Positions 1-64,000 of a DNA stretch of 64,000 nt are shown one piece after another. The notes below the pieces were generated by a model. The model ran no database searches. It saw only the letters and a program-made list of their open reading frames with translations, and was not told where the DNA came from. The translations under genes were made by a program, and so were the position numbers. Within the stretch, counting starts at the first letter, position 1, and the number at the start of each line of letters is the position of its first letter. The DNA is from a bacterium (GTDB lineage Bacteria > SAR324 > JACQKK01), in NCBI GenBank assembly GCA_965240465.1, contig OZ251219.1, positions 1,535,139 through 1,599,138 of the forward strand, read 5' to 3'.

Positions 1-639
1 GACGACGGTTTAGTACTACCACCCAAGGTAGCTCCACTCCAAGTGGTCATTGTTCCGATTGCCAAAACCGAAGCCGAAATAAAAAAAGTCATGCCAATCG
101 CAGAAAAAATCGCTGCCAACCTTCAGGAAAACTTTGAGCCACATCGCATCAAACTAGACCAAAATTTCGATGACCGACCCGCAGAACGCTTCTTCCACTG
201 GATACAGCAAGGAGTACCACTAAGAATAGAAATAGGATCTCGCGACATCGCCCAAGAGCAAGCCATCCTGGTCAGGCGTGATAACAGAGAAAAAATTACG
301 ACCTCCTTTTCTTCTTTGACACAACAAGTCCAGCAAACCATGGAGAAAATCCAACTAAACCTGCTACAAAATGCCCAAAAATTTCAACATCAGCATTCAT
401 ATCAGGTAGATTCCCTCCCCCAATTTCAACAGCAAATTGAACAAGGAGGATTCTGCTACGCTCACTGGGATAACACCACAAAATCCGAACAAAGGCTCAA
501 ATCCTTAGCTAAGGCTACTCTTCGCTACATCCCTTTTAAGCCTTCCGACCTGCCACCACATATCAGCCCAGAACCCGGTAAATGCATTGTTAGCGGCCAG
601 CCATCTAAGCAGCGAGTATTGTTTTCTCAGGCTTACTGA
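1..639 (+). CDS. proS: Proline--tRNA ligase, C-terminal part (5' truncated by window)
   Basis: Anticodon-binding domain (GVPLRIEIGSRD) and C-terminal ATLRYIPF...GKCIVSG...VLFSQAY typical of eukaryote/archaeal-type ProRS. Confidence 0.92.
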   Translation, partial: DDGLVLPPKVAPLQVVIVPIAKTEAEIKKVMPIAEKIAANLQENFEPHRIKLDQNFDDRPAERFFHWIQQGVPLRIEIGSRDIAQEQAILVRRDNREKITTSFSSLTQQVQQTMEKIQLNLLQNAQKFQHQHSYQVDSLPQFQQQIEQGGFCYAHWDNTTKSEQRLKSLAKATLRYIPFKPSDLPPHISPEPGKCIVSGQPSKQRVLFSQAY

Positions 640-696
640 GGTTAAATTATCACCGCCCCCGATGGTGATAGGTTGAAAAAATTTGGGAGTATCAGT

Positions 697-1962
697 ATGG
701 CACCTCAAGGTTATCGGGCTTTGGATGTAGAGGGGGTCAGGGCTTATGGTGCCGATGCCGATGCGATTAGCAATATTTTGGGCGGGGATGCTCCCGACTG
801 GCAAATAAGAGAGGTGGGAGATGGCAACTTAAACTTGGTCTTTGTGCTGAAAGGAACCAGCGGTGCTTGTGTGGTAAAGCAAGCCCTGCCATATATGCGA
901 GTAATCGGGGAAAGCTGGCCTTTGTCGTTGGAGCGTAATCGGTTTGAGTATCATTGCTTGGTTCGCCATGCTCGCTGTGTGCCTACTCTAATTCCTAGTT
1001 TGTATCATCATGATGAGACGATGGCATTGATGGCTATGGAATATCTAACGCCGCATATCATCTTGCGGAAAGAATTAATCGCTGGACAGCAATTTCCACT
1101 GGTAGCAGAACATATGGCAGAATATATGTCCCAGACCTTGTTCAAAACATCTGACCTATATTTGAAGCCAGAAAAAAGGCGAAAAGATCTGCGTTTGTTC
1201 TCGGAAAACAACCAACTATGTGAAATTACCGAAAATGTGGTTTTCACTGACCCCTATCTTGACTCTGAGATGAATCGTTGGACTAGTCCTCAGCTGGATA
1301 AGCTGGTAGCAGAGTTTCGGGCTGATAAAAAATTGAAGCAAGCCTCCCAAGAGTTAAAATTCAAATTTGCCACCGCGGCTGAATCTCTGTTGCATGGCGA
1401 CCTACACTCAGGCTCTGTTATGGTCACCGAACAGGAAACTAAGGTGATTGATCCTGAATTCGCATTTTATGGTCCAATGGGTTTTGATGTGGGAGCCTTA
1501 CAAGCTAATTGGTTGCTGGCTTATTTTTCTCAGCCTGGACACGAACAAAAAGCTCGGGAAAGGGAGCAGTACCAAAGTTGGATACTGCAACAAGTGCGGG
1601 ATACATGGCGTCTGTTTGCCGAGAAATTTAGCAGGCTCTGGCAAGAGGAACGCTGTGGAACGGCATTTAGTCGCTCGCTGTTGAAACAGGATACTGAGGC
1701 ACTAGATTGCTTCCTACAAAGGCTACACCAAGATGCGATTGGATTCGCTGGGGCTAAGATGGTGCGGCGTCTGATAGGAGTGGCACATGTAGAGGATATG
1801 GAAGCGATTGAAAACCCAGACCTACGTGCCAAATGTGAAGAAAAAGCCTTGCAGCTGGGTCGTCTGCTGATGCTGGAAAGAGCCAGCGACTTCCAAGAAG
1901 TCTGCCAGTTAGCCCAAAACTTAGAGAGGCGGGACTTGGGGAGGCGAGACTTGGGGGCTTGA
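697..1962 (+). CDS. mtnK: S-methyl-5-thioribose kinase
   Basis: EVGDGNLNLVF, KQALPY, HGDLHSGS and IDPEFAFYGPMGFD motifs; ATG at 697 chosen over TTG at 673. Confidence 0.93.
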   Translation: MAPQGYRALDVEGVRAYGADADAISNILGGDAPDWQIREVGDGNLNLVFVLKGTSGACVVKQALPYMRVIGESWPLSLERNRFEYHCLVRHARCVPTLIPSLYHHDETMALMAMEYLTPHIILRKELIAGQQFPLVAEHMAEYMSQTLFKTSDLYLKPEKRRKDLRLFSENNQLCEITENVVFTDPYLDSEMNRWTSPQLDKLVAEFRADKKLKQASQELKFKFATAAESLLHGDLHSGSVMVTEQETKVIDPEFAFYGPMGFDVGALQANWLLAYFSQPGHEQKAREREQYQSWILQQVRDTWRLFAEKFSRLWQEERCGTAFSRSLLKQDTEALDCFLQRLHQDAIGFAGAKMVRRLIGVAHVEDMEAIENPDLRAKCEEKALQLGRLLMLERASDFQEVCQLAQNLERRDLGRRDLGA

Positions 1963-2068
1963 CTTGGGGGCTTGACTTGGGGGCTTGACTTGGGGGCTTG
2001 ACTTGGAGAGGCGGGACTTGGGGGCTTGACTTGGGGGCTTGACTTGGAGAGGCGGGACTTGGGGGCTT
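1926..2068. repeat. G-rich tandem repeat (GACTTGGGGGCTT / GAGAGGCGGGACTTGG variants) spanning the mtnK stop
   Basis: Directly visible repeated ~13-15 nt units. Confidence 0.9.
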
Positions 2069-2267
2069 TCCAGTTAAGGAGGAACTTTCCCGTTAAGGAT
2101 GCCTGCAACATCTGGCTTATTTGGCGGTGAGGATGCTAATACGTTCTGGATGAGAAGGTTGGGACTTGGGGGCTTTCCAGTTAAGGAGGAACTTTCCCGT
2201 TAAGGATGCCTGCAACATCTGGCTTATTTGGCGGTGAGGATGCTAATACGTTCTGGATGAGAAGGTT
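2054..2267. repeat. Exact 107-bp tandem duplication
   Basis: 2054-2160 equals 2161-2267; includes the 3' end and stop of the 2224..3471 gene. Confidence 0.92.
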
Positions 2268-3471
2268 GGGAGTTGGGATCATCGGGGGGGGATGGAGCTG
2301 CGGGGGCTGGGGGGGCTGGGGAGGGAATTGCGAGGGCGGGGGTGGAGGGAATTGCGAAGGCGGGGGTGGAGGGAATTGCGAAGGCGGGGGTGGAGGGAAT
2401 TGCGAAGGCGGGGGTGGGGGATTTTGATTGGACGGAATTATTAGGGGATTTGGATGTTGGGCGGGAAGTTCGTGGTTCTGCCAAGAGGTTTTTGAAAGCG
2501 ATGTTGCGTTCGGTGAGGAAGTCGGTAAGTTGTTTGAGGACGAGGATATTGTCTTGAGGGAATTTTCTACCACTGATTTCAAATTTTGCTGGTGAGGGCA
2601 GGGCTTTTAGGGCTATGAGCAGGGATTTTTCTTGGGTTTTCAGTTGCTGAGGGGTAAGTTGGCGAGCTGTTTGATGTTCCTTGATGACGGACTGAAACAC
2701 GACTTTTAGGAGTGCCTCTTGTTTGAGCATGTCTTTTAGGAATAGGTGTTGGAGGAAGCGGAGGTACTCGGTGGCAGTATGTTGGGGGATGGCTAGCTTA
2801 ATGGCTAGTGGTTCTCCAGTGCGGATACCCAGGATGATGAGGGGTAATTGTTCTCCTCCGATCGCCGACGAGATGAATTGATGACTGCTATGAAGAAAGT
2901 GCAACAACGCGGTAAGAGGCTGAGTATTTAGGGGAGCGGGCGGTTCGGGGTAATAGCGGATTTCCAGTGTTTGGGTGTTTTTGGGGAGGGGGGGAGAAGC
3001 AGGAGATTCAAGGGCTTCCACCACGGTATTGGCGGTATTGAAGGCGGTCAGACAACGATTCCAAGTTTCTGAGATATGCTGAGCTTCCATTAGCAGCTGG
3101 ATCGGCTGATGATGTACTTGATAGCGATGGGTTTCCCAGTTTTGCTGGAACAGAGTCTCTAGGCGTTCAGCGATGGCTTTCAGTTCACTGGGCTTTAAGA
3201 TGATTGCCAATAATTCTTCTTCGGTTGAATGATAATCTTCCAGCCGAATTAGCAATCTGCGTACGGTTTTAAGATGCTCTGGGATGGCATTGCAGAAGGC
3301 ATCACTGAATAGGTACTTACTTAAATCGCTTTCTAGGGATTTGCTTGGATTAGGACCGGCGTACTCGGGCAGATTTTTTAGAAACCGCACCCGCAATTCC
3401 TCATAGCAACGGAAGCCGTTATCCATCAACAGCACGAATTCTCGAAAGATTGTACTTAGTTCATCTACCAT
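2224..3471 (-). CDS. Hypothetical protein with Pro-rich repetitive C-terminus (PAFAIPST x4; 24-nt repeat 2323-2418)
   Basis: 415-aa ORF with plausible composition; no family recognised. Confidence 0.7.
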   Translation of the reverse strand: MVDELSTIFREFVLLMDNGFRCYEELRVRFLKNLPEYAGPNPSKSLESDLSKYLFSDAFCNAIPEHLKTVRRLLIRLEDYHSTEEELLAIILKPSELKAIAERLETLFQQNWETHRYQVHHQPIQLLMEAQHISETWNRCLTAFNTANTVVEALESPASPPLPKNTQTLEIRYYPEPPAPLNTQPLTALLHFLHSSHQFISSAIGGEQLPLIILGIRTGEPLAIKLAIPQHTATEYLRFLQHLFLKDMLKQEALLKVVFQSVIKEHQTARQLTPQQLKTQEKSLLIALKALPSPAKFEISGRKFPQDNILVLKQLTDFLTERNIAFKNLLAEPRTSRPTSKSPNNSVQSKSPTPAFAIPSTPAFAIPSTPAFAIPSTPALAIPSPAPPAPAAPSPPDDPNSQPSHPERISILTAK

Positions 3472-3579
3472 TATTCTTCCCTGAGGCGATGTTATGAAAA
3501 AAACGATTTAATCCTAGCTTAAAAAGCACTGCCAGTAATAGTCCTGTGAACCCGACAAAATTAAGGAAGAGGTTCTAAT

Positions 3580-3999
3580 TTAGAGTAATTCTTGTTTCTC
3601 AAAGAAAAAGGCTATTTCTACTTGAGCTGTTTCTGGGGCATCAGAGCCATGAACGGTATTGAGCTCTATGCTGGTACCAAATCGCTTACGGATAGTCCCT
3701 TCTGCAGCTTCAGCGGGATCGGTAGCTCCCATCAATTCTCGGTTCTTACCAATGGCACGCTCTCCTTCCAACACCGATACCACAATCGCACCTGAAGACA
3801 TATAAGTAGTGAGGCTGTCAAAAAAAGGTCTTCCTCGGTGCACCTCATAAAATCCTTGGGCTGCTTGCTTGCTAAGGCGATATTTCTTCAACGCCAGAAT
3901 AGTCAATCCATTCTTCTCAAAATGGCTTAGTATCTCTCCCACCAGATTTCTTCGTACCCCATCGGGCTTAATAATAGACAAGGTGCGTTCAAGGCTCAT
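3580..3999 (-). CDS. ndk: Nucleoside diphosphate kinase
   Basis: [14 protein letters not shown] and NTVHGSD (catalytic His) motifs. Confidence 0.97.
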
Positions 4000-4095
4000 T
4001 TATCATCCTTTTTAATTAGCAAACAACAACTAGCTACAACTTACACCATCAACAGGGGGGCATTCAAATATAAACCCCATCTTTCACCTGTTTTT

Positions 4096-4152
4096 ATGCA
4101 TTGTATCATGCATTGTCTCATGCATTGTCTCATGCATTGTCTCATGCGTTGT
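4096..4152. repeat. 12-nt tandem repeat ATGCATTGTCTC, ~5 copies
   Basis: Visible in the ndk-rmuC intergenic region. Confidence 0.9.
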
Positions 4153-4184
4153 TTTGCGCGATCGCAAAGTTTCACCTATCCCTA

Positions 4185-5249
4185 TTAATTCAGTGACTTC
4201 TTAGCTGGTACTCCGAGTTCTTTCAGTTTCTCCACCCTTCCAATGAGATTACCCTTGCCCTGTGAGAGCTTACTGAGGGCATCTTCTTGAGCTGTAGAGG
4301 CTTTGCCAAGGGCATTTCCGATGTCTTTTATATCATCCACAAAACCCACGACCTTGTCATAGAGGGCACCTGCTTGACGGGCGATCTCTTGGGCATTGGT
4401 GTTTTGCCTTTCCACCCGCCAAATAGAAGCAGTTATCTGCAAACATGATAGCAAGGTAGTAGGAGAAACAGGTATCACTCGGAGTTTCCAAGCTCGCTCA
4501 GACAGATCTCTGTAAGTTTGCGTGGCCAACACTAATGAGCCATCGTTGGGCATAAACATGTATACAAAATCGGGAGTACGCAACTTTGCTTGGGTGTAGT
4601 CTCGCTCGGACAAAGCTTTCACATGATTTAATACCGCCTCTGAGTGTTTCTGCTTAGCCACTTGGGCAGCTTGGGGGTCATTGTTGTTGAGTGCATCCTC
4701 ATGTTCTGCATAATGCTTTAGCGATACCTTGGCATCTACCACCAAGCAACGATTCTCTGGCAGCAGCACTACGGCATCGGGCTTTAACAAACCTCCTTCC
4801 TCGCTCCTCAGCCCCAAGCCCTTTCCCTGCAGAACGTACTCCTCCCCTTCACGCAAACCCGAAGCCTCCAGTATTTTCTCTAATATCATTTCCCCCCAAT
4901 GACCCTGAGATTTCACATCTCCTCGCATGGCCCGAGTTAAACTATCTGTACTGCTGGATAAATTTTTGTGTATCCGTACAAATTGCTCCATCTGCCCCTT
5001 AAATTCAGCATTCTGGGTACGCACATCCCGATGAAAATCCTTAATGTTCTCTCTCAGAGGATTAAGCAACACGCCTAAATGCGAATTCATTTCCTCAGCC
5101 TGCTTCTTGGTAGTAACCTCGGTTTGCTGTGCAAATTCTAGTTTTAGAGTTTCCTTTCGTCCCTTTTTTTCTCCCCATAAAAACCCCGCCAATAAACCAA
5201 TCACCCCTGCCGATAGAAATAGAAAAATTGTTAAAAAAATTACACTCAT
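4185..5249 (-). CDS. rmuC: DNA recombination protein RmuC
   Basis: N-terminal TM; QGHWGEMILEKILE, PD...VVDAK, PDFVYMFMP and SPTTL motifs. Confidence 0.93.
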   Translation of the reverse strand: MSVIFLTIFLFLSAGVIGLLAGFLWGEKKGRKETLKLEFAQQTEVTTKKQAEEMNSHLGVLLNPLRENIKDFHRDVRTQNAEFKGQMEQFVRIHKNLSSSTDSLTRAMRGDVKSQGHWGEMILEKILEASGLREGEEYVLQGKGLGLRSEEGGLLKPDAVVLLPENRCLVVDAKVSLKHYAEHEDALNNNDPQAAQVAKQKHSEAVLNHVKALSERDYTQAKLRTPDFVYMFMPNDGSLVLATQTYRDLSERAWKLRVIPVSPTTLLSCLQITASIWRVERQNTNAQEIARQAGALYDKVVGFVDDIKDIGNALGKASTAQEDALSKLSQGKGNLIGRVEKLKELGVPAKKSLN

Positions 5250-5262
5250 TCAAATCCTTTCA

Positions 5263-5306
5263 AAAAAACCAGCATACAAAAAACCAGCATACAAAAAACC
5301 AGCATA
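5263..5306. repeat. 15-nt tandem repeat AAAAAACCAGCATAC x3
   Basis: Directly upstream of the rmuC start. Confidence 0.9.
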
Positions 5307-5506
5307 TTTGGATGAAAACACCCCATGCTATCAAACTAGAGCTAAATATAATACCCACAGTAATATTGACAATCGGAGGGGGGTGGGGGGTGCAGATCAG
5401 CTATGAAGGTTAGCCTTGCAAAAAACCAATGAGAAGGTACGGTATCACTAGTGCTAGTAAGAGATATTTCGTACTGGTTTAGGCATAAATCATCTTAGCT
5501 ATAAAC

Positions 5507-6457
5507 ATGTTTGAGGATATTAAGGAACATATGGACTCAGTAGAGCGGGAGTTATCTCGCGGGCTGGATTCTAGTACTCCATATTTGGACGAGATGGCAA
5601 ACCACATAGTTGGTGCTGGAGGCAAGCGGGTACGTCCTGCGATGGCTATTTATGCGGCTTGGATGTTTGGTGATATTAGCGAGAAGGTTTATCGGGCGGC
5701 CGCGGCCTTAGAGTACTTGCATACGGCAACATTACTACATGACGATGTGGTAGATGAGGCCGATAAGCGTCGGGATCAGGATACCGCGCGGATATTATGG
5801 AGCAATGCATCTAGTGTTTTGGTGGGGGATTATCTGCTAGCATTTGCGTTTAAGAGTTTGACAAAGTTAGGTGATAAGGAGGTTTTGGATTTAATATCGG
5901 AGACGACCATGTTGATGTCTCGCGGAGAGTTGTTGCAATTGGCGAGTAGTTGTATCACGGCTAGCGAGCATGATTACTTAGATATTATTCATTGCAAGAC
6001 TGCCTGTTTATTTGGAGCTGCGGTTCAGATAGGCGGTATTTTGGGTGGTGCTGAGAAGGAGTTACATGGGAGTTTATATGAGTATGGTCATGGAGTAGGG
6101 ATGGCATTTCAGATGGTGGATGATGCCTTAGACTACTCTAGGGTTAGGATTGGCAAGCCATTGGGAACGGATTTTCGTGAGGGTAAGATAACCATGCCTT
6201 TAAGTCGTTTGCTATTGGTAGCGAGTCCTGAAGAGAGATCCGAGTTGCAGCAGGCTTTGAGTGGTAGTGAGGTTGACGATGTGGTTATTAGTCGGGTGGT
6301 GGATTTAATGCAGAAGTACAAGATTGATGATTATACTCGCAGGATTGCTTTAGAGAGAGTTGAAAAGAGCTTGTCATTATTGGATAAGATGCCTAAAGGA
6401 GAGGCACGTGATTCTCTTATGCGTTTGGCTTGGTTTGTAGTGGAACGCCAGTATTAA
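5507..6457 (+). CDS. ispB: Polyprenyl (octaprenyl) diphosphate synthase
   Basis: GGKRVRP, LLHDDVVD, KTA, FQMVDD and DFREGKIT motifs. Confidence 0.9.
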   Translation: MFEDIKEHMDSVERELSRGLDSSTPYLDEMANHIVGAGGKRVRPAMAIYAAWMFGDISEKVYRAAAALEYLHTATLLHDDVVDEADKRRDQDTARILWSNASSVLVGDYLLAFAFKSLTKLGDKEVLDLISETTMLMSRGELLQLASSCITASEHDYLDIIHCKTACLFGAAVQIGGILGGAEKELHGSLYEYGHGVGMAFQMVDDALDYSRVRIGKPLGTDFREGKITMPLSRLLLVASPEERSELQQALSGSEVDDVVISRVVDLMQKYKIDDYTRRIALERVEKSLSLLDKMPKGEARDSLMRLAWFVVERQY

Positions 6458-6474
6458 AGTATGGATGACTAAGC

Positions 6475-7425
6475 ATGATAACTACGATTATATTGCCGTT
6501 GAATGTATTTTTAGCGGTAGTTTTATCATTGGCTGGGGGCAGATTTTTTAACGGGAGCAATTTGCTGAAGATTTCCTTAGTTGGCGGGGCGATTACGCCT
6601 TTGTTACTGGCTGGAGTGGCATATGTATTATCGCCAGATTTGGTGCAATTTATGGGAGTATTGCCTGGCAGTGCATCGTTGGTGAGTAGTCTACTGTTGT
6701 TTGCCAGCCTTGGAGTACTTGGTGGTTTTACACTAGGAAAGGGAGTACTGGTGGGGCTTGGTATGCTGGCTGGTTGGGGGTTGTTTTTACTATTAGCGTT
6801 GTTATCTGCACCTGGGGTAGTTTTCACACATTTAGGCATCCGATTGATGTACCCTGCTTTCAATAGTGGTCATCCTTGGTTGCTAGCGGTGCTGGCAATG
6901 TTGATGTTGTTACTTTTTATTACAAATAAACTGCATCTATGGCACAAATTGGCGATTGCTTTCACTGTTGTTTATCTGCTGGGGGGAGTTTCTTTTTATG
7001 CTTATACACGAAACAAAGCTGAGCTTACTCAAGGTCAGTTATTTCCTGCTTCCAGCTGGCCTAGAAATTGGTGGGTGGTTGAATCCAAAGATGAGGAGTG
7101 GAACATCAAACGCCTGAGGGTAGGTAAGGCACCACAGCCCATCGCTAGCTTGCCCCAGTGGAACAATCAGCCAGAGCTTCTTTACTTACTTAGAGACCCA
7201 ATTGTTGCTAATTTCTATTACGATGTATTCTTGCATCCTATCGCCAAGATCCAACAGAATGAAAATGGCCAGCTACTTACCATATCGGAGGCTCTTCCTG
7301 TAGCCAAAGAAAAATCTCAGTCTGTTTTTATCTTGGATGCTAACCAACGAGAACAATTTCGCATCTACACCCTGCAAAAATTGCCGAAGAAAAACTCAAA
7401 AGAAAAATCAGAAGAAAAATCATGA
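6475..7425 (+). CDS. Hypothetical multi-pass membrane protein
   Basis: Several hydrophobic helices then a soluble C-terminus; overlaps the folE start (ATGA). Confidence 0.7.
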   Translation: MITTIILPLNVFLAVVLSLAGGRFFNGSNLLKISLVGGAITPLLLAGVAYVLSPDLVQFMGVLPGSASLVSSLLLFASLGVLGGFTLGKGVLVGLGMLAGWGLFLLLALLSAPGVVFTHLGIRLMYPAFNSGHPWLLAVLAMLMLLLFITNKLHLWHKLAIAFTVVYLLGGVSFYAYTRNKAELTQGQLFPASSWPRNWWVVESKDEEWNIKRLRVGKAPQPIASLPQWNNQPELLYLLRDPIVANFYYDVFLHPIAKIQQNENGQLLTISEALPVAKEKSQSVFILDANQREQFRIYTLQKLPKKNSKEKSEEKS

Positions 7426-7937
7426 GCAATTCTCAATATCCCAAGCCTTCCTCAAAAAATATCCAAGCAGGTTTCTCGCTTGTACTTAAAGGACTTGGCA
7501 TCACAACAAATATAGAACAAACCGCCCAGCAAACCACTCAAGCTTGGCTGGAACATCTTACCACCGCTCTCCACCACCCACCACCAGCTATTTCTCTTAT
7601 CTCTGCCTCGCCTAATCGGGGTATAATTCAGCTGAACCGAATTCCATTTCATTCTTTGTGTTCGCATCATTTACTGCCCTTTTTTGGATATGCCAAGGTT
7701 GAGTATATCCCTGATAAACACATATGCAGTATTTCTTCGCTCTCCAAAATTACACAGCATCTTGCTAAACAGCCAACCTTGCAAGAGCAACTCACTCTAC
7801 AAATCTCCCAGCATCTACAACAAGTCCTCCAACCGAAAGCCCTTAAAATAAATCTTTCTGCTCGGCATCTTTGCCTACAGCTGCGAAATGGACATCCACA
7901 CACCTTTTCAACTTCTCATACCCAAGGTCAGTGGTGA
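7422..7937 (+). CDS. folE: GTP cyclohydrolase I (divergent)
   Basis: SLCSHHLLPFFG, QEQLT and HLC zinc-site motifs. Confidence 0.8.
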   Translation: MSNSQYPKPSSKNIQAGFSLVLKGLGITTNIEQTAQQTTQAWLEHLTTALHHPPPAISLISASPNRGIIQLNRIPFHSLCSHHLLPFFGYAKVEYIPDKHICSISSLSKITQHLAKQPTLQEQLTLQISQHLQQVLQPKALKINLSARHLCLQLRNGHPHTFSTSHTQGQW

Positions 7938-7983
7938 CAAGACCACATTCTTCCCAAGAAAATTATCTGGGCGACTTGAGCTA

Positions 7984-8709
7984 CTACCGATAAGCCTTGA
8001 GAGCTTTATTTTGCTTGAGGAAGTAGCCGACATCTCTACCATCGTAGGTTTTGGCGTTCATGTCTGCTCCAGCGTGAATGATTAGCGACATGATTTTTTG
8101 GCTTTCTCTTAGTGCTGCCACAAATAAGAGGGTGGTAAAGCCTTCTTGGCTACGAGCCTCTAGGTTTGCCCCTGCATCAATTAAGATTTTCAAAACATTA
8201 GTGCTATTGCCCCTTGCGGCAACTAAATGAAGAGGGGTAAGTCCGCCTGGAGCTATTGCTTCTAGGTTGGCACCATTACTTAAAAGAACCTTGGTAACAC
8301 TTGAGAGACTATTTTCTGCTACCGCCCGATGCAATGGGGTGAGTCCTTCCTTGTCTAGGGCATTGATTTTTGCTCCTTTTTTTAGAAGCACTGCCACCAC
8401 CAGATGATTGTTCCGTTTGGCTGCCAAGTGAAGAGGAGTTGCACCACTTTCACTGCGAACCTCTGTTTTGGCACCAGCTTTTAGCAAGGTTATGATAACC
8501 TGAGGGTCGGAATTCTGCCATGCAGCCCAATGCAAGGGGGTTAAGCCAAATTCATCCCTTTCATTGACGCTTTCTACTTTGCTTAGCAGCTCTGTAACTT
8601 TATCGGGAGTGGCAACCCTTATAAAGTCCACATTGCACAAGCTAGTACACTCTCCTCCCCATACGACAAAGGGAGGCAAACACAATAAAAATAAGAAGAA
8701 CCAACGCAT
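7984..8709 (-). CDS. Secreted ankyrin-repeat protein (~5 repeats)
   Basis: Signal-peptide-like N-terminus; repeated G.TPLH.AA...LL..GA.. Confidence 0.92.
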   Translation of the reverse strand: MRWFFLFLLCLPPFVVWGGECTSLCNVDFIRVATPDKVTELLSKVESVNERDEFGLTPLHWAAWQNSDPQVIITLLKAGAKTEVRSESGATPLHLAAKRNNHLVVAVLLKKGAKINALDKEGLTPLHRAVAENSLSSVTKVLLSNGANLEAIAPGGLTPLHLVAARGNSTNVLKILIDAGANLEARSQEGFTTLLFVAALRESQKIMSLIIHAGADMNAKTYDGRDVGYFLKQNKALKAYR

Positions 8710-8894
8710 TTAGTTCATCCAATTGCTCCAACCCCATGCAAAAACATCCCTTCATTATACCACCATCTCCTCCATTGTGCAAGATGGCACTGCACAACCA
8801 TAACACCCCCCACCCCCGATGGCACAAGCCCACCCACCCCCGATGGCACGCGGCCGTGCTTTAAATATGTTTTATTATTGTAGGAAATTATTTA

Positions 8895-10007
8895 TCAGCT
8901 ATGATTAACAGCTCTTATTTCCCCAATAAGGTTATCTATAATCTGTTCGGATACATCTGGGACAACTATTATATGTCCGATATCACCTTGGGAAGCAATT
9001 TGATATTTTTTCAAAATATCGTCATTTACTTTTTCAAATATTTTTTCAAGTACTACTGTAATAGAGTTAGGATTTCTCCAAGCCTTTATTCCGATTTCCG
9101 TGAGTTTTTTAATGGCATAATCCGCTACATTAAAACACTTGGACAATTTTTGTTTGAATTCATCTATTCCTAATTTATTGATTGCATACCATAAGAACAT
9201 AGGAGTTACACCATTCCTAGAGCCAGATATAGTGGTATCAACACTAGCAATATACTCAATAGTTTTTCCAAGATTTTCAATGTTTTCATTTTCTGCTACT
9301 ACAATTCCACAAGGAATAGGAGAGCCGATGAATTTATGACCACTAATAGCTATACTATTGATGCCATCTGGAAAAGTAAATGAAGGAGGATTAGCTACAA
9401 ATGGCAATATCATCCCACTTAAGGCAGCATCTGCATGGATGTAGTAAGGAACATCCTTGACAATTTGCTTAATTTTTTCTATATCGTCCGTAGCCCCCTT
9501 CATGGCAGTTCCAATGTTAGCAGAAATTATGGCTGGCTTAGCTGGGGAAGCCGAAATAGCCTTAGATAGAGCTTGGTAATCTATTTCTCCATTGTGAGTA
9601 CTGTCTATAACTATGTCATTTACTCTGAGTAATTTGATTATCTTATGCACACTATAATGGGTATCTTTAGAGTAATAAACAATGCCATCGGGATATTTCT
9701 CTCTAGCCAATAGAAGCCCATAAAGATTGCCTTCAGTACCTCCATTAGTTACATATCCAGATGTATTTTCTTCTTTTGCTTTGACCAGTTTTTGGAAGAA
9801 ATTTACCACCTCTCTTTCGTACTTAAATGTATTCACCTGATAATTACCTTCTACAAAAGGGTTCCCAATGTTATTAATGGGAAACCTCAATAATGGATAC
9901 AAATCAGTGTAGTCAAAATCACCGTTACTAGGATATCCAAGAGATAATTTACTATGTATTTCAAGATTCTTTACCAGATTATCTATCTCTTCTTTTATTT
10001 TATCCAT
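8895..10007 (-). CDS. hdc: PLP-dependent histidine decarboxylase
   Basis: GYVTNGGTEGNLYG, SKDTHYS, HADAALSG, SGHK (PLP lysine) and TISGSRNG motifs; AT-rich. Confidence 0.85.
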   Translation of the reverse strand: MDKIKEEIDNLVKNLEIHSKLSLGYPSNGDFDYTDLYPLLRFPINNIGNPFVEGNYQVNTFKYEREVVNFFQKLVKAKEENTSGYVTNGGTEGNLYGLLLAREKYPDGIVYYSKDTHYSVHKIIKLLRVNDIVIDSTHNGEIDYQALSKAISASPAKPAIISANIGTAMKGATDDIEKIKQIVKDVPYYIHADAALSGMILPFVANPPSFTFPDGINSIAISGHKFIGSPIPCGIVVAENENIENLGKTIEYIASVDTTISGSRNGVTPMFLWYAINKLGIDEFKQKLSKCFNVADYAIKKLTEIGIKAWRNPNSITVVLEKIFEKVNDDILKKYQIASQGDIGHIIVVPDVSEQIIDNLIGEIRAVNHS

Positions 10008-10099
10008 CCATTTCTCCTTATTCTATGAAACATATTTATAGACTTCATAATTTCAATCACTGTGCATTGTATATTGTCAAACTACAAATTGGGTAAGTT

Positions 10100-11098
10100 T
10101 TAATTAAGCTTCTGTTCCCAGTTAAGGGTGTGTTCTACCATCAAAGGAAGAGTGCTCAGGGAGGGCTGCCAGCCTAACACGTCTTTAATGAGCGAAATAT
10201 CGGCGATGACAGAGGGGATGTCCCCTTTGCGTAAGGGAGCTTCTTTAGTGGGGAGGGGCTTTTTAGTTATTTTTTCTGTAGCCCGAACGATTTCTTTAAC
10301 TGAGCTACCCTGACCAGAACCACAGTTAAATATTCGGGGAGTATCAGGCTTGATTTGATTGTTGAGCAGCATTTTAATAGCCAATTGATTAGCTTTGGCG
10401 ACATCCCAAACGTGGACATAATCGCGAATGGCAGAGCCGTCTGGAGTTTCCGATCCCGTGTTGCAGAGAGGTAGGTACTCTTTTTTGCCCAGTGCGATTT
10501 GAGAGATTAACTTCATCAGAGTGAAATTCTTGGAGTTGCAATTACCCGTGCGACCTTTTGGGTCGGCTCCTGAGACATTAAAATAGCGGAGAGCAATGAA
10601 GTTAAGGCCTCCAGCGATATAGGCATCTTGCAACATATTTTCCACCATAAGCTTGGAGTGTCCATAAGGATTAGGTGGTTTGTGGGAGGTATTTTCCTCT
10701 TTGGCAGGTAATTGAATGTGCGATGTATACACAGCCGAAGTAGAAGCAAATAGCAAGTTGGGAACTCGGTGCTTAAGGCACGATTGTAGCAGGGTAAGGG
10801 TAGAACAGAAATTGTTTTGATAATAGAGGAGCGGTTTTTGTACCGATTCAGGAGCCACCAGACTAGCAGCCAGATGAATTACCGCTTGAATGCTATGCTT
10901 AGTGAAAATACCCTCTAATGTGGGTTCGTTGTCGACATCGCCCTTAACGAATTCAGCTTGGGGAGGAGTTGGAGTGTTGGCACCTGAGGAGAGGTTATCT
11001 AATAGCACTAGATTAAATTCCTCGCTGAGTAACCACGCAGTGTGACTACCAATATAGCCCGCCCCACCAGTGATGAGAATACTAGGAGTGTTGCCCAT
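10100..11098 (-). CDS. galE: UDP-glucose 4-epimerase
   Basis: ITGGAGYIGSH, YGHSK, LRYFNV and RDYVHV motifs; ATG at 11098 preferred. Confidence 0.92.
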   Translation of the reverse strand: MGNTPSILITGGAGYIGSHTAWLLSEEFNLVLLDNLSSGANTPTPPQAEFVKGDVDNEPTLEGIFTKHSIQAVIHLAASLVAPESVQKPLLYYQNNFCSTLTLLQSCLKHRVPNLLFASTSAVYTSHIQLPAKEENTSHKPPNPYGHSKLMVENMLQDAYIAGGLNFIALRYFNVSGADPKGRTGNCNSKNFTLMKLISQIALGKKEYLPLCNTGSETPDGSAIRDYVHVWDVAKANQLAIKMLLNNQIKPDTPRIFNCGSGQGSSVKEIVRATEKITKKPLPTKEAPLRKGDIPSVIADISLIKDVLGWQPSLSTLPLMVEHTLNWEQKLN

Positions 11099-11258
11099 AA
11101 TAATGCAATTCTGTGTGTTTTTATGATACAAGCAGGCTAATAAGACACCTTCAGCCTGTGGCACAAGACAAGGCCAAGTTAACATTGTGATGATTAGTGC
11201 ATTAATAATTATATGAGATATGGCTCATTCAATCTATCAAGCCTAAGCACCAAGAGGA

Positions 11259-12203
11259 GTGAAACAACAAACCATGATAAAAGCAAGCAAACAGCAGAAG
11301 ATTTGTGTAGTGATACCAGCCTTTAATGAAGAAGGGAACATTTCTTTAGTAGCCGAAGGATTGCTGGAGGTACTAAAAAAGGAAAGATTTGAGATCATTG
11401 TTGTGGATGATGGTTCTGGTGATCAAACGGCAGAAATGGTGCGAAAGATTAGTCTTAAGGATCCTCGGGTACGATTGGTGCAATTGTCCAGAAATTTTGG
11501 TCACATATCTGCATTGTCGGCAGGCTTAGAGCGAGTTTCTGATGCAGATGTGGTCATCATAATGGATGCCGATTTGCAACATCCTCCTCAGACTATAACC
11601 CAAATGCTTGAGTATTGGCGAAAGGGTTTTTTGGTGGTCAGAATGCAGCGTAAAAATTATGCCCATCCCCCCATAAAGATTCTTTTATCAAAGCTGTTTT
11701 ACTGGACAACAAAACGGATGCTAACTTATCCTCCAGTCCCTAGATCTCCCGAATTTATGCTACTTGATAAGCAAGTAATCGCCACTCTGCTAAAATTAAA
11801 AGACAAAAACTTCACCCTGCGAAGCGTCGTCAGCTGGCTCGGATACAAAACTTTAGTCCTACCTTTTCAAGAACAACCACGCCATTCAGGAAAAAGCGGC
11901 TATTCATTGGCTAAATCCATTAGCATGACCTTTAGCACCCTGTTTTATCTTACCACTACCCCACTAAAATTAGGCTTCTTACTGGGTTCAATCGGAATCA
12001 TTGCCTCATTAGCTCTGGTAGGATGGGTAGTCTTGGGAAATACCACCCAAAATCTCCTACAAATATGGATCCTCACCCTAATCACCTTTCTAGCCTCTAT
12101 TCAACTAATCGTGCTGGGTGTTATCGGAGCTTATCTAGGGGTCGTAGTTAAAAACATCAGACATATACCGCCTTACATCGTACTGGATGAAGATACTCAG
12201 TAA
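11259..12203 (+). CDS. GT2 glycosyltransferase (GtrB/ArnC-like, polyprenyl-phosphate sugar transferase)
   Basis: VIPAFNEE, VDDGSGD, SRNFGH and MDADLQHPP motifs; two C-terminal TMs. Confidence 0.9.
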   Translation: MKQQTMIKASKQQKICVVIPAFNEEGNISLVAEGLLEVLKKERFEIIVVDDGSGDQTAEMVRKISLKDPRVRLVQLSRNFGHISALSAGLERVSDADVVIIMDADLQHPPQTITQMLEYWRKGFLVVRMQRKNYAHPPIKILLSKLFYWTTKRMLTYPPVPRSPEFMLLDKQVIATLLKLKDKNFTLRSVVSWLGYKTLVLPFQEQPRHSGKSGYSLAKSISMTFSTLFYLTTTPLKLGFLLGSIGIIASLALVGWVVLGNTTQNLLQIWILTLITFLASIQLIVLGVIGAYLGVVVKNIRHIPPYIVLDEDTQ

Positions 12204-12221
12204 CCACAAGGCAAAAAATAA

Positions 12222-13115
12222 ATGCCAAAAATTAAATTCCAATATGTCCGCCACGGACCCCCAGAAACTCTGCTCGCATTCCTTACCAACCGTTTTAAGT
12301 ACCATCCCCAAAATATCTGGTATGAACTCATCTTCAATAAACAAGTGGTCGTTAATAATCAACCAACCTCCCCGCAACATATCCTCAAATCCACTGAACT
12401 AATCATCTACCAAAGACCCTACTTCCCTGAACCCCACGTAAATAAACAATTCCAAATCATCTACCAAGACAAAGATCTGTTGGCAGTCAGTAAGTCCAAT
12501 AACATCCCTACCTCCCCCTCAGGAAAATACTGGCATAACTCCTTGATACACGTCCTCCAAAATGAACTAAATGCAAAAAATCTGCGTGCCATCCATCGCC
12601 TAGACCGAGAAACCAGCGGAGTAAATCTCTTCGCCTTCGGGAAAGAAAATGCTGCTATCCTTTGTCGGGCATTTCAGCAAAAGCAAGTCCGTAAAACTTA
12701 TGCAGCACTGCTTAAAGGACATATCCGCCAAAAACGCACTCAGGTTGATATCCCCATCACTGCCGATCCCCACAGCCAAATTCACATAAAACAAGCCGTC
12801 TGCTATAATGGTAAACCCAGTAAAACAAACTTCTACCTAGTACGTCTAGTCCAAGAAAATACCCTCGCCCATATTAGACCACTCACTGGCAGAACCCACC
12901 AAATACGCGTACACGCAGCTCATATAGGACATCCCGTACTCCACGATAAACTATACAGCCAAAACGAAAATGACTTCCTCCAATCCCTTAAACCCTCCTC
13001 ATCGCCCAACTCCCCTAAACATCAACTCCACGCCCTTAGGCTACAACTCCAACATCCTAGAACCAAACGGCAAATTACCTTTCAGGATACCTCGGCAACT
13101 ATTTGCAATTTATAG
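12222..13115 (+). CDS. RluA/RluD-family pseudouridine synthase
   Basis: HRLDRETSG, TGRTHQIRVH and LHA motifs. Confidence 0.93.
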   Translation: MPKIKFQYVRHGPPETLLAFLTNRFKYHPQNIWYELIFNKQVVVNNQPTSPQHILKSTELIIYQRPYFPEPHVNKQFQIIYQDKDLLAVSKSNNIPTSPSGKYWHNSLIHVLQNELNAKNLRAIHRLDRETSGVNLFAFGKENAAILCRAFQQKQVRKTYAALLKGHIRQKRTQVDIPITADPHSQIHIKQAVCYNGKPSKTNFYLVRLVQENTLAHIRPLTGRTHQIRVHAAHIGHPVLHDKLYSQNENDFLQSLKPSSSPNSPKHQLHALRLQLQHPRTKRQITFQDTSATICNL

Positions 13116-13206
13116 GCAGGTGGTGCTTCGCAATGATACTTGATACTTCGCAATTGATGCTTCGCAATAAATATCCTCACTTTAGGAAGCTAAATAATAA
13201 ATCCCT

Positions 13207-13234
13207 TGTCAGGAGGGCGTCTTCCCTCCTGACA
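13207..13234. terminator. 11-bp perfect hairpin after the rlu gene (terminator-like or REP-like)
   Basis: TGTCAGGAGGG / CCCTCCTGACA; no clear U-tract. Confidence 0.45.
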
Positions 13235-13428
13235 CGGTCTTGGCAGGGTGGGTATGCCCCGCGCACTGGCCAATGTGTCCTCATTTATAAACCTGAATTG
13301 TTGATGAATAATCATTGTATATCTGCATTAGCGGTCTTAAAAAGCATTTATTTTTTTCTTCTGTTATAAAGATAACAACTATTGAAAATGCAGTTGTGAG
13401 TATCGCATGGCAATTCTATGAGGAAATT

Positions 13429-13581
13429 GTGAGGTATTCCTCGCAAAAAAGCAGTGAGGTATCCCTCGCAAAAAAGCAGTGAGGTATTCCTCGCAAAAAA
13501 GCAGTGAGGTATTCCTCGCAAAAAAGCAGTGAGGTATTCCTCGCAAAAAAGCAGTGAGGTATTCCTCACGAAAAAGCAGTG
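13429..13581. repeat. 25-nt tandem repeat GTGAGGTATTCCTCGCAAAAAAGCA x6 with internal hairpin
   Basis: Six head-to-tail copies with no spacers, directly upstream of thiL. Confidence 0.95.
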
Positions 13582-13614
13582 CAGTTTTGCTCCAGATAAG
13601 GTGAGTACCCAGCT

Positions 13615-14601
13615 ATGAAGAATGTCGCTAAGAAATATCGCGGTTCGGAGTTTGAATGGATAACGCGTTTGGCGAAGTTATCTTCCCAGTCAAGCGGTAG
13701 AGATTTACCATCGGGGGCGGTTGGCATAGGCGATGATTGTGCTAGGTGGCCTATGGTAAATAACGACCTGCTATTGAGTTGTGATTCAGCGGTATCAGGA
13801 CGTCATTTTCAGCCAAAGATTTCCCCTTGGGATGCTGTTGGTTGGCGGCTCATATGTGCCAATGTCAGTGATATTCTTGCTTGTGGAGGTACTCCTTTGG
13901 CGGCTTTGATTGCCATCAAGAGTCCTGTTGTCGTTGCCGATGAGCCTGCCAGTCAGATTATGGAAGCAGTATATGAGGGGATTAACCAAGCAGCGGTAGC
14001 CTACGATTTGCATGTTGTGGGAGGTAATCTTAGTCGGGCAGCGGAGCTGATATTTGATTGTTTTATGTTGGGAGAAGCCAAGCGTTTTATTGCTCGTTCT
14101 GGGGTTCAGGCGGGAGATTGGTTAGCACTAAGCGGCACACTAGGAGAGGCTGAGGCAGGTCGTTTGGCATTGATAGAAACTCAGTTGCGTGTTCCTTCTG
14201 CCTGTGAGAAAGTCCTCATTCAAAAATGGATGCGACCGCAGATACCTATTCACCTAGCGACATGGTTACAGCGACATGCCCATGCTGCCATTGACATCAG
14301 TGACGGGCTTTCCAGCGAGCTACATCATCTAGCCGAGGCCAGTCATTTAAGATTATGCATTCAGGGCGGTAGTTTATCTGCGGGGGATCAGCTCCGAACT
14401 TGGCTCTGCGAGAAGAAGCGGGATGTTTTGCAATGGTTACTTCACCGCGGGGAGTGCTGGGAGTTGCTCGTTGCTGGAAGTCCTAAGACGCAAAAATCAG
14501 CCGAGCAAGCGGGCTTAGAAATCATTGGATATGCCGAGCATGGCACGGGGGTGCTGCTGGATGAGCAACCTCTTTTAGCCCAAGGCTTTACTCATTTCTA
14601 A
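13615..14601 (+). CDS. thiL: Thiamine-monophosphate kinase
   Basis: GIGDDCA, NVSDILACGG, GGNL and DISDGL motifs; C-terminal GFTHF. Confidence 0.92.
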   Translation: MKNVAKKYRGSEFEWITRLAKLSSQSSGRDLPSGAVGIGDDCARWPMVNNDLLLSCDSAVSGRHFQPKISPWDAVGWRLICANVSDILACGGTPLAALIAIKSPVVVADEPASQIMEAVYEGINQAAVAYDLHVVGGNLSRAAELIFDCFMLGEAKRFIARSGVQAGDWLALSGTLGEAEAGRLALIETQLRVPSACEKVLIQKWMRPQIPIHLATWLQRHAHAAIDISDGLSSELHHLAEASHLRLCIQGGSLSAGDQLRTWLCEKKRDVLQWLLHRGECWELLVAGSPKTQKSAEQAGLEIIGYAEHGTGVLLDEQPLLAQGFTHF

Positions 14602-14653
14602 GGAGAACTTGCTTGAGACAATACTTAAAACAGATTAAAGTCTTTTATTTTTT

Positions 14654-15136
14654 TCACATTGTCTTACAACCAATAGGTAATTTAGAGTATTTTTTTCTAA
14701 AATCTTTCAAAATATTTTTTTCTAAAACCTTAACAGAAGGAAAACTATCAGTACCTTCTTTGTTGAATATTTTATATTTTAGTTTTTTAGGAAAATAAGC
14801 ATATACTTTAGTGGTTTTACCTAATTTTAATAAACTTTGTAACACGAAGTAATTTGTAGAACCACTTGCTTTAGCACCGTTATAATTACGCACCCTATCA
14901 CGTATTGAACGTATAGAATGACCTATCTTAAAAATTTTACCATCCAATACAAAAATATAAACTAATCCTCGCTCATTGATTAATTTATCATCCTTGGAAA
15001 TAAAGTCCAAACACTCCTCTTTATCATTAGGTACTAGATAACAAATATGCTTAAAATCATCTTTATAAGTAAATTTTGTGTATTTTATTTCGTTCTTCAA
15101 TTCATTCATATTTTTAATTATATTTCTTTCTGTCAT
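14654..15136 (-). CDS. GIY-YIG type II restriction endonuclease, Hpy188I-like
   Basis: GLVYIF..GKIFKIGHS...R...Y...TNYFVLQSLL...PIGC resembles R.Hpy188I as recalled; overlaps the MTase gene. Confidence 0.75.
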   Translation of the reverse strand: MTERNIIKNMNELKNEIKYTKFTYKDDFKHICYLVPNDKEECLDFISKDDKLINERGLVYIFVLDGKIFKIGHSIRSIRDRVRNYNGAKASGSTNYFVLQSLLKLGKTTKVYAYFPKKLKYKIFNKEGTDSFPSVKVLEKNILKDFRKKYSKLPIGCKTM

Positions 15137-16355
15137 AATATCTCCCGTTAAATTGTTTTATAATGTTATTCTCTTTTTTTGAAAACTTAAAATCCTTCCA
15201 AACTGGAAATTTTTGTAAGATCCTGATGTTATTAAAATTACCATATCTAGTTATATTATTTAAGAATTTATAAATGTCATTATCCAATTCTCTTTTAATT
15301 TTATCTGCTGATTCTTTTGACTCACACCTAATAAAAGCAATGCTCTGTGTCATCCCGCAATTGTCAATGAAAGTTTGATATTGATTTGTTAAAGAAATAA
15401 AAACCTTCCAACCCACTTGGTATTTATGAGGTATTTTGCTCCACAAAATCTGGGTGGGTGTATGTATTATCCTGTATCTAAATAAACTATTTTCTTTATC
15501 ACTTAAACATTCTGCTTTTGTATATCTGTGTAAATTGCTAGTTGTCTCAACCCTGTATTTCTGTTTATCAGACAACAATGTCTTACTTAAAATAGCTTGA
15601 ACAATCTCGGAAAAATATAGAGGGATAAACTTCACATTCTTATCTAATTTAACCCACTCTTTACTTTTTATAAAATAATTATTATCAATAGTGAAATATT
15701 CCCTATTTTCTTTTTTTTGCAGAATAAACCAAGTAAATGAAGAACCTACTCTTGGAAAATATTTCTTAGCTCCGCCTATGTTTATATGGATAAATTGATA
15801 ATTACTTAATAATTCTGGCAATATATTTCTGTCGGAATATGACTGCCAATTATTAGGGCAAATAAAAAGAATATAACCATCTTTCCTAACTACCTCCATT
15901 GATTTTCTTATAAAATCCCTAGATAAATTATGATTTTTAGATACCCTTTTATAACCATTGAATTTTGCATAAGGGGGATTGGAGACCACTAAATCATATT
16001 CTTCTTGTTCTTGAAAAGTTAAAAAATCTCTTTTGAATACTTTAATACCTTTACCAAAAATCTCGCTTAAATTATTTATTCTCTTTTCATTTATATCATT
16101 AAATACCAAATTTTTAATTGCTGTTTTTGTTTGAATATATGAATGGAAATTACCATTGCCACAACAACAATCTAAGACTTTAATGCTTTTTCTATTCCAT
16201 AATTCATTAGGTATAAAATCAACCATTTCTTTTACACAATCCAAAGGAGTGCAAACATCGTTAGAATTAAAAAAATGAGAAGAATCTTTATCTAATAAAT
16301 CATAAAAACTTCTTATTTCAGCAAAATTTTTTTTATCTATTTTTTCTAGTTTCAT
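15114..16355 (-). CDS. N6-adenine DNA methyltransferase (gamma-type motif order)
   Basis: Motif I LDCCCGNGNF followed by motif IV NPPY; very AT-rich. Confidence 0.88.
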   Translation of the reverse strand: MKLEKIDKKNFAEIRSFYDLLDKDSSHFFNSNDVCTPLDCVKEMVDFIPNELWNRKSIKVLDCCCGNGNFHSYIQTKTAIKNLVFNDINEKRINNLSEIFGKGIKVFKRDFLTFQEQEEYDLVVSNPPYAKFNGYKRVSKNHNLSRDFIRKSMEVVRKDGYILFICPNNWQSYSDRNILPELLSNYQFIHINIGGAKKYFPRVGSSFTWFILQKKENREYFTIDNNYFIKSKEWVKLDKNVKFIPLYFSEIVQAILSKTLLSDKQKYRVETTSNLHRYTKAECLSDKENSLFRYRIIHTPTQILWSKIPHKYQVGWKVFISLTNQYQTFIDNCGMTQSIAFIRCESKESADKIKRELDNDIYKFLNNITRYGNFNNIRILQKFPVWKDFKFSKKENNIIKQFNGRYYDRKKYN

Positions 16356-16425
16356 AATCTAGTAATAGTTAATTATATTTTTCATAAATTAAAATATACT
16401 AATTGGGTACACTAAAAAATTTTAC

Positions 16426-17550
16426 CTATAAAGGTAAAAAAGAATTCTCATGTCTTTCAAGTTTCACCCCCAGATATTCAAAAGCTTTGGGAGTAGCAAC
16501 GCGTCCTCGGGCGGTTTTTTGGATGAATCCTTGTCGGATAAGGAAGGGCTCATAAATTTCTTGGATGGAATCAGGCGACTCAGAAAGGGCAGCCGAGATG
16601 GTGCTTAATCCGACTGGCTTTCCTTGAAATTGCTTGGTTAGGAGGAGCAAGAATTGATGGTCAAAGTAGTCCAGCCCTAGTTGATCAATACCCATTCTGG
16701 CAAGGGATTTATCCACAATTGACTTGTTAATGGCAGAGGATTTTTGAAGCTGCTGAAAGTCCTGCAGCCTCTTAAGCAAACGATTTACTACCCGTGGAGT
16801 TCCTCGGGAACGCTTTGCCAGCACTATGGCGGCCTCCTTTTGGAGCGGGATTTTAAGTATCTTTGCCGAACGCAGAGCTAAGGTGCAAAGCTCTTGATGA
16901 GAGTAGTAATTAAGACGCAAAAGAATGCCAAACCGATCTCGCAAAGGAGCTGTAAGTAATCCCGCACGAGTGGTAGCTCCCACCAAAGTGAAAGGAGGAA
17001 TGCTGATACTCACAGTACGTGCCATCGGGCCTTGACCAATTATCAGGTCTAATTTGAAATCCTCCATGGCACCATAGAGGATTTCCTCTAAGGTGTTTCT
17101 CATTCTGTGTATCTCATCAATGAAAAGGATGCCATTCTTGGGAATATTGGTGAGTATCGCAGCTAAGTCTCCGATTTTTTCAATCACCGGACCCGATACA
17201 GAACGTATCGGAACCTGCATCTCATACCCAAGTACACGGGCTAAAGATGTTTTTCCCAACCCAGGTGGCCCACTGAGTAGAACATGGTCTAGCGGTCGGT
17301 TACGCTTTCTGGCAGCCTGTATGTAGACCTTAAGATTTTCACAGATCTCCGACTGCCCAATGTAATCCCTAAGACGCAAGGGGCGTAACTGAGAAAAAGA
17401 CTGCAATGCACCAGCTGCAGTGCCATCTGCAGTGCCAACTGGGATGACATCATCGGGAGAGGATCGGTAATCCGCCGCGGTATCTGGCTGATCACTCAGC
17501 TGCTTGCCATTGGATATATCTACTGATGATTTTGTGATCGGTGCTTCCAT
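16426..17550 (-). CDS. ruvB: Holliday junction branch migration helicase RuvB
   Basis: LRP..L..YIGQ, GPPGLGKT, FIDEIHR, GATTRAG and RGTPR motifs; exact start uncertain. Confidence 0.96.
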   Translation of the reverse strand: MEAPITKSSVDISNGKQLSDQPDTAADYRSSPDDVIPVGTADGTAAGALQSFSQLRPLRLRDYIGQSEICENLKVYIQAARKRNRPLDHVLLSGPPGLGKTSLARVLGYEMQVPIRSVSGPVIEKIGDLAAILTNIPKNGILFIDEIHRMRNTLEEILYGAMEDFKLDLIIGQGPMARTVSISIPPFTLVGATTRAGLLTAPLRDRFGILLRLNYYSHQELCTLALRSAKILKIPLQKEAAIVLAKRSRGTPRVVNRLLKRLQDFQQLQKSSAINKSIVDKSLARMGIDQLGLDYFDHQFLLLLTKQFQGKPVGLSTISAALSESPDSIQEIYEPFLIRQGFIQKTARGRVATPKAFEYLGVKLERHENSFLPL

Positions 17551-17758
17551 GCAGAGATTCGGGTTCGGGGTTACTTTGGCAGGATATACTGCCCGTCATA
17601 AAAATTCAATTGAAAAGATTTAATTGGTATCCTCAAATACTCCAAGAATTAACCTCCAAAACAAGGAATGTTGCTTAGTTGTAACACATATCCTATGGTG
17701 TTTTTTAATGGTGAATATACGGCTTTACAAATGCCATCCGAGTACAGACAATAAAACC

Positions 17759-17836
17759 CGCTAGCTATTGTCGCTAGTTATTGCCGCTAGTTATTGTCGC
17801 TAGTTATTATCGCTGGTTATTATCGCTGGTTATCAT
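17759..17836. repeat. 13-nt tandem repeat CGCTAGTTATTGT, ~6 drifting copies
   Basis: Visible in a divergent intergenic region. Confidence 0.88.
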
Positions 17837-17891
17837 CAATGAGTAAGAAATATCTATGCGATTGCAAGGTACGGATGTAGACTAGTTTGAT

Positions 17892-18662
17892 ATGACTTCA
17901 ATCACCAAGATAATCTTAGTACTAACATTCTGGGGCGGTGTTCTGGCAGGAGGATGCTCATCTAACGCGGAATTTGCTCCTAGTGGCTCAGAAGTTATTA
18001 AATGGCCTAGTGCCAATCGTCAGTCTACTGGGAAAGCACTCAGTGTAGGGGCTGAGGTAGTAAGTGCAGAAGATGGATCTTTCAGGCTGAAAGGAGTACG
18101 CTACGGCTTGCAGAAGGATATAGTCCAGTTTGTGATTGAAGGACGCGACACCCCTAAGCACGGTTTTGATTATCTGGAAACTCGCTTAAAGCTAAGCCTC
18201 ATTGAATCGGAGGAGCAACGAATCGCCTTTGCCTTAGGCATTTTAGGGCGTTTCACCGAAAATAGTGCCCGAGGTAAAGAACGAATAGATAATCGGAAAT
18301 CTTCATTGTTCTTGGTTACCACTGCTGAGTTGTATCCGTTCGTCAGTTTGGGAGGAGTACGCACCAATTTGTACCTAGATAATCGTGTGTTATCCTTGGG
18401 TTTGGAGTATCAGCTTAGTTATGCCATCAAGTTATTGGCAGAGGGCGATTATTTATTCGCGCGCAAGAAGCGTCTAGAAGACAAGCAAGATGAAGAAGTT
18501 CGGGAATCCAGACGGCTGGGTCTGCCCGAGCCAAAAAAAGAACCCATTGATTATAGAGATGCTCGCGGTGGTTTAGAGATAGCCAATGGAGCCTTTTATG
18601 TGCAAATACTGGTAGGCGATGATGCCGATGGAGTTGTCATCCAGACTGGCGGAGGTTTCTAG
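17892..18662 (+). CDS. Hypothetical lipoprotein / outer-membrane protein
   Basis: Signal peptide with LAGGC lipobox-like motif; beta-strand-like segments; C-terminal Phe. Confidence 0.65.
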   Translation: MTSITKIILVLTFWGGVLAGGCSSNAEFAPSGSEVIKWPSANRQSTGKALSVGAEVVSAEDGSFRLKGVRYGLQKDIVQFVIEGRDTPKHGFDYLETRLKLSLIESEEQRIAFALGILGRFTENSARGKERIDNRKSSLFLVTTAELYPFVSLGGVRTNLYLDNRVLSLGLEYQLSYAIKLLAEGDYLFARKKRLEDKQDEEVRESRRLGLPEPKKEPIDYRDARGGLEIANGAFYVQILVGDDADGVVIQTGGGF

Positions 18663-18665
18663 CAA

Positions 18666-18782
18666 GCCAAATAGGTCGGAAGGATAGGGCCAAATAGGTC
18701 GGAAGGATAGGGCCAAATAGGTCGGAAGGGCCAAATATAGGGCCAAATAGGTTGGAAGGATAGGGCCAAATATGTCGGAAGG
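18666..18782. repeat. 23-nt tandem repeat GCCAAATAGGTCGGAAGGATAGG, ~5 copies with truncations
   Basis: Directly visible. Confidence 0.9.
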
Positions 18783-18809
18783 AAATTACTGACTGTTGAA
18801 GGAACGACG

Positions 18810-21242
18810 ATGTTGGTAAAAATCATAGCCTTGGGACTGGAAGCACAGGTTTGGAAGGATTTATTTGCTCGCCTGCAAGAAGATAAGGTGTCCACAGCGG
18901 TAGCCACGTACTGTGAGCCTCTAGAAATGGCTGGTTTGCTAAATCGCTTGGAAGGTTATCATCAAGAAGCCTGCGACATACTCCTGTGCGGGGTGATGGC
19001 GGAATCTAACCCGCGGGATTCCTTAAAAATGATGGCAGACATTCATAGGCTACTGAAACCTGCTCCCTCATTGGTGCTGGCACTGCCAACTCCTCAATTG
19101 CAAAAGTTGGTAGCTAGTCGGCTGTCCTTGCGAGTGGAACTCCCAAAACGTTCTCCCCTGCCGATCTTTAGTCCTGCTCTGCTAGTGGAAAAATCACAGC
19201 TACAATTTCCCTTACTAGAAATTAATTCAAGCATCAAAAGGCTTATCTTTCGCAATGGTGATGTCTTCACTAGGCACACACAGCCGCATCAGCTACCCGA
19301 TAACACTCTTATCGGACTGGATATGCTGGAAAATATTCACGATGCCCACGATAATCCATGTTCCCCTTCCCGCTGGCTGAAGACGGTCTTAAAAGAAATT
19401 GGAGTACAACTTAACTATAAACCATTGGGAATACTTAAGAATTCCCAAGGATTGTTCTTATCGCCAGGGGTATCCACCTTAGATATTGGCCGTATTTGGT
19501 TAAATAATATGCTCTTTGAGAGCTGGCTAGACCTAGATCCTCAATCCAAGCAGGGCGGATTTAAGCAATTACTGGAGCTGCTAGCTCGCACCGCCCAAGA
19601 AAATTCTGACCGATGGAGAACCGCCTACCAAGCTTTTAGACAAGCTGAACAAAAAACCGATGTCCCCATATGGCTTCAGGGAGGTACTCCTCTGCTACGA
19701 GATGGCTTACGCTACTTACTGCTTCAGGCAGGATATAAGTCGGTCCAATCGCGGACATCCGCGGTGCCTTTCAACGAGCCAGCTCTGCTTTTGCACCTTG
19801 ATGAAAAAGACCCCTTGGAAGAAATACACCTAGTGCCTCCAAACATAGTACATTGGGGTAAGGAATTATCTCGGTTACTAACCCCTCTCTCTGTTATCCC
19901 AAATTGGCAAACCCTTGAATTTAGACCTTCCCCAGCTGCCAATCCCGACCAACTCGCACCTGAAGAAGACAACCTACAAATCTTCCAAGGAAGACACCGC
20001 AAACTACTTGATGCCCTAAAAATGAACCGAAAACGACTCCTAATGCTACAGCAAACCAAAGAACTTACCTCCGCTGCCCTATCTCAGCCCCTGCTTAACG
20101 ACAACTTCACCAACTGGCAAAACAGAGCCGAAAACCATGATGGTACCAATGAAAGTACCAATCAAGAACCAGATGAACGCAATAGCTCTGCTGGCTCTAC
20201 AAATGGCTCTGCTGACTCTACAAATGGCTCTGGCTCTGCTGATGGCTCAGAAGAAACGGTGAACTCCGAGCGTCAATTGGTGCCAAAAGCCCTGCTTTTC
20301 ACTGACGATGATGAAGAAGCTGCTGACTGGATGCTATCATGTACTCATATCCCACAAAAACGCTGGCTAAATCTGCAGTCGGTACAAGATGCCGAAACTC
20401 TGCTCCGATTTCCCATGCCAGCCCCCACACCCCCAGCCCCTCATTCCAATGTTGCTGATGCCAATGTTACCGATGCCAATGTTGCTGATTCCAACACTGA
20501 TGCCAATGCTCCCCTGATATTCATTTCTGTTCGTACTAAGGCTCGCCTGCTGAAGCTGAAGCAGCATCTTATTGAGGAGCAACAACAAGCTCAAGATGCC
20601 CTAGTTAGCATCCGAGAGCGTGATGATTTTTATCGTACCGAATGCCAAAAGCAAGCTTATCAGGCACATCAGACTGCATCTGACTGGCTCTTAGTAGCTC
20701 TTGAGAGGTGGTTGCAACAAAGTAGTTTGCCTGTTGTTTTGGAGCAGACCTGTAAGGATCGGGAACGCGTTTGGTTTTCAGCATCTTATATTCACAACAT
20801 TGGCTTAATTGCTTCTTCTCATGAGAATCGTCAATCTATTCTCAATGCCTGTAAGAAGCTGCTTTTATCCCTCAAAGAGCAGCGTAGTGCCATTCCACAA
20901 TTCATATATCATCCAGAAGATTATTCACTGCCGTCTAACGAACACCCTAACCTCCCTGTCTTTAACGAGTACATACAGATGTTAAGATCCCATTTATCGG
21001 CTAAAAATCTCCATTTGCTCTTGATAGAGTATCCTTATGAGATTGCTTGCTCCATTTTGGAGGCTCTGGCACCCGAAATAAAGGATATTCCTGCCATTGT
21101 ACTGATGCCAGATACTTGTTCTCCGCCTCCGATATTGCGTCCGAAAACTCGCTTTCGCTGGGTACCCAGACTAGGTAGCATCTCCCTTGATTATGAGGGA
21201 GGAGCTGTAGCAGCTATCCGATCCTGCTTAGACACCAGATAA
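18810..21242 (+). CDS. Large hypothetical protein with coiled-coil segments and low-complexity insertions
   Basis: 810-aa ORF; no family recognised. Confidence 0.7.
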   Translation: MLVKIIALGLEAQVWKDLFARLQEDKVSTAVATYCEPLEMAGLLNRLEGYHQEACDILLCGVMAESNPRDSLKMMADIHRLLKPAPSLVLALPTPQLQKLVASRLSLRVELPKRSPLPIFSPALLVEKSQLQFPLLEINSSIKRLIFRNGDVFTRHTQPHQLPDNTLIGLDMLENIHDAHDNPCSPSRWLKTVLKEIGVQLNYKPLGILKNSQGLFLSPGVSTLDIGRIWLNNMLFESWLDLDPQSKQGGFKQLLELLARTAQENSDRWRTAYQAFRQAEQKTDVPIWLQGGTPLLRDGLRYLLLQAGYKSVQSRTSAVPFNEPALLLHLDEKDPLEEIHLVPPNIVHWGKELSRLLTPLSVIPNWQTLEFRPSPAANPDQLAPEEDNLQIFQGRHRKLLDALKMNRKRLLMLQQTKELTSAALSQPLLNDNFTNWQNRAENHDGTNESTNQEPDERNSSAGSTNGSADSTNGSGSADGSEETVNSERQLVPKALLFTDDDEEAADWMLSCTHIPQKRWLNLQSVQDAETLLRFPMPAPTPPAPHSNVADANVTDANVADSNTDANAPLIFISVRTKARLLKLKQHLIEEQQQAQDALVSIRERDDFYRTECQKQAYQAHQTASDWLLVALERWLQQSSLPVVLEQTCKDRERVWFSASYIHNIGLIASSHENRQSILNACKKLLLSLKEQRSAIPQFIYHPEDYSLPSNEHPNLPVFNEYIQMLRSHLSAKNLHLLLIEYPYEIACSILEALAPEIKDIPAIVLMPDTCSPPPILRPKTRFRWVPRLGSISLDYEGGAVAAIRSCLDTR

Positions 21243-21289
21243 GGCTTGCGTGCTTAGGTCAAGCGATTGCTAACAGAGTAGGCAATAGG

Positions 21290-21460
21290 AATAGATAGGA
21301 GGCATGGATGGCACAGATAGAGGCATGGATAAGGCAGATAATAGGCATAGATGGCACAGATAAGAGGCATAGATGGCACAGATAGAGGCATGGATAAGAG
21401 GCAGATAAGAGGCATAGATGGCACAGATAAGAGGCATGGATAGGAGGCACCGATAAGATA
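21290..21460. repeat. Degenerate repeat GGCATAGATGGCACAGATAAGA running up to the rsmA start
   Basis: Directly visible. Confidence 0.8.
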
Positions 21461-22269
21461 TGGGTAGGCGATTTGGTCAGCATTTTTTGAGGAGCAAAGA
21501 TACTGCCCAACGCATAGTGGCTACGGTTGAGCTTGGGGAGGGATCATTTGTATTGGAGATTGGTCCTGGCAGGGGAGCTCTCACCAGCGTGTTGCTGGGA
21601 ACGGGAGCACGTGTTTGTGCCATAGAGCATGATGCCCTTTTGTTTGAATATCTCCAGCAAAAATGGGGGCAACATCCACGCATATCGCTATTGCACGATG
21701 ATATACTTCGGGCTGATCTTCACCCAGCAGAGCTCTTTGGTCAGCACCTCCAAGATTTGCAGCCATTTTACATTGTTGCCAATATTCCCTACTACCTCAC
21801 CACTCCCCTGCTGATGAAGCTCATTCCCATCCGTGCCAATCTTAAGCGGGTGGTACTCACCTTGCAGAATGAGATCGCCGAAAGAATTGTTGCTCAGCCA
21901 AACACCTCTAAAAAATATGGCTCTCTCAGCGTAGCCGTGCAGCATGCTTTCCATCCCCGAATACATTTTCAGCTTCCGCCCGAGGCTTTTTTGCCACCCC
22001 CAAAGGTGCATTCTGCAGTACTTTCCTTGCTACCTAAGAAGCAATTTATGCATCCTGAACTGGAACATAGTTTCCTCCAGTGGTGCAAACAAGTTTTCTC
22101 TCAACGCCGCAAGCAGTTCGGTAATATATCGCCTGCCAAATTACAAGCACCAGCTACCCTGTCTTCTCTCAGCCTACCTGCCTTGCCTTCCAATTGGAAA
22201 ACACTAAGACCAGAAGTACTTAGTCCCTCGCAACTCCTGAATATCTTTGTGAACGGACTGCTTAACTAG
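21460..22269 (+). CDS. rsmA: 16S rRNA dimethyladenosine transferase
   Basis: GQHFL, LEIGPGRGALT, ANIPYY, PPPKVHS and QRRK motifs. Confidence 0.95.
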   Translation: MGRRFGQHFLRSKDTAQRIVATVELGEGSFVLEIGPGRGALTSVLLGTGARVCAIEHDALLFEYLQQKWGQHPRISLLHDDILRADLHPAELFGQHLQDLQPFYIVANIPYYLTTPLLMKLIPIRANLKRVVLTLQNEIAERIVAQPNTSKKYGSLSVAVQHAFHPRIHFQLPPEAFLPPPKVHSAVLSLLPKKQFMHPELEHSFLQWCKQVFSQRRKQFGNISPAKLQAPATLSSLSLPALPSNWKTLRPEVLSPSQLLNIFVNGLLN

Positions 22270-22360
22270 CCAAGTACCTACCTTGATTTTTCACCCTTGC
22301 TTAGCTTAGAATAGCGATGTAAGGAACTCAGTATCTTTTCAAGCTTGTCAGGATAATAAC

Positions 22361-22714
22361 ATGGAAAAAACTTCACACGTTTTGCATATTACTCCCAGAG
22401 CTGCCGAGCAGGTGAAAAGCGTCTTGGATGGGGAGCAAATATTGCTCCGTATTGATGCGGTCAAGGGGGGTTGCTCGGGCTATAAGTACACCCTGGATGC
22501 GACCGAAAGCATTGCTCCTAACGATGTCCAATTTTCTTCCAATGGACTGATCCTAATCGCTGATAGTAGCCGACTGAATGACATCTTAGGTTCTTTGGAG
22601 ATAGACTATCAGGATGGCAATTTAGTTGAGCAAGGTTTTACCTTCAAGCCCATCTCTGCTGGTGATACCAATTGCGGCTGTGGTAAGTCTTTTGCCCCTG
22701 TTAAGGGGACTTGA
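22361..22714 (+). CDS. HesB/IscA/ErpA Fe-S cluster carrier protein
   Basis: GGCSGYKY and CGCGKSF motifs. Confidence 0.92.
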   Translation: MEKTSHVLHITPRAAEQVKSVLDGEQILLRIDAVKGGCSGYKYTLDATESIAPNDVQFSSNGLILIADSSRLNDILGSLEIDYQDGNLVEQGFTFKPISAGDTNCGCGKSFAPVKGT

Positions 22715-24204
22715 TGATGAATTATCAGAGGACGGAATCTTCCAGAAACCGTGTTTGGTGGCTGGCGGTATCTGTGATAGTGCTGGCGTACGCGGTGCGT
22801 GTTTGGGCGGCTTATTACATTCCACTTTTTGACACCACCGAGGCCCGCTACGCCGATATGGCTCGCAAGATGGTGGAGTCTTCCGACTGGATTAACGTCC
22901 CGTACGATGGCGAAGTTGATTTTTGGTCAAAACCGCCGTCGAGTTTTTGGATATCGGCATTGGGTGTGAAGCTCTTTGGAGACGGAGAGTTAAGTTCTCG
23001 CATAGGTTTGTTGCTGGTGAGCCTCATGTTTTTGTGGGGTTGGTATGCTTGGGTGCGAAAAATCTTGGGAGCACATTTATCTGTGATGGCGACTTTAGCC
23101 TTAGCGATTTCTCCTGCGTACTTAATATCATCAGCGGTTATTTTCACGGATATGATGCTCACCATAGCAATATCTATTGCCCTGATGGGATTTTGGAATC
23201 GGATAAACTATGCCAATCCCAAGGCGGAGTGGTTTTTATACTTGGGAATGGCTATGGGACTGCTGTCTAAGGGGCCGATAGCCTTATTGTTCATTTTATT
23301 TCCAATCGGTATTTGGGCGTTCGTTAATGGAAAAATCAGGCAGGTCTGGCGGGACTTTCAATGGATAAAGGGGGGAATCATGGTTTTGCTCATCGCGATA
23401 CCTTGGTACGTGCTGTTTGAAATTAAAAGCCCCGGATTTTTGCATTATTTCATAATGAAAGAACACTTAGGCCGCTTCTTTGCTGGCGATTCTCTCAATC
23501 AGGGATATTTATTCGGTAGCATTCATAAAAGACCGTTGGGGACTATCTGGGCAGCATTGTTCATCGGGTGCTTGCCATTCAGTCTACTGGCGATTGGATT
23601 GGTTTTCAAAAGAAGCACTCTTGACCTTTATCGGAATCACCGCTCGCTGATCAATTTCCTGCTCTGGTGGATGCTGGGTCCCTTACTCTTATTCAGCTTT
23701 ACCAGACACATTTTGGAATCGTATGCCCTGCCCGCCGTACCACCCTTTATCATGCTGATAACCATGCTGATAATGAACGCCCGCCCCAAACAACAAATCA
23801 CCCGCAGCTACTGGGTGATGGCTTTGAGCTTAGGTATTATAGTCCCGTTTATTTTATCATCCGTCTATTTCACTCGTGAGTCGTACCAAAATCCAAAACT
23901 CACCAAGAAGCAACTGATCTCCTACATAACCCAAGGAGAATTCTTGGACTGTCCCCTTTTTATCTGGAAAGATAGATCATTCTCTGCTGAATATTACAGC
24001 CAAGGTGCCACTAAGACCGCCCGCAACTTTGATGCACTACAAGCAGCTGCCAAAGCAAAAACATGTGCCCTTTTGGTTATCAATAAAAAGCTTGAAACCA
24101 GCTTCCCCGCAGATAAACGAGAGAAAATCAGAATTGTTAAAAAGTACCCGACCATCACCCTTTACATCCTAAGTGACAAAGCAGATTATCCTCCACCAAA
24201 ATAA
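22711..24204 (+). CDS. ArnT/GT39-family membrane glycosyltransferase
   Basis: DTTEARYA, KPP and KGP motifs; many TMs. Confidence 0.88.
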   Translation: MMMNYQRTESSRNRVWWLAVSVIVLAYAVRVWAAYYIPLFDTTEARYADMARKMVESSDWINVPYDGEVDFWSKPPSSFWISALGVKLFGDGELSSRIGLLLVSLMFLWGWYAWVRKILGAHLSVMATLALAISPAYLISSAVIFTDMMLTIAISIALMGFWNRINYANPKAEWFLYLGMAMGLLSKGPIALLFILFPIGIWAFVNGKIRQVWRDFQWIKGGIMVLLIAIPWYVLFEIKSPGFLHYFIMKEHLGRFFAGDSLNQGYLFGSIHKRPLGTIWAALFIGCLPFSLLAIGLVFKRSTLDLYRNHRSLINFLLWWMLGPLLLFSFTRHILESYALPAVPPFIMLITMLIMNARPKQQITRSYWVMALSLGIIVPFILSSVYFTRESYQNPKLTKKQLISYITQGEFLDCPLFIWKDRSFSAEYYSQGATKTARNFDALQAAAKAKTCALLVINKKLETSFPADKREKIRIVKKYPTITLYILSDKADYPPPK

Positions 24205-24209
24205 TGGGG

Positions 24210-25148
24210 CTAAGATGCCGATTTCGCGTACACATCCATAACTGCTCGCAACAACTTCAGGGCCGCGGGCTTTTCCCTCTGGAATGAATTACGACCGATA
24301 ATAGAGCCAAACCCACCCCCAACCATGATGCTACCTACCTCTTGGAGAATTTCATCCTCACCTTTAGCAGGGCCACCCGAAAAAATGACAACCCGCCTCC
24401 CATTAAAGCACGATCGCACGATATAGCTCACACGCTGGCTAAGCCTCCCAAGGATTATCGGGTACTCTTGATATATCTTTTGTGATTCCTTTTGTTCTAC
24501 ATGCTCGGTGGGAAGCTTGACCTTAACAATGTTTGCTCCCAGTAAGCAGGCTAGGTGAGCTGCATAAGCCACTATATCAATGGCGGTTTCGCCTTCCTTA
24601 GAGAGAAATTTACCTCTGGGATAAGACCAAACAACTACCGCTAGTCCTGCAGATTTGGCTTCTAGGATCAGATCTCTTAGTTGCTCGTACATGAGGTTGG
24701 AAAACTCAGAACCCGGATAAATGGTAAATCCAACCGCACTAGCCCCAAGGCGTAGGGCGTCCTCAATGCTGGAGGTGATGGCAGGGCAAGGCTCGCCAGA
24801 AACCAAAGAAGTACTGCTGTTTAACTTGAGGATAAGCGGAATCTCGGCTGGAAAATCAGCCGCGGCAGCCTCCAACGCCCCAAGAGGAGCAGCATAAGCA
24901 CTACAACCAGCTGCTATGGCTAACTCAAAGTGGAAACGAGGGTCATAGGCAGCAGGATTAGGCTCAAAGGAGCGGGTTGGGCCATGCTCAAATCCCTGGT
25001 CAACAGGTAAGATAACCATCCTCCCGCTACCGCCAGTAGTCCCTTGATAGAGCATGCGAGCAATGTTGGTAAGAGTACCAGTGTTCTCATGCTTGTACCA
25101 ACTAAGGATTTCCTTAACACGCTTAGTGGTTTTAATAGTTGGGTTCAT
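24210..25148 (-). CDS. fbaB: Class I fructose-bisphosphate aldolase (DhnA/FbaB type)
   Basis: LPVDQGFEHGP, WSYPRG, IVKVK (Schiff-base Lys) and IGRNSFQR motifs. Confidence 0.92.
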   Translation of the reverse strand: MNPTIKTTKRVKEILSWYKHENTGTLTNIARMLYQGTTGGSGRMVILPVDQGFEHGPTRSFEPNPAAYDPRFHFELAIAAGCSAYAAPLGALEAAAADFPAEIPLILKLNSSTSLVSGEPCPAITSSIEDALRLGASAVGFTIYPGSEFSNLMYEQLRDLILEAKSAGLAVVVWSYPRGKFLSKEGETAIDIVAYAAHLACLLGANIVKVKLPTEHVEQKESQKIYQEYPIILGRLSQRVSYIVRSCFNGRRVVIFSGGPAKGEDEILQEVGSIMVGGGFGSIIGRNSFQREKPAALKLLRAVMDVYAKSAS

Positions 25149-25286
25149 GTTGAATATTTGGGTATCTTGTGTGATGGTGGGGTTGTTTGTCCCCCTAGGG
25201 TCTAAGCATTCCTATAAGTGCAAAGCATGCCTATAAGCGTAAGCGTAAAGCATGCCCCATCGGTAACACAATCAGAGTAAAGGCTA

Positions 25287-27488
25287 ATGGATATAAACAT
25301 AAATAAGCAAGTTAAAAAAAATGACGAGTATGAAGCTCCAGAGATAAAATTAAAGGGGATCAAGTTCAAAGGAGTAATTAGTCGCTCGGACAAAGCTCAT
25401 CAGGCGGGCGGGGGCGAAGCTCCTTATCAGGCGAGGGCGGGCGGGACTCAGGCGAGGGGGGGGGGGGGCGAAGCTCCTTATCAAGCGAGGGCAGGCGGGA
25501 CTCAGGCGAGGGGAGGGGGGGGCGAAGCTCCTTATCAAGCGAGGGGGGGCGAAGCCCCTTATCAAGCGAGGGCAGGCAGGACACAGGCGGGCGGAGATTA
25601 TCAATCGAGGGCAGGCGGGACTCAGGCGAGGGGGGGGGGGGGCGAAGCTCCTTATCAAGCGAGGGCGGGCAGGACACAGGCGGGGGGGGGCGAAGCTCCT
25701 TATCAAGCGAGGGGGGGCGAAGCTCCTTATCAAGCGAGGGCAGGCAGGACACAGGCGGGCGGAGATTATCAAGCGAGGGGAGGGGGGGGCGAAGCTCCTT
25801 ATCAGGCGAGAGGGGGCGAAGCTCCTTATCAGGCGAGAGGGGGCGAAGCTCCTTATCAAGCGAGGGCAGGCGGGACTCAGGCGAGGGCAGGCGGGACTCA
25901 GGCGAGGGGAGGCGAAGCTCCTTATCAGGCGAGAGGGGGCGAAGCTCCTTATCAAGCGAGGGCAGGCAGGACACAGGCGAGCGGAGATTATCAAGCGAGG
26001 GGAGGCGGGGGCGAAGCTCCTTATCAAGCGAGGGCGGGCAGGACTCAGGCGGGGGGGGGCGAAGCTCCTTATCAGGCGAGGGCGGGCAGGACTCAGGCGG
26101 GGGGGGGCGAAGCTCCTTATCAGGCAGGCGAGGGCATAGATCATCATCAGGCGAGGACGGGCGGAGTATTGGTTACTCGTGGGCGTTCTATAGTGAAGGA
26201 AGAGCATGAAACTTCAAATTGGCGGAAGAGACCGAGCGATGAGTTATTGATGCGTTGTGTGTTGCTGGATAGTATAGCGGGCAGTGAGGGCATTACGGGG
26301 GAAGGTATTGCGGGTGAAGGTATTGCGGGGGAGGAGCGGGAGCGTCAGTTGCTATCTGGGGTGGATTGGAATTTGGCTGTCAAGCACATATTTGAGTTGC
26401 ATAGGTTATACACTGGGAGGGGAAAGAAGGAGTATCAGGGGGTAGAGAATCCTTTATGGGGTCGGGAGTTGGGGTATCAGTTGTATTATTTACCTCGTAA
26501 TTTGCATAGGGTTCGTTGTGTGTTGCGCGGGTTGCCTTGGTTTCAGGGTGGGGAGGACTGGTTATTGCGTCCTTGGCTAAGATTGCGTGATGGTGAGTGG
26601 TCGTTGTCTTGGTTGGACTTAGGTTGTGGGACGGGGGCCTTTAGTTTGGCTTGGTTGCAGTGGTTGGCGGGCTTAGGGGCACCCCTTGAGGGATGGCCTA
26701 GCTTACATATTACCCTAGTTGATCAATCTCATCGCCTATTGGATATAGCTGAGCGTCAAATACGTCTATATGTTAAGGTAGCCTTACCAGCAGCTAAGTT
26801 GAGAATAGTGCGAGTGGCCCGCGGGATTGCTCCGTGGTTGGAGAGTGAGGCTGGGAAGAAGTCATTTTGTTTGGTAGGGGTAGCGATGTCTTTAACGGAG
26901 CTAGGATTATTGGGGCCGCGTCGTAAGAGTGAGCGTTCTGGCATTATGCTCAAAGGACTGCAAGAACGCGTTTCCAATGGGGGCTTGATGCTCTTTGTGG
27001 AACCGGGCGTTCGTAAGGGCTATCTTAACCTGATGATGCTACATCCTTGGCTAAGAAAACACCCGATATTGTATCCGTGTCCTCATCAGCAGCCTTGCCC
27101 GATGTGGCATCCTGCCGTGCGTAATTGGTGTCATGCCACTGAAATACTGCCTCGGCACTTCTTTTTTGATGAGCCACTGCAACGCTATGGTGGACTTCAG
27201 TTTAATATGCGTGATGTCAATCTTTCTGCTTTGGCGGTTCAAAACACTGCCGATAGCAGCACTCCGCCATTTCGTCATTTGCAAGCTGGGGAAAGAGTGG
27301 TCTCTGGACTGATGCCTTTCAAGCAAGCCATGGCTTTTCCTCGGGTAATTAGAGATTCTTTGCATTCTTCGCCTCTATCTAAATCCTGCTTGGTATGTAC
27401 TGCCAACGGAAAACTGCGAGTGCTATCCGTATCGTCTCAAGATGAAGATATCTACCGAGGAGCTTGGCTTCGGACTTCCCAGAAATAA
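25287..27488 (+). CDS. Rsm22-like SAM-dependent methyltransferase with long N-terminal Gly/Arg-rich repeat
   Basis: YYLPRN, LDLGCGTG, VEPG and PCPHQQPCPM...WCH motifs; the true start may lie downstream of the repeat. Confidence 0.75.
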   Translation: MDININKQVKKNDEYEAPEIKLKGIKFKGVISRSDKAHQAGGGEAPYQARAGGTQARGGGGEAPYQARAGGTQARGGGGEAPYQARGGEAPYQARAGRTQAGGDYQSRAGGTQARGGGGEAPYQARAGRTQAGGGEAPYQARGGEAPYQARAGRTQAGGDYQARGGGGEAPYQARGGEAPYQARGGEAPYQARAGGTQARAGGTQARGGEAPYQARGGEAPYQARAGRTQASGDYQARGGGGEAPYQARAGRTQAGGGEAPYQARAGRTQAGGGEAPYQAGEGIDHHQARTGGVLVTRGRSIVKEEHETSNWRKRPSDELLMRCVLLDSIAGSEGITGEGIAGEGIAGEERERQLLSGVDWNLAVKHIFELHRLYTGRGKKEYQGVENPLWGRELGYQLYYLPRNLHRVRCVLRGLPWFQGGEDWLLRPWLRLRDGEWSLSWLDLGCGTGAFSLAWLQWLAGLGAPLEGWPSLHITLVDQSHRLLDIAERQIRLYVKVALPAAKLRIVRVARGIAPWLESEAGKKSFCLVGVAMSLTELGLLGPRRKSERSGIMLKGLQERVSNGGLMLFVEPGVRKGYLNLMMLHPWLRKHPILYPCPHQQPCPMWHPAVRNWCHATEILPRHFFFDEPLQRYGGLQFNMRDVNLSALAVQNTADSSTPPFRHLQAGERVVSGLMPFKQAMAFPRVIRDSLHSSPLSKSCLVCTANGKLRVLSVSSQDEDIYRGAWLRTSQK
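25395..26160. repeat. Modular G-rich repeat (core GGCGAAGCTCCTTATCAAGCGAGG plus GCAGGCGGGACTCAGGCG modules and G tracts)
   Basis: Encodes GGEAPYQAR/AGRTQA units; no unique spacers. Confidence 0.93.
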
Positions 27489-27518
27489 ACATGGACTTAC
27501 ATATTTCCAAGTCACATC

Positions 27519-29048
27519 ATGTCTTCACAGCCGACCCCTCCATACCTTGCCGAGCAAATACTTAGAGCTAGATTATCCTTGTTAGCTACAGGATGGCTGG
27601 ACATCATCAGCAAAAATAAAGATTTTCAAACCACCAATAAAAAAACCCTAAACATCCTTGATGGCGGAATACTCAGGCTTAGCGAACTTGATCCTAAAAT
27701 CTCTAAAACCAGTAAGCAATCTGCTTATTTGCTCTTCCGTGATGCCCACATTAAGCTAGATAACAAGCAGATTAAGGGTGTTTTGCAACTCAGTTGGGCA
27801 CCCATGGCTAAGCCCGTAGGCACCAAGATTATCTTGCGGGTTTGCTATCTTCCTCCTGCTCGGTCGGTTGCCGCTCCGTTGCTATCTCTGCAAAACCTGC
27901 TCGCAGAAAGACTCCACTGGGCCGAAAATCCTGCCACCGCTCCCATCCACAAATTGCCGGGCCTTTGCGGGATCGCCGCTAGCAATCACCCAGAGGAACT
28001 AGATAACCTAATACAGCATGCCGCCGAAGCCCGAGCTTATCTAAAAGCAGATAATCTCATCAGACCCCTAAAACAACACATCTCCAACCCCAACGATCCT
28101 CGCGTACAACATCAACTAGAACAAAAATTATTTGAAGGCATCTGTCGCTTTATCGGTTCTAAAAGTTATCAAGAACCTTTCTCGGCCCTGGCAAAACACT
28201 TTCCCCTCTCACAAATCAAAGATACCCTCCAGCTGAAACCAGAAAGAGCTAAGTTAAAAATCCTATCCCTTTGGATGGGTGCACTCCATATGCTAAAAGA
28301 ACCGCTCGCAGATATCCATCCAGATTGCCGTGCTTATTACTCCCAACTAAAAAATAACTGGGAAAAACATGATGCCCCCTCACCCCTAGTACCACTACAA
28401 AAAACCAGAACCCGACCACTAAACTCACTGGAACGCAGATTGATCGCCCTCTTTTGGCATATTTACCATCTGCAACCACATGGTCTCCTCAACGGATGGC
28501 TCGGACTCCTGAGCCAAATAGATCCTCTCCGCAATGACGAAACCATGCAATCCGAAGTGAAAAATATACTCAGAAAAGCTTTCCATACTCCCCACAACGA
28601 ACCTTGGCAACTACACACTACCTTCCATTCTAAAATGCTCCCTCAACCCGTGCAGCTCGCAGGAGATCATCTTGTTGCCGTACTCGCTGCCAATGCCATT
28701 GTCCCCTTCTTCCTAGGACTGGCTCGCTGGAAAAAAGATACCGAAATGGAAAAAACCCTCTATCGCTTCTACCTACTGCTACCAACCGAAATATCTAATC
28801 CTCGCATCCAATACATGGAAGAAAGACTCTTTCTATCCTCACATAAAAAAAGACCGCTAAGAAGCCAACAAGGAATCCTTCAGCTACATCAAGACTTCTG
28901 CCATCATTTCCCTTATAAATGCCAACTTTGTAAGATCCCTATCCTGAGGACACAGCATACTTTCATAGCCTGCCATGCTGACAATATTGACGATGGCTTT
29001 CTAAACAAACTCTTCCAGCCTCAGACGCATTCCGTACACGAAGATTAA
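27519..29048 (+). CDS. DUF2851-like protein
   Basis: C-terminal NAIVP...QGILQLHQDFC...C..C pattern. Confidence 0.6.
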   Translation: MSSQPTPPYLAEQILRARLSLLATGWLDIISKNKDFQTTNKKTLNILDGGILRLSELDPKISKTSKQSAYLLFRDAHIKLDNKQIKGVLQLSWAPMAKPVGTKIILRVCYLPPARSVAAPLLSLQNLLAERLHWAENPATAPIHKLPGLCGIAASNHPEELDNLIQHAAEARAYLKADNLIRPLKQHISNPNDPRVQHQLEQKLFEGICRFIGSKSYQEPFSALAKHFPLSQIKDTLQLKPERAKLKILSLWMGALHMLKEPLADIHPDCRAYYSQLKNNWEKHDAPSPLVPLQKTRTRPLNSLERRLIALFWHIYHLQPHGLLNGWLGLLSQIDPLRNDETMQSEVKNILRKAFHTPHNEPWQLHTTFHSKMLPQPVQLAGDHLVAVLAANAIVPFFLGLARWKKDTEMEKTLYRFYLLLPTEISNPRIQYMEERLFLSSHKKRPLRSQQGILQLHQDFCHHFPYKCQLCKIPILRTQHTFIACHADNIDDGFLNKLFQPQTHSVHED

Positions 29049-29090
29049 CATTGATTGTCAGCGAGGCATTTTGGCTCTATGCTGGTAGAG

Positions 29091-29132
29091 CATGGCAGAT
29101 AGATCATGACAGATAGATCATGGCAGATAGAT
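29091..29132. repeat. 14-nt tandem repeat CATGGCAGATAGAT x3
   Basis: Directly visible upstream of the ychF-like gene. Confidence 0.85.
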
Positions 29133-29154
29133 GACATCTAGTTAGTAGAGATAA

Positions 29155-30156
29155 ATGAAGATAGGCATTGTAGGATTATCAGGGAGTGGCAAAAGCACCT
29201 TATATCGGGCTTTGGGAGGTTCTAGCGGTGAGGTCTGTACCATAAAATCTCCTGATGAGCGAGTGGATGCCCTAGCCAAGCTGAGTGGCTCTAAAAAGCG
29301 TACCTATGTGGAGGTGAGCTTTGTTTCTTCTTCGGGAGGGAGTAATTTTCAGGCTCTGCAAGCGGATGCCCTAGTAGTAGTGTTGAGAGGCTTTGACAGC
29401 AGTACCCCTGCCTCGCCAGCAACCGAATGGAAAGAATGGGAATCCGAACTGATCTTAACCGATATGGAGCTGTTAGAAAATCGCATTTCACGGCTACACA
29501 AAGAGCATAAGCCCGAACAAAAATCAGAGCTTGAATTATTGCAGCAATGCTTGGCTCATCTGGAGAATGGTAAGCGTTTGATTAGCTTTTCACGGGATAA
29601 GCAAGCCCAAAGAATTCTAAGTGGATACTCGTTATTATCAGCTAAGCCCGTCTTGCCCCTGCTAAACTTGGATGAAAACCGCTTCACCGCTCAAGAGCGA
29701 TCGCTACAGCAATCGCTACAGCAATCGCTACAATCGCTGCAAACCGCCCCCGAATGCCAACCCATGAGCCTCTGCGCCCAACTGGAAATGGAAATAAGCC
29801 AGCTATCAGCCGAAGAACAACCCGAATTCTTAGCCAGCTTGAACCTAGAAAAACCCGTCCGAGAACGCTTTATTCAAGCTGCCTTTGGTATGTTGGATCT
29901 CATTTGCTTTTTAACCACCGGCCCCGAGGAAAGTCGTGCTTGGTCAATCTCCTCAGGGTCATCGGCTCAGCAGGCAGCAGGCAAAATCCATTCCGACATC
30001 GCCCGAGGCTTTATCCGAGCTGCGGTCATTCCCTATCAGCAGTTGCTAGAAATCGGCTCGGAAAAGGAAGCCCGCCAGCAAGGGAAAATCCGCTTGGAAG
30101 GCAAGCAGTACGTGGTTCAAAATGGCGATGTCATTCACTTCCGCTTTGCAACCTAA
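29155..30156 (+). CDS. ychF: YchF-like ATPase (degenerate N-terminal G domain, intact TGS/DUF933 domain)
   Basis: [28 protein letters not shown] and RLEGKQYVVQNGDVIHFRF motifs. Confidence 0.85.
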   Translation: MKIGIVGLSGSGKSTLYRALGGSSGEVCTIKSPDERVDALAKLSGSKKRTYVEVSFVSSSGGSNFQALQADALVVVLRGFDSSTPASPATEWKEWESELILTDMELLENRISRLHKEHKPEQKSELELLQQCLAHLENGKRLISFSRDKQAQRILSGYSLLSAKPVLPLLNLDENRFTAQERSLQQSLQQSLQSLQTAPECQPMSLCAQLEMEISQLSAEEQPEFLASLNLEKPVRERFIQAAFGMLDLICFLTTGPEESRAWSISSGSSAQQAAGKIHSDIARGFIRAAVIPYQQLLEIGSEKEARQQGKIRLEGKQYVVQNGDVIHFRFAT

Positions 30157-30184
30157 CCGCACTGCGATCCATCACTGCGATCCA

Positions 30185-32815
30185 TCAAGGGCTGCACTGA
30201 ATAGGACACTGAATATGGCTTGAAGGCTGATAACAAATGAGATCGCCTTCTACTTGAACATCGCTTTCTGCTTTATATGACTTCAGGCTGGGATATTTGC
30301 CCGCGGCGAAATCCCAATTAAAGCCATTCCAGCCATCGTAGCTACCATTATCGCAGAGCTGATTGGAGGGATCGGTAATGTTCCAAGTGCCACCAATATT
30401 GGCAGCCTCGCAGGCAGCTTGAGTATCGGGAGCTAGGTTGGTCAAGGTCTGTAGTTGCTCGGCAGTTTTGCCCCGTGCCTTAGTTGAATCCAGGGTGAGC
30501 TCCGTCCCACCGCTTAGAGAAATATCAGTGTCATAATAGCTATTGGTGATCTCACCTACGTTATTAAATATTGTTCCCACCAATCTACCTACTTTGTCTG
30601 CACCTTCCCCTCCATCAACCGCAACTAGAGCATAGCTGTCCCTAATATAGATATTTAAGAAACCTTGCTGAAAGAAGCCTTCCACCCCAAAAACCCCTAC
30701 CAAACCACCTACTGTGTCGTTACCCGTGCCACCATTAGCAGGACCAGTAGCATAACTGTTTGCAATGATGGCATTAGATACAAAACCATAAGTACTTCCT
30801 AGATTAATCCCCACCAAACCACCTACTGAATCATTATCTTCATCACCATTGACTGTACCAGTCGCATAGCTGTTTTGGATCAGCCTTCCATTATTCCCCA
30901 CCAAGCCGCCTACATTATCACTACCCGTGCCACCATTGACTGTACCAGCCGCATAGCTGTTTCTAATATAGCCGTTATTATACCCTACCAACCCCCCCAC
31001 TTTGTCATGATTAACACCGCCATAAACATCTCCAGTGGCATAACTGCCCGCAACATTACCTCCTACAATCTCCCCTACTAACCCCCCCACTCTGTCATTA
31101 CCACCTGAACCACCATAAACATCCCCAGTCGCATAACTACCTTCAACATTACTTTTGTAAAGACTCCCTACCAACCCCCCCACTTCGTTATCACTACCTG
31201 AACTGCTAGTTACATTTCCAGTGGCATGACTGTTTTTAATCAGGCTATTTTCTATAGCTAACCCTGCCAACCCGCCAACCCTGTTGGAATTACTACTGAT
31301 AATAACACTGCCCACGGCATAACTGCTTTCAATCTCACCTTTGTTTACCGTTCCCACCAAGCCACCTACAGAGTTACGCCTACCCTCATCGCCAGCAACA
31401 TCACCCGTGGCTAAGCTGTTTCTTATTATACCTTCGCTATATCCCACCAAGCCACCTACATGGTTAAACTTACCCGCACCGCCAACAACATCGCCCATGG
31501 CATAACTGTTCACGACAGTCCCATTATTGCTTCCCGCTAATCCTCCTAACTCATTACCTTCACCCGCACCACCAGTAACATCGCCAGTGGCATAGCTACT
31601 CTGGATGATACCCTCACTACGCCCTACCAACCCGCCAGCTCGCACATAATCACCATCGGCAACCGCAATCTCTAACTCAGCCGAAACATTATCTATTACC
31701 CCACCACTCCTTAACAAAGCTACCACCGCACCTACAAAATTAGGAGACGCATCCGCTCCCATTGCCCAACTGCTATAAACAAAACCTGATTCAAACGATA
31801 AGTCGCGAACCGTACCACTTAACACCGCAAAAAACCCCGTGTGTTCGGTGTCGTTATCAAGGTTGAGATTATTGATGGTATAATTACCTCCATCAAAGAC
31901 AGCCTCAAAGGGAGCATTCCCACTGCCTATTGGACTCCAATTAGACAGAGAAAGTAGCTCAATGTCGTTCACCAGTTCATAGCCATTGCACCCCGTACTC
32001 GGACAACCAATGCTAGAACCTGTATCGGCATCACTGATCTTGTAGCTATCGCCTGCCAAGTTGTAGCGAATGTTATTCAACTGAGCCAAATTAGAAATAT
32101 CAATTAAACCATCGCCATCTCTATCGGGATCTTGACCGCCCGCATCGGGGTCTTCCAAAGAATCTAGGCAACCATCCGAGTCGGCATCGTTGATGGCAGT
32201 ATCCCAGTTTTTTGCTCCTACTGGGCAATTATCGGAAGTGTCTGCTATTCCATCATTGTCATCATCGGAGTCCGCGGAATCCAATTCACCGTCATTATCA
32301 GCATCGGTACCTGCACCCTGATCTTCATCCGTGCTGGCATCCTGACAACCATCTGAATCGGCATCTTCTGCGGTGTTGCTCTGCCATAATCTCGTTCCTC
32401 TTTGGCAGCCATCTGCTGTATCTAAGATGAGGTCATTGTCATCATCAAGGTCGGTAGTATCTGGCTGGCCATCATTATCGTAATCGCTGCCTAGGCCTTG
32501 GTCCTTATCCTCTTTATGAGAATCAAAACAGCCGTCTAAGTCTTGGTCTGTGCTGGGACCACTGACGAACCCTACTGGACTGTAACGGCATAAATCTTGG
32601 CTGTTTAGGATTCCATCACCATCGGAATCCCCGCTACTTTCCACCCCCACGCCCCCGACCCCGCCACCTCCACCTACTCCTCCAGTGCTGCTACCCCCCC
32701 CCTCCCCTCCCCCCCAGCAACCACTAACGAACAAGGCTAGAACTAAGAACAAGAAATGGATGCTTCCAGTATTCTTAGAGTTCATTATTGTGCTCCTCAT
32801 TATTGTGCTTATCAT
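30185..32815 (-). CDS. Surface lipoprotein with TSP3-like Ca-binding repeats and GLUG repeats
   Basis: VSGC lipobox-like motif; DxDxDG...D.CP repeats; many VGGLVG...SYATG repeats. Confidence 0.85.
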   Translation of the reverse strand: MISTIMRSTIMNSKNTGSIHFLFLVLALFVSGCWGGGEGGGSSTGGVGGGGGVGGVGVESSGDSDGDGILNSQDLCRYSPVGFVSGPSTDQDLDGCFDSHKEDKDQGLGSDYDNDGQPDTTDLDDDNDLILDTADGCQRGTRLWQSNTAEDADSDGCQDASTDEDQGAGTDADNDGELDSADSDDDNDGIADTSDNCPVGAKNWDTAINDADSDGCLDSLEDPDAGGQDPDRDGDGLIDISNLAQLNNIRYNLAGDSYKISDADTGSSIGCPSTGCNGYELVNDIELLSLSNWSPIGSGNAPFEAVFDGGNYTINNLNLDNDTEHTGFFAVLSGTVRDLSFESGFVYSSWAMGADASPNFVGAVVALLRSGGVIDNVSAELEIAVADGDYVRAGGLVGRSEGIIQSSYATGDVTGGAGEGNELGGLAGSNNGTVVNSYAMGDVVGGAGKFNHVGGLVGYSEGIIRNSLATGDVAGDEGRRNSVGGLVGTVNKGEIESSYAVGSVIISSNSNRVGGLAGLAIENSLIKNSHATGNVTSSSGSDNEVGGLVGSLYKSNVEGSYATGDVYGGSGGNDRVGGLVGEIVGGNVAGSYATGDVYGGVNHDKVGGLVGYNNGYIRNSYAAGTVNGGTGSDNVGGLVGNNGRLIQNSYATGTVNGDEDNDSVGGLVGINLGSTYGFVSNAIIANSYATGPANGGTGNDTVGGLVGVFGVEGFFQQGFLNIYIRDSYALVAVDGGEGADKVGRLVGTIFNNVGEITNSYYDTDISLSGGTELTLDSTKARGKTAEQLQTLTNLAPDTQAACEAANIGGTWNITDPSNQLCDNGSYDGWNGFNWDFAAGKYPSLKSYKAESDVQVEGDLICYQPSSHIQCPIQCSP

Positions 32816-32861
32816 TGTTGGCTCCTCATTGTTTGGCTGTTAATGATAATAAATGTTGGGA

Positions 32862-34781
32862 TCAAGAACCAGTACATTGATTGTGGGTTTGAGAAGGCTG
32901 TTTGCAGATGAGATCGCCTTCTACTTGAACATCGCTTTCTTCCTTATATGACTTTAGGCTGGGATACTCATCAATACCTGAGAAGTCCCAATTAAAGCCA
33001 TTCCAGCCATTACTTGCACCAAATTGAGTTTCGGTGTCGGCAGCGGTGAGAGCCTTGAGGTCGGCATCATTATGTCCGATGGCTTCGGTATCGGTGGTGG
33101 TTACTTTTACATCGCCTATTTTAACTGTAAGCCTGCTGCCTTCATAATAGTAGTTGCCTGCGATGTTGGTAGGGAAGGATCTTTCTCCGACCACTTTTCC
33201 TACCTGATCAGCATAGCCTGTACCCCCATCTACACTTCCAGTGGCATAGCTGTGTTGGAGGATACCTGCTAGGTTATAGCCTACTAAGCCCCCGACTCTA
33301 TCGGAATTCCCCGCACCACCAGTTATATCACCCGTGCTATAGTTGTCCTGCAATGTCCCATTATTCCAGCCCGATATGCCCCCTACGTGATCATTAGAGC
33401 CAGCACCGCCATCAGCACCACCAGTGGCGTAGCTATTTCTAAGCATCCCTAGGTTAATTCCCACCAAGCCGCCTACTTGATCGGAATTGCCATCACTACC
33501 TTGAATTAAGCCCTTAGTGTAGCTGTTTTGGATTGTTCCATTATTAACTCCTGCTACGCCGCCTACGGAGTCATAATCATCGTTGCTACCTACAACATCA
33601 CCGATCACGGAGCTTGTCTGGATTAGGTTATCATTCATTCCTACCAAGCCGCCTACATTGTCCTTATCTCTTCCTCCGCCACTAACATTGCCTTCTGTAT
33701 GGCTATTCTCAATGGTACCACCATTGGTACCAACCAACCCGCCTATGACATCAAAACCAGCTGGACTGGTAACATCGCCTGTTGCATAGCCGTTATTGAT
33801 GCTCCCCTCGTTTAGTCCTACCAAACCACCTACGCTATCGTGATCACCAATATCCGCAGTGACTGACAACTCAGAGACAATGTTATCTAGCGTCCCGCCT
33901 ACTTGTAACAAACCCGCCACTGCCCCTACCGTGGAAACAGACAATAACTCTCCCTCGGCATACACACCGATAACCGATCCCGACTTAAACACTAGATCAC
34001 TTACCGTGCCACTCAAAACAGCAAAGAATCCCGTGTGTTGAGTGTCATTATGAACGGCAAGGTTTTTTATGGTGTTATTGTTTCCATCAAATTCGCTCCC
34101 GAAAGGTTGATCATCAGCACTTTCATCACCGCCGCATTTGTTATCTTCTCCACAGTTCCCCAAGGGTATCCAGTTGGCGATTCCAGATGTTAGGGGATAT
34201 TTTAGGACAATATCGTTCACCAGTTCATAGCCATGGCACCCCGTAAGAGGACACCCAGTGTTGCTACCTGTATCGGCATCACTGATCTTGTAGCTATCGC
34301 CTGCCAAGTTATAGCGAATGTTATTCAACTGGACCATATTTGAAATATCAATTAAACCATTGCTATCGCGGTCGGGATCTTCACCTCCTGCATCGGGATC
34401 TTCTGTGGAGTCTTGGCAACCGTCCAAATCCTTATCCTTGGTGACATCACTACTGTCCCAATTCTTGTCTCCAATAGGGCATTCGTCTAAAGGATTGCCA
34501 TTTTCGTCAAAATTGTTTATTCCATCGTTGTCAGCATCTTCGCCTGTGCCTTCGTCATGGTCTTCGTCTTTATCGCGACAGCCATCTTCGTCCTTGTCGG
34601 TGGTAGCACCACTGATCCAGTCATCGGCCCCCATGTAGCATACGTCTTTGTCATCCGAGACGCCGTCATTGTCATAGTCTGGAACAGGAACGGGAACTAT
34701 TTTGTTGGCGATACTAACGTCCCCCTCGCAGTTGACTAAGAGAAGACTAAAAACGCTTGAAAAAAATAATTGCTTTTTCAT
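32862..34781 (-). CDS. Paralogous surface lipoprotein with TSP3-like and GLUG repeats
   Basis: LLVNC lipobox-like motif; same architecture as the neighbouring gene. Confidence 0.85.
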   Translation of the reverse strand: MKKQLFFSSVFSLLLVNCEGDVSIANKIVPVPVPDYDNDGVSDDKDVCYMGADDWISGATTDKDEDGCRDKDEDHDEGTGEDADNDGINNFDENGNPLDECPIGDKNWDSSDVTKDKDLDGCQDSTEDPDAGGEDPDRDSNGLIDISNMVQLNNIRYNLAGDSYKISDADTGSNTGCPLTGCHGYELVNDIVLKYPLTSGIANWIPLGNCGEDNKCGGDESADDQPFGSEFDGNNNTIKNLAVHNDTQHTGFFAVLSGTVSDLVFKSGSVIGVYAEGELLSVSTVGAVAGLLQVGGTLDNIVSELSVTADIGDHDSVGGLVGLNEGSINNGYATGDVTSPAGFDVIGGLVGTNGGTIENSHTEGNVSGGGRDKDNVGGLVGMNDNLIQTSSVIGDVVGSNDDYDSVGGVAGVNNGTIQNSYTKGLIQGSDGNSDQVGGLVGINLGMLRNSYATGGADGGAGSNDHVGGISGWNNGTLQDNYSTGDITGGAGNSDRVGGLVGYNLAGILQHSYATGSVDGGTGYADQVGKVVGERSFPTNIAGNYYYEGSRLTVKIGDVKVTTTDTEAIGHNDADLKALTAADTETQFGASNGWNGFNWDFSGIDEYPSLKSYKEESDVQVEGDLICKQPSQTHNQCTGS

Positions 34782-34785
34782 GCTA

Positions 34786-34862
34786 TAACCATCAGGACAC
34801 TAACCATCAGGACACTAACCATCAGGACACTAACCATCAGGACACCAACCATCAGGACACTA
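34786..34862. repeat. 15-nt tandem repeat TAACCATCAGGACAC x5
   Basis: Begins 5 nt from the start codon of the upstream-reading (- strand) lipoprotein gene. Confidence 0.93.
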
Positions 34863-34943
34863 CGCCTGCATTCTAACAATAATAAGCTCAATATTCAAGT
34901 TCATTGATGTTCATGCTCCCCCCAGATCCTCGCCCTATGTTAC

Positions 34944-34985
34944 TCCATGCCTATCATCCATGCCTATCATCCATGCCTATTATCC
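34944..34985. repeat. 13-nt tandem repeat TCCATGCCTATCA x3
   Basis: Directly visible. Confidence 0.85.
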
Positions 34986-35046
34986 GATGTGTAAATCCTC
35001 GGCAATGTTACCAACAAGAATGATAAACAAAATTAGATAAAGTACT

Positions 35047-35115
35047 AGAATGCCCTGGCAAAAATAAGAATGCCCTGGCAAAAATAAGAATGCCCTAGCA
35101 GAAATAAGAATGCCC
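35047..35115. repeat. 20-nt tandem repeat AGAATGCCCTGGCAAAAATA; the 4th (partial) copy supplies the hutH ATG
   Basis: Directly visible. Confidence 0.9.
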
Positions 35116-36654
35116 GAGTATATCACCATAATCCCTGGTAAAGCCACCCTGCCAATGCTGGAACACATATGGCACAACAATCTCGCAGTAAAGCTGGAGC
35201 AATCTTGTCGCCCTGATGTGGAACGAGGAAATGCCATCATCACCAAAATTGCCCAAGGCCAAAAGCCAATCTATGGAATAAATACGGGCTTTGGTAAATT
35301 AGCCAATGTGCGTATTCCTCCCGCACAAACGGTGGCTCTACAACGAAACATTATCCTGTCCCATTGCTGCGGAGTCGGCAAACCCCTCTCCCGACAAATA
35401 GTACGTCTCACCATGGTGCTGAAAATACTGTCGCTAGAACGAGGAGCCTCTGGCATCAGTTGGCCCGTACTAGAACTGATGGCCGATTTCCTAAAGCACG
35501 ACATTCTGCCCGTTATTCCCTCGCAAGGTTCGGTAGGTGCCAGCGGCGACCTTGCACCCCTCGCACACCTGACCGCGGCTTTAATCGGGGTGGGGCAGGT
35601 ACAATATCAAGGGAAAGTGATGGATACCTCCTCCGCGCTGCAAAAAGCAAACCTCAAGCCAGTGATACTCGGCCCCAAGGAAGGACTAAGCATGATCAAC
35701 GGCACTCAGGTCTCTACCGCCCTAGCCCTAGCAGGCTTGTTTGAGGCATGGCATAACATCCGCTGTGCCATAACCTTCAGTGCCATGACCACCGATGCCA
35801 TCATGGGATCCACCGCTCCACTCCACCCTGAAATCCACCGCCTCCGCGGACATAAGGGACAAATAGACACCGCCGCAATCCTAATGGAATTACTAAAAAA
35901 CTCGGAAATTAGACAAAGCCACCAAAAAAATGATCCCCGCGTCCAAGACCCCTACTGCATCCGTTGCCAACCCCAAGTACTCGGTGCCTGCATTGACCTC
36001 CTGCGACAAGTAGCCAATACACTACTTATAGAAGCCAATGGCGTCACCGATAACCCTCTCATCGTCGCCAAAGAAGTTGCCAAAGAGGATGTCATCTCAG
36101 GCGGAAACTTCCACGCCGAACCTGTCGCCTTCGCTGCCGACCAAATCGCCCTCGCCATCGCCGAAATAGGCTCGCTAGCACAAAGGCAAGTCGCCATGCT
36201 CATAGACCCCGCCCTCAACTACGGACTGCCTCCCTTCCTCTCCTCCAACCCAGGACTACACTCAGGAATGATGATCGCTGAAATCGTCACCGCTGCTCTC
36301 ATGAGCGAAAATAAACAAAAAGCCAACCCCTGCTCCACCGACTCTATCCCAACCTCGGCTAACCAAGAAGATCACGTCTCCATGGCTTGCCACGCCGCCT
36401 TCCGACTCATAGACATGAACCAAAACCTCCGACAACTACTCAGCATTCAACTCATGATAACCTCACAAGCCATTGAATACCGACTCCCACTCAAAACATC
36501 TCCTCACCTCCAAAAAATCCTCCGCCTAGTACGAAAAACCATCCCCACCCTTAAAGAAGATCGCTTCCTCGCACAGGACATCGACAACTCAACAAAACTC
36601 ACCCAACAACCCTCATTTAATAACTTGCTCGCTCAAATTACACTGAAAGCATAG
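35110..36654 (+). CDS. hutH: Histidine ammonia-lyase
   Basis: YGINTGFG, GSVGASGDLAPL (MIO), VQDPY..RC.PQV, GGNFH and NQEDHVSM motifs. Confidence 0.96.
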   Translation: MPEYITIIPGKATLPMLEHIWHNNLAVKLEQSCRPDVERGNAIITKIAQGQKPIYGINTGFGKLANVRIPPAQTVALQRNIILSHCCGVGKPLSRQIVRLTMVLKILSLERGASGISWPVLELMADFLKHDILPVIPSQGSVGASGDLAPLAHLTAALIGVGQVQYQGKVMDTSSALQKANLKPVILGPKEGLSMINGTQVSTALALAGLFEAWHNIRCAITFSAMTTDAIMGSTAPLHPEIHRLRGHKGQIDTAAILMELLKNSEIRQSHQKNDPRVQDPYCIRCQPQVLGACIDLLRQVANTLLIEANGVTDNPLIVAKEVAKEDVISGGNFHAEPVAFAADQIALAIAEIGSLAQRQVAMLIDPALNYGLPPFLSSNPGLHSGMMIAEIVTAALMSENKQKANPCSTDSIPTSANQEDHVSMACHAAFRLIDMNQNLRQLLSIQLMITSQAIEYRLPLKTSPHLQKILRLVRKTIPTLKEDRFLAQDIDNSTKLTQQPSFNNLLAQITLKA

Positions 36655-36798
36655 CAAGGCATTAGCGAAGCACTTGGCAAAGCACTTAGCGAGGCACTTG
36701 GCAAAGCACTAAGCAAGGCACTTAGCAAGGCACTTGGCGAAGCACTTAGCAAGGCATTAGCGAGGCACTTAGCGAAGCACTTAGCAAGGCACTTGGCG
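36651..36798. repeat. ~12-nt degenerate tandem repeat GCACTTAGCAAG / GCACTTGGCAAA starting at the hutH stop
   Basis: Directly visible. Confidence 0.88.
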
Positions 36799-36909
36799 GA
36801 CAGCGAAGCTTCCCCATCCCCTCCCCCTCGGTCTTTTCTCCCATATCCTTATCTTAGGGGGCTGGGGGGTTGGAGAGCTTGGGGGGCGGGCATGTAAAAA
36901 TCAGAGGGC

Positions 36910-37162
36910 GGAATGAAAGGGAATGGTGGGGAGTGCTATTGCTCGCATGCTCCATCGGGCGGACAAAGCAAATGGGGGGCAACCCATGCATGTATGTGAA
37001 CCAGCACATATCTGAAGAGATTACGGTGCAATAGCGACCTCCTCTCTTCTTCGTCACTTGCTTCACGTCTTCACGCCTTTACGCCGGAAAACATGATAAG
37101 CCTGACTTATCGGATGTGACGAACCTCAGATCAGGCTCTTCCCACTAATTCCCTTTCATTCC
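36910..37162 (+). ncRNA. Candidate structured non-coding RNA of unknown family
   Basis: 15-bp perfect terminal stem, several internal helices, a GCAA tetraloop and two pseudoknot-like complementarities; G-U pairs favour the + strand. Confidence 0.5.
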
Positions 37163-37255
37163 TTAACATCTAATCTGTAATAAACAATGCTCACCACAGC
37201 TAAGCTGTGCTTCGCACGACTGACAGTATTCATCACAGAAATGTCTGATATTCTT

Positions 37256-37284
37256 AATCTAAGGCATGGTAGCTAGTTTGTCAA
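37256..37284 (-). promoter_or_regulatory. Putative sigma70 promoter TTGACA-N17-TAGATT pointing toward the structured element
   Basis: Consensus -35 box and 17-nt spacer. Confidence 0.45.
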
Positions 37285-37366
37285 GTTTTTTTTTGCTAGA
37301 GGGTAATTCATAGTATATTCTTATTGTGTAAAATCAAATAATTATAGATTATTATTGATTTTTTTG

Positions 37367-37395
37367 TTGACATATCCTTATAATAATGCTAGTTT
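37367..37395 (+). promoter_or_regulatory. Putative sigma70 promoter TTGACA-N17-(TGn)TAGTTT
   Basis: Consensus -35 and extended -10; preceded by the first copy of a 29-nt direct repeat. Confidence 0.45.
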
Positions 37396-37399
37396 AAGT

Positions 37400-37436
37400 T
37401 CAGTAAGAAACCTAAAATTTTTAGGTTTCTTACTGA
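37400..37436. promoter_or_regulatory. Perfect 18-bp inverted repeat with 1-nt centre (operator- or cruciform-like)
   Basis: TCAGTAAGAAACCTAAAA-T-TTTTAGGTTTCTTACTGA. Confidence 0.6.
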
Positions 37437-37509
37437 GACCAGAGAGATATGGTGTTTAACTATCTTATTGTGTAAAATCAAATAGTTATAGAAGTAATAA
37501 AATTCTGTA

Positions 37510-37538
37510 TTGACAGACATTCATAAAAAGTATATTAT
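37510..37538 (+). promoter_or_regulatory. Putative sigma70 promoter TTGACA-N17-TATTAT
   Basis: Near consensus; preceded by the second copy of the 29-nt direct repeat. Confidence 0.55.
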
Positions 37539-37622
37539 ATGAACATAATCCACGGTAGATTTTTAATTACTAGTGTGGTAGGTATATTTAATTTTTTTGT
37601 TACAATTAATGAGATGAAAATA

Positions 37623-37829
37623 ATGAACAAAAAATATTTCACAAGAGTAATACAATTTTTCAACGGTGTAATACAATTTTTCAACGGTGGTGACGGACAA
37701 AAACCTATTAGGGAAGATTTCAATAAACAAAGACCAGTAAATCCAAATACAATGGGTTGTAATAAACCAAGACCATCTACTAAGTCACCATCTATTGATC
37801 CATCACCGACTAAGCTAGTAAAAAAATAG
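37623..37829 (+). CDS. Small Pro/Lys-rich hypothetical peptide (start uncertain) with internal 21-nt duplication
   Basis: ORF lies between the promoter and the 2-TM gene; VIQFFNG x2. Confidence 0.4.
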   Translation: MNKKYFTRVIQFFNGVIQFFNGGDGQKPIREDFNKQRPVNPNTMGCNKPRPSTKSPSIDPSPTKLVKK

Positions 37830-37835
37830 AAAGTT

Positions 37836-38386
37836 ATGAACGAAAAAGAAAAGCTAGATAAACAAAAGGCACGTCTAACAGAATGCTTGTCCAGAACAGA
37901 ATTTAATCTTTATCGCTTTGAAGATGTGATGGATCGTGCTTTGTATTGTAGTAAATTTTTTCAAACCCTGCCTTATTTAGTAATTCTTGTTGCTTTTTGC
38001 CTTGTTTATATACCTAATATAAGCGGCAACATTGTTGGTCTTGTCTCTGTTATTGGAGTTGTTATTAGTGTAGCAGGGATCATAGCGTCCAATGTTTGGA
38101 GAATACACGAAAGACCCCTTCTTTATCAGAGTACAATTAATTTGTTGCTGTATCTAAGGAATCAATGGGAGATGTTACTTGCAAAAGACCAACTTATAGA
38201 TGATAAAGTCATTGAAGTTTATATGCTATGGGTACGTCTCTTGATAACAAAGTAGAGCCACCAAAAAATGAAAGACGGGAAATTATAGCCGATAATAAAG
38301 TATCTATGCAAAGAGGGGAACCCTGTATAGAAGTTCCTAGTCGCTTTGGATTCTTAAAAAGAAGAAAAAAATCATCCCGAAAATGA
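37836..38386 (+). pseudogene. Frameshifted two-TM membrane protein (SLATT-like topology)
   Basis: ORF 37836-38255 has two TMs; a shifted frame from ~38219 stays open (LYAMGTSLDNKVEPP...SSRK) to TGA 38384-38386. Confidence 0.5.
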
Positions 38387-38495
38387 GCAATGCTAATTTC
38401 AGCATTCTCCACAAAAGCTATTGACAATCGCGGTGGAATATCGGCAGGATGGTGCTTGGTGTTGATGGAGGACGGGGTTTTGCCCAAATGATAGA

Positions 38496-38568
38496 AATGT
38501 CCGCTGGGAATGTCCGACAGAAATGTCCGCTAGGAATGTCGCTAGGAATGTCCGCTAGGAATGTCGCT
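38496..38568. repeat. ~13-nt tandem repeat AATGTCCGCTAGG overlapping the atpF' start
   Basis: Directly visible. Confidence 0.85.
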
Positions 38569-39040
38569 GGTTATGAGTTATCGGGATTCTCCTTATCTGG
38601 TTGAGCTATTTGATTTTGATTTGTTGCACTTGCAGCTAAACACACCTTTATTCATTGCGGTATTGGTGATGGTGGTGGTGTGGCTAGTCAATCGTTGGTG
38701 GTTTAAGCCTGTTTTGCGAAGTTTAGATGCTCGTCAAGCTCTGCTAAAGGAGTGGCGGTCGGCAGCTGAGGCTGATAATCTCAAGGCGGAGCAGTTGCTA
38801 TCGGATTACAACAAGCAGCTGGTTGAGGTTCGTAAGAGTTTGGATGGCGTTCGCAGTGAAGGACTGAAACAGGCACAGGCAAAAGCTCAACAATTGATGG
38901 CACAGGAACGCCAAGTTGCTCAGCGAGAGTTGGAAGTCAGCCGTTTAGACTTGAAGCAGCAAATAGAAGCTGCCCGTAAGGAACTACCTCAGCATGCCGA
39001 GAAGCTGGCCCAACAGGTGTGTAAGCAATTGCTATCATAG
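38561..39040 (+). CDS. atpF: ATP synthase F0 subunit b'
   Basis: Single N-terminal TM, FKPV...LD.R motif, coiled coil; first gene of the atp cluster. Confidence 0.8.
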   Translation: MSLVMSYRDSPYLVELFDFDLLHLQLNTPLFIAVLVMVVVWLVNRWWFKPVLRSLDARQALLKEWRSAAEADNLKAEQLLSDYNKQLVEVRKSLDGVRSEGLKQAQAKAQQLMAQERQVAQRELEVSRLDLKQQIEAARKELPQHAEKLAQQVCKQLLS

Positions 39041-39043
39041 AGT

Positions 39044-39715
39044 TTGATGTTGAAAAAATATTTGAATAAATATTTGAAGAACAGGAGCAAAATGCTACTG
39101 CCAGCCCATATGAAAAACTTATCGTGTGTTTTGTGTCTGGTCTTGGTTTGGGGAGTTAGCTCAGCTTGGGGAGCATCTGGCTTGGCTTGGGGAGCAGAGG
39201 TATCCCACGAGGGAGGTAATCCGTGGTTGCCCTTGCTCTGGAAGAGCATCAATCTATCCATACTGATATTGATCGCCTATTTGGTTGCCCGAAAGCCTCT
39301 GGGTTCTTTGTTGCGTGGAGCGGCTCAGTCCGAGGGCGAGTCGTATGAGGCCATCCGTCAATCTGCTACCGATGCCAAAGCTAATTTTGAGTCTCAGCAG
39401 CAGAAGTTGGCGTCCATGCAAGCCGACCTAAACACTCGCACCGCAGAGCTCAAGCAGGCACTGATCGCCGAGCAGGAGAAAATATCCTCCCAAGCGAAAG
39501 GACGTGCTAAACGCCTGAGGCAACAATTTAGGCAGCAAGCCCACCAAGAAATAGAACAAGCCCTCGCAAAATGGAAACAAAATCTCGCAGAAGAAACCAT
39601 CCGATTAGCTAAAGAAAAACTAAGTCTTAACTCTGCTCAGCAAGAAACACTGGCCCTAAGGTTCATTACCCAACTGAATCAGAGCCACCAAAACAACATC
39701 GGAAAAAACTCATGA
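39044..39715 (+). CDS. atpF: ATP synthase F0 subunit b (start uncertain)
   Basis: W..IN.....YL..KP followed by coiled coil; precedes atpH. Confidence 0.8.
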   Translation: MMLKKYLNKYLKNRSKMLLPAHMKNLSCVLCLVLVWGVSSAWGASGLAWGAEVSHEGGNPWLPLLWKSINLSILILIAYLVARKPLGSLLRGAAQSEGESYEAIRQSATDAKANFESQQQKLASMQADLNTRTAELKQALIAEQEKISSQAKGRAKRLRQQFRQQAHQEIEQALAKWKQNLAEETIRLAKEKLSLNSAQQETLALRFITQLNQSHQNNIGKNS

Positions 39716-40257
39716 GTACTGCTGTTATCACCAAGCGTTATGCCCTAGCTCTGTTCCAGATCGCCCAAAAACAGGGACAGATAGAAAAAACCTCCCAAGC
39801 ACTCCAAGCACTTTCCCGAGCGGTGAACAACTCTCCCCCTTTACAGAAAACCTTGACTAATCCCGCCACCAAAGTCACTACCCGAATACTACTACAACTA
39901 CTGAAACTCCTGAAAGCACCCCGTACACTCGCCAATCTGCCCCAAACACTCGCCAAAAAACAACGCCTAAACCTACTAAAACCACTGGCAAACACCTTTG
40001 ATAGCATCGCCGATGAAAACGCTAATCGCTTGCAAGCTGTCGTTCATTCCGTGGAACCGCTCCATCCAAAACTACAGCAAACCCTAAAACAAAAACTGGA
40101 ACTCATGCTAAATAAAAAAATACTCCTCACTAACAAAATAAATCCCCAACTGCTAGGAGGCCTAACCATCTCCATAGGAAGTCGTGTCTGGGACGGTAGC
40201 CTTAAACGTAAATTGCAATCCCTGCAGGAAAACTTTAGCAAAACCGAGACATCATAA
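39712..40257 (+). CDS. atpH: ATP synthase F1 subunit delta
   Basis: KRYALALF and LLGGL....GSRVWDGS motifs. Confidence 0.92.
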   Translation: MSTAVITKRYALALFQIAQKQGQIEKTSQALQALSRAVNNSPPLQKTLTNPATKVTTRILLQLLKLLKAPRTLANLPQTLAKKQRLNLLKPLANTFDSIADENANRLQAVVHSVEPLHPKLQQTLKQKLELMLNKKILLTNKINPQLLGGLTISIGSRVWDGSLKRKLQSLQENFSKTETS

Positions 40258-40597
40258 CTGGGACATAGTAATAGTAACTGAGACATCGTAACTGGGACAT
40301 CGTAACTGGGACATCGTAACTGAGACATCGTAACTGGGACATCGTAACTGAGACATCGTAACTGAGACATCGTAACTGGGACATCGTAACTGAGACATCG
40401 TAACTGGGACATAGTAATAGTAACTGAGACATCGTAACTGGGACATCGTAACTGACATATCGTAACTGGGACATCGTAACTGGGACATAGTAACTGACAT
40501 ATCGTAACTGGGACATAGTAACTGACATATCGTAACTGACATATCGTAACTGACATATCGTAACTGACCCATCGTAACTGACCCATCGTAACTGACC
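40246..40597. repeat. 14-nt tandem repeat (CATCGTAACTGGGA family), ~25 copies, between atpH and atpA
   Basis: Directly visible; begins inside the last atpH codons. Confidence 0.96.
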
Positions 40598-40624
40598 GCA
40601 ACCCACATCCATAATAGAGTACTA

Positions 40625-42151
40625 ATGCCTACCTCTCAAAAACTGCGTGCTGAAGAGATCAGCTCCATATTGCAAAAAGAACTCGCCAACTTTGATAACC
40701 AGACCCAAATTGAAGAAGTAGGAACCATCATCACCGTGGGAGATGGTATCGCTCGGGTACACGGGCTAGACAACGTACAGATGGGAGAGTTGCTAAGTTT
40801 TCCCAATCAGCTAACGGGGATTGTCCTTAATCTGGAAGAAGACAATGTAGGGGTGGTGCTGATGGGCGAACAACAGCAACTCAGGGAGGGAGACCAAGTC
40901 CGCCGTACCGAGCAAATAGCCTCAGTTCCCGTAGGGCCAGACTTCTTAGGCAGGGTCGTTGACCCCTTGGGAGAACCCATAGATGGTAAAGGGCCTATTA
41001 AATCAACCGAAAAGCGATTGATGGACATCGTAGCCCCCGGGATTATCAGCCGACAGCCCGTCCACGAGCCCTTGCAAACTGGCATCAAGGCGATTGACAG
41101 CATGATACCAATCGGCCGCGGGCAGCGTGAGCTCATCATTGGCGACCGCCAAACAGGCAAAACTGCCATCACCATTGACACCATCATCAATCAACGCGAC
41201 CAAGGAGTTATCTGCATATATGTCGCCATCGGACAAAAAAACTCCAATGTAGTCAACGTGGTACAACAACTCGAAGAAGCCGATGCCATGAAAAACACCA
41301 TCGTAGTTTCCGCTTCTGCTGCCGACCCCGCCCCGTTACAGTACATCGCTCCGATGGCTGGCTGTAGCATCGGTGAATACTTTATGCACCAAGGAAAGCA
41401 CGTCCTATGCATCTATGATGACCTCTCCAAGCAAGCGGTAGCCTATCGCCAGCTGTCCCTATTATTGCGCCGCCCCCCAGGTAGAGAAGCCTACCCCGGC
41501 GATGTCTTCTACCTCCATAGTCGGCTACTCGAACGGGCCGCCAAGCTAAACAAAGAACACGGCGGCGGCTCCTTAACTGCTCTCCCCATCATTGAAACTC
41601 AAGCTGGTGACATCTCCGCCTACATCCCCACTAATGTTATATCCATTACCGATGGGCAAATCTTCCTCAGCTCAGACCTCTTCAATGCTGGGTTGAGACC
41701 AGCTGTTAATGTGGGTCTATCAGTCTCCAGAGTAGGTGGCGCGGCTCAAGTTAAGGCCATGAAAAAAATCGCTGGCACTTTGCGTTTGGAACTCGCTCAA
41801 TACCGTGAAAAAGCTGCTTTTGCTCAGTTCGGTAGCGACCTTGATAAAGCCACCCAAGCCCAACTCGCCCGCGGTGAACGCTTGACCGAACTGCTTAAAC
41901 AAGACCAATATCGCCCCCTGAAAGTGACCGACCAAATCCTCTCCATCTTTGCAGGAACTCGCGGCGGACTGGATGATATTCCAGTGAGCTCGGTGAAAAA
42001 ATTTGAGACCGAATTCCTCGCTTTCATCCACAATAGCCACGCTGAAATATATACACAACTGGAAGATAAACTTATCATGACTGATGAACTATCTCAAAAA
42101 TTTGAGGACGCCTTAAACGACTTCAAAAAAACCTTCCAGATAAAAAATTGA
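40625..42151 (+). CDS. atpA: ATP synthase F1 subunit alpha
   Basis: [30 protein letters not shown] motifs. Confidence 0.99.
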
Positions 42152-42158
42152 TGGATAA

Positions 42159-43091
42159 ATGAAAAACATAGAGCTAAAAAGAATTGATGCAGACGAAGAA
42201 ACTACTGCAAAACTACTTCCATTTTGTAGCTTAAAGCTGGGAGATATTTGGATTGACCCTGTGTTTGGTCATAAAATAGCTTGTATTGATTCAACTGATT
42301 CTGCACAAGTAAAAAAAATGATGAACGGTGAAAAAGCAAAACTAGCTATCCACGACCCCCCTTATAACTTTATTGCTTTTGACATTCAACGCTTGGATAA
42401 ATTTATCCAGTGGTGTAAGCACTGGATAAAAAACACAGCTGAATCCCTTGATGATGCAGGCTCTGCCTTTTACATTTGGCTAGGAGCTGACCAAAAAAAT
42501 GACTTCCAACCCCTACCAGACTTTATGATAATGATGCGTAATTTTATGGAGTTTAAGTCTCGTTCATTTATAACCATGCGTAATCAACGAGGCTATGGGA
42601 CTCAAAAAAATTGGATGTCTGTCAGGCAGGAGTGTCTTTATTACATAAAGGGAGAACCATTTTTCAAAGTTCAATATACTGATATACCTAAAATTCTCAA
42701 GGGGTATTATAAAAAAATAGATGGAGATCTTGTAGATAACTTTTCTAGAAGCAAATCAAAAAATATAAGACCAAGCAACGTTTGGGTAGATATTCAACAA
42801 GTTTTTTACCGTATGATAGAAAATGTTAATGGGTGTTATGCTCAAAAGCCATTGAAAAGCATTGAAAGGATTATGATATCAAGTTCGCAAGAAAATGACA
42901 TTACAATTGATTTTTTTGGGCACTCTGGAACTACACTTATTGCTGCAGAAATGTTGAAAAGGAAATGTTTTATTGCTGATAATAACCCAATTTATTGTGA
43001 AATTATGATTAAGCGACTTAATAATTTTCGTAAATATGGACAGACAGGTTGGCAAAATAGTAGTCCGTTTGAAAATGAGCTACAGGAATAG
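42159..43091 (+). CDS. N4-cytosine/N6-adenine DNA methyltransferase (beta-type motif order)
   Basis: DPPY before QKP and DFFGHSGTT; AT-rich. Confidence 0.88.
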   Translation: MKNIELKRIDADEETTAKLLPFCSLKLGDIWIDPVFGHKIACIDSTDSAQVKKMMNGEKAKLAIHDPPYNFIAFDIQRLDKFIQWCKHWIKNTAESLDDAGSAFYIWLGADQKNDFQPLPDFMIMMRNFMEFKSRSFITMRNQRGYGTQKNWMSVRQECLYYIKGEPFFKVQYTDIPKILKGYYKKIDGDLVDNFSRSKSKNIRPSNVWVDIQQVFYRMIENVNGCYAQKPLKSIERIMISSSQENDITIDFFGHSGTTLIAAEMLKRKCFIADNNPIYCEIMIKRLNNFRKYGQTGWQNSSPFENELQE

Positions 43092-43821
43092 AGTAACTTG
43101 TATTGTGGAACAATTAAAAGAAACATTAGAAAAATTGATATTGGAACTAAAGAATTCTAATGATATTTTAACTAAGCTAAATAAACTGGTATCTGTGTAT
43201 CCATTTAATGAATATGAATACATGATTTCCGTGCTTTTGGGATTCAATAAATTATCTTTAGATGAGTATTATATCCTTAGAGATGAATACATACACAGAA
43301 ACTTATTCTTGTATATCTTTGAAATTAATGCACCTCGTGGATTTGGAGAAAAATGGGCACAAGGACACTTAAAAGAGCTTGTTCCCGAACTGAAAAAACC
43401 ATCTAAACTATCTAATCCAAACTATTCTGGGCAATATGATTTTTGGCTAGATGATAAAATAGCTGTTGAAATAAAGGCATCTAGAACTACCGATTCTAGT
43501 ATTGACGCTCCGTTATATGAAAAAGCACTAGCTTCTAATTCTAAAAAACCCTTCCTAATGAACTTTCAGCAAATAAAACCTGAATGCTGTGATGTTTTTA
43601 TTTGAATCGCTGTTTGGAGGGATAAAATCTACTATTGGGTACTTTCCTCTAATGAGGTAAAAAATAATTCGCACTACTCCAAAGGACAACATAAAGGAAA
43701 TATAGGTGAAGGCCAGCTACATATGCGTCACGATAATATAAACGACTTTGATAAATATCGTTCTAAAAATAGAAACTTGCTTGACGCTATCTGTTCTGCA
43801 TATAAAAGGCAAAATGCCTAA
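43075..43821 (+). pseudogene. Putative restriction endonuclease interrupted by in-frame TGA (43603-43605)
   Basis: PD-(D/E)xK-like YDFW...VEIKAS; the frame continues IAVWRDKIYYW...GEGQLH...KRQNA to TAA 43819-43821. Confidence 0.7.
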
Positions 43822-43871
43822 CTGATAAAGAATAAAGCCTTAAATAGTATATCACCCCAAAAAATTGTAAA

Positions 43872-44747
43872 ATGCCTACCACCCGTGAACTAAAAAGACG
43901 CATTGATAGCGTCACTAATACTCGCAAAATAACCAGTGCCATGCGGATGGTCGCAGCTGCTAAACTAAACCGCTCTCAACAAAATGCTCGGCAAGCTCAG
44001 CCCTACGCACAACAATTATCCCAAACCCTCAAACTCCTCCCTACCCAACATCCCTTCTTTCAAAAAAATCACTCCTCACACCCATCGCTAATACTGCTCA
44101 CCACCGACCGCGGACTAGCAGGTGCTTTTAATTCCCAAATCAATAAAGCCGCCTACAACTTCCTAAACCAACAACAAACCGCCAGCCTCGCTATCTTCGG
44201 ACGCAAAGGGCAGGACTTCTTCCGCTCCCGAACTCAAACATCACTCTCCATTCACTCCACCATCACTCAAATACCCATGCCAGAGCGTACCCGACAACTC
44301 GATAACACCATCGCTCAACTCTCTAATGACTTCTTAAAAGAAAAAACCAGTGGCATCTGGCTCGCCTATAATCGCTTCTATAATCCCCTCAAACAACTCC
44401 CTGAACTCAGGCAAATACTACCTATCGTCCCAGAAAATCCCCGCAAAACCAGCGACATACCCCCCCCCCCCGTGTCCTCCGACACATCCGCCGAAGCACA
44501 GGTGATCCTTGAACCCTCTCCCAAAAAATTGGAGAGCATCTTGAGCGATTATCTTATCAACCAAGCCTATATCGCCCTGCTAGAAACCGAAGCCGGTGAA
44601 CACGGAGCCCGCATGGTCGCCATGGAAGCAGCAACTAAAAACGCTGGCGAAATGATCAATTCCCTCACCCTCCAATACAACCGATTGCGACAAGCCGCCA
44701 TCACTAGCGAATTAATAGAAATTATCAACGGAGCTCAGGCATTGTAA
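43872..44747 (+). CDS. atpG: ATP synthase F1 subunit gamma
   Basis: KITSAMRMVAAAK, DRGLAG and RQAAITSELIEI motifs. Confidence 0.97.
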   Translation: MPTTRELKRRIDSVTNTRKITSAMRMVAAAKLNRSQQNARQAQPYAQQLSQTLKLLPTQHPFFQKNHSSHPSLILLTTDRGLAGAFNSQINKAAYNFLNQQQTASLAIFGRKGQDFFRSRTQTSLSIHSTITQIPMPERTRQLDNTIAQLSNDFLKEKTSGIWLAYNRFYNPLKQLPELRQILPIVPENPRKTSDIPPPPVSSDTSAEAQVILEPSPKKLESILSDYLINQAYIALLETEAGEHGARMVAMEAATKNAGEMINSLTLQYNRLRQAAITSELIEIINGAQAL

Positions 44748-45059
44748 AATTTCTTGTGTGTTACCCCCCCCCCCCCCCTTAAAAAAAGGAATTAGCGGTC
44801 TCACCATGAAAAGAGTTGTCGGTACAATATCGTCAATCATTCCACGGGTTAATGTAAAAAACATAATCGGAATAAAAAATGTGTAGGATTTTTTTAGAAA
44901 AGTAGGTTACAGTGGATAACCTCCATTTCAGCATCGGGATTACAGAGATATACATCAATGATTTTGCCTGTTGATGAGGGTAGGGTGTCGTACGCTAGGA
45001 CGTATAGACAGATTGCTTGAGGATCAAGTGATGGGATTGGTACGAAAGGTAGTATAACA

Positions 45060-45509
45060 ATGGATGCCAAAAATCAGGTTGAAGAAGTTTTTGTTGCTGC
45101 GAACTACTTTATCAAAAAAGCAAAGAGTGTCAGCATTATGAAGCTAATTAAGTTAGCTTATATTTCTCATGGGTGGCACTTGGCTATCTATGATAGACCC
45201 TTATTTTTTAATCGTATAGAGGCATGGCAGTATGGCCCCGTCATACCAGATTTGTACTACGCTTCAAAATACCATGGTAATGGAAGGATGCTAGATAATG
45301 TGTTCTGCGATTATGAATTGCCAAATGATAATACAACTGAGTTCTTGGAGACATGCTACAAGTACTATGGTGGTCTGTCTCCCCTTGCCCTTTCAAGTCT
45401 TACTCACAAAGAAGGAACACCGTGGGAAGATGTTTATAAAGAGGGAGAGCGAGGAACAGAGATATCCAATGAAGTAATAAAAAAGTATTATAAAAATCGT
45501 ATGAAATAA
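45060..45509 (+). CDS. Panacea (SocA/GepA, DUF4065)-domain antitoxin
   Basis: MKLIKLAY..HGW.L, IEAWQYGPV and LS.LTH..GTPW motifs. Confidence 0.88.
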   Translation: MDAKNQVEEVFVAANYFIKKAKSVSIMKLIKLAYISHGWHLAIYDRPLFFNRIEAWQYGPVIPDLYYASKYHGNGRMLDNVFCDYELPNDNTTEFLETCYKYYGGLSPLALSSLTHKEGTPWEDVYKEGERGTEISNEVIKKYYKNRMK

Positions 45510-45510
45510 A

Positions 45511-45911
45511 ATGAGTGATGAAAACAAAAATAAAGCAGAAGGGGGTATGGCAGAAGATGAGGAAGAAGCTTCTCCCGAAAGCTTTGCTGGTCCTAAATCA
45601 GGAAAAGAAGAAAATTACTTAGAAAAACAAATAGAGAGTAATTATGTTAGATGGCATAAAATGTTTGGGACTGTTGTTGAAAAGCTTATTGGATTATCAT
45701 TTTTTGCCATTTTATTTATTGTCATTTTGATTTTGTCGGGATTGGGTATTTGGTTTTTTCATGTGTTTACTAATTGGGGATGGCTAAAAGATGAAAAATT
45801 CAGACAATCGAAGGACTCATTTTTAATGGTTCTTTTGGGTCATTACTAACAATTGCTATTGGAAGAACACTTAAAAATTATATGGGACAACATATACAAC
45901 CCAAACATTAA
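45511..45911 (+). pseudogene. Small membrane protein (candidate Panacea-paired toxin), frameshifted at an A-tract
   Basis: ORF to 45849; adding one A at 45794-45798 gives IQTIEGLIFNGSFGSLLTIAIGR... (second hydrophobic segment) to TAA 45909-45911. Confidence 0.5.
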
Positions 45912-46098
45912 AGCAGCGTTGTCTACCCTGCTGCTACTGCTCTTGATTTGTGCCTTTTTTGTATAGTCAGCTTATAAATCCTCCCTCTAAAAATGCTTGA
46001 AAAAATATGAAATAAGGCTACATTGAAGGGTGTGAAGCAATGGCTCTAGCTTGTTAGCTGGAAAAAAGAAGTTGAGTAAATTAGAAACAAGGCAAGCA

Positions 46099-46152
46099 AA
46101 TTAGCTGAGAATTAGCTGGAAAATAGCTGGAAAATAGCTGGAAAATAGCTGA
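46099..46152. repeat. 11-nt tandem repeat AAATAGCTGGA, ~5 copies
   Basis: Directly visible; AGTAAAGGCA x3 also spans the atpD start. Confidence 0.85.
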
Positions 46153-46205
46153 AAGAGGGCATGTGAATTATCAGGGTGGTATTACAGTAAAGGCAGTACT
46201 AGTAA

Positions 46206-47627
<1,422 letters not shown>

Positions 47628-47712
47628 ACCCCCCCCCCATTACACCCCCCCCTAAAAAACCATCTAGGTGCCAGCTCATCAGCTCATAGACCTCTTGAGA
47701 AAAGGGGGGCGT

Positions 47713-49041
47713 CTACTGAGAATGAATGACCTGAATGATGTCGGTAGCGGCCGCTTGTTTGGCAGGGAGATAAGCTCCTAAGATGCTGGCTATCATAACT
47801 GCCAGAGCCACCCCGAGGCAATCTTGCCAAAGGAGCAAAATGGGGACTTGGTCGCTACCAGGATAAATCCCTGGGGGCAGCTTGAGGGAAGTTAATCTAC
47901 TGAAAGACCCGCAAATCGCTAGCCCAACGCCCATGCCCAATATCAAGCCACTACTGCCTATCAGCAAACCTTGAAAGATGAAGGCTCGCTGTATCTTTTG
48001 GGAGGAAATACCCAACGCCGATAACACCGCAATCTCGCGTTTCTTATCGCTGACTAACATGCTCAAAGTTCCTGTCATGCCAAACAAAGCTACCGCGACT
48101 ATCAAAAACAACACTAAAAATAAAGCTACCTTTTGTATCTTGATTAACTTAAACAATTGCTGATTACTCTCCAGCCAGCTATACACATATGCCGATTGAT
48201 ATATCAGCCGATCACGCAACAACTGAGCAGCCCCATTTGATCGCAAAGGCTTTTCCAGCTTCAAACCCAGACCAGCCCCAGATGTATCAGACGGAAACAA
48301 GGCTCGCAAAGTGGATAATTCCACCACCACCACTAAATCATCAAAGGCACTGACGCCAGTATCCAGCCAACCTGTGACCCTAAGCCTCAGTGGATTAGGA
48401 CTGGGCAACCACTGATCCCGTGATTGAACATCTAGCACCTTGATCTGTTCTCCCAATTTCACCCCCAAACGAGACCCAATACTGCGACTGAACCATATCT
48501 GTTTAGTGCCATCTGCTGCGGTTTCACCAAGCTTTAAGGCAAATTGCCCCGTAGCCTCTTGAGAGCCACCAGCCCCTTGCGAGGCAGATTCGGTATCTAT
48601 CAATTTCAGCAGGGCTTTGTCATCAGCGATTTCGCTGGCATTCAGTCCTCGCATTAACACCCCCGAAATCCCGCGAGGACCTGATAACACCGTCTCTTTG
48701 GAAATATACCGAGAAACATCCCGCACCTTATACCCGCTTTCCAGCCATTCACGCAATTTCTCTTCCCGCTGCTGAGATTGCTCGGGGCTGGCTTTGCCGT
48801 CCCACTCCACCGATAAATGTGGAAACGCACTAGCCATCACTCGCACCAAATTACTGCGATAGCCATTCATCACCGCCAACGAAACCACCATCGCGGCGAC
48901 CCCAAGGGCCGTGCCAGTCATGGCAGCCCAAGCCGTCCAAGCGATGGTTGCTTTATCCCCTGTTCCTTTTACATTACGCGAGCGGAGCCAGGTCATTCCC
49001 AGTACCCATTCTAGGCGTGTTCCTTTTTTTTCTTTCTTCAT
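47713..49041 (-). CDS. Lipoprotein-releasing ABC transporter permease (LolC/E)
   Basis: ALGVAAMVVSLAVMNG, V.DK.REIAVL.ALG and YLPA..AA motifs. Confidence 0.85.
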   Translation of the reverse strand: MKKEKKGTRLEWVLGMTWLRSRNVKGTGDKATIAWTAWAAMTGTALGVAAMVVSLAVMNGYRSNLVRVMASAFPHLSVEWDGKASPEQSQQREEKLREWLESGYKVRDVSRYISKETVLSGPRGISGVLMRGLNASEIADDKALLKLIDTESASQGAGGSQEATGQFALKLGETAADGTKQIWFSRSIGSRLGVKLGEQIKVLDVQSRDQWLPSPNPLRLRVTGWLDTGVSAFDDLVVVVELSTLRALFPSDTSGAGLGLKLEKPLRSNGAAQLLRDRLIYQSAYVYSWLESNQQLFKLIKIQKVALFLVLFLIVAVALFGMTGTLSMLVSDKKREIAVLSALGISSQKIQRAFIFQGLLIGSSGLILGMGVGLAICGSFSRLTSLKLPPGIYPGSDQVPILLLWQDCLGVALAVMIASILGAYLPAKQAAATDIIQVIHSQ

Positions 49042-49077
49042 GCCTAAACAGACGACCAGTAAAATTAGACTTTAAGC

Positions 49078-49165
49078 AGGATTGCCAATCACTTTTGGCT
49101 CGCCAATCACCTTTGGATTGCCTACTGGCTGTAGGTTCGCCAATCACCTTTGGATTGGTGATTAT
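49078..49165. repeat. Repeated GCCAATCACCTTTGG with an inverted copy (hairpin) at the cyclase stop
   Basis: Three direct copies, ending in ...GGATTGGTGATT. Confidence 0.7.
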
Positions 49166-51441
49166 TTGCTGGATGCCTCAAAGATGCCGCTCCATTTTTG
49201 GTCTTTGGTGATGACTGGGGGTTCAGTTTTGTAGGCTTGACAGCGGTCTATGTAGGCGGACGATGCTTTATCAGCGGGTATGCTGGCTTGGCAGGCTTGG
49301 AAATGCTGGCGGGATTCATCCCACTGCATTTGGCGATAGGCTGCCAGACCAGCAGCGAAAGCATCATATCCTTGCTTCTGCCGAGGAGTTAATTTGCCTA
49401 TTCTAGCTACTACTTCATAAATGCGTACGGGTTTATTGATGCCTACCACCCGAATTAAATCTATCTCCCTGAATTCAAAATCGCCTTTGGCACTCTCGTA
49501 GGTAAATTCGGATACACAAATGGGCGTGCCGTAGTTTTTGTTGGCTCCTTCCAAGCGAGAAGCCAAGTTAACAGAATGTCCCATCATGGTGTAGTCAAAG
49601 CGTTTTTCAGAACCCATATTGCCTACCACCATCGGACCAGTATTCATACCAATACGCATATAGAGTTCAGGTCGTTTTTCTTTTTTCCATTGGACTCGCA
49701 TATCGGCCAATTTTTCTTGCATTGCCAAAGCCACCTCGCAGCTTCGGGAGGCATGGTTTTCATAGGGGATTGGAGCTCCAAAGAAAGCGATGATGGCATC
49801 TCCTTCATATTTATCAATGGTACCGCCATTGGCAGTGATAATATCGGTCATTTGAGTGAGGTACTCATTTAGCAAAGCCACCAATTCTACTGGGTCTAGA
49901 CCTTCCGATACGGTTGAGAAACTAGCTACATCGGAGAAAAAGGCGGTGAGTACCCTTCTTTCGCCGCCTAGTTTGAGCAGATCGGGATTATTCGTCAGCT
50001 GATCAATCACCTGAGGCGAGAGGTATTGCTGAAATGCTCCCTTGATAAAGCGGCGATCTTTATCGGTCACAAAGAAGCGATAAAGGGTGATACTCAGCCA
50101 GACTGCGACGACATCCAGCACCACAAAAATGTAGGAAATCCAAGTTAGTAGTGAATTGACCATATAACGATGTAGAACGGTATAACCTATTATGAAAACG
50201 GCAATAAGAATGTTACTGTAGATGTTCTTGATCTTAGATAGTATCAGGCTGAGAATAATGCCTAATAGAATGATTATTATGGCGGTGATGAAATCATTAA
50301 AAATATCCAGATGGAAATAAGATTCAGTAAGGATATTTTCCAGCAGGGTGGCATGTACTTCAACTCCTGGGTAGTTCACTTCTACGGGGGTGGTTCTTAG
50401 ATCAAAGATGCCTACCTCAGTGGCACCGATGAGTACCAGTTTATCTTTAAGGTCTTCCTTGGGGACGGTGCGGGTGATGATGTCCTTAACGGAAATATGA
50501 GGGATGGTCTGACTGGGTCCCTTGTAATTTACCTGCACTGAGCCATCATAATTGGTTCGGATGAGTGTATCGCCCAAATGTATGCCTGAAACTCCTGTTT
50601 CTGGGGTGACATCAACTTGGATTTGCCTTACTCCTAAGTAGTTGCGTAACATCTGCAAACTTAGGGAGGGGTAAATATCGCCTTTGTATTCGGTAAGCAT
50701 GTGTACTCTGCGTACCGAGCCATCTTCGGGATCTGGTTGCATGTTAAAGTATCCTGACAGCATACCCGTGTCGTGCAGGAGCTTGATGTTAGATTCCACT
50801 ACCGTGCCAATGGGAATAGTACCTCTGGTGAGACTACCTGCCTGCAACTCAATCTTAGAGTTGGCAATTCGGGCTGCCGAGCGTTTAATCTCCGTCTCTT
50901 TTAAGTGAGAAACTTGATCGCCACCGCCAAAAAAGAAATAACCCAGTACCACGTTATCTCTGGCTCTGAGAGCTCTTGCCAAACGCCTGTCGCCCTCTCC
51001 ATCCAGATCCCGTAACAGTCGCACCACCCTTCTACCAGTAGTACTCCCAGTATCCACAGCCCGCCTAATCCTAGGAATGAGCGTATCATCTCTTATCAAA
51101 TGCTCCTCTTCTGAAAACACCACATCAAATCCCATGGTGCGTACTTCATACTCATTGAGGGCCTCCACCAATTCCGCAATGGCCCTCCTAGGCCAAGGCC
51201 AGCGACCCAAGGCATCCACGCTCTCGGTGTCAATTACCGCAATCGCCAAAGCAGGATGAACTGGCAGGGGATCACGCTCCTTTAGGATAAAATCCACCCA
51301 TTGCTTATCCAGCAACTTCAAAAATGAACCACTAAAATTGAAAGTGCCATATAAAAAAGACACCACCACCACCAAAGTGGCTACCAAACCCACCCTAAAA
51401 CTGTTCAACTTAAACAAGCGTTTTAGTAATTTTCCGAGCAT
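49162..51441 (-). CDS. CHASE2-domain adenylate/guanylate cyclase
   Basis: GRWPWPR and PGVEVHA (CHASE2); three TMs; FSDV, DKYEGDA, GNMGS and VNLASRLEG (class III cyclase). Confidence 0.94.
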   Translation of the reverse strand: MLGKLLKRLFKLNSFRVGLVATLVVVVSFLYGTFNFSGSFLKLLDKQWVDFILKERDPLPVHPALAIAVIDTESVDALGRWPWPRRAIAELVEALNEYEVRTMGFDVVFSEEEHLIRDDTLIPRIRRAVDTGSTTGRRVVRLLRDLDGEGDRRLARALRARDNVVLGYFFFGGGDQVSHLKETEIKRSAARIANSKIELQAGSLTRGTIPIGTVVESNIKLLHDTGMLSGYFNMQPDPEDGSVRRVHMLTEYKGDIYPSLSLQMLRNYLGVRQIQVDVTPETGVSGIHLGDTLIRTNYDGSVQVNYKGPSQTIPHISVKDIITRTVPKEDLKDKLVLIGATEVGIFDLRTTPVEVNYPGVEVHATLLENILTESYFHLDIFNDFITAIIIILLGIILSLILSKIKNIYSNILIAVFIIGYTVLHRYMVNSLLTWISYIFVVLDVVAVWLSITLYRFFVTDKDRRFIKGAFQQYLSPQVIDQLTNNPDLLKLGGERRVLTAFFSDVASFSTVSEGLDPVELVALLNEYLTQMTDIITANGGTIDKYEGDAIIAFFGAPIPYENHASRSCEVALAMQEKLADMRVQWKKEKRPELYMRIGMNTGPMVVGNMGSEKRFDYTMMGHSVNLASRLEGANKNYGTPICVSEFTYESAKGDFEFREIDLIRVVGINKPVRIYEVVARIGKLTPRQKQGYDAFAAGLAAYRQMQWDESRQHFQACQASIPADKASSAYIDRCQAYKTEPPVITKDQKWSGIFEASSK

Positions 51442-51633
51442 AACTTCCCGAGCACAATTCCCCCGAGCATTATCGCCTGAACCTCACCGCTTGAACCTCA
51501 CCGCTTGAATATCCACTAATGTCTGCTACCGCCTGAACCTCACCGCTTGAACCTCACCGCTTGAATATCCGCTAATGTCTGCTACCGCCTGAATATCCGC
51601 TAATGTCTGCTACCGCTTGAACCTCACCGCTTG
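51430..51633. repeat. Compound repeats (CCGAGCA x3 at the start codon; CCTCACCGCTTGAA and AATATCCGCTAATGTCTGCTACCGC)
   Basis: Directly visible. Confidence 0.85.
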
Positions 51634-51752
51634 ATACTCAATTAATACTCATCAATCCTAAAACTAGCCCTAGCGGGATGCTATCATAAATATGCTATAA
51701 AAGAATTTTTTGTTTCCAGAAAAAATTACCTTGAAAAAAGCACCAGTAAAAA

Positions 51753-51821
51753 GTCATCCTGAGAAGGTCATCCTGAGAAGGTCATCCTGAGAAGGTCATC
51801 CTGAGAAGGTCATCCTGAGAA
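51753..51821. repeat. 14-nt tandem repeat GTCATCCTGAGAAG x5
   Basis: Directly visible. Confidence 0.93.
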
Positions 51822-51851
51822 AAAGTAGCTAAAACTTCAAGGAATTAAAGA

Positions 51852-52496
51852 ATGGTTGATGCCCTCATAACGTTGATAGAACTCAAATTTCCCATGGCCA
51901 AAGAAACCATGCTGCAATTGACCATCTTTACCATAATTGCTTCCATCACCCCTGGGCCTGGTAACTTAATGCTGTTAACCTCTGGGGCTAATTTTGGGAT
52001 TTGGCGGAGTCTACCTTATATGTGGGGAATTTTTTGCGGCTACATGTCGCTGTTGACCGTCATTGGTTTCGGAATTGGATCATTATTTACCAGTTTTCCA
52101 TCTTTGCAGCTATTCCTAAAAATTGCTGGCTCAATTTATTTGCTGTATTTAGCCATCCGAATTGCCCTCAGTCATTCTACTTTGGAATCAGACCTTAAAA
52201 AACAACCTCAGCCTTTCAAATTTGTGGAAGGTACTATCCTCTCTTGGCTTAATCCTAAGGCTTGGGTACTCTTAATCTCGGTCTTTTCCATTTATGTTAA
52301 TCCACAATATCCCCTAGCTTCCATTCTGTTGGTGATAATTATAACCTTCGTGATTGATATATCCTGTTCCTTATTTTGGGTCACTTGTGGCACTGCTGTC
52401 AAAAAATTCCTCTCATCTCCCATCCGTATCAGGTGTTTTAATATCTCAATGGGATTGACGCTGGCAATCGTGATTATCTTCATACTCTATGGATGA
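51852..52496 (+). CDS. LysE/RhtB-family amino acid exporter
   Basis: ITPGPGN, G..YL.YLA and LNPKAW motifs. Confidence 0.9.
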   Translation: MVDALITLIELKFPMAKETMLQLTIFTIIASITPGPGNLMLLTSGANFGIWRSLPYMWGIFCGYMSLLTVIGFGIGSLFTSFPSLQLFLKIAGSIYLLYLAIRIALSHSTLESDLKKQPQPFKFVEGTILSWLNPKAWVLLISVFSIYVNPQYPLASILLVIIITFVIDISCSLFWVTCGTAVKKFLSSPIRIRCFNISMGLTLAIVIIFILYG

Positions 52497-52558
52497 ATGG
52501 CAACAATCTCAAATATTTTCAAATATATCGGGCTAGGATGAGCATATCGCAACCCACG

Positions 52559-52649
52559 CGATGCTCGTGCGATACCCTGCGATACTCGTGCGATACTCGG
52601 ATGCTCGTGCGATACTCGGATGCTCGTGCGATACTCGGATGCTCGTGCA
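52559..52649. repeat. 19-nt tandem repeat GATGCTCGTGCGATACTCG
   Basis: Directly visible upstream of sucC. Confidence 0.85.
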
Positions 52650-52723
52650 ATTCGTGAAAAGAATCGGAGCTAATCCTCTTAAAAAACTTGCCAGAAAGCG
52701 GTGTTTGTGGATAATGCAGTTAT

Positions 52724-53899
52724 ATGAAGATACATGAGCATCAGGCGAAAGAGATATTGGTTCGTTATGATGTGCCTACTCCTAAGGGGGTTGCCGTTTT
52801 TTCGGTATCGGAAGCTGTCAAAGCAACAGAAGAGATAGGGGGTTCGTGCTGGGTACTAAAAGCTCAGATTCATGCTGGAGGGCGAGGCAAGGGAGGGGGC
52901 GTGAAGGTTTGTGGTAGTCGGGAGGAGTTACAAAGAGAAGCCGAGCGTATGCTGGGGATGCAGTTGGTGACTCATCAAACGGGGCCTGAGGGTCAACTGG
53001 TGCAAAGGTTGCTAGTGGAGGAAGGATTGGAGATAGAGAAGGAATTTTATCTTTCCATGCTGGAGGATCGGAGTAGCCAATGCCCGATGGTACTCGCCTG
53101 CGGACAGGGAGGAATGGATATAGAAGAAGTAGCTGCTAAAACGCCTGCTAAGATTCATCGGGAGGCGATTGATGTGTTGCTGGGATTTCGTCCTTTTCAG
53201 GCTGCCAGATTGATAGAAAAGCTGGAGATTGCCCAGATTAATTCTCAATTAGTTCGCCCAGCTGCCAAAATGTTGCTTAATCTTTACGAATCTTTTAGCC
53301 AAGAAGATTTCTCATTGCTGGAGATCAACCCCCTAGCACTCACCGCGGATGGACGCATTCTGGCATTGGATGCCAAAGTCACCCTAGATGATAACGCCTC
53401 TTTCCGACATCCCAATTGGCAAAAACTATCCGATCCCAATGAAGAAAATCCGCTGGAACGACAAGCCTCAGAAGCGGATCTGAGTTATATCAAGCTAGCT
53501 GGTAGCATCGGCTGTATGGTGAACGGAGCAGGACTAGCAATGGCTACCATGGATTTAATCAAATCTTTTGGCGGAGAACCTGCCAATTTCCTAGATGTAG
53601 GCGGAAACGCCACCGCGGAACGCATCTGCACTGCCTTTCGCATTATCACCGATGACGACAATGTTAAGTGCATACTCATCAACATTTTTGGCGGGATAGT
53701 ACGTTGCGACTTGGTAGCTGAAGGCATCATTAAAGCCTTTCAAAAAGTCCAACCCAGCTCTGCAGTAGTAGTTCGCCTAGAAGGCAGTCGGGTTGAGGAA
53801 GCCCGTCAACTGATACGCCATTCCCCTCTGCAAGAAAAATTGTTCATCGCTGATAACCTCAAAGATGCAGGACAGCAGTGCGTTAAACTGGCTCAATAA
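52724..53899 (+). CDS. sucC: Succinyl-CoA ligase beta subunit
   Basis: [27 protein letters not shown] and [10 protein letters not shown] motifs. Confidence 0.98.
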
Positions 53900-53901
53900 A
53901 C

Positions 53902-54843
53902 ATGGCTATCCTCCTTGACAAAAATTCCCGCCTACTAGTACAAGGAATAACTGGCACACAAGGCTCGCTACACACTCGTGCCTGTAAAGAATATGGAACT
54001 CAGGTTGTCGCAGGCGTAACCCCTGGCAAAGGAGGGCAATCATTTGAGGGAATCCCAGTGTTCAACAGCGTAGCCGTAGCCGTTAAAAACACTCAAGCCA
54101 ATGTCTCCATGGTGTTCGTACCACCTCCATTTGCTGCCGATGCCATCATTGAAGCCGCTTATGCCCAAATTCCCCTCATCATTTGCATCACTGAGGGCAT
54201 CCCCGTATCCGATATGATGTGCGTCTCTGCCTACCTGAAAAATAAACCCACCAGATTAATCGGACCCAACTGCCCAGGAATTATCACTCCTGAGCAAGCC
54301 AAAGTAGGCATAATGCCCAGCTACATCCATAAAGCAGGACCAATCGGGGTCATCTCACGCTCTGGAACTCTCACCTATGAAACAGTCTGGCAACTAACCC
54401 AGCTCGGTTTAGGACAATCCACCTGCATCGGAATCGGCGGCGACTCCATCCAAGGAACTAACTTTGTGGACTGCCTAAAACTCTTCCAGCTAGACCCCGA
54501 TACTAAAGGAATCGTCCTCATCGGCGAAATTGGCGGAAATGCAGAAGAAGAAGCTGCCGAGTACATCAGGAACAATATCACCAAACCAAGCATCACCAAA
54601 CCAAGCATCACCAAACCGAGCATCACCAAACCGAGCATCACCAAACCAATTGTCGCATTCATCGCTGGGCAAACCGCCCCCATCGGTCGCCGAATGGGAC
54701 ACGCTGGTGCCATCGTAGCAGGAGGAAAAGGCACCGCGGATGAAAAAATCAAGGCTCTTCAAGCCGCAGGAGTACACATCGCTCCTACTCCCGACGTGAT
54801 TGGGCAAACCATGTTTGCGGCAATGAAAAAAATCATCAACTGA
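53902..54843 (+). CDS. sucD: Succinyl-CoA ligase alpha subunit with ITKPS repeat insertion (54577-54648)
   Basis: [15 protein letters not shown] and RMGHAGA motifs. Confidence 0.98.
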
Positions 54844-54850
54844 TGAGGCC

Positions 54851-55576
54851 ATGAACCCTATCCTGAAAAACGGCGTGGTAATCGCGGCTGGTGGCGAGAG
54901 TAGGCGGATGGGAACAGGAAAAATCTGGCGTTTGCTGGGTGATCGTCCTGTGCTGGAGTGGGTACTGAGGCTGTTCTTAGGCAATCGCGAGATAAGCAGA
55001 GTAATAATTTCTATTCACAAGGGAGATGAAGAGCGTTTTGAGGCACTGAAGGCTAAGCTAAATGCAGGAGAACGATTAACCTATGTTTTAGGTGGTCAGG
55101 AGCGTCAAGATTCGGTATATTCCGCTCTACAAAGTTTTGCCGAACAGCCACCGAGCAGGGTTTTGATTCATGATGGGGCGCGTCCTTTGTGCGATAAGGA
55201 TTTATTAAGTCGTGTTCTGTTGGCCCTGAAAAACCATCCCGTAGTCCTGCCTATATTGCCCGTACACGATACCGTTCGCAGGCAAACAGAAGGGGGGTCA
55301 TGGCAACTGGTAGCCAGAAATAGCTTGATAAAAACTCAAACCCCGCAAGGGTTCTGGTGGGATACCATTTGGCAAGTACATTGCTTATCAAAAAAGAAGC
55401 GGCTTTGTTATACCGATGATGCAGAAATGGTCATACAAGCAGGTCATCAGGTGCATATGGAAATGGGCTTAGCTGAGAATATCAAGCTAACTACCGAAGA
55501 TGATTTTGAATTTGCTAAACGTGTGCTATCATGGGGTAATAGAGATTATGAGGCTAATGTAATAAAAAATACTTGA
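54851..55576 (+). CDS. ispD: 2-C-methyl-D-erythritol 4-phosphate cytidylyltransferase
   Basis: AAGG.S.RM, GG.ERQDSV, IHDGARP, QTPQGF, TDDA and NIKLT motifs. Confidence 0.95.
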   Translation: MNPILKNGVVIAAGGESRRMGTGKIWRLLGDRPVLEWVLRLFLGNREISRVIISIHKGDEERFEALKAKLNAGERLTYVLGGQERQDSVYSALQSFAEQPPSRVLIHDGARPLCDKDLLSRVLLALKNHPVVLPILPVHDTVRRQTEGGSWQLVARNSLIKTQTPQGFWWDTIWQVHCLSKKKRLCYTDDAEMVIQAGHQVHMEMGLAENIKLTTEDDFEFAKRVLSWGNRDYEANVIKNT

Positions 55577-55645
55577 GGAACTTGAGTAAAAAGTAATATG
55601 CTCAGCCGCTAGCACGCACAAAAATGACACGCTCTGTGAATTGAC

Positions 55646-57871
55646 ATGAGAACTAGTTTAGGCAATTTTTATAGGCTATCGCCCCTCGCCCAGCTGGCTG
55701 GGTGCTGCATGGCCTTGCTATTGATACTCGGCGGCACCAAAGAAGGATGGTCGCAACAACAAACGGGGCAGGTAAGTGAAAAAAAAGATGAAGGGATTTA
55801 TCTAAATTTTGATAATGTGAATATCAGGTCGTTCTTGCAGGCGATGTCTGATTCCTTGCAAGTAGCCCTAGTTTGGGATGAAAAAAAGGTCAGGGGAACC
55901 ATAACGGTGCTTTCGCCACAGCCATTTGAGCGAGTCACCGCCATGGAAATATTTGAAAGTGTACTCTCCCTGCGAGGATATGCAATCGTACAACATCCCT
56001 CGGCACCACTACTGCAAGTCGTTCCCGTTAGAGATGTCCCTAAATCAGTCTCTAAGGTCAGCGGTCAGCGAATAGGGCGACAAAAAATACCGCCCTTTAG
56101 TCATACCGAAATTATTCAACTGCGTTATGCCGACGGTAATGCCATCAGTACCCTGCTGAGGTCTCTATCACCTAATCCCTCCTCCATTCTGCTCTACAAG
56201 CCCGCCAATGTACTTATGCTGACCGAAAGCCAAGCCACTCTTCAGCGAATGAAAGACATAATAAAGCAACTAGATGCTCCCAGCGGACAATCCAATTTCG
56301 AGGTCTTTAAGCTGAAATATGCCGAAGCCTCAAAACTAGCACCTGTACTACGAACCCTAGGAACCACAATGTTGGAATCCCGAGGAGTAGTAGTCGCCAA
56401 AAAACAATCTGGAAGTCTTTTTAGAACCATCCAAATCCAAGCAGATGTCCGCACTAACAGCTTGTTAGTCATAGCCAGTAAGGAAGTCATCGCTGGGTTT
56501 AGAGATGTTATCAGGGAAGTAGATATACCTCCCACCATCTCGCAACGAAAACTCAGAGTCTTCCGACTAGAACACGCAAATGCCGAAGAACTAGTCAAAA
56601 TATTCAAGGCCATGGACCTGAAATCACTCGCACAAAATCCTACCTCCAAAAAGTCTGCCAAAATTAGCATCAGTGCCGACAAAGCCACCAACTCGCTGGT
56701 CGTATTTGGACCCGTAGAAATAGTTAATACAGTCTCTGAAATGCTGACAGAACTTGATGTCCGACCACCTCAAGTGTTCGTTGAAGTCCTGGTCATGGAA
56801 ATGTCGCTAGAAAAAAGCCTTGACCTTGGCGTCCGTTGGCAAGCACTTAGCCCAGGTGGTAACAGTCTCTCCGGTGGAGGCTTCCCTTCCGCTTCCCCAC
56901 TGACTACCGCTCAAGCCGCCGCGGCTGGCGACGGTGCTCTAATAGGCGTTATCGGCAACACCATTGCTTATGATGGACAAAACTTTACTTCCTTCAGCGG
57001 ATTTATTAGAGCCTTGCAAAAAGATCAAGACGTTAACATCGTCGCTAATCCACAGGTGCTTACCGTCAACAATAAACAAGCCGAAATAAATGTCAGCTCT
57101 GTTATCCCTGTTTCTACCCGCACCGTCACCAATACCCAAAATCAAACCACCACCGAATTTGAATTTAGAGATGTAGGTGTTATCTTAAAAATTACTCCCC
57201 AAATCACCAGCGGTAATAGAGTCCGTCTGATTATTAAACAGGAATTTAGTAGCATCTCTAGTGATGCTAGCTCCAACATAGCCACTGCCATCACCACCCT
57301 TAAACGCTCCATTAATACCGAAGTGGTGGTGGATGATAAATCCACCATGGCCATCGGTGGACTAATACATAATCAAACCGTGAATATCACCAATCGCGTT
57401 CCTTTCCTCAGTCGTATTTGGATTATTGGTAATCTATTCAAAAGTCGTCAAAATTCAGTCCGTAAGACAAATCTGCTGGTTTTCATCCGCCCCACTATTA
57501 TCAGCTCTCAAGAAGACGGCCTTGAAAACTCCCGACGCGTGCAAAAACGCTACGATAAAACCAAAGACCTTCTAAAAGGACTAGAAGAAGAACTTAAAAA
57601 AGACTTCACCATCCCTGAAGATAATCCAGACCCCAAACCTGATAACCAACTCCTGCCACCCAAACGACTCTACAAGGAAGACCTAGACGAAGAATCCTTC
57701 TCAGAAGGTATCTCAAACGGTAACATCCTCTCCGATGAAATGCTGAGCCTTGATTTCTCTCTACTTCCCATCCCTAAGCCCAACCTACCACCTGAGGAAC
57801 TGTTGGCTCTGGAAGTACTTCGAGAACAATCCCAAAAAATACAATATGTTGAAAATCGCTCTAAAAAATAG
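55646..57871 (+). CDS. gspD: Type II secretion secretin GspD
   Basis: LNFDN N0 domain, repeated L.YA.A/D..TNSL N domains, RDVGVILKITPQI and VPFLSRI..IG.LF. Confidence 0.88.
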   Translation: MRTSLGNFYRLSPLAQLAGCCMALLLILGGTKEGWSQQQTGQVSEKKDEGIYLNFDNVNIRSFLQAMSDSLQVALVWDEKKVRGTITVLSPQPFERVTAMEIFESVLSLRGYAIVQHPSAPLLQVVPVRDVPKSVSKVSGQRIGRQKIPPFSHTEIIQLRYADGNAISTLLRSLSPNPSSILLYKPANVLMLTESQATLQRMKDIIKQLDAPSGQSNFEVFKLKYAEASKLAPVLRTLGTTMLESRGVVVAKKQSGSLFRTIQIQADVRTNSLLVIASKEVIAGFRDVIREVDIPPTISQRKLRVFRLEHANAEELVKIFKAMDLKSLAQNPTSKKSAKISISADKATNSLVVFGPVEIVNTVSEMLTELDVRPPQVFVEVLVMEMSLEKSLDLGVRWQALSPGGNSLSGGGFPSASPLTTAQAAAAGDGALIGVIGNTIAYDGQNFTSFSGFIRALQKDQDVNIVANPQVLTVNNKQAEINVSSVIPVSTRTVTNTQNQTTTEFEFRDVGVILKITPQITSGNRVRLIIKQEFSSISSDASSNIATAITTLKRSINTEVVVDDKSTMAIGGLIHNQTVNITNRVPFLSRIWIIGNLFKSRQNSVRKTNLLVFIRPTIISSQEDGLENSRRVQKRYDKTKDLLKGLEEELKKDFTIPEDNPDPKPDNQLLPPKRLYKEDLDEESFSEGISNGNILSDEMLSLDFSLLPIPKPNLPPEELLALEVLREQSQKIQYVENRSKK

Positions 57872-57875
57872 ACGG

Positions 57876-58625
57876 CTAATGGTAGAGTATCTGGCTTAGG
57901 AATAATTTCGTTCTTGCTTCTTTGGGCTTGGAGAAAAAATTGTCGGGGGAGGCACTTTCTACGATTCTACCCTCATCCATGAAAATAACACAATCTGCCA
58001 CTTCCCGAGCGAATCCCATTTCATGAGTAACTACCAGCATGGTCATGCCTTGTTTTGCTAATTCTCTCATGACATCAAGGACTTCCTTAATCATTTCTGG
58101 ATCTAGGGCTGAGGTGGGTTCATCAAATAACATGATGCGCGGTTCCATAGCCAGAGAGCGAGCAATGGCAACCCTTTGCTGCTGACCTCCTGAAAGCTGT
58201 CCCGGAAATTTATCTGCTTGCTCTGCTATCCCTACCCGCTTAAGCAGTTTTCGGGCATTGTGGATGGCTTTCTCTTTGGGTATCTTGCGGACCCACCTAG
58301 GAGCAAGGGTGATGTTATCCAGCACGGTTAAGTGGGGAAAAAGATTAAACTGCTGAAAAACAATCCCTATCTGGCTACGAATTTTTTCTATATTCTTAAG
58401 ATCGTGGGAAAGCTCTACTCCATCCACTATGATGCTTCCTTCGTCATGACTTTCTAGGCGGTTGATGGTGCGAATAAGAGTAGATTTGCCCGAACCAGAT
58501 GGTCCACAGATAACCACCCTCTCTTTATGAGATACTTCAAGATTGATGTCCTTAAGTACCTGAAAATCACCGTACTTCTTGCAAAGGCCCGATATCTTGA
58601 TGATGCTATCGCTTGATTTCTTCAT
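57876..58625 (-). CDS. aapP: General L-amino acid ABC transporter ATP-binding protein
   Basis: [17 protein letters not shown] and [12 protein letters not shown] motifs. Confidence 0.9.
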
Positions 58626-58652
58626 AAAATTTGCTCCTTAGTGGTAGAAAAA

Positions 58653-59771
58653 TTATTTATTATCGGAGGTAGCTAGTCTTTCTTCCAATTTCTTGGAATA
58701 GCGAGACATCCCATAACACATTATCCAGTAGACAAAAGCTACAAAAACATAAACCTCTACGCTCTTTCCCAGCCAATTGGCATTGTTAACCACCTGCTGA
58801 GCAGCCCCTAGAAAATCGGCAAGCCCAATGATAACCACCAGCGAAGTGTCTTTGAAAAGCTCAATGAAAGTTCCTAACATGGGAGGAATTACAATCCTAA
58901 GTGCCTGAGGCAAAACTATCAAACGGGTAGATTGCCAGTACGAAAGCCCTAAGGCATCGGCTGCTTCTTGCTGTCCGTTAGGGATCGTCTGTAATCCAGC
59001 CCGTACCACCTCGGCTACATATGCAGAAGAAAATAAGAAAAATCCTATCTGAGCCCGCAGGAGATTATCAATAAAAACCCTCTCAGGCAAAAAAAGCGGC
59101 AACATTACATTCGCAGTGAAAAGAATGGTTATCAGAGGTACCCCTCGAATGAGCTCAATAAAACTGACGCAAAGAGTCCTTAACACTGGCAAAGTCTTAC
59201 TCCGCCTCCCCAGTGCCAGTAACACGCCCAAAGGAAAAGAAAATCCTATCCCTCCCACAGTTAAAATTAAAGTGACTATCAGCCCTCCCCAAAAATTGGT
59301 GCGCACCAAAGGCAACCAAGGAACTCCGCCCATTAACAAAAAAACCAACCCAAAAGGAGCTATCAACCACGCCACTAAGTAAGCTGGACGTCTTCTTATC
59401 GCAGGAATAAAAATCATCAATGCCAATGCCAAAATGAAAAATATAGCCAAATAAGGACGCCAGCGTTCTTCATAGGGATAATTGCCAGCCAAAAAAATAT
59501 GGCGCATATCATTCACCACCGACCAACAAGCACCATCTATGCTTAAACCATCTGCCTGATAACCTTCCCGACAACTCAGATACTTAACCTCAGCTACCTT
59601 CCAAACGGCATCAAATACCGCCCACTGCAAAAAACTAGACAAAATATGCCATCCTAACCATAGACACACCAAGGTCAGCAACGAATTCCACCAACTGTTA
59701 AATAAATTAGCGCGTAGCCATCTGTATGCATCCCACCCTAAACTTAGGTACTGAACTCTGAATACCGTCAT
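58653..59771 (-). CDS. aapM: General L-amino acid ABC transporter permease
   Basis: NLF..WWNSLLT, GACW, IRGVPLI and EVVRAG...GQ.EAA motifs. Confidence 0.9.
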   Translation of the reverse strand: MTVFRVQYLSLGWDAYRWLRANLFNSWWNSLLTLVCLWLGWHILSSFLQWAVFDAVWKVAEVKYLSCREGYQADGLSIDGACWSVVNDMRHIFLAGNYPYEERWRPYLAIFFILALALMIFIPAIRRRPAYLVAWLIAPFGLVFLLMGGVPWLPLVRTNFWGGLIVTLILTVGGIGFSFPLGVLLALGRRSKTLPVLRTLCVSFIELIRGVPLITILFTANVMLPLFLPERVFIDNLLRAQIGFFLFSSAYVAEVVRAGLQTIPNGQQEAADALGLSYWQSTRLIVLPQALRIVIPPMLGTFIELFKDTSLVVIIGLADFLGAAQQVVNNANWLGKSVEVYVFVAFVYWIMCYGMSRYSKKLEERLATSDNK

Positions 59772-59786
59772 ATGCTTAAAACTCCT

Positions 59787-61166
59787 CTAGCGTTCAATCA
59801 GCTTGACCCGAGCATTGTACCAATTGAGCAAGGATGATGTACAAAGGCTAAGCGTAAGATAAAAAAACATGGTTATCGCAATTACCTCTATCGCCTGACC
59901 ACTCTGATTAAGTGTCGTCCCACCCACATTGACTAACTCAGGATAACCTATCGCAATCCCAAGGGAAGAATTCTTAGTTAAATTAAGATACTGGCTAGTC
60001 AATGGGGGTATCATTACCCTAAGCGATAAAGGCAAAATCACAAAACGCATGGTCTGAATATTAGTATGCCCCAAAGCACGAGAAGCCTCTATTTGACCTC
60101 TATCTACCGATTGAACACCACTACGAAAAATCTCGGCTATGAAAGCCGAAGTATAAGCCACCAGTGCCAACAACATAGCCGTATACTCTGGAGAAAGAGA
60201 CCACCCACCTTGATAATTAAAACCCCTTAACTCAGGAAACTCCCAGTGAAAAGGAACACCAAATACAATCACCGATAACGTCGCAGGAACCACCACCATT
60301 GCCACCGATAACCAAAACCAAGGCGGCTCACGCCCCGTCTCCTCTTGTGTCAAACGACAACGACGACGCCAAAATCCCACCGCAACTAGTCCTCCAACAA
60401 TAGCCAGAAAAAACTCGCCCATCCCGCTCTGAGGCAAAGGACCAGGCATCTGTAAGCCACGATTGTTAAGAATAAATACCCCCGCGGTTAAACTCTCTCG
60501 CACCCCCGGCAAAACGCTCAACACCGCCTTGTACCAAAAGAAAATCTGTACCAAAAGAGGAATGTTACGCAACATCTCAATATAACTAGCCGCTATCTTA
60601 GAAACCAGCCAATTGGAAGATATACGTGCTAAACCAACCGATAATCCCAATACAGTCGCTAAAATACACCCTATTAAAGATATCTTTATCGTATTCGCTA
60701 GCCCAGTCAATAATGCCAAACCATAAGAACTAGTTTCATCGTAAAATCGAAAAGTAAAAAAATCTGCCCCCAAATAAATGACAAATAAAGGAAGTCCACC
60801 CACCAAAACTACCACCGTAAATAAGCTCCAAGTACTACTACCTAAACTCTCCCCCCGAACTGCTAAATAACGCCTCAATAACCATGTCAGCCCCAAACCT
60901 AAGACAAAAACACCTAAAAATGTCCAAAAAGCTCCTCCCAACTCAAGCAATGGCGGAGTCTCACCTACACTAAATCCCGCCTCATCACTTAAAAAACCTA
61001 GCCCCGAACTAATATTCTGCTCTCTTAACCTCCTAGAAGCATTGGAAAACAACATCCATGCCAACCCCCCTAACGCCAGCAAAGTCGCTAACTGATAACC
61101 CCACCCCCATAAACGCTCATTGTATACCCCCCAGCGTAAAATATTAAATCTGTCTCGCTGCTTCAA
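59787..61166 (-). CDS. aapQ: General L-amino acid ABC transporter permease
   Basis: GFL...AGF, RNIPLL, AFIAEI.RSG and YLNLTKNSSL motifs; TTG at 61166 after GTGAGG preferred to 61199. Confidence 0.9.
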   Translation of the reverse strand: MKQRDRFNILRWGVYNERLWGWGYQLATLLALGGLAWMLFSNASRRLREQNISSGLGFLSDEAGFSVGETPPLLELGGAFWTFLGVFVLGLGLTWLLRRYLAVRGESLGSSTWSLFTVVVLVGGLPLFVIYLGADFFTFRFYDETSSYGLALLTGLANTIKISLIGCILATVLGLSVGLARISSNWLVSKIAASYIEMLRNIPLLVQIFFWYKAVLSVLPGVRESLTAGVFILNNRGLQMPGPLPQSGMGEFFLAIVGGLVAVGFWRRRCRLTQEETGREPPWFWLSVAMVVVPATLSVIVFGVPFHWEFPELRGFNYQGGWSLSPEYTAMLLALVAYTSAFIAEIFRSGVQSVDRGQIEASRALGHTNIQTMRFVILPLSLRVMIPPLTSQYLNLTKNSSLGIAIGYPELVNVGGTTLNQSGQAIEVIAITMFFYLTLSLCTSSLLNWYNARVKLIER

Positions 61167-61179
61167 TCTAACCTCACAC

Positions 61180-61223
61180 AAAAAAACCCGCCTCAGCAAC
61201 TGGAACCAGAGATGAGGCAGGTT
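61180..61223 (-). terminator. Intrinsic terminator or attenuator hairpin between aapJ and aapQ
   Basis: AACCTGCCTCA...TGAGGCGGGTT followed by a T-run on the - strand; second copy at ~63247-63290. Confidence 0.7.
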
Positions 61224-61248
61224 AAACGCCTAATCGATCCTACCCATT

Positions 61249-62265
61249 CTAACGAATAGGAGGAGCATACAACAATCCGCCCTTGCTCGCCAACTGATTG
61301 AGACCACGCTCCAAGCGTAAAGAAGTTTTTGATCCTAAATTACGCTCAAAAATCTCACCATAATTGCCAGACTTGGCAATCGCTTTGACCGCCCAGTCTT
61401 GTGGCAAACCAGCATCCGGACCAAATGAACCAGTCTTACCTAACATACGCTGCACTTCGGGATCTTTTGAAGAACGAGCTATCTTACTGACATTCCTACG
61501 GGTAATACCCTTTTCCTCAGCGATAATGGTGGCATTCAATACCCAGCGAACAATGTCACTAAGCTGTTGATCGCCTTGTGCTACTGCAGGACCTAAAGGC
61601 TCTTTGGAAATAATTTCTGGTAAAATCACGTACGCTTTTGGATTCTTAAAACCAGAACGATGTCCTGCTAAACCAGAAGCATCGCTAGTATAGGCATCAC
61701 AACGACCAGCTTCAAAAGCAGCCGCGACATCATCTGCACGTTCCAACACTACGGACTTGTACTTCAAACGGTTGGTACGGAAATAATCAGACAAATTAAG
61801 CTCCGTAGTAGTTCCAGCCTGAACACAAATAGTAGCTCCGTTTAAGTCTTTCGCACTCTTTACGCCACTCTTACGACGAACTATAAAACCTTGTCCATCA
61901 TAATAATTAACACCTAGAAAATCTAAGCCCATCTTGGTGTCGCGGCTCATTGTGAAAGTAGTGTTGCGGAACAACAGATCTACCTCACCCGACTGTAAAG
62001 CAGTAAAGCGATTCTTCGCAGTCAAAGGTACAATCTGCACTTTCACTCCGATAGCTGCTGCCACAGCACGACAAAAATCTACATCAAAACCTTGACGTAT
62101 ACCTTTCTTGTTGGTGGAAGAAAATCCGGGCAAACCCTCCGAGACCCCGCACTTTAAGCCTCGCTTTTTGATGTTTTTAACCTTGCTACCAGCATTAGCA
62201 ACTCCAGAACCGTACCAAAGCAGTACCAAAGACAGCGATAATAAAATAATCTTTCTCATAATCAT
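61249..62265 (-). CDS. aapJ: General L-amino acid ABC transporter substrate-binding protein
   Basis: GFDVDFCRAVAAA, RFTALQSGEVD, YYDGQGF, ISKEPLGP and GLLYAPPIR motifs. Confidence 0.95.
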   Translation of the reverse strand: MIMRKIILLSLSLVLLWYGSGVANAGSKVKNIKKRGLKCGVSEGLPGFSSTNKKGIRQGFDVDFCRAVAAAIGVKVQIVPLTAKNRFTALQSGEVDLLFRNTTFTMSRDTKMGLDFLGVNYYDGQGFIVRRKSGVKSAKDLNGATICVQAGTTTELNLSDYFRTNRLKYKSVVLERADDVAAAFEAGRCDAYTSDASGLAGHRSGFKNPKAYVILPEIISKEPLGPAVAQGDQQLSDIVRWVLNATIIAEEKGITRRNVSKIARSSKDPEVQRMLGKTGSFGPDAGLPQDWAVKAIAKSGNYGEIFERNLGSKTSLRLERGLNQLASKGGLLYAPPIR

Positions 62266-62469
62266 AAACCTTTACACAAAAAAACCGAACCAGGGCTGTT
62301 AGCCTCAGTCCTCTAAACACCCCCTCCTATGCTCTACTAAATTAAAAAATGATTTGCAACTATTTTTTTATCTAAATAAACAGGCAGATTTTGTACCAGC
62401 AACTTAATGGCAACTTAGATAGAATTAAAGATGAAATGCATCACGCGGTAGCCCAGTTTTTAGATACTA

Positions 62470-63300
62470 AAGCTAAGGGAATTGGCGAAGGATGATAATC
62501 GGTTTTTTTGGGGTTATCAGTGCTTGGTTTTTCTTGAGGATTATCTTTTTTACTAATTTTCCGATGCAGATATTTCGAGATACGTTGTATTTATCCAGTG
62601 GCTGTGATCGGTGGATAGGGGTTCTACCAACAAGTAGGAATGATTGTTTCGCAGTCTGGAATGTTGGTGTTTTAGGGGAGGTACCGTAATATCTGTTGTT
62701 CCCTGCCGAATATTTTGGATAATATATTCTTCCTGTCCCTTCCATTCTTTTTAATAAGCTCCAAGTACTACTACCTAAACTCTCCCCCCGAACTGCTAAA
62801 TAACGCCTCAATAACCATGTCAGCCCCAAACCTAAGACAAAAACACCTAAAACTGCAAGGTATGTTTGTGTTATTGGCGGCGGGTTGTAATGAGTCCATA
62901 ATGTTTATTCAAGTAGTTTGCTATGCGTTGATATGGGTAGCGGCTTGGTACAATAGGCGATTGGCAGATGATTCTTTACGGTGTGGTTCTTTATGGTTGG
63001 AGGGCTATGCACTGGGAGCGGAGTCTCACCTATCCTAAATCCCGCCTCATCACCTAAAAAACCTAGCCCCGAACTAATATTCTGCTCTCTCAACCTCCTA
63101 GAAACATTGGAAAACAACATCCATGCCAACCCTCCTAACGCCAGCAAAGTCGCTAACTGATAACCCCACCCCCATAAACGCTCATTGTATCCCCCCCCCA
63201 GCGTAAATTATTAAATCTGTCTCGCTGCTTCAAGCTAACCTCACACAAAAAAACCCGCCTCATCAACTGGAACCAGAGACGAGGCAGGTTAAACGCCTAG
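62470..63300 (-). pseudogene. Broken aapQ duplicate interleaved with foreign gene fragments
   Basis: 62752-62852 copies ~60820-60920 and ~63019-63300 copies ~60954-61232, with a C-tract frameshift; the intervening DNA is unrelated. Confidence 0.8.
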
Positions 63301-63366
63301 ACCGATCATCCTGCCCATTCTAACAGAATAAGCAAGTCAAACGCCTACTAGGCCGCTTTGCCCATT

Positions 63367-64000
63367 CTAACGAATAGGAGGGGCATACAACAATCCGCCC
63401 TTGCTCGCCAACTGATTGAGACCACGCTCCAAGCGTAAAGGAGTTTTTGGTCCTAAATTACGCTCAAAAATCTCACCATAATTGCCAGACTTAGCAATCG
63501 CTCTGACCGCCCAGTCTTGTGGCAAACCAGCATCCGGACCAAATGAACCAGTCTTACCTAACATACGCTGCACTTCAGGATCTTTTGAAGAACGAGCTAT
63601 CTTACTGACATTCCTACGGGTAATACCCTTTTCCTCAGCGATAATGGTGGCATTCAATACCCAGCGAACAATGTCACCAAACTGTTGATCGCCTTGTGCT
63701 ATTGCAGGACCTAAAGGCTCTTTGGAAATAATATCTGATAAAATTACGTACGCTTTTGGATCCTTAAAAACAGAATGCTGTCCCGCTAAAATAGAAACAT
63801 CGGCAGTATAGGCATCACAACGACCAGCTTCAAAAGTAATCGCGGCATCATCTGTACGTTCCAACACTACGGACTTGTACTTCAAACTGTTGGTACGGAA
63901 ATAATCAGATAAATTAAGCTCCGAAGTAGTTCCAGCATTAACACAAACAGTGGCTCCGTTTAAGTCTTTCGCACTCTTTACGCCACTCTTACGACGAACC
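63367..64000 (-). CDS. aapJ: Second aapJ paralog (5' part outside window)
   Basis: Near-identical to the 3' part of the first aapJ; frame open to the window edge. Confidence 0.9.
   Translation of the reverse strand, partial: VRRKSGVKSAKDLNGATVCVNAGTTSELNLSDYFRTNSLKYKSVVLERTDDAAITFEAGRCDAYTADVSILAGQHSVFKDPKAYVILSDIISKEPLGPAIAQGDQQFGDIVRWVLNATIIAEEKGITRRNVSKIARSSKDPEVQRMLGKTGSFGPDAGLPQDWAVRAIAKSGNYGEIFERNLGPKTPLRLERGLNQLASKGGLLYAPPIR

What the first reader, a model, noticed from the sequence alone, without database searches (positions are those of the whole stretch)
1..64000. Sawtooth G/C skew that resets at transcription-unit boundaries every few kb
Seen: on the + strand, blocks start G/T-rich, drift to C/A-rich, then flip back to G-rich. 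Approximate flips: 650, 5375, 13120, 21250, 29080, 36855, 46000, 47700, 49160, 52700, 54860, 57880. Hand counts per 60 nt: 6061-6120 has 22 G/4 C versus 7801-7860 with 19 C/5 G, in the same + operon; 49201-49260 has 23 G/8 C versus 51361-51420 with 23 C/6 G, within one - strand gene; 36481-36540 has 25 C/4 G just before a G-run. Flips occur at divergent, convergent and tandem junctions alike, so gene direction does not set them. The AT-rich acquired cassettes do not visibly follow the pattern. Established: bacterial GC skew normally flips only at ori and ter, and C-rich to G-rich is the ori polarity. Inference: a recurrent local, strand-asymmetric mutational process, such as many initiation or restart sites, or ssDNA exposure spreading from intergenic sites. 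It appears strong enough to bias protein composition (Q/L/T/P/K-rich atpH and atpG).
Basis: partly seen in the sequence, partly recalled or inferred. Interest (0 to 1): 0.8.

Follow-up and report, generated by a model that had tools for sequence, protein, structure and literature searches.

The report
Gene-anchored G/C skew sawtooth
In this small bacterial genome and its sister species, G and C trade places along genes so strongly that the effect outweighs the usual replication skew and reshapes proteins; the pattern follows the genes, not extra replication origins, and its cause is still open.

Summary
Local GC skew varies about four times more than chance allows: SD 0.178 in 1-kb windows against 0.047. 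It is strongest at synonymous sites. Sharp C-to-G jumps outnumber sharp G-to-C jumps, 152 to 32 sampled positions in this genome and 168 to 8 in its sister species.

All five hand counts are exact. Eight of the 12 listed flips are strong.

The pattern is specific to the genus. Stretches from four larger-genome relatives lack it.

The "many origins" reading is not supported. A fall from G-rich to C-rich looks the same on both strands, so a decline along the coding strand produces jumps at every junction type. The skew correlates within genes and between same-strand neighbours, but not across opposite-strand neighbours. It survives changes of replication direction.

The sawtooth accounts for only about a quarter of the excess variance. 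Most of the rest is gene-specific and conserved between the two species, r=0.64.

G trades with C while A and T stay flat. Spacers and protein composition follow the local skew.

Best reading, at confidence 0.45: a lineage-specific mutation bias tied to transcription. The closest published analogue is the gene-end skews of fungi.

The parts
560..700 (.). C-to-G up-jump at a tandem ++ junction (gene end 639, next start 673)
   Evidence: D500 = 0.43 at 650, best 0.50 at 610; 300-nt profile goes from -0.36 to +0.25
2224..5249 (-). Minus-strand gene run (unknown, ndk, rmuC) whose coding-strand four-fold skew falls from +0.44 to -0.87
   Evidence: Half-gene four-fold skews; Pfam RmuC and NDK
5250..5506 (.). 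Strongest up-jump in the window. A divergent spacer with a C/A-rich tandem repeat on the left and G-runs on the right
   Evidence: D500 = 0.67; spacer sequence shown
5507..7937 (+). Three-gene plus-strand run (polyprenyl synthase, unknown membrane protein, GTP cyclohydrolase I/QueF-like). Skew declines from +0.47 to -0.47
   Evidence: Pfam
13116..13614 (.). Up-jump in a spacer (tandem ++)
   Evidence: D500 = 0.43 at 13120, best 0.54 at 13230
14654..16355 (-). AT-rich cassette (22-32% GC) with an Eco57I-type methylase. Flat skew, no gradient
   Evidence: Genome-wide, genes with GC<0.36 show no gradient
21150..21460 (.). Short up-jump ahead of the rRNA adenine dimethylase gene
   Evidence: D500 = 0.39-0.43; +0.41 in the 300-nt bin starting at 21301
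25287..29048 (+). Two-gene run whose all-site skew goes from +0.49 to -0.35. The first 800 nt hold nine G-runs of 7 to 13 G
   Evidence: Pfam Rsm22 and DUF2851
26500..27500 (.). Maximum of genome-wide cumulative GC skew (genome 1,562,156, about window 27,018). This is the likely replication terminus, and + strand skew is mostly negative beyond it
29040..29155 (.). Up-jump at a tandem ++ junction
   Evidence: D500 = 0.54-0.55
36635..36900 (.). Up-jump after the aromatic amino acid lyase gene, whose 3' half has a four-fold skew of -0.84
38561..47627 (+). ATP synthase operon (atpF, atpH, atpA, atpG, atpD) with a C-rich coding strand. atpG has a four-fold skew of -0.81. AT-rich cassettes interrupt the operon at 42159-43605 and 44750-46100
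   Evidence: Pfam; skews
44700..44800 (.). Up-jump at the end of atpG, with a C15 run at 44764.
52500..52724 (.). Up-jump ahead of sucC
   Evidence: D500 = 0.49-0.53
54720..54860 (.). Up-jump between sucD and ispD, which lie 7 nt apart
   Evidence: D500 = 0.36-0.43; half-gene skews go from -0.60 to +0.33
57876..61199 (-). ABC transporter run. Coding-strand four-fold skew falls stepwise across the half-genes: +0.74, +0.47, +0.29, +0.18, -0.33, -0.23
   Evidence: Pfam
62266..62700 (.).
   Evidence: The 300-nt profile goes from -0.31 to +0.34

Best explanation
The genus holding this genome (G000) and G001 has acquired a strong bias in G versus C usage that is read on the coding (non-template) strand. 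It has two layers.

1. A gene- or operon-specific level. Four-fold GC skew runs from about -0.9 to +0.9 with SD 0.33, and it is conserved between the two species.
2. A decline of about 0.4 over the first 1.5-2 kb from the gene start. G is replaced by C at four-fold sites and by A at two-fold purine sites.

Because a G-to-C decline reads the same on either strand, rows of genes in any orientation draw a + strand sawtooth with sharp C-to-G steps in the spacers.

Most likely this is a mutation or repair asymmetry tied to transcription. The 5' part of a transcription unit and the rest would then experience different strand-specific regimes, for example R-loop or negative-supercoil exposure of the non-template strand near the start, set against a uniform loss of G from the non-template strand.

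Shown: the pattern, its anchoring, its lineage specificity and its effect on proteins. Inferred: the link to transcription and the chemistry.
For: Anchoring to genes and the coding strand:
- Four-fold skew by distance from the start, for genes of 900-2200 nt: -0.01, -0.07, -0.19, -0.25, -0.34, -0.38, -0.40 per 300 nt in G000. G001 gives nearly the same series.
- Leading- and lagging-strand genes show the same gradient, offset by about 0.2.
- Correlation runs within genes and between same-strand neighbours only.
- Resets occur at 16-150 nt gaps (+0.17 and +0.26) but not at overlapping or tightly coupled genes (+0.04).

Persistence:
- Over 810 orthologue pairs r=0.64, with four-fold identity of 0.36 against 0.255 expected by chance. 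Within-gene windows give r=0.58.
- In the 310 orthologues that changed replication orientation, r stays 0.59-0.64.

Not codon selection or protein constraint:
- Spacer skew tracks the four-fold skew of the flanks, r about 0.2-0.5 by junction type and side.
- The shift in positions 1+2 from unskewed orthologues tracks own four-fold skew, r=0.755. The relatives' own four-fold and position 1+2 skews do not predict it, r=0.07 and 0.10.

Other points:
- Lineage-specific: stretches of four relatives (60-140 kb each) show no gradient and gene-level SD of 0.12-0.19.
- Membrane-protein genes are more G-rich: +0.10 for genes with 4 or more TM segments against -0.21 for none. The hydropathy of relatives' orthologues predicts the skew, r=0.34.
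- A published analogue exists in fungi, with uniform AT skew (PMC3315797, abstract and passages read).
Against: - There are no expression data; no RNA holder was listed.
- A proxy for expression, protein conservation, barely correlates with skew: r=-0.04 and -0.14.
- The ribosomal-protein operon shows no monotonic decline over 10 kb and only average skew.
- The signature is not the classical non-template C-to-T. C/(C+T) at two-fold sites and AT4 skew stay flat along genes.
- Mfd, Ung, RNase HI, Rho, TopA, MutS and Nth are all present in both skewed genomes. No genus-specific loss explains the onset.
- The best anchor is each gene's own start, not my operon groupings.
- In G001 a 3'-end term is as strong as the 5' term: dLL 555 against 449.
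- Position explains little compared with gene identity: dLL about 590 against 5315. What sets each gene's level is unknown.
- A weak + strand covariance spans divergent spacers in G001, +0.08.
Confidence: 0.45

Rival explanations
1. Selection on RNA or codons. C-ending codons become increasingly favoured along genes (a translation-efficiency or accuracy ramp), and/or G-rich, C-poor 5' parts and C-rich, G-poor 3' parts tune where Rho can load.
For: The gene's own start is the best anchor. The effect is largest at synonymous sites. The polarity is the one expected from a codon-efficiency ramp, as noted in PMC3315797 (passage read). Rho is present. Terminator-like hairpins are no more frequent than in shuffles, 23 against 19.4 +/- 5.
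Against: Spacers share the skew. Amino-acid positions moved with it. Ribosomal-protein genes are not extreme. Protein conservation shows almost no relation to skew. G-rich extremes up to +0.9 need a force of their own. The length scale of 1.5 kb is far beyond a rut site or a start-codon ramp. The unskewed relative G008 also lacks any terminator excess.
Confidence: 0.2
2. Many local initiation, restart or ssDNA-exposure sites lie in the spacers and act in both directions regardless of gene direction, in the manner of miniature N-domains.
For: The sawtooth has origin polarity. Up-jumps are enriched in non-coding DNA: 41% and 58% against 12% overall. They occur at divergent (16), tandem (21) and convergent (11) junctions. 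The 5' and 3' terms are symmetric in G001. Spacers are rich in tandem repeats and G/C runs. The shape matches human N-domains (PMC3320577 and PMC2764438, search listing only).
Against: All of those features also follow from a coding-strand decline. There is no + strand correlation across opposite-strand neighbours in G000 or across convergent ones in G001. Convergent spacer halves do not flip. In G000 the 5' term dwarfs the 3' term, 579 against 60. Tightly coupled genes do not reset. Most of the variance is a per-gene level that this model does not predict. AT skew does not co-vary at four-fold sites. One ordinary ori/ter pair is visible.
Confidence: 0.12
3. Slippage-driven patches. In a genome full of tandem repeats, expansion and decay of G-rich or C-rich units leave strand-skewed patches.
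For: Skewed tandem repeats and G/C runs lie in spacers and at gene ends. The G13-bearing Gly-rich region at 25.4-26.1 kb is one example. A weak + strand covariance spans divergent spacers in G001.
Against: The skew is strongest at four-fold sites of conserved codons and is shared by orthologues at 63% identity. It is present in well-conserved enzymes such as the aromatic lyase (Pfam E=1e-180), whose 3' half has a four-fold skew of -0.84.
Confidence: 0.08

Closest known systems
[quoted passage not shown]
   Same: The GC-skew gradient is anchored to genes. It affects four-fold sites and amino-acid usage and reaches into flanking non-coding DNA. AT skew is uniform along genes, so plain C-to-T deamination is judged insufficient. 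The mechanism is unresolved.
   Different: The polarity is reversed: fungi are C-biased at the 5' end and G-biased at the 3' end. Those are eukaryotes using RNA polymerase II. Here there is also a very large per-gene level, with SD 0.33.
Replication-associated GC skew of bacteria (leading strand G>C; recalled textbook knowledge)
   Same: It is a strand asymmetry of G against C, and the C-to-G step has origin polarity. This genome also has the ordinary version: ori near 607,845, ter near 1,562,156, and a leading-minus-lagging offset of about 0.2 at four-fold sites.
   Different: The ordinary skew flips only at ori and ter and follows the DNA strand, not the gene. The local skew here is several times larger, follows the coding strand and survives changes of replication orientation.
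Skew N-domains of the human genome (PMC3320577, PMC2764438; search listing only)
   Same: A sawtooth of sharp upward jumps with gradual declines between them.
   Different: N-domains are megabase-scale and are attributed to fork-polarity gradients. Here the scale is 1-5 kb, the pattern is tied to gene orientation, and there is no AT co-variation at four-fold sites.
Transcription-associated strand asymmetry and R-loop-linked GC skew (bacterial non-template C-to-T bias, recalled; human gene-end GC skew, Ginno et al. 2013, PMC3787257, abstract seen in the search listing)
   Same: A non-template strand that is G-rich just after the start of transcription, decaying with distance.
   Different: The known bacterial effect is weak and is a C-to-T effect. 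Here G trades with C, the sign reverses towards the 3' end, and the amplitude reaches +/-0.9 at four-fold sites.

Membership tests
Replication origin or terminus type skew switch | The skew sign follows the DNA strand on both sides of the switch, whatever the gene orientation | tested here: not met
   The + strand pair correlation across convergent junctions is about 0 in both genomes. Across divergent junctions it is about 0 in G000 and weakly positive in G001. The neighbour correlation of + strand residuals is -0.17 to +0.07.
Replication origin or terminus type skew switch | One minimum and one maximum of cumulative skew per chromosome | tested here: met
   The genome has one global minimum (607,845) and one maximum (1,562,156, about window 27,018). 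The local jumps are additional to these and are not extrema of that kind.
Replication origin or terminus type skew switch | DnaA boxes or experimentally mapped initiation at the site | not tested
   No DnaA-box scan was run and no replication data are available.
N-domain-like replication sawtooth | Sharp upward jumps with gradual declines | tested here: met
   152 against 32 and 168 against 8 sampled positions.
N-domain-like replication sawtooth | GC and TA skews co-vary, and the pattern is independent of transcription direction | tested here: not met
   AT4 skew is flat along the gradient. The pattern is coding-strand specific.
Transcription-associated strand asymmetry | Sign set by the coding strand and anchored near the start of the gene or transcription unit | tested here: met
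   Transcription-unit boundaries themselves are inferred from gap sizes only.
Transcription-associated strand asymmetry | Magnitude scales with expression | tested here: inconclusive
   No RNA data. The conservation proxy gives r=-0.04 and -0.14. Ribosomal-protein genes are near average.
Transcription-associated strand asymmetry | Excess of C-to-T on the non-template strand | tested here: not met
   Along genes, C/(C+T) at two-fold sites and T at four-fold sites are flat. Only G/(A+G) and G against C change. Composition is not a direct measure of a mutation spectrum.
Fungal-type gene-end GC skew | Different GC skew at the 5' and 3' ends, seen at four-fold sites and in amino-acid usage, with uniform AT skew | tested here: met
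   The polarity is opposite to that in fungi.
Codon-usage ramp or translational selection | Confined to codon choice, with no effect on non-coding DNA or on amino acids | tested here: not met
   Spacer skew correlates with flank four-fold skew, r about 0.2-0.5. The position 1+2 shift gives r=0.755.

The most novel reading that the evidence does not exclude
Each gene start in this genus is a site where nascent transcripts form R-loops. These expose the non-template strand and perhaps prime short tracts of strand-displacement DNA synthesis. The chromosome would then carry about a thousand transcription-anchored 'mini-origins' of repair or replication, and their exposure gradients would be written into the sequence.
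Probability: 0.1. Interest if true: 0.9.

Novelty: new variant of a known kind. Interest (0 to 1): 0.66.

Why it matters
If the bias is mutational and tied to transcription, this genus would be the clearest bacterial case of a gene-anchored process outweighing replication in shaping strand composition.

- The excess variance at four-fold sites is 0.127, of which replication direction explains 0.014.
- The bias drags protein composition with it.
- The two sister genomes and their unskewed relatives offer a natural system for finding the gene or physiology behind such asymmetries. The cause is also unresolved for the fungal analogue.
- The pattern is a caution for tools that read origins, inversions or horizontal transfer from local GC skew.

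My two full-text searches for a bacterial counterpart found none. Those searches cover open-access papers only.

Tried and rejected
- Periodicity of about 7.8 kb, suggested by the listed flips. The spectrum is broad with no peak.
- G/C segregation driven by CpG avoidance or dinucleotide bias. CpG o/e is 0.68 and GpC 1.15, similar to relatives.
- A neighbour-context model of four-fold sites. It gave r=0.71 with the observed skew, but it is circular because the neighbouring bases share the local skew.
- Expression as the driver of gene level. Ribosomal-protein operon and protein conservation give no clear relation.
- Candidate gene losses. Mfd, Ung, RNase HI, Rho, TopA, MutS and Nth are present in G000 and G001. 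Endonuclease V and the RecG wedge domain were not found in any of the 5 genomes searched. A Y-family polymerase was not found in G000, G001 or G009. A second, MutY-like HhH-GPD gene is missing in G000 but present in G001. None of these is genus-specific. Only 5 genomes were searched.
- Operon-level anchoring fitted worse than gene-level anchoring.
- A fossil of an ancestral replication orientation. This is rejected because opposite-strand neighbours do not share + strand skew.
- Promoter and terminator scans were no better than shuffles, both in the window (45 against 41; 23 against 19.4) and in relative G008. They are uninformative about transcription-unit boundaries.
- Sequencing runs. No RNA holder was listed, and the only holders are contigs of one study.
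- A recent-mutation spectrum from the paralogous repeat genes at G000 254-274 kb.
- A word search of earlier scan notes found nothing.
- One literature query failed on syntax and was not repeated.


Full report
**What the window is.** The window is the last 64 kb of a single 1,599,138-base contig with 45% GC. I saw such repeats in many spacers. Genome-wide cumulative skew has one minimum at 607,845 and one maximum at 1,562,156. The maximum is about window position 27,018, so the window straddles the likely replication terminus.

**Check of the observation.**
- All five hand counts are exact.
- The 300-nt profile shows blocks that start G-rich, drift C-rich and then jump back.
- Eight of the 12 listed flips reach the window's 95th percentile for the right-minus-left 500-nt difference. 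Four are weak: 46000, 47700, 49160 and 57880. Flips near 44750 and 62300 were missed.
- Genome-wide, the SD of 1-kb skew is 0.178 against 0.047 expected from sampling.
- Sharp upward steps outnumber sharp downward ones: 152 against 32 sampled positions, or 54 against 24 peaks. Upward peaks are 48% intergenic against 12% for random positions. They fall at divergent (16), tandem (21) and convergent (11) junctions and inside genes (6).
- There is no periodicity.

**It is not protein constraint.**
- The variation is largest at four-fold sites: SD 0.40 in 600-nt windows against 0.17 binomial. It correlates with the skew of intergenic DNA in the same windows, r=0.40.
- Each spacer half correlates with the four-fold skew of the gene end next to it, r about 0.2-0.5 by junction type and side.
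- I compared 93 orthologue-like pairs with unskewed relatives, at median 43.5% identity. Those relatives' own four-fold skew (r=0.07) and position 1+2 skew (r=0.10) do not predict this genome's four-fold skew.
- In the same pairs, the change in position 1+2 skew relative to the relative tracks this genome's four-fold skew, r=0.755. Proteins have therefore been dragged by the nucleotide bias. The Q/L/T/P-rich atpG (four-fold skew -0.81) is one example.

**It is lineage-specific.**
- The one same-genus genome held, G001 (1.72 Mb, one contig, median 63% amino-acid identity), shows the same features: 1-kb SD 0.174, 168 upward against 8 downward steps, the same gradient, and the same excess variance of 0.127.
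- Stretches of four larger genomes show 1-kb SDs of 0.04-0.08, no gradient, and gene-level SDs of 0.12-0.19. Three are from the same family (60-140 kb each) and one is from the order (60 kb).
- Only these stretches were examined, not the whole genomes of the relatives.

**Anatomy.**
- On the coding strand, four-fold skew falls with distance from the gene's start. For genes of 900-2200 nt the series is -0.01, -0.07, -0.19, -0.25, -0.34, -0.38, -0.40 per 300 nt. G001 is nearly identical.
- Along this decline G falls from 0.215 to 0.151 and C rises from 0.231 to 0.308, while A and T stay flat.
- At two-fold sites G/(A+G) falls from 0.41 to 0.29, but C/(C+T) is flat.
- Leading- and lagging-strand genes show the same slope, offset by about 0.2.
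- Position explains little. Adding 5' and 3' distance terms gains about 590 log-likelihood units, and replication direction gains 658. A separate level for each gene gains 5315.
- Of the excess variance of 30-site windows (0.127), gene means account for about 0.11 and replication direction for 0.014.
- Gene levels range from about -0.9 to +0.9, with SD 0.33 against 0.12 from sampling. The distribution is unimodal.
- Gene levels are conserved between the two species, r=0.64 over 810 pairs. This holds although shared four-fold sites are only 36% identical against 25.5% expected by chance. Even within genes, windows correlate at r=0.58.

**Why the 'many origins' reading fails.** A G-to-C decline is unchanged by reverse complementing. 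A 5'-to-3' decline on the coding strand therefore produces a + strand sawtooth with C-to-G steps at every kind of junction, so seeing flips at all junction types says nothing about gene direction. The tests that do separate the two readings favour the gene:
- Four-fold G/C states correlate within a gene (0.14 falling to 0.05 over 1.5 kb). At about half that level they correlate between adjacent same-strand genes.
- On the + strand they are uncorrelated across convergent junctions in both genomes and across divergent ones in G000.
- The halves of convergent spacers do not flip.
- Tightly coupled gene pairs do not reset (+0.04 over 46 pairs), while pairs with gaps of 16-150 nt do (+0.17 and +0.26).
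- The 310 orthologues that changed replication orientation shifted by only +/-0.13-0.17 and kept their gene-specific level, r=0.59-0.64.

Some points remain in favour of a boundary-anchored process. In G001 the 3' term is as strong as the 5' term. There is also a weak + strand covariance across divergent spacers in G001.

**Mechanism.** I favour a mutation or repair asymmetry tied to transcription, at confidence 0.45.
- For it: the anchoring, the reach into spacers, the independence from replication direction, the persistence over saturated divergence, and the G-richness of membrane-protein genes.
- The membrane-protein link would fit the known tie between co-transcriptional membrane insertion, negative supercoiling and R-loops. 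That tie is recalled, not tested here.
- Against it: no expression data; no relation to protein conservation; an unremarkable ribosomal-protein operon; a G-for-C signature rather than C-to-T; and no genus-specific loss among the repair and transcription genes I checked.
- Selection on RNA or codons has the right polarity and the right anchor. It does not explain the spacers, the amino-acid shifts, the G-rich extremes or the 1.5-kb scale.
- Repeat slippage contributes visibly in spacers and in low-complexity coding stretches. It cannot explain the skew at four-fold sites of conserved codons.

- It shares the effect on four-fold sites and amino acids, the reach into flanking DNA, the uniform AT skew and the unresolved cause.
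- Its polarity is reversed.
- Human N-domains share the sawtooth shape only (search listing).
- My two full-text searches for a bacterial counterpart found none. These cover open-access papers only, so this does not prove that none is in print.

**Verdict.** The feature is real, strong, genus-wide and unusual. I file it as a new variant of gene-anchored strand asymmetry, with the mechanism open.

Noticed in passing
window 26500-27500 (genome about 1,562,156): The maximum of cumulative GC skew, the likely replication terminus, lies inside the window. This explains the mostly negative + strand skew after about 29 kb.
   Followed up: partly
window 42159-43605 and 44750-46100: AT-rich cassettes interrupt the ATP synthase operon. 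One lies between atpA and atpG and holds an N6/N4 DNA methylase plus an unknown ORF. The other lies between atpG and atpD and holds a SocA/Panacea antitoxin-like gene.
   Followed up: no
window 25456-26107: Nine G-runs of 7 to 13 G sit inside the 5' part of a 733-aa ORF with an Rsm22-like domain. They form a Gly-rich low-complexity stretch at 67-68% GC.
   Followed up: no
window 44764 and 47629-47652: Long C-runs (C15, C10, C8) lie directly after the stops of atpG and atpD. Genome-wide, intergenic runs in tandem spacers are mostly C on the strand of the flanking genes: 38 against 16.
   Followed up: partly
L196 (G000 254001-274000): Five large paralogous repeat-protein genes (566-1677 aa, internal repeats of about 370 nt) lie in tandem next to rnhA. 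Four short matches to the rnhA 3' end recur every 3-3.5 kb among them.
   Followed up: partly
G000 and G001, whole genomes: There is no gene-strand bias: 510 leading against 522 lagging genes. In addition, 310 of 810 orthologues differ in leading or lagging status between the two species, despite long syntenic runs.
   Followed up: partly
G000 whole genome: Only one HhH-GPD gene (Nth-sized, 215 aa) was found, where G001 has a second of 401 aa. No Y-family polymerase was found in either genome.
   Followed up: no
window 30185-34781: Two large adjacent GLUG-motif proteins (876 and 639 aa) lie on the minus strand. One of them also carries a thrombospondin type 3 repeat.
   Followed up: no

Follow-up and report, generated by a model that had tools for sequence, protein, structure and literature searches.

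A candidate family of structured RNA genes in the small genome of a SAR324 bacterium

Introduction

The known ornate RNA classes of bacteria have phage genes, tRNAs or dedicated protein partners as their neighbours. Qrr1-5 of Vibrio and Yfr2 of cyanobacteria, RNAs of ~60-110 nt that work by short antisense seed pairing, are encoded by several paralogous genes per genome, with conserved promoters. Correia/NEMIS, RPE and Nezha are examples of bacterial MITEs and palindromic repeats. GOLLD, ROOL and OLE are presented as large ornate bacterial RNAs (PMC12286853).

Here we describe a family of intergenic elements, one of which was noticed in a 64,000-nt stretch of contig OZ251219.1 (hereafter the window, to which all plain coordinates refer). 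Like OLE, GOLLD, ROOL and HEARO, this family falls in a large size class (~340 nt for the short and ~650-700 nt for the long form), and it resembles them in its many helices, long-range pairings, predicted pseudoknots, closing stem and lack of coding capacity. It gave, however, no covariance-model match to any of these RNAs, even at E≤1, and it consists of seven diverged paralogues, in a long and a short form, within one small genome. It further differs from the ornate RNAs by a family-specific promoter word, by its occurrence in one genome among those searched and by its neighbours, which are surface-lipoprotein arrays. With Qrr and Yfr2 it shares the several paralogous genes, each with a conserved promoter of its own, but its members are 3-7 times longer and predicted to be pseudoknotted, and their complementarity to mRNA 5' regions is not beyond chance.

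Results

The initial annotation had described positions 36910-37162 as an orphan, multi-helix non-coding element, and all inverted repeats that it listed were present. A repeat finder returned the perfect 15-nt arms (36910-36924 / 37148-37162) as well as the inverted pairs GCTATTGC / GCAATAGC (36935-42 / 37028-35), TTCGTCAC / GTGACGAA (37050-57 / 37116-23), GAAGAGA / TCTCTTC (37014-20 / 37043-49) and AGCCTGA / TCAGGCT (37099-105 / 37131-37). The pairs CATGC/GCATG, GGG-GCAA-CCC, TATGTG/CACATA, GATAAG/CTTATC and ATCTGA/TCAGAT, and the three 8-nt units at 37061-84, were read directly from the sequence. The predicted folding energy was -100.6 kcal/mol for the plus strand (z -5.05) and -106.7 kcal/mol for the minus strand (z -5.59), and on either strand none of 200 shuffled sequences equalled it. 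With the repeats confirmed and folding on both strands far above that of shuffled sequence, the description as a multi-helix non-coding element was borne out. The ORFs across the element are of 70 aa (minus strand) and 54 aa (plus strand), neither of which is conserved in the paralogues described below; no ORF is common to the family copies, and the indels between copies are not in threes.

Comparison with known RNAs was made with the 4227 models of Rfam 15, which include OLE, GOLLD, ROOL, HEARO, group I/II introns, RNase P, tmRNA, 6S and retron msr. There was no match at gathering score in the 64-kb window, and none with E≤1 on either strand of six loci (18,761 bases) that hold six of the seven copies, all except c877. 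A search for tRNA or tmRNA also returned no match. The view that the element belongs to no known RNA family was upheld by this covariance-model check. As in RNase P RNA of type A, a closing stem (P1) joins the ends and one strand of a pseudoknot immediately precedes the 3' half of the closing helices, and the block GAGGAGGUC has a resemblance to the RNase P P4 region that we take to be superficial. Identity with RNase P RNA was rejected, since no model matched, the family has seven copies and the canonical gene is located elsewhere in this genome (256.8 bits, G000:225900-226344).

BLAST and a model of the 5' domain (R1) both identified exactly seven family copies in the 1.6-Mb genome, with R1 scores of 104.9-195.3 bits for the seven loci and 16.4 bits for the next match. 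Because six paralogues of the window copy exist in the same genome, the element is not an orphan. Five copies are long (c348, c530, c716, c877 and c1210), with ~560-600 nt between the closing-stem strands, and two, the window copy and c1328, are short. The long members contain two modules, each of which has a separate loop-to-strand pairing, and a conserved middle domain of ~160 nt; a model of this domain (R2) finds only the five long copies in its own genome. The window copy represents the short form, with a single module, and the family, as read from its sequences, comprises natural variants, by deletion or duplication, that have one module or two. Identities between the long copies are 74.2% (c348-c530), 67.7% (c348-c1210) and 69.1% (c530-c1210). 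Since c348, c716 and c877 are mutually ~89-95% identical (92% for c877 with c348), the copies amount to only five sequence types. A 50-nt core, that of the conserved module hairpin, is 85-88% identical in all copies.

Among the diverged long copies, similarity begins at the -35 box, reaches as far as the 3' strand of P1 and does not go beyond either. The extent first given to the element was therefore right in part: 36910-37162 is real, but the conserved unit reaches further right, to a promoter at 37256-37286. The CTTCACGY repeat, which the initial annotation had placed in an apparently unpaired stretch, lies within a variable hairpin and is absent from the other six copies, and neither the GATAAG/CTTATC nor the ATCTGA/TCAGAT helix is kept in the closest paralogue. 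Four of the other helices noticed at the outset have been retained by the paralogues via compensatory changes, as have both long-range pairings.

The predicted promoter (37256..37286, minus strand) is made up of an extended -35 element, ACTTGACAAAC (37286-37276), a 17-nt spacer and the -10 box TAGATT (37261-37256), and the promoter scan of the window copy scored it as TTGACA-17-TAGATT, with 10 of 12 matches. The ACTTGACAAAC word, followed after 17 nt by a TAnnnT -10, is present in all seven copies, and seven of the eight occurrences of ACTTGACAAAC in the whole genome are at family loci. From this sigma-70-type promoter (37286-37256) transcription would start near 37249, as judged by the distance from the -10, and a transcript reaching at least 36910 would have a length of ~340 nt. 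The putative 5' leader (37163..37249, minus strand), from the predicted start at ~37249 to the closing stem, holds the blocks AUCAGACAUUUCU and ACUGUCAGU, which the alignments show to be common to the long copies, and a hairpin at 37188-37216 that was returned as an inverted repeat by the repeat finder. On the 3' side of P1 (36813..36909, minus strand) a U5 run (36900-36896) is followed by a C-rich tract on the RNA strand; C-rich tracts are likewise present 3' of c348, c716 and c877, and the RNA 3' end may lie within 36813..36909.

The initial annotation implied the plus strand, but the conserved promoter, the counts of G-U versus A-C and the folding energies all favour the minus strand. The promoter-sense orientation folds more stably in seven of seven copies, by 3.1 to 48.2 kcal/mol, and a consensus that ignores G-U pairs, made from three of the five long copies (one per sequence type), gave 352 Watson-Crick, 22 G-U and 10 A-C cells in promoter sense. 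In the P1 extension of the window copy, two A-C mismatches on the minus strand correspond to G-U pairs on the plus strand. We conclude that the RNA is probably read from the minus strand, opposite to the strand first assumed, and that the element would be the folded core of a structured non-coding RNA gene on the minus strand of the window.

The fold itself is partly shown by covariation between the paralogues (positions on the minus strand throughout). The closing stem P1 is formed by GGAAUGAAAGGGAAU with a GUGGG extension (5' strand, 37141..37162) and CCCAC..AUUCCCUUUCAUUCC (3' strand, 36910..36931), where paralogue homology stops, and it is kept in all seven copies with compensatory changes. 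Hairpin P2 (37099..37137) has the arms AGCCUGA (37137-37131) and UCAGGCU (37105-37099), and its loop holds the invariant UGAGGUUC and the 5' strand of a first long-range pairing, PK1. Between the sequence types nearly all positions of the P2 arms differ, with complementarity retained, as the arms read AGCCUGA/UCAGGCU in the window copy, AAAGUGCC/GGCACUUU in c1328 and GUGACCGCC/GGUGG-A-UCAU in the long copies. The strand UUCGUCAC (37116..37123) within the P2 loop would pair with GUGACGAA (37050..37057), ~60 nt downstream, to give the pseudoknot PK1; this pairing is 100% kept in seven of seven copies, and one pair switches from U-A to C-G.

Between P2 and the 3' strand of PK1 lies the variable hairpin (37058..37098), whose three 8-nt units (37061-37084) are specific to the window copy, and at its position the other copies have unrelated hairpins. 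The conserved module hairpin (37014..37049, GAAGAGA...UCUCUUC) contains GAGGAGGU and the near-invariant YUGCACCGNAAUCUCUU. Its apical loop, GCUAUUGC (37028..37035), would pair with GCAAUAGC (36935..36942), just 5' of the 3' half of P1, to form a second pseudoknot, PK2, the 3' strand of which is preceded by a conserved AUGGAGCA..AGC. PK2 covaries, with GCUAUUGC/GCAAUAGC in the window copy, GCCACUGC/GCAGUAGC in c1328, GUCAUUGC/GCGAUGAC in module B of the long copies and GUCGUUGC/GCAAUGAC in c530. The stretch between the module hairpin and PK2 (36943..37013) is occupied by copy-specific hairpins, UAUGUG/CACAUA, CAUGGG/CCCAU and GCUUUGUC/GAUGGAGC, the last of which has three G-U pairs that are possible on the minus strand only. 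P1, P2 and PK2 are complementary in every copy despite the sequence differences, and P1, P2, PK1 and PK2 together would draw the invariant blocks UGAGGUUC, GAGGAGGU, UGCACCGNAAUCUCUU and AUGGAGCA..AGC into proximity.

In the five long copies the consensus comprises 191 pairs, of which 95.3% are paired. Changes on both sides were observed for 21 pairs, as compared to 6.4 +/- 2.1 in shuffled alignments (none of 500 reached 21) and 3-7 when the partners were slid; since the sequences are paralogues of one genome in five sequence types, and the tested structure was predicted from the same alignment, the tool's caveats for related sequences apply to these values.

Homologues were sought by BLAST in 40 related genomes, none of which had one, and by model scans of 69 further members of the class (of its 88 genomes, 19 were outside the scans). 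No family copies were found in the same-genus genome G001 or in the 68 other class genomes. R1 had no match below E 0.2 in 18 other genomes of the taxonomic family, and its best match in five further genomes of the class (E 0.025) is not a copy; for R2 there was no match in the 18 genomes and the best value in the five was E 0.096. A single R1 match among 63 other genomes of the order (E 0.018, 20.3 bits, 60 nt) was judged to be noise. Phage and plasmid collections (blastn, distant mode) gave no match. Metagenome and genome contig collections and viral contigs were scanned by exact pattern, where the core pattern AGGAGGTN{3,6}YTGCACCGNAATCTC was present at four loci in genome contigs, four in metagenome contigs and two in viral contigs, and a pattern from the middle domain had no match in the viral contigs. 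The core-pattern loci align to R1 positions 124-152 only (46-155 for L020 and L026) and score at most 14.6 bits with R1, compared with 105-195 bits for true members. Because of these low scores and the absence of similarity beyond the pattern, they were rejected as homologues and treated as chance matches. In the literature, searched by word in open-access text, no account of an RNA of this kind turned up.

A gene for a GLUG-motif surface lipoprotein is the direct neighbour of four of the seven copies, and two GLUG genes on the same strand as the RNA lie 2.1 kb downstream of the window copy (window 30185-34781). Among intergenic gaps of >150 nt, 31 of 381 touch a GLUG-motif gene, and the GLUG repertoire amounts to at least 51 ORFs, or 8.5% of the genome. 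Three of the GLUG-adjacent copies were duplicated together with their flanks, so that the independent events behind the link are few. G001, the only other genome of the genus, lacks the RNA family as well as the lipoprotein arrays; its AtpA is only 81% identical, it has no hutH, and what lies upstream of its atp genes is unrelated. In a 1.6-Mb genome of the class that has GLUG genes (G065), these form a tightly packed array with no repeated intergenic element. A search for antisense targets in the -150..+60 regions of 1197 ORFs gave at best 14 nt (E 0.25), and GLUG genes were not enriched. A connection with a nearby 2-TM gene, proposed in the initial annotation, did not hold up: this gene lies in an AT-rich island that is missing from some contigs of the same sample, and no such gene neighbours any other copy.

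Discussion

Our results suggest, as the rather probable reading, that the seven loci constitute a previously undescribed and lineage-restricted family of genes for structured RNAs, encountered to date in this genome alone. Multiple copies confined to one genome could also arise from selfish DNA, that is a non-autonomous MITE- or SINE-like repeat, the hairpins being by-products of terminal inverted repeats. Like Correia/NEMIS, RPE and Nezha, the family is multi-copy (7) and intergenic and has inverted-repeat ends in the reported 253-nt part, here perfect over 15 nt, and its surroundings are rich in repeats, with tandem arrays beside or inside several copies. However, the conserved unit exceeds the inverted repeat, which it passes by ~125 nt to reach the -35 box; the two ends of the unit are not inverted repeats of each other, and on the 5' side the inverted repeat lies inside the unit. 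The initial annotation had named dispersed copies with target duplications as the mark of a MITE, and seven copies were found, but no target duplication was seen and no direct repeat is present at the borders of the five sequence types when the flanks are read by eye. GAATGAAAGGG occurs six times in the genome, always inside family members, and so there is no autonomous partner element with the same ends. Neither TnpB (PF07282, no match), a serine recombinase nor a reverse transcriptase was found in the genome, and no large ORF abuts the copies in the arrangement required for a TnpB omega-RNA. Moreover, copies that are 68-74% identical keep internal helices and covarying pseudoknots by compensatory change, and the strand-specific excess of G-U over A-C is not expected from DNA pairing. 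We therefore consider a selfish repeat unlikely.

Another reading, which we find improbable, makes the RNA a very long cis-acting leader (5' UTR or attenuator) controlling a downstream GLUG lipoprotein gene. Such a gene does begin downstream on the same strand in c348, where the listed ORF overlaps the RNA 3' end, and in c877, where the ORF starts 205 nt away, but the downstream gene is convergent in four of the seven copies (window, c716, c530 and c1210), and in c1328 the RNA 3' border is the start of a family-less 317-aa ORF. A leader of this kind might act via a leader peptide, with the SD GAGGAGG followed by UUG/CUG-CAC-CGN-AAU-CUC-UUY: the SD in the invariant block is 4-6 nt from the start-like codon, the most conserved block can be read as an SD followed by a short ORF that begins M-H-R-N-L-F, and the three sites at which it varies are either in the start codon or in third positions of codons. 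Yet for each of these three "synonymous" sites the pairing partner has undergone a compensating change, the start codon would be CUG in three copies, and the reading frames diverge after six codons and stop at 11-31 codons.

The inverted repeats could alternatively be recombination sites that flip the enclosed segment and thereby switch surface-protein genes, as repeats of 15-22 bp flank a segment of 220-560 bp beside surface-lipoprotein arrays. A switch of this type would not need covarying internal helices and pseudoknots. Inside the repeat-bounded segment there are weak 9/12 promoter matches only, and the conserved 10/12 promoter is outside. The genome has no serine invertase, and of its two tyrosine recombinase genes one (G000:309093-309599) is located just upstream of the largest GLUG array, although two such genes would be expected from XerC/XerD alone. 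The window copy (36833-37295) was seen in one orientation, with no sequence difference, in single contigs of two runs from one sample, and no strand-changing joint is listed there in the contigs, from which rare variants drop out. An inverton appears very unlikely. Finally, the proposal of an ncRNA belonging to a retron/DRT-type reverse-transcriptase system, with the CTTCACGY units as template, is hardly credible, as its likeness to retron msr-msd and DRT ncRNAs consists of a short tandem motif in one region and an a1/a2-like closing inverted repeat around a structured RNA (P1, 15 bp and perfect in the window copy, a feature that is not retron-specific), whereas the six other copies lack the 8-nt units, no suitable ORF adjoins any copy, and RVT_1 (PF00078), positive in 3 of 14 controls by the same search, has no match in the 1.6-Mb assembly, whose rated completeness of 83.6% bounds this absence.

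Returning to a family of structured RNA genes, the RNA may act in trans by means of its tertiary structure: it could be catalytic, or could serve as a scaffold or binding partner, and antisense pairing would be the less likely mode. It may also be tied to the GLUG-motif surface-lipoprotein arrays that adjoin most copies. The fuller proposal, a new large, modular, double-pseudoknotted RNA class with seven expressed genes that works with the GLUG lipoproteins in a reduced genome, is possible but tentative, and we would put it forward with some doubt. If it is linked to GLUG in this way, the RNA might control which lipoproteins are made, or might be the ribozyme or ribonucleoprotein core in their variation.

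New large structured bacterial RNA classes are rare, and the known ones led to unexpected biochemistry. For this family the compensatory changes between paralogues suffice to draw a pseudoknotted core that can be tested. Seven RNA genes of 340-700 nt, each with a signature promoter, would be a notable cost for a small genome. Should the family be selfish after all, it would be an unusual repeat, equipped with a promoter and under selection for RNA structure; should its co-occurrence with GLUG genes reflect a functional tie, surface variation would here be under RNA-based control of a new kind.

A seven-copy element in one genome

The element at window 36910-37162 carries perfect 15-nt inverted arms (36910-24 and 37148-62), located with a repeat finder. 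The same tool confirmed GCTATTGC/GCAATAGC, TTCGTCAC/GTGACGAA, GAAGAGA/TCTCTTC and AGCCTGA/TCAGGCT where the initial annotation had placed them, and both the three 8-nt units (37061-84) and the remaining small helices are legible directly in the sequence, so that the inverted repeats are present as described. Folding of a 273-nt stretch around the element gave -100.6 kcal/mol (z -5.05) for the plus strand and -106.7 kcal/mol (z -5.59) for the minus strand, and on either strand 0 of 200 dinucleotide shuffles were as good.

The element had been called an orphan, which BLAST contradicted: six other places in the 1,599,138-base single-contig genome carry a 50-nt core that is 85-88% identical (window 37014-37061), and a second block (37117-37165) is also common to the copies. 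A covariance model of the common 5' domain (R1, built from alignment A1) found exactly seven loci in this genome, at 104.9-195.3 bits, the next match scoring 16.4 bits. Five copies are long, spanning 560-598 nt from one outer end of the closing stem to the other, and are named here after their positions (G000:347936-348649, c348; 530651-531361, c530; 716056-716792, c716; 876860-877587, c877; 1210646-1211344, c1210). The short copies are the one in the window and one near G000:1328480-1328720 (c1328). Recent duplication, flanking genes included, accounts for three of the long copies (c348-c877, 92%; c716-c877, 89%), and the older comparisons gave 74.2% over 736 nt (c348-c530), 67.7% (c348-c1210) and 69.1% (c530-c1210). 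Long copies hold two modules, A and B, each with its own loop-to-strand pairing, and a strongly conserved middle domain of ~160 nt (model R2). In the short copies there is a single module, similar to both A and B in its loop region. From one short copy to the other all four pairings are preserved, which speaks for a short form under maintenance and against decay. An internal 13-nt unit varies in number in c716 and c877, and the leader of c1328 contains a 16-nt tandem array.

Borders, promoter and strand of the conserved unit

Similarity in the old comparisons starts at the word ACTTGACAAAC and stops at the closing stem's 3' strand, CTTTCATTC; outside these borders nothing aligns in the three old pairs. 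In all seven copies ACTTGACAAAC is followed by a 17-nt spacer and a TAnnnT hexamer, and seven of the eight genomic occurrences of this 11-mer are at the family loci. A promoter scan of the window identified TTGACA-17-TAGATT on the minus strand (37284-37256, 10/12 matches). The conservation of border and promoter thus defines a unit of promoter, ~90 nt leader and stem-closed core, and transcription would start near 37249, with a predicted 3' end as well.

This unit reads from right to left in the window, on the minus strand, and not on the plus strand on which it had been written initially. Apart from the promoter, two further results point the same way. A strand-neutral consensus structure, made with G-U disallowed from one copy per long sequence type (three of the five long copies), contained 352 Watson-Crick, 22 G-U and 10 A-C cells, in agreement with the promoter-sense strand. 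Concurrently, the promoter-sense orientation folded more stably in 7/7 copies, by 3.1 to 48.2 kcal/mol (window copy, -105.7 vs. -100.6 kcal/mol). Against the minus strand, the closing-stem extension of the window copy has two A-C mismatches there and G-U pairs on the plus strand.

Covariation and the two pseudoknots

RNAalifold paired 95.3% of the consensus cells in the five long copies and predicted 191 pairs, of which 21 were changed on both sides, as compared to 6.4 +/- 2.1 in shuffles (0/500 reached 21) and only 3-7 when partners were slid by 1-3 columns. These figures support the structure rather than prove it, since the alignment that yielded it also served for the counts, and three of its rows are closely related. 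Comparison of short with long copies appears more telling. The closing stem, P1, is complementary in every copy although its inner half differs (window GGGAAUUAGUGGG/CCCACCAUUCCC, c348 GGGGAUUGGUGGG/CCUCACCAAGCCUC). The arms of the inner hairpin P2 differ at nearly every position (window AGCCUGA/UCAGGCU; c1328 AAAGUGCC/GGCACUUU; long copies GUGACCGCC/GGUGG-A-UCAU), and c1210 has an A-U pair in place of the G-U of the others.

Besides an invariant UGAGGUUC, the P2 loop holds the strand CGUCAY, whose partner is RUGACG ~60 nt downstream (PK1, kept in 7/7 copies). One of the PK1 pairs changes from U-A (four long copies) to C-G (both short copies), and c1210 has a gap there. In PK2 the conserved module hairpin pairs, through its apical loop, with the strand that follows a conserved AAGC (window GCUAUUGC/GCAAUAGC; c1328 GCCACUGC/GCAGUAGC; long module B GUCAUUGC/GCGAUGAC; c530 GUCGUUGC/GCAAUGAC). 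Module A of the long copies shows a U-G, U-A, C-G series, with GAUUGC/GCAGUC (c348, c877), GAUUGC/GCAAUC (c716) and GACUGC/GCAGUC (c530, c1210). The double pseudoknot proposed in the initial annotation was therefore essentially right, with TTCGTCAC/GTGACGAA as one long-range pairing and GCAATAGC/GCTATTGC as the second, while AGCCTGA/TCAGGCT is an ordinary hairpin enclosing one strand of the former. c1328 lacks two of the helices proposed there, GATAAG/CTTATC and ATCTGA/TCAGAT, and a variable hairpin contains the 8-nt repeat, which had been described as apparently unpaired.

Known classes and distribution

Rfam gave no match in the window at the gathering score, and at E<=1 no family matched in six loci. 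Neither tRNA nor tmRNA was found, the canonical RNase P RNA sits elsewhere in the genome, and the copies have no ORF in common. Word searches of the open literature returned no description of such an RNA. The earlier suggestion of a retron/DRT-type RNA is hardly tenable, as RVT_1 had no match in the genome; the TnpB zinc-ribbon domain (omega-RNA) and Resolvase were likewise without a match, and both ideas are removed as far as the 83.6% completeness of the assembly allows. An invertible switch is also very improbable. The genome has two tyrosine recombinases, presumably the pair expected for XerC/XerD, and in contigs from two runs of one sample the stretch 36833-37295 has a single orientation and no differences, hence no sign of inversion, although contigs can miss rare forms. 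None of the known RNA families, mobile-element types or RT/nuclease-guide systems fits after these tests.

Among the genomes and collections scanned, nothing credible was found outside the family's own genome. BLAST matched none of 40 relatives; R1 found nothing below E 0.2 in 18 family genomes, in which R2 had no match, and a single 20-bit match, not credible, in 63 other genomes of the order. Both models reached at best E 0.025 in five more genomes of the class. Exact-pattern scans of genome, metagenome and viral collections returned 10 loci alike only in the pattern itself, and phage and plasmid collections had no match. G001, the one further genome of the genus, is distant (AtpA 81% identical) and has neither the RNA nor any match to the GLUG motif of surface-lipoprotein genes.

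Genomic setting

In four of the seven copies the RNA gene directly adjoins a GLUG-motif (Pfam PF07581) lipoprotein gene, typically ~65-125 nt past the stop codon of a same-strand gene, with a terminator hairpin between the two in three copies. In the window, two GLUG genes (30185-34781) lie on the RNA's strand 2.1 kb downstream, beyond a convergent histidine ammonia-lyase gene. At least 51 GLUG-like ORFs form about seven arrays and, at 135 kb in total, occupy 8.5% of the genome; only 31 of 381 intergenic gaps >150 nt touch one. Flanking sequence was duplicated along with three of the adjacent copies, which leaves only about two or three independent associations, and the link is suggestive, not established. 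Complementarity of the RNAs to mRNA 5' regions was not beyond chance. That the element is a cis-acting leader of the GLUG genes, perhaps with a leader peptide, is improbable.

Most GLUG-like ORFs carry a lipoprotein signal ending ...LASCGG, and a 29-nt terminator-like hairpin (GGGAGTGAG...CTCACTCCC, then T-rich) follows many lipoprotein genes, with 93-95% identity (loci L012-L019; e.g. G000 345918-345946 and 902608-902636). One of the two tyrosine recombinase genes (G000:C1:309093-309599) lies ~0.9 kb upstream of the largest GLUG array (start 310531). Another 1.6-Mb genome of the class (G065) carries an array of giant GLUG proteins. c1210 sits between two convergent defence-like genes (G000:C1:1208196-1213260), a UvrD-like helicase (best PADLOC matches DRT-associated helicase and GajB) and an OLD/AriA/GajA-like AAA_15 ATPase.

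Directly upstream of the RNA promoter in the window is an AT-rich island (37296-38410; GC 25-36% vs. 45% for the genome) with strong promoter-like sites, a perfect 37-nt palindrome (~37400-37436), two copies of a 30-nt direct repeat (37319 and 37463) and ORFs of 96 aa (37539-37829) and 139 aa (37836-38255, the "2-TM" gene of the initial annotation), neither with a Pfam or PADLOC family. In both runs minor contigs pass directly from 37295 to 38411, leaving out 1115 nt, and others continue into unrelated sequence at 37304 and 38316, so the island varies within the sampled population. So does the copy number of a 12-nt tandem array (TAGCAAGGCACT, 12 copies, 36652-36794) that begins at the histidine ammonia-lyase stop codon, as one contig per run skips 106 nt of it. 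Between this array and the RNA, C-rich and G-rich tracts face each other (36813-36892), with four runs of 3-6 G on the plus strand (36857-36892); C-rich tracts also follow c348, c716 and c877. Short tandem arrays further occupy 35047-35115 and 38492-38568, and a 14-nt array (GTAACTGAGACATC, 22.6 copies, 40274-40595) separates the genes for ATP synthase delta and alpha. Directly after atpA (42159-43700) come a gene for an N6/N4 DNA methylase (42159-43091) and an ORF of 189 aa, and a putative gamma subunit gene, judged from its first residues, starts only near 43872; the atp operon thus appears interrupted.

A candidate class of structured RNA

The foremost rival, ahead of the cis-acting leader, the invertible switch and the retron-type RNA in that order, is that the copies are a selfish repeat. 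Their number in one genome could be read in this way; we consider this reading unlikely. Perfect complementarity of an invariant GAGGAGGU to the 3' end of 16S rRNA would be compatible with ribosome binding or with a translated mini-ORF (M-H-R-N-L-F...), or the block may be purely structural, as each variable site in it also has a compensating partner.

Taken together, the seven copies are probably genuine genes of one structured-RNA family, with transcription from their own promoters and action through the fold. Such an RNA may act in trans, possibly with a tie to the lipoprotein arrays. We rate the family as a candidate new class, known from one genome only and with predicted expression; large ornate bacterial RNAs, a loosely defined group, come closest to it.
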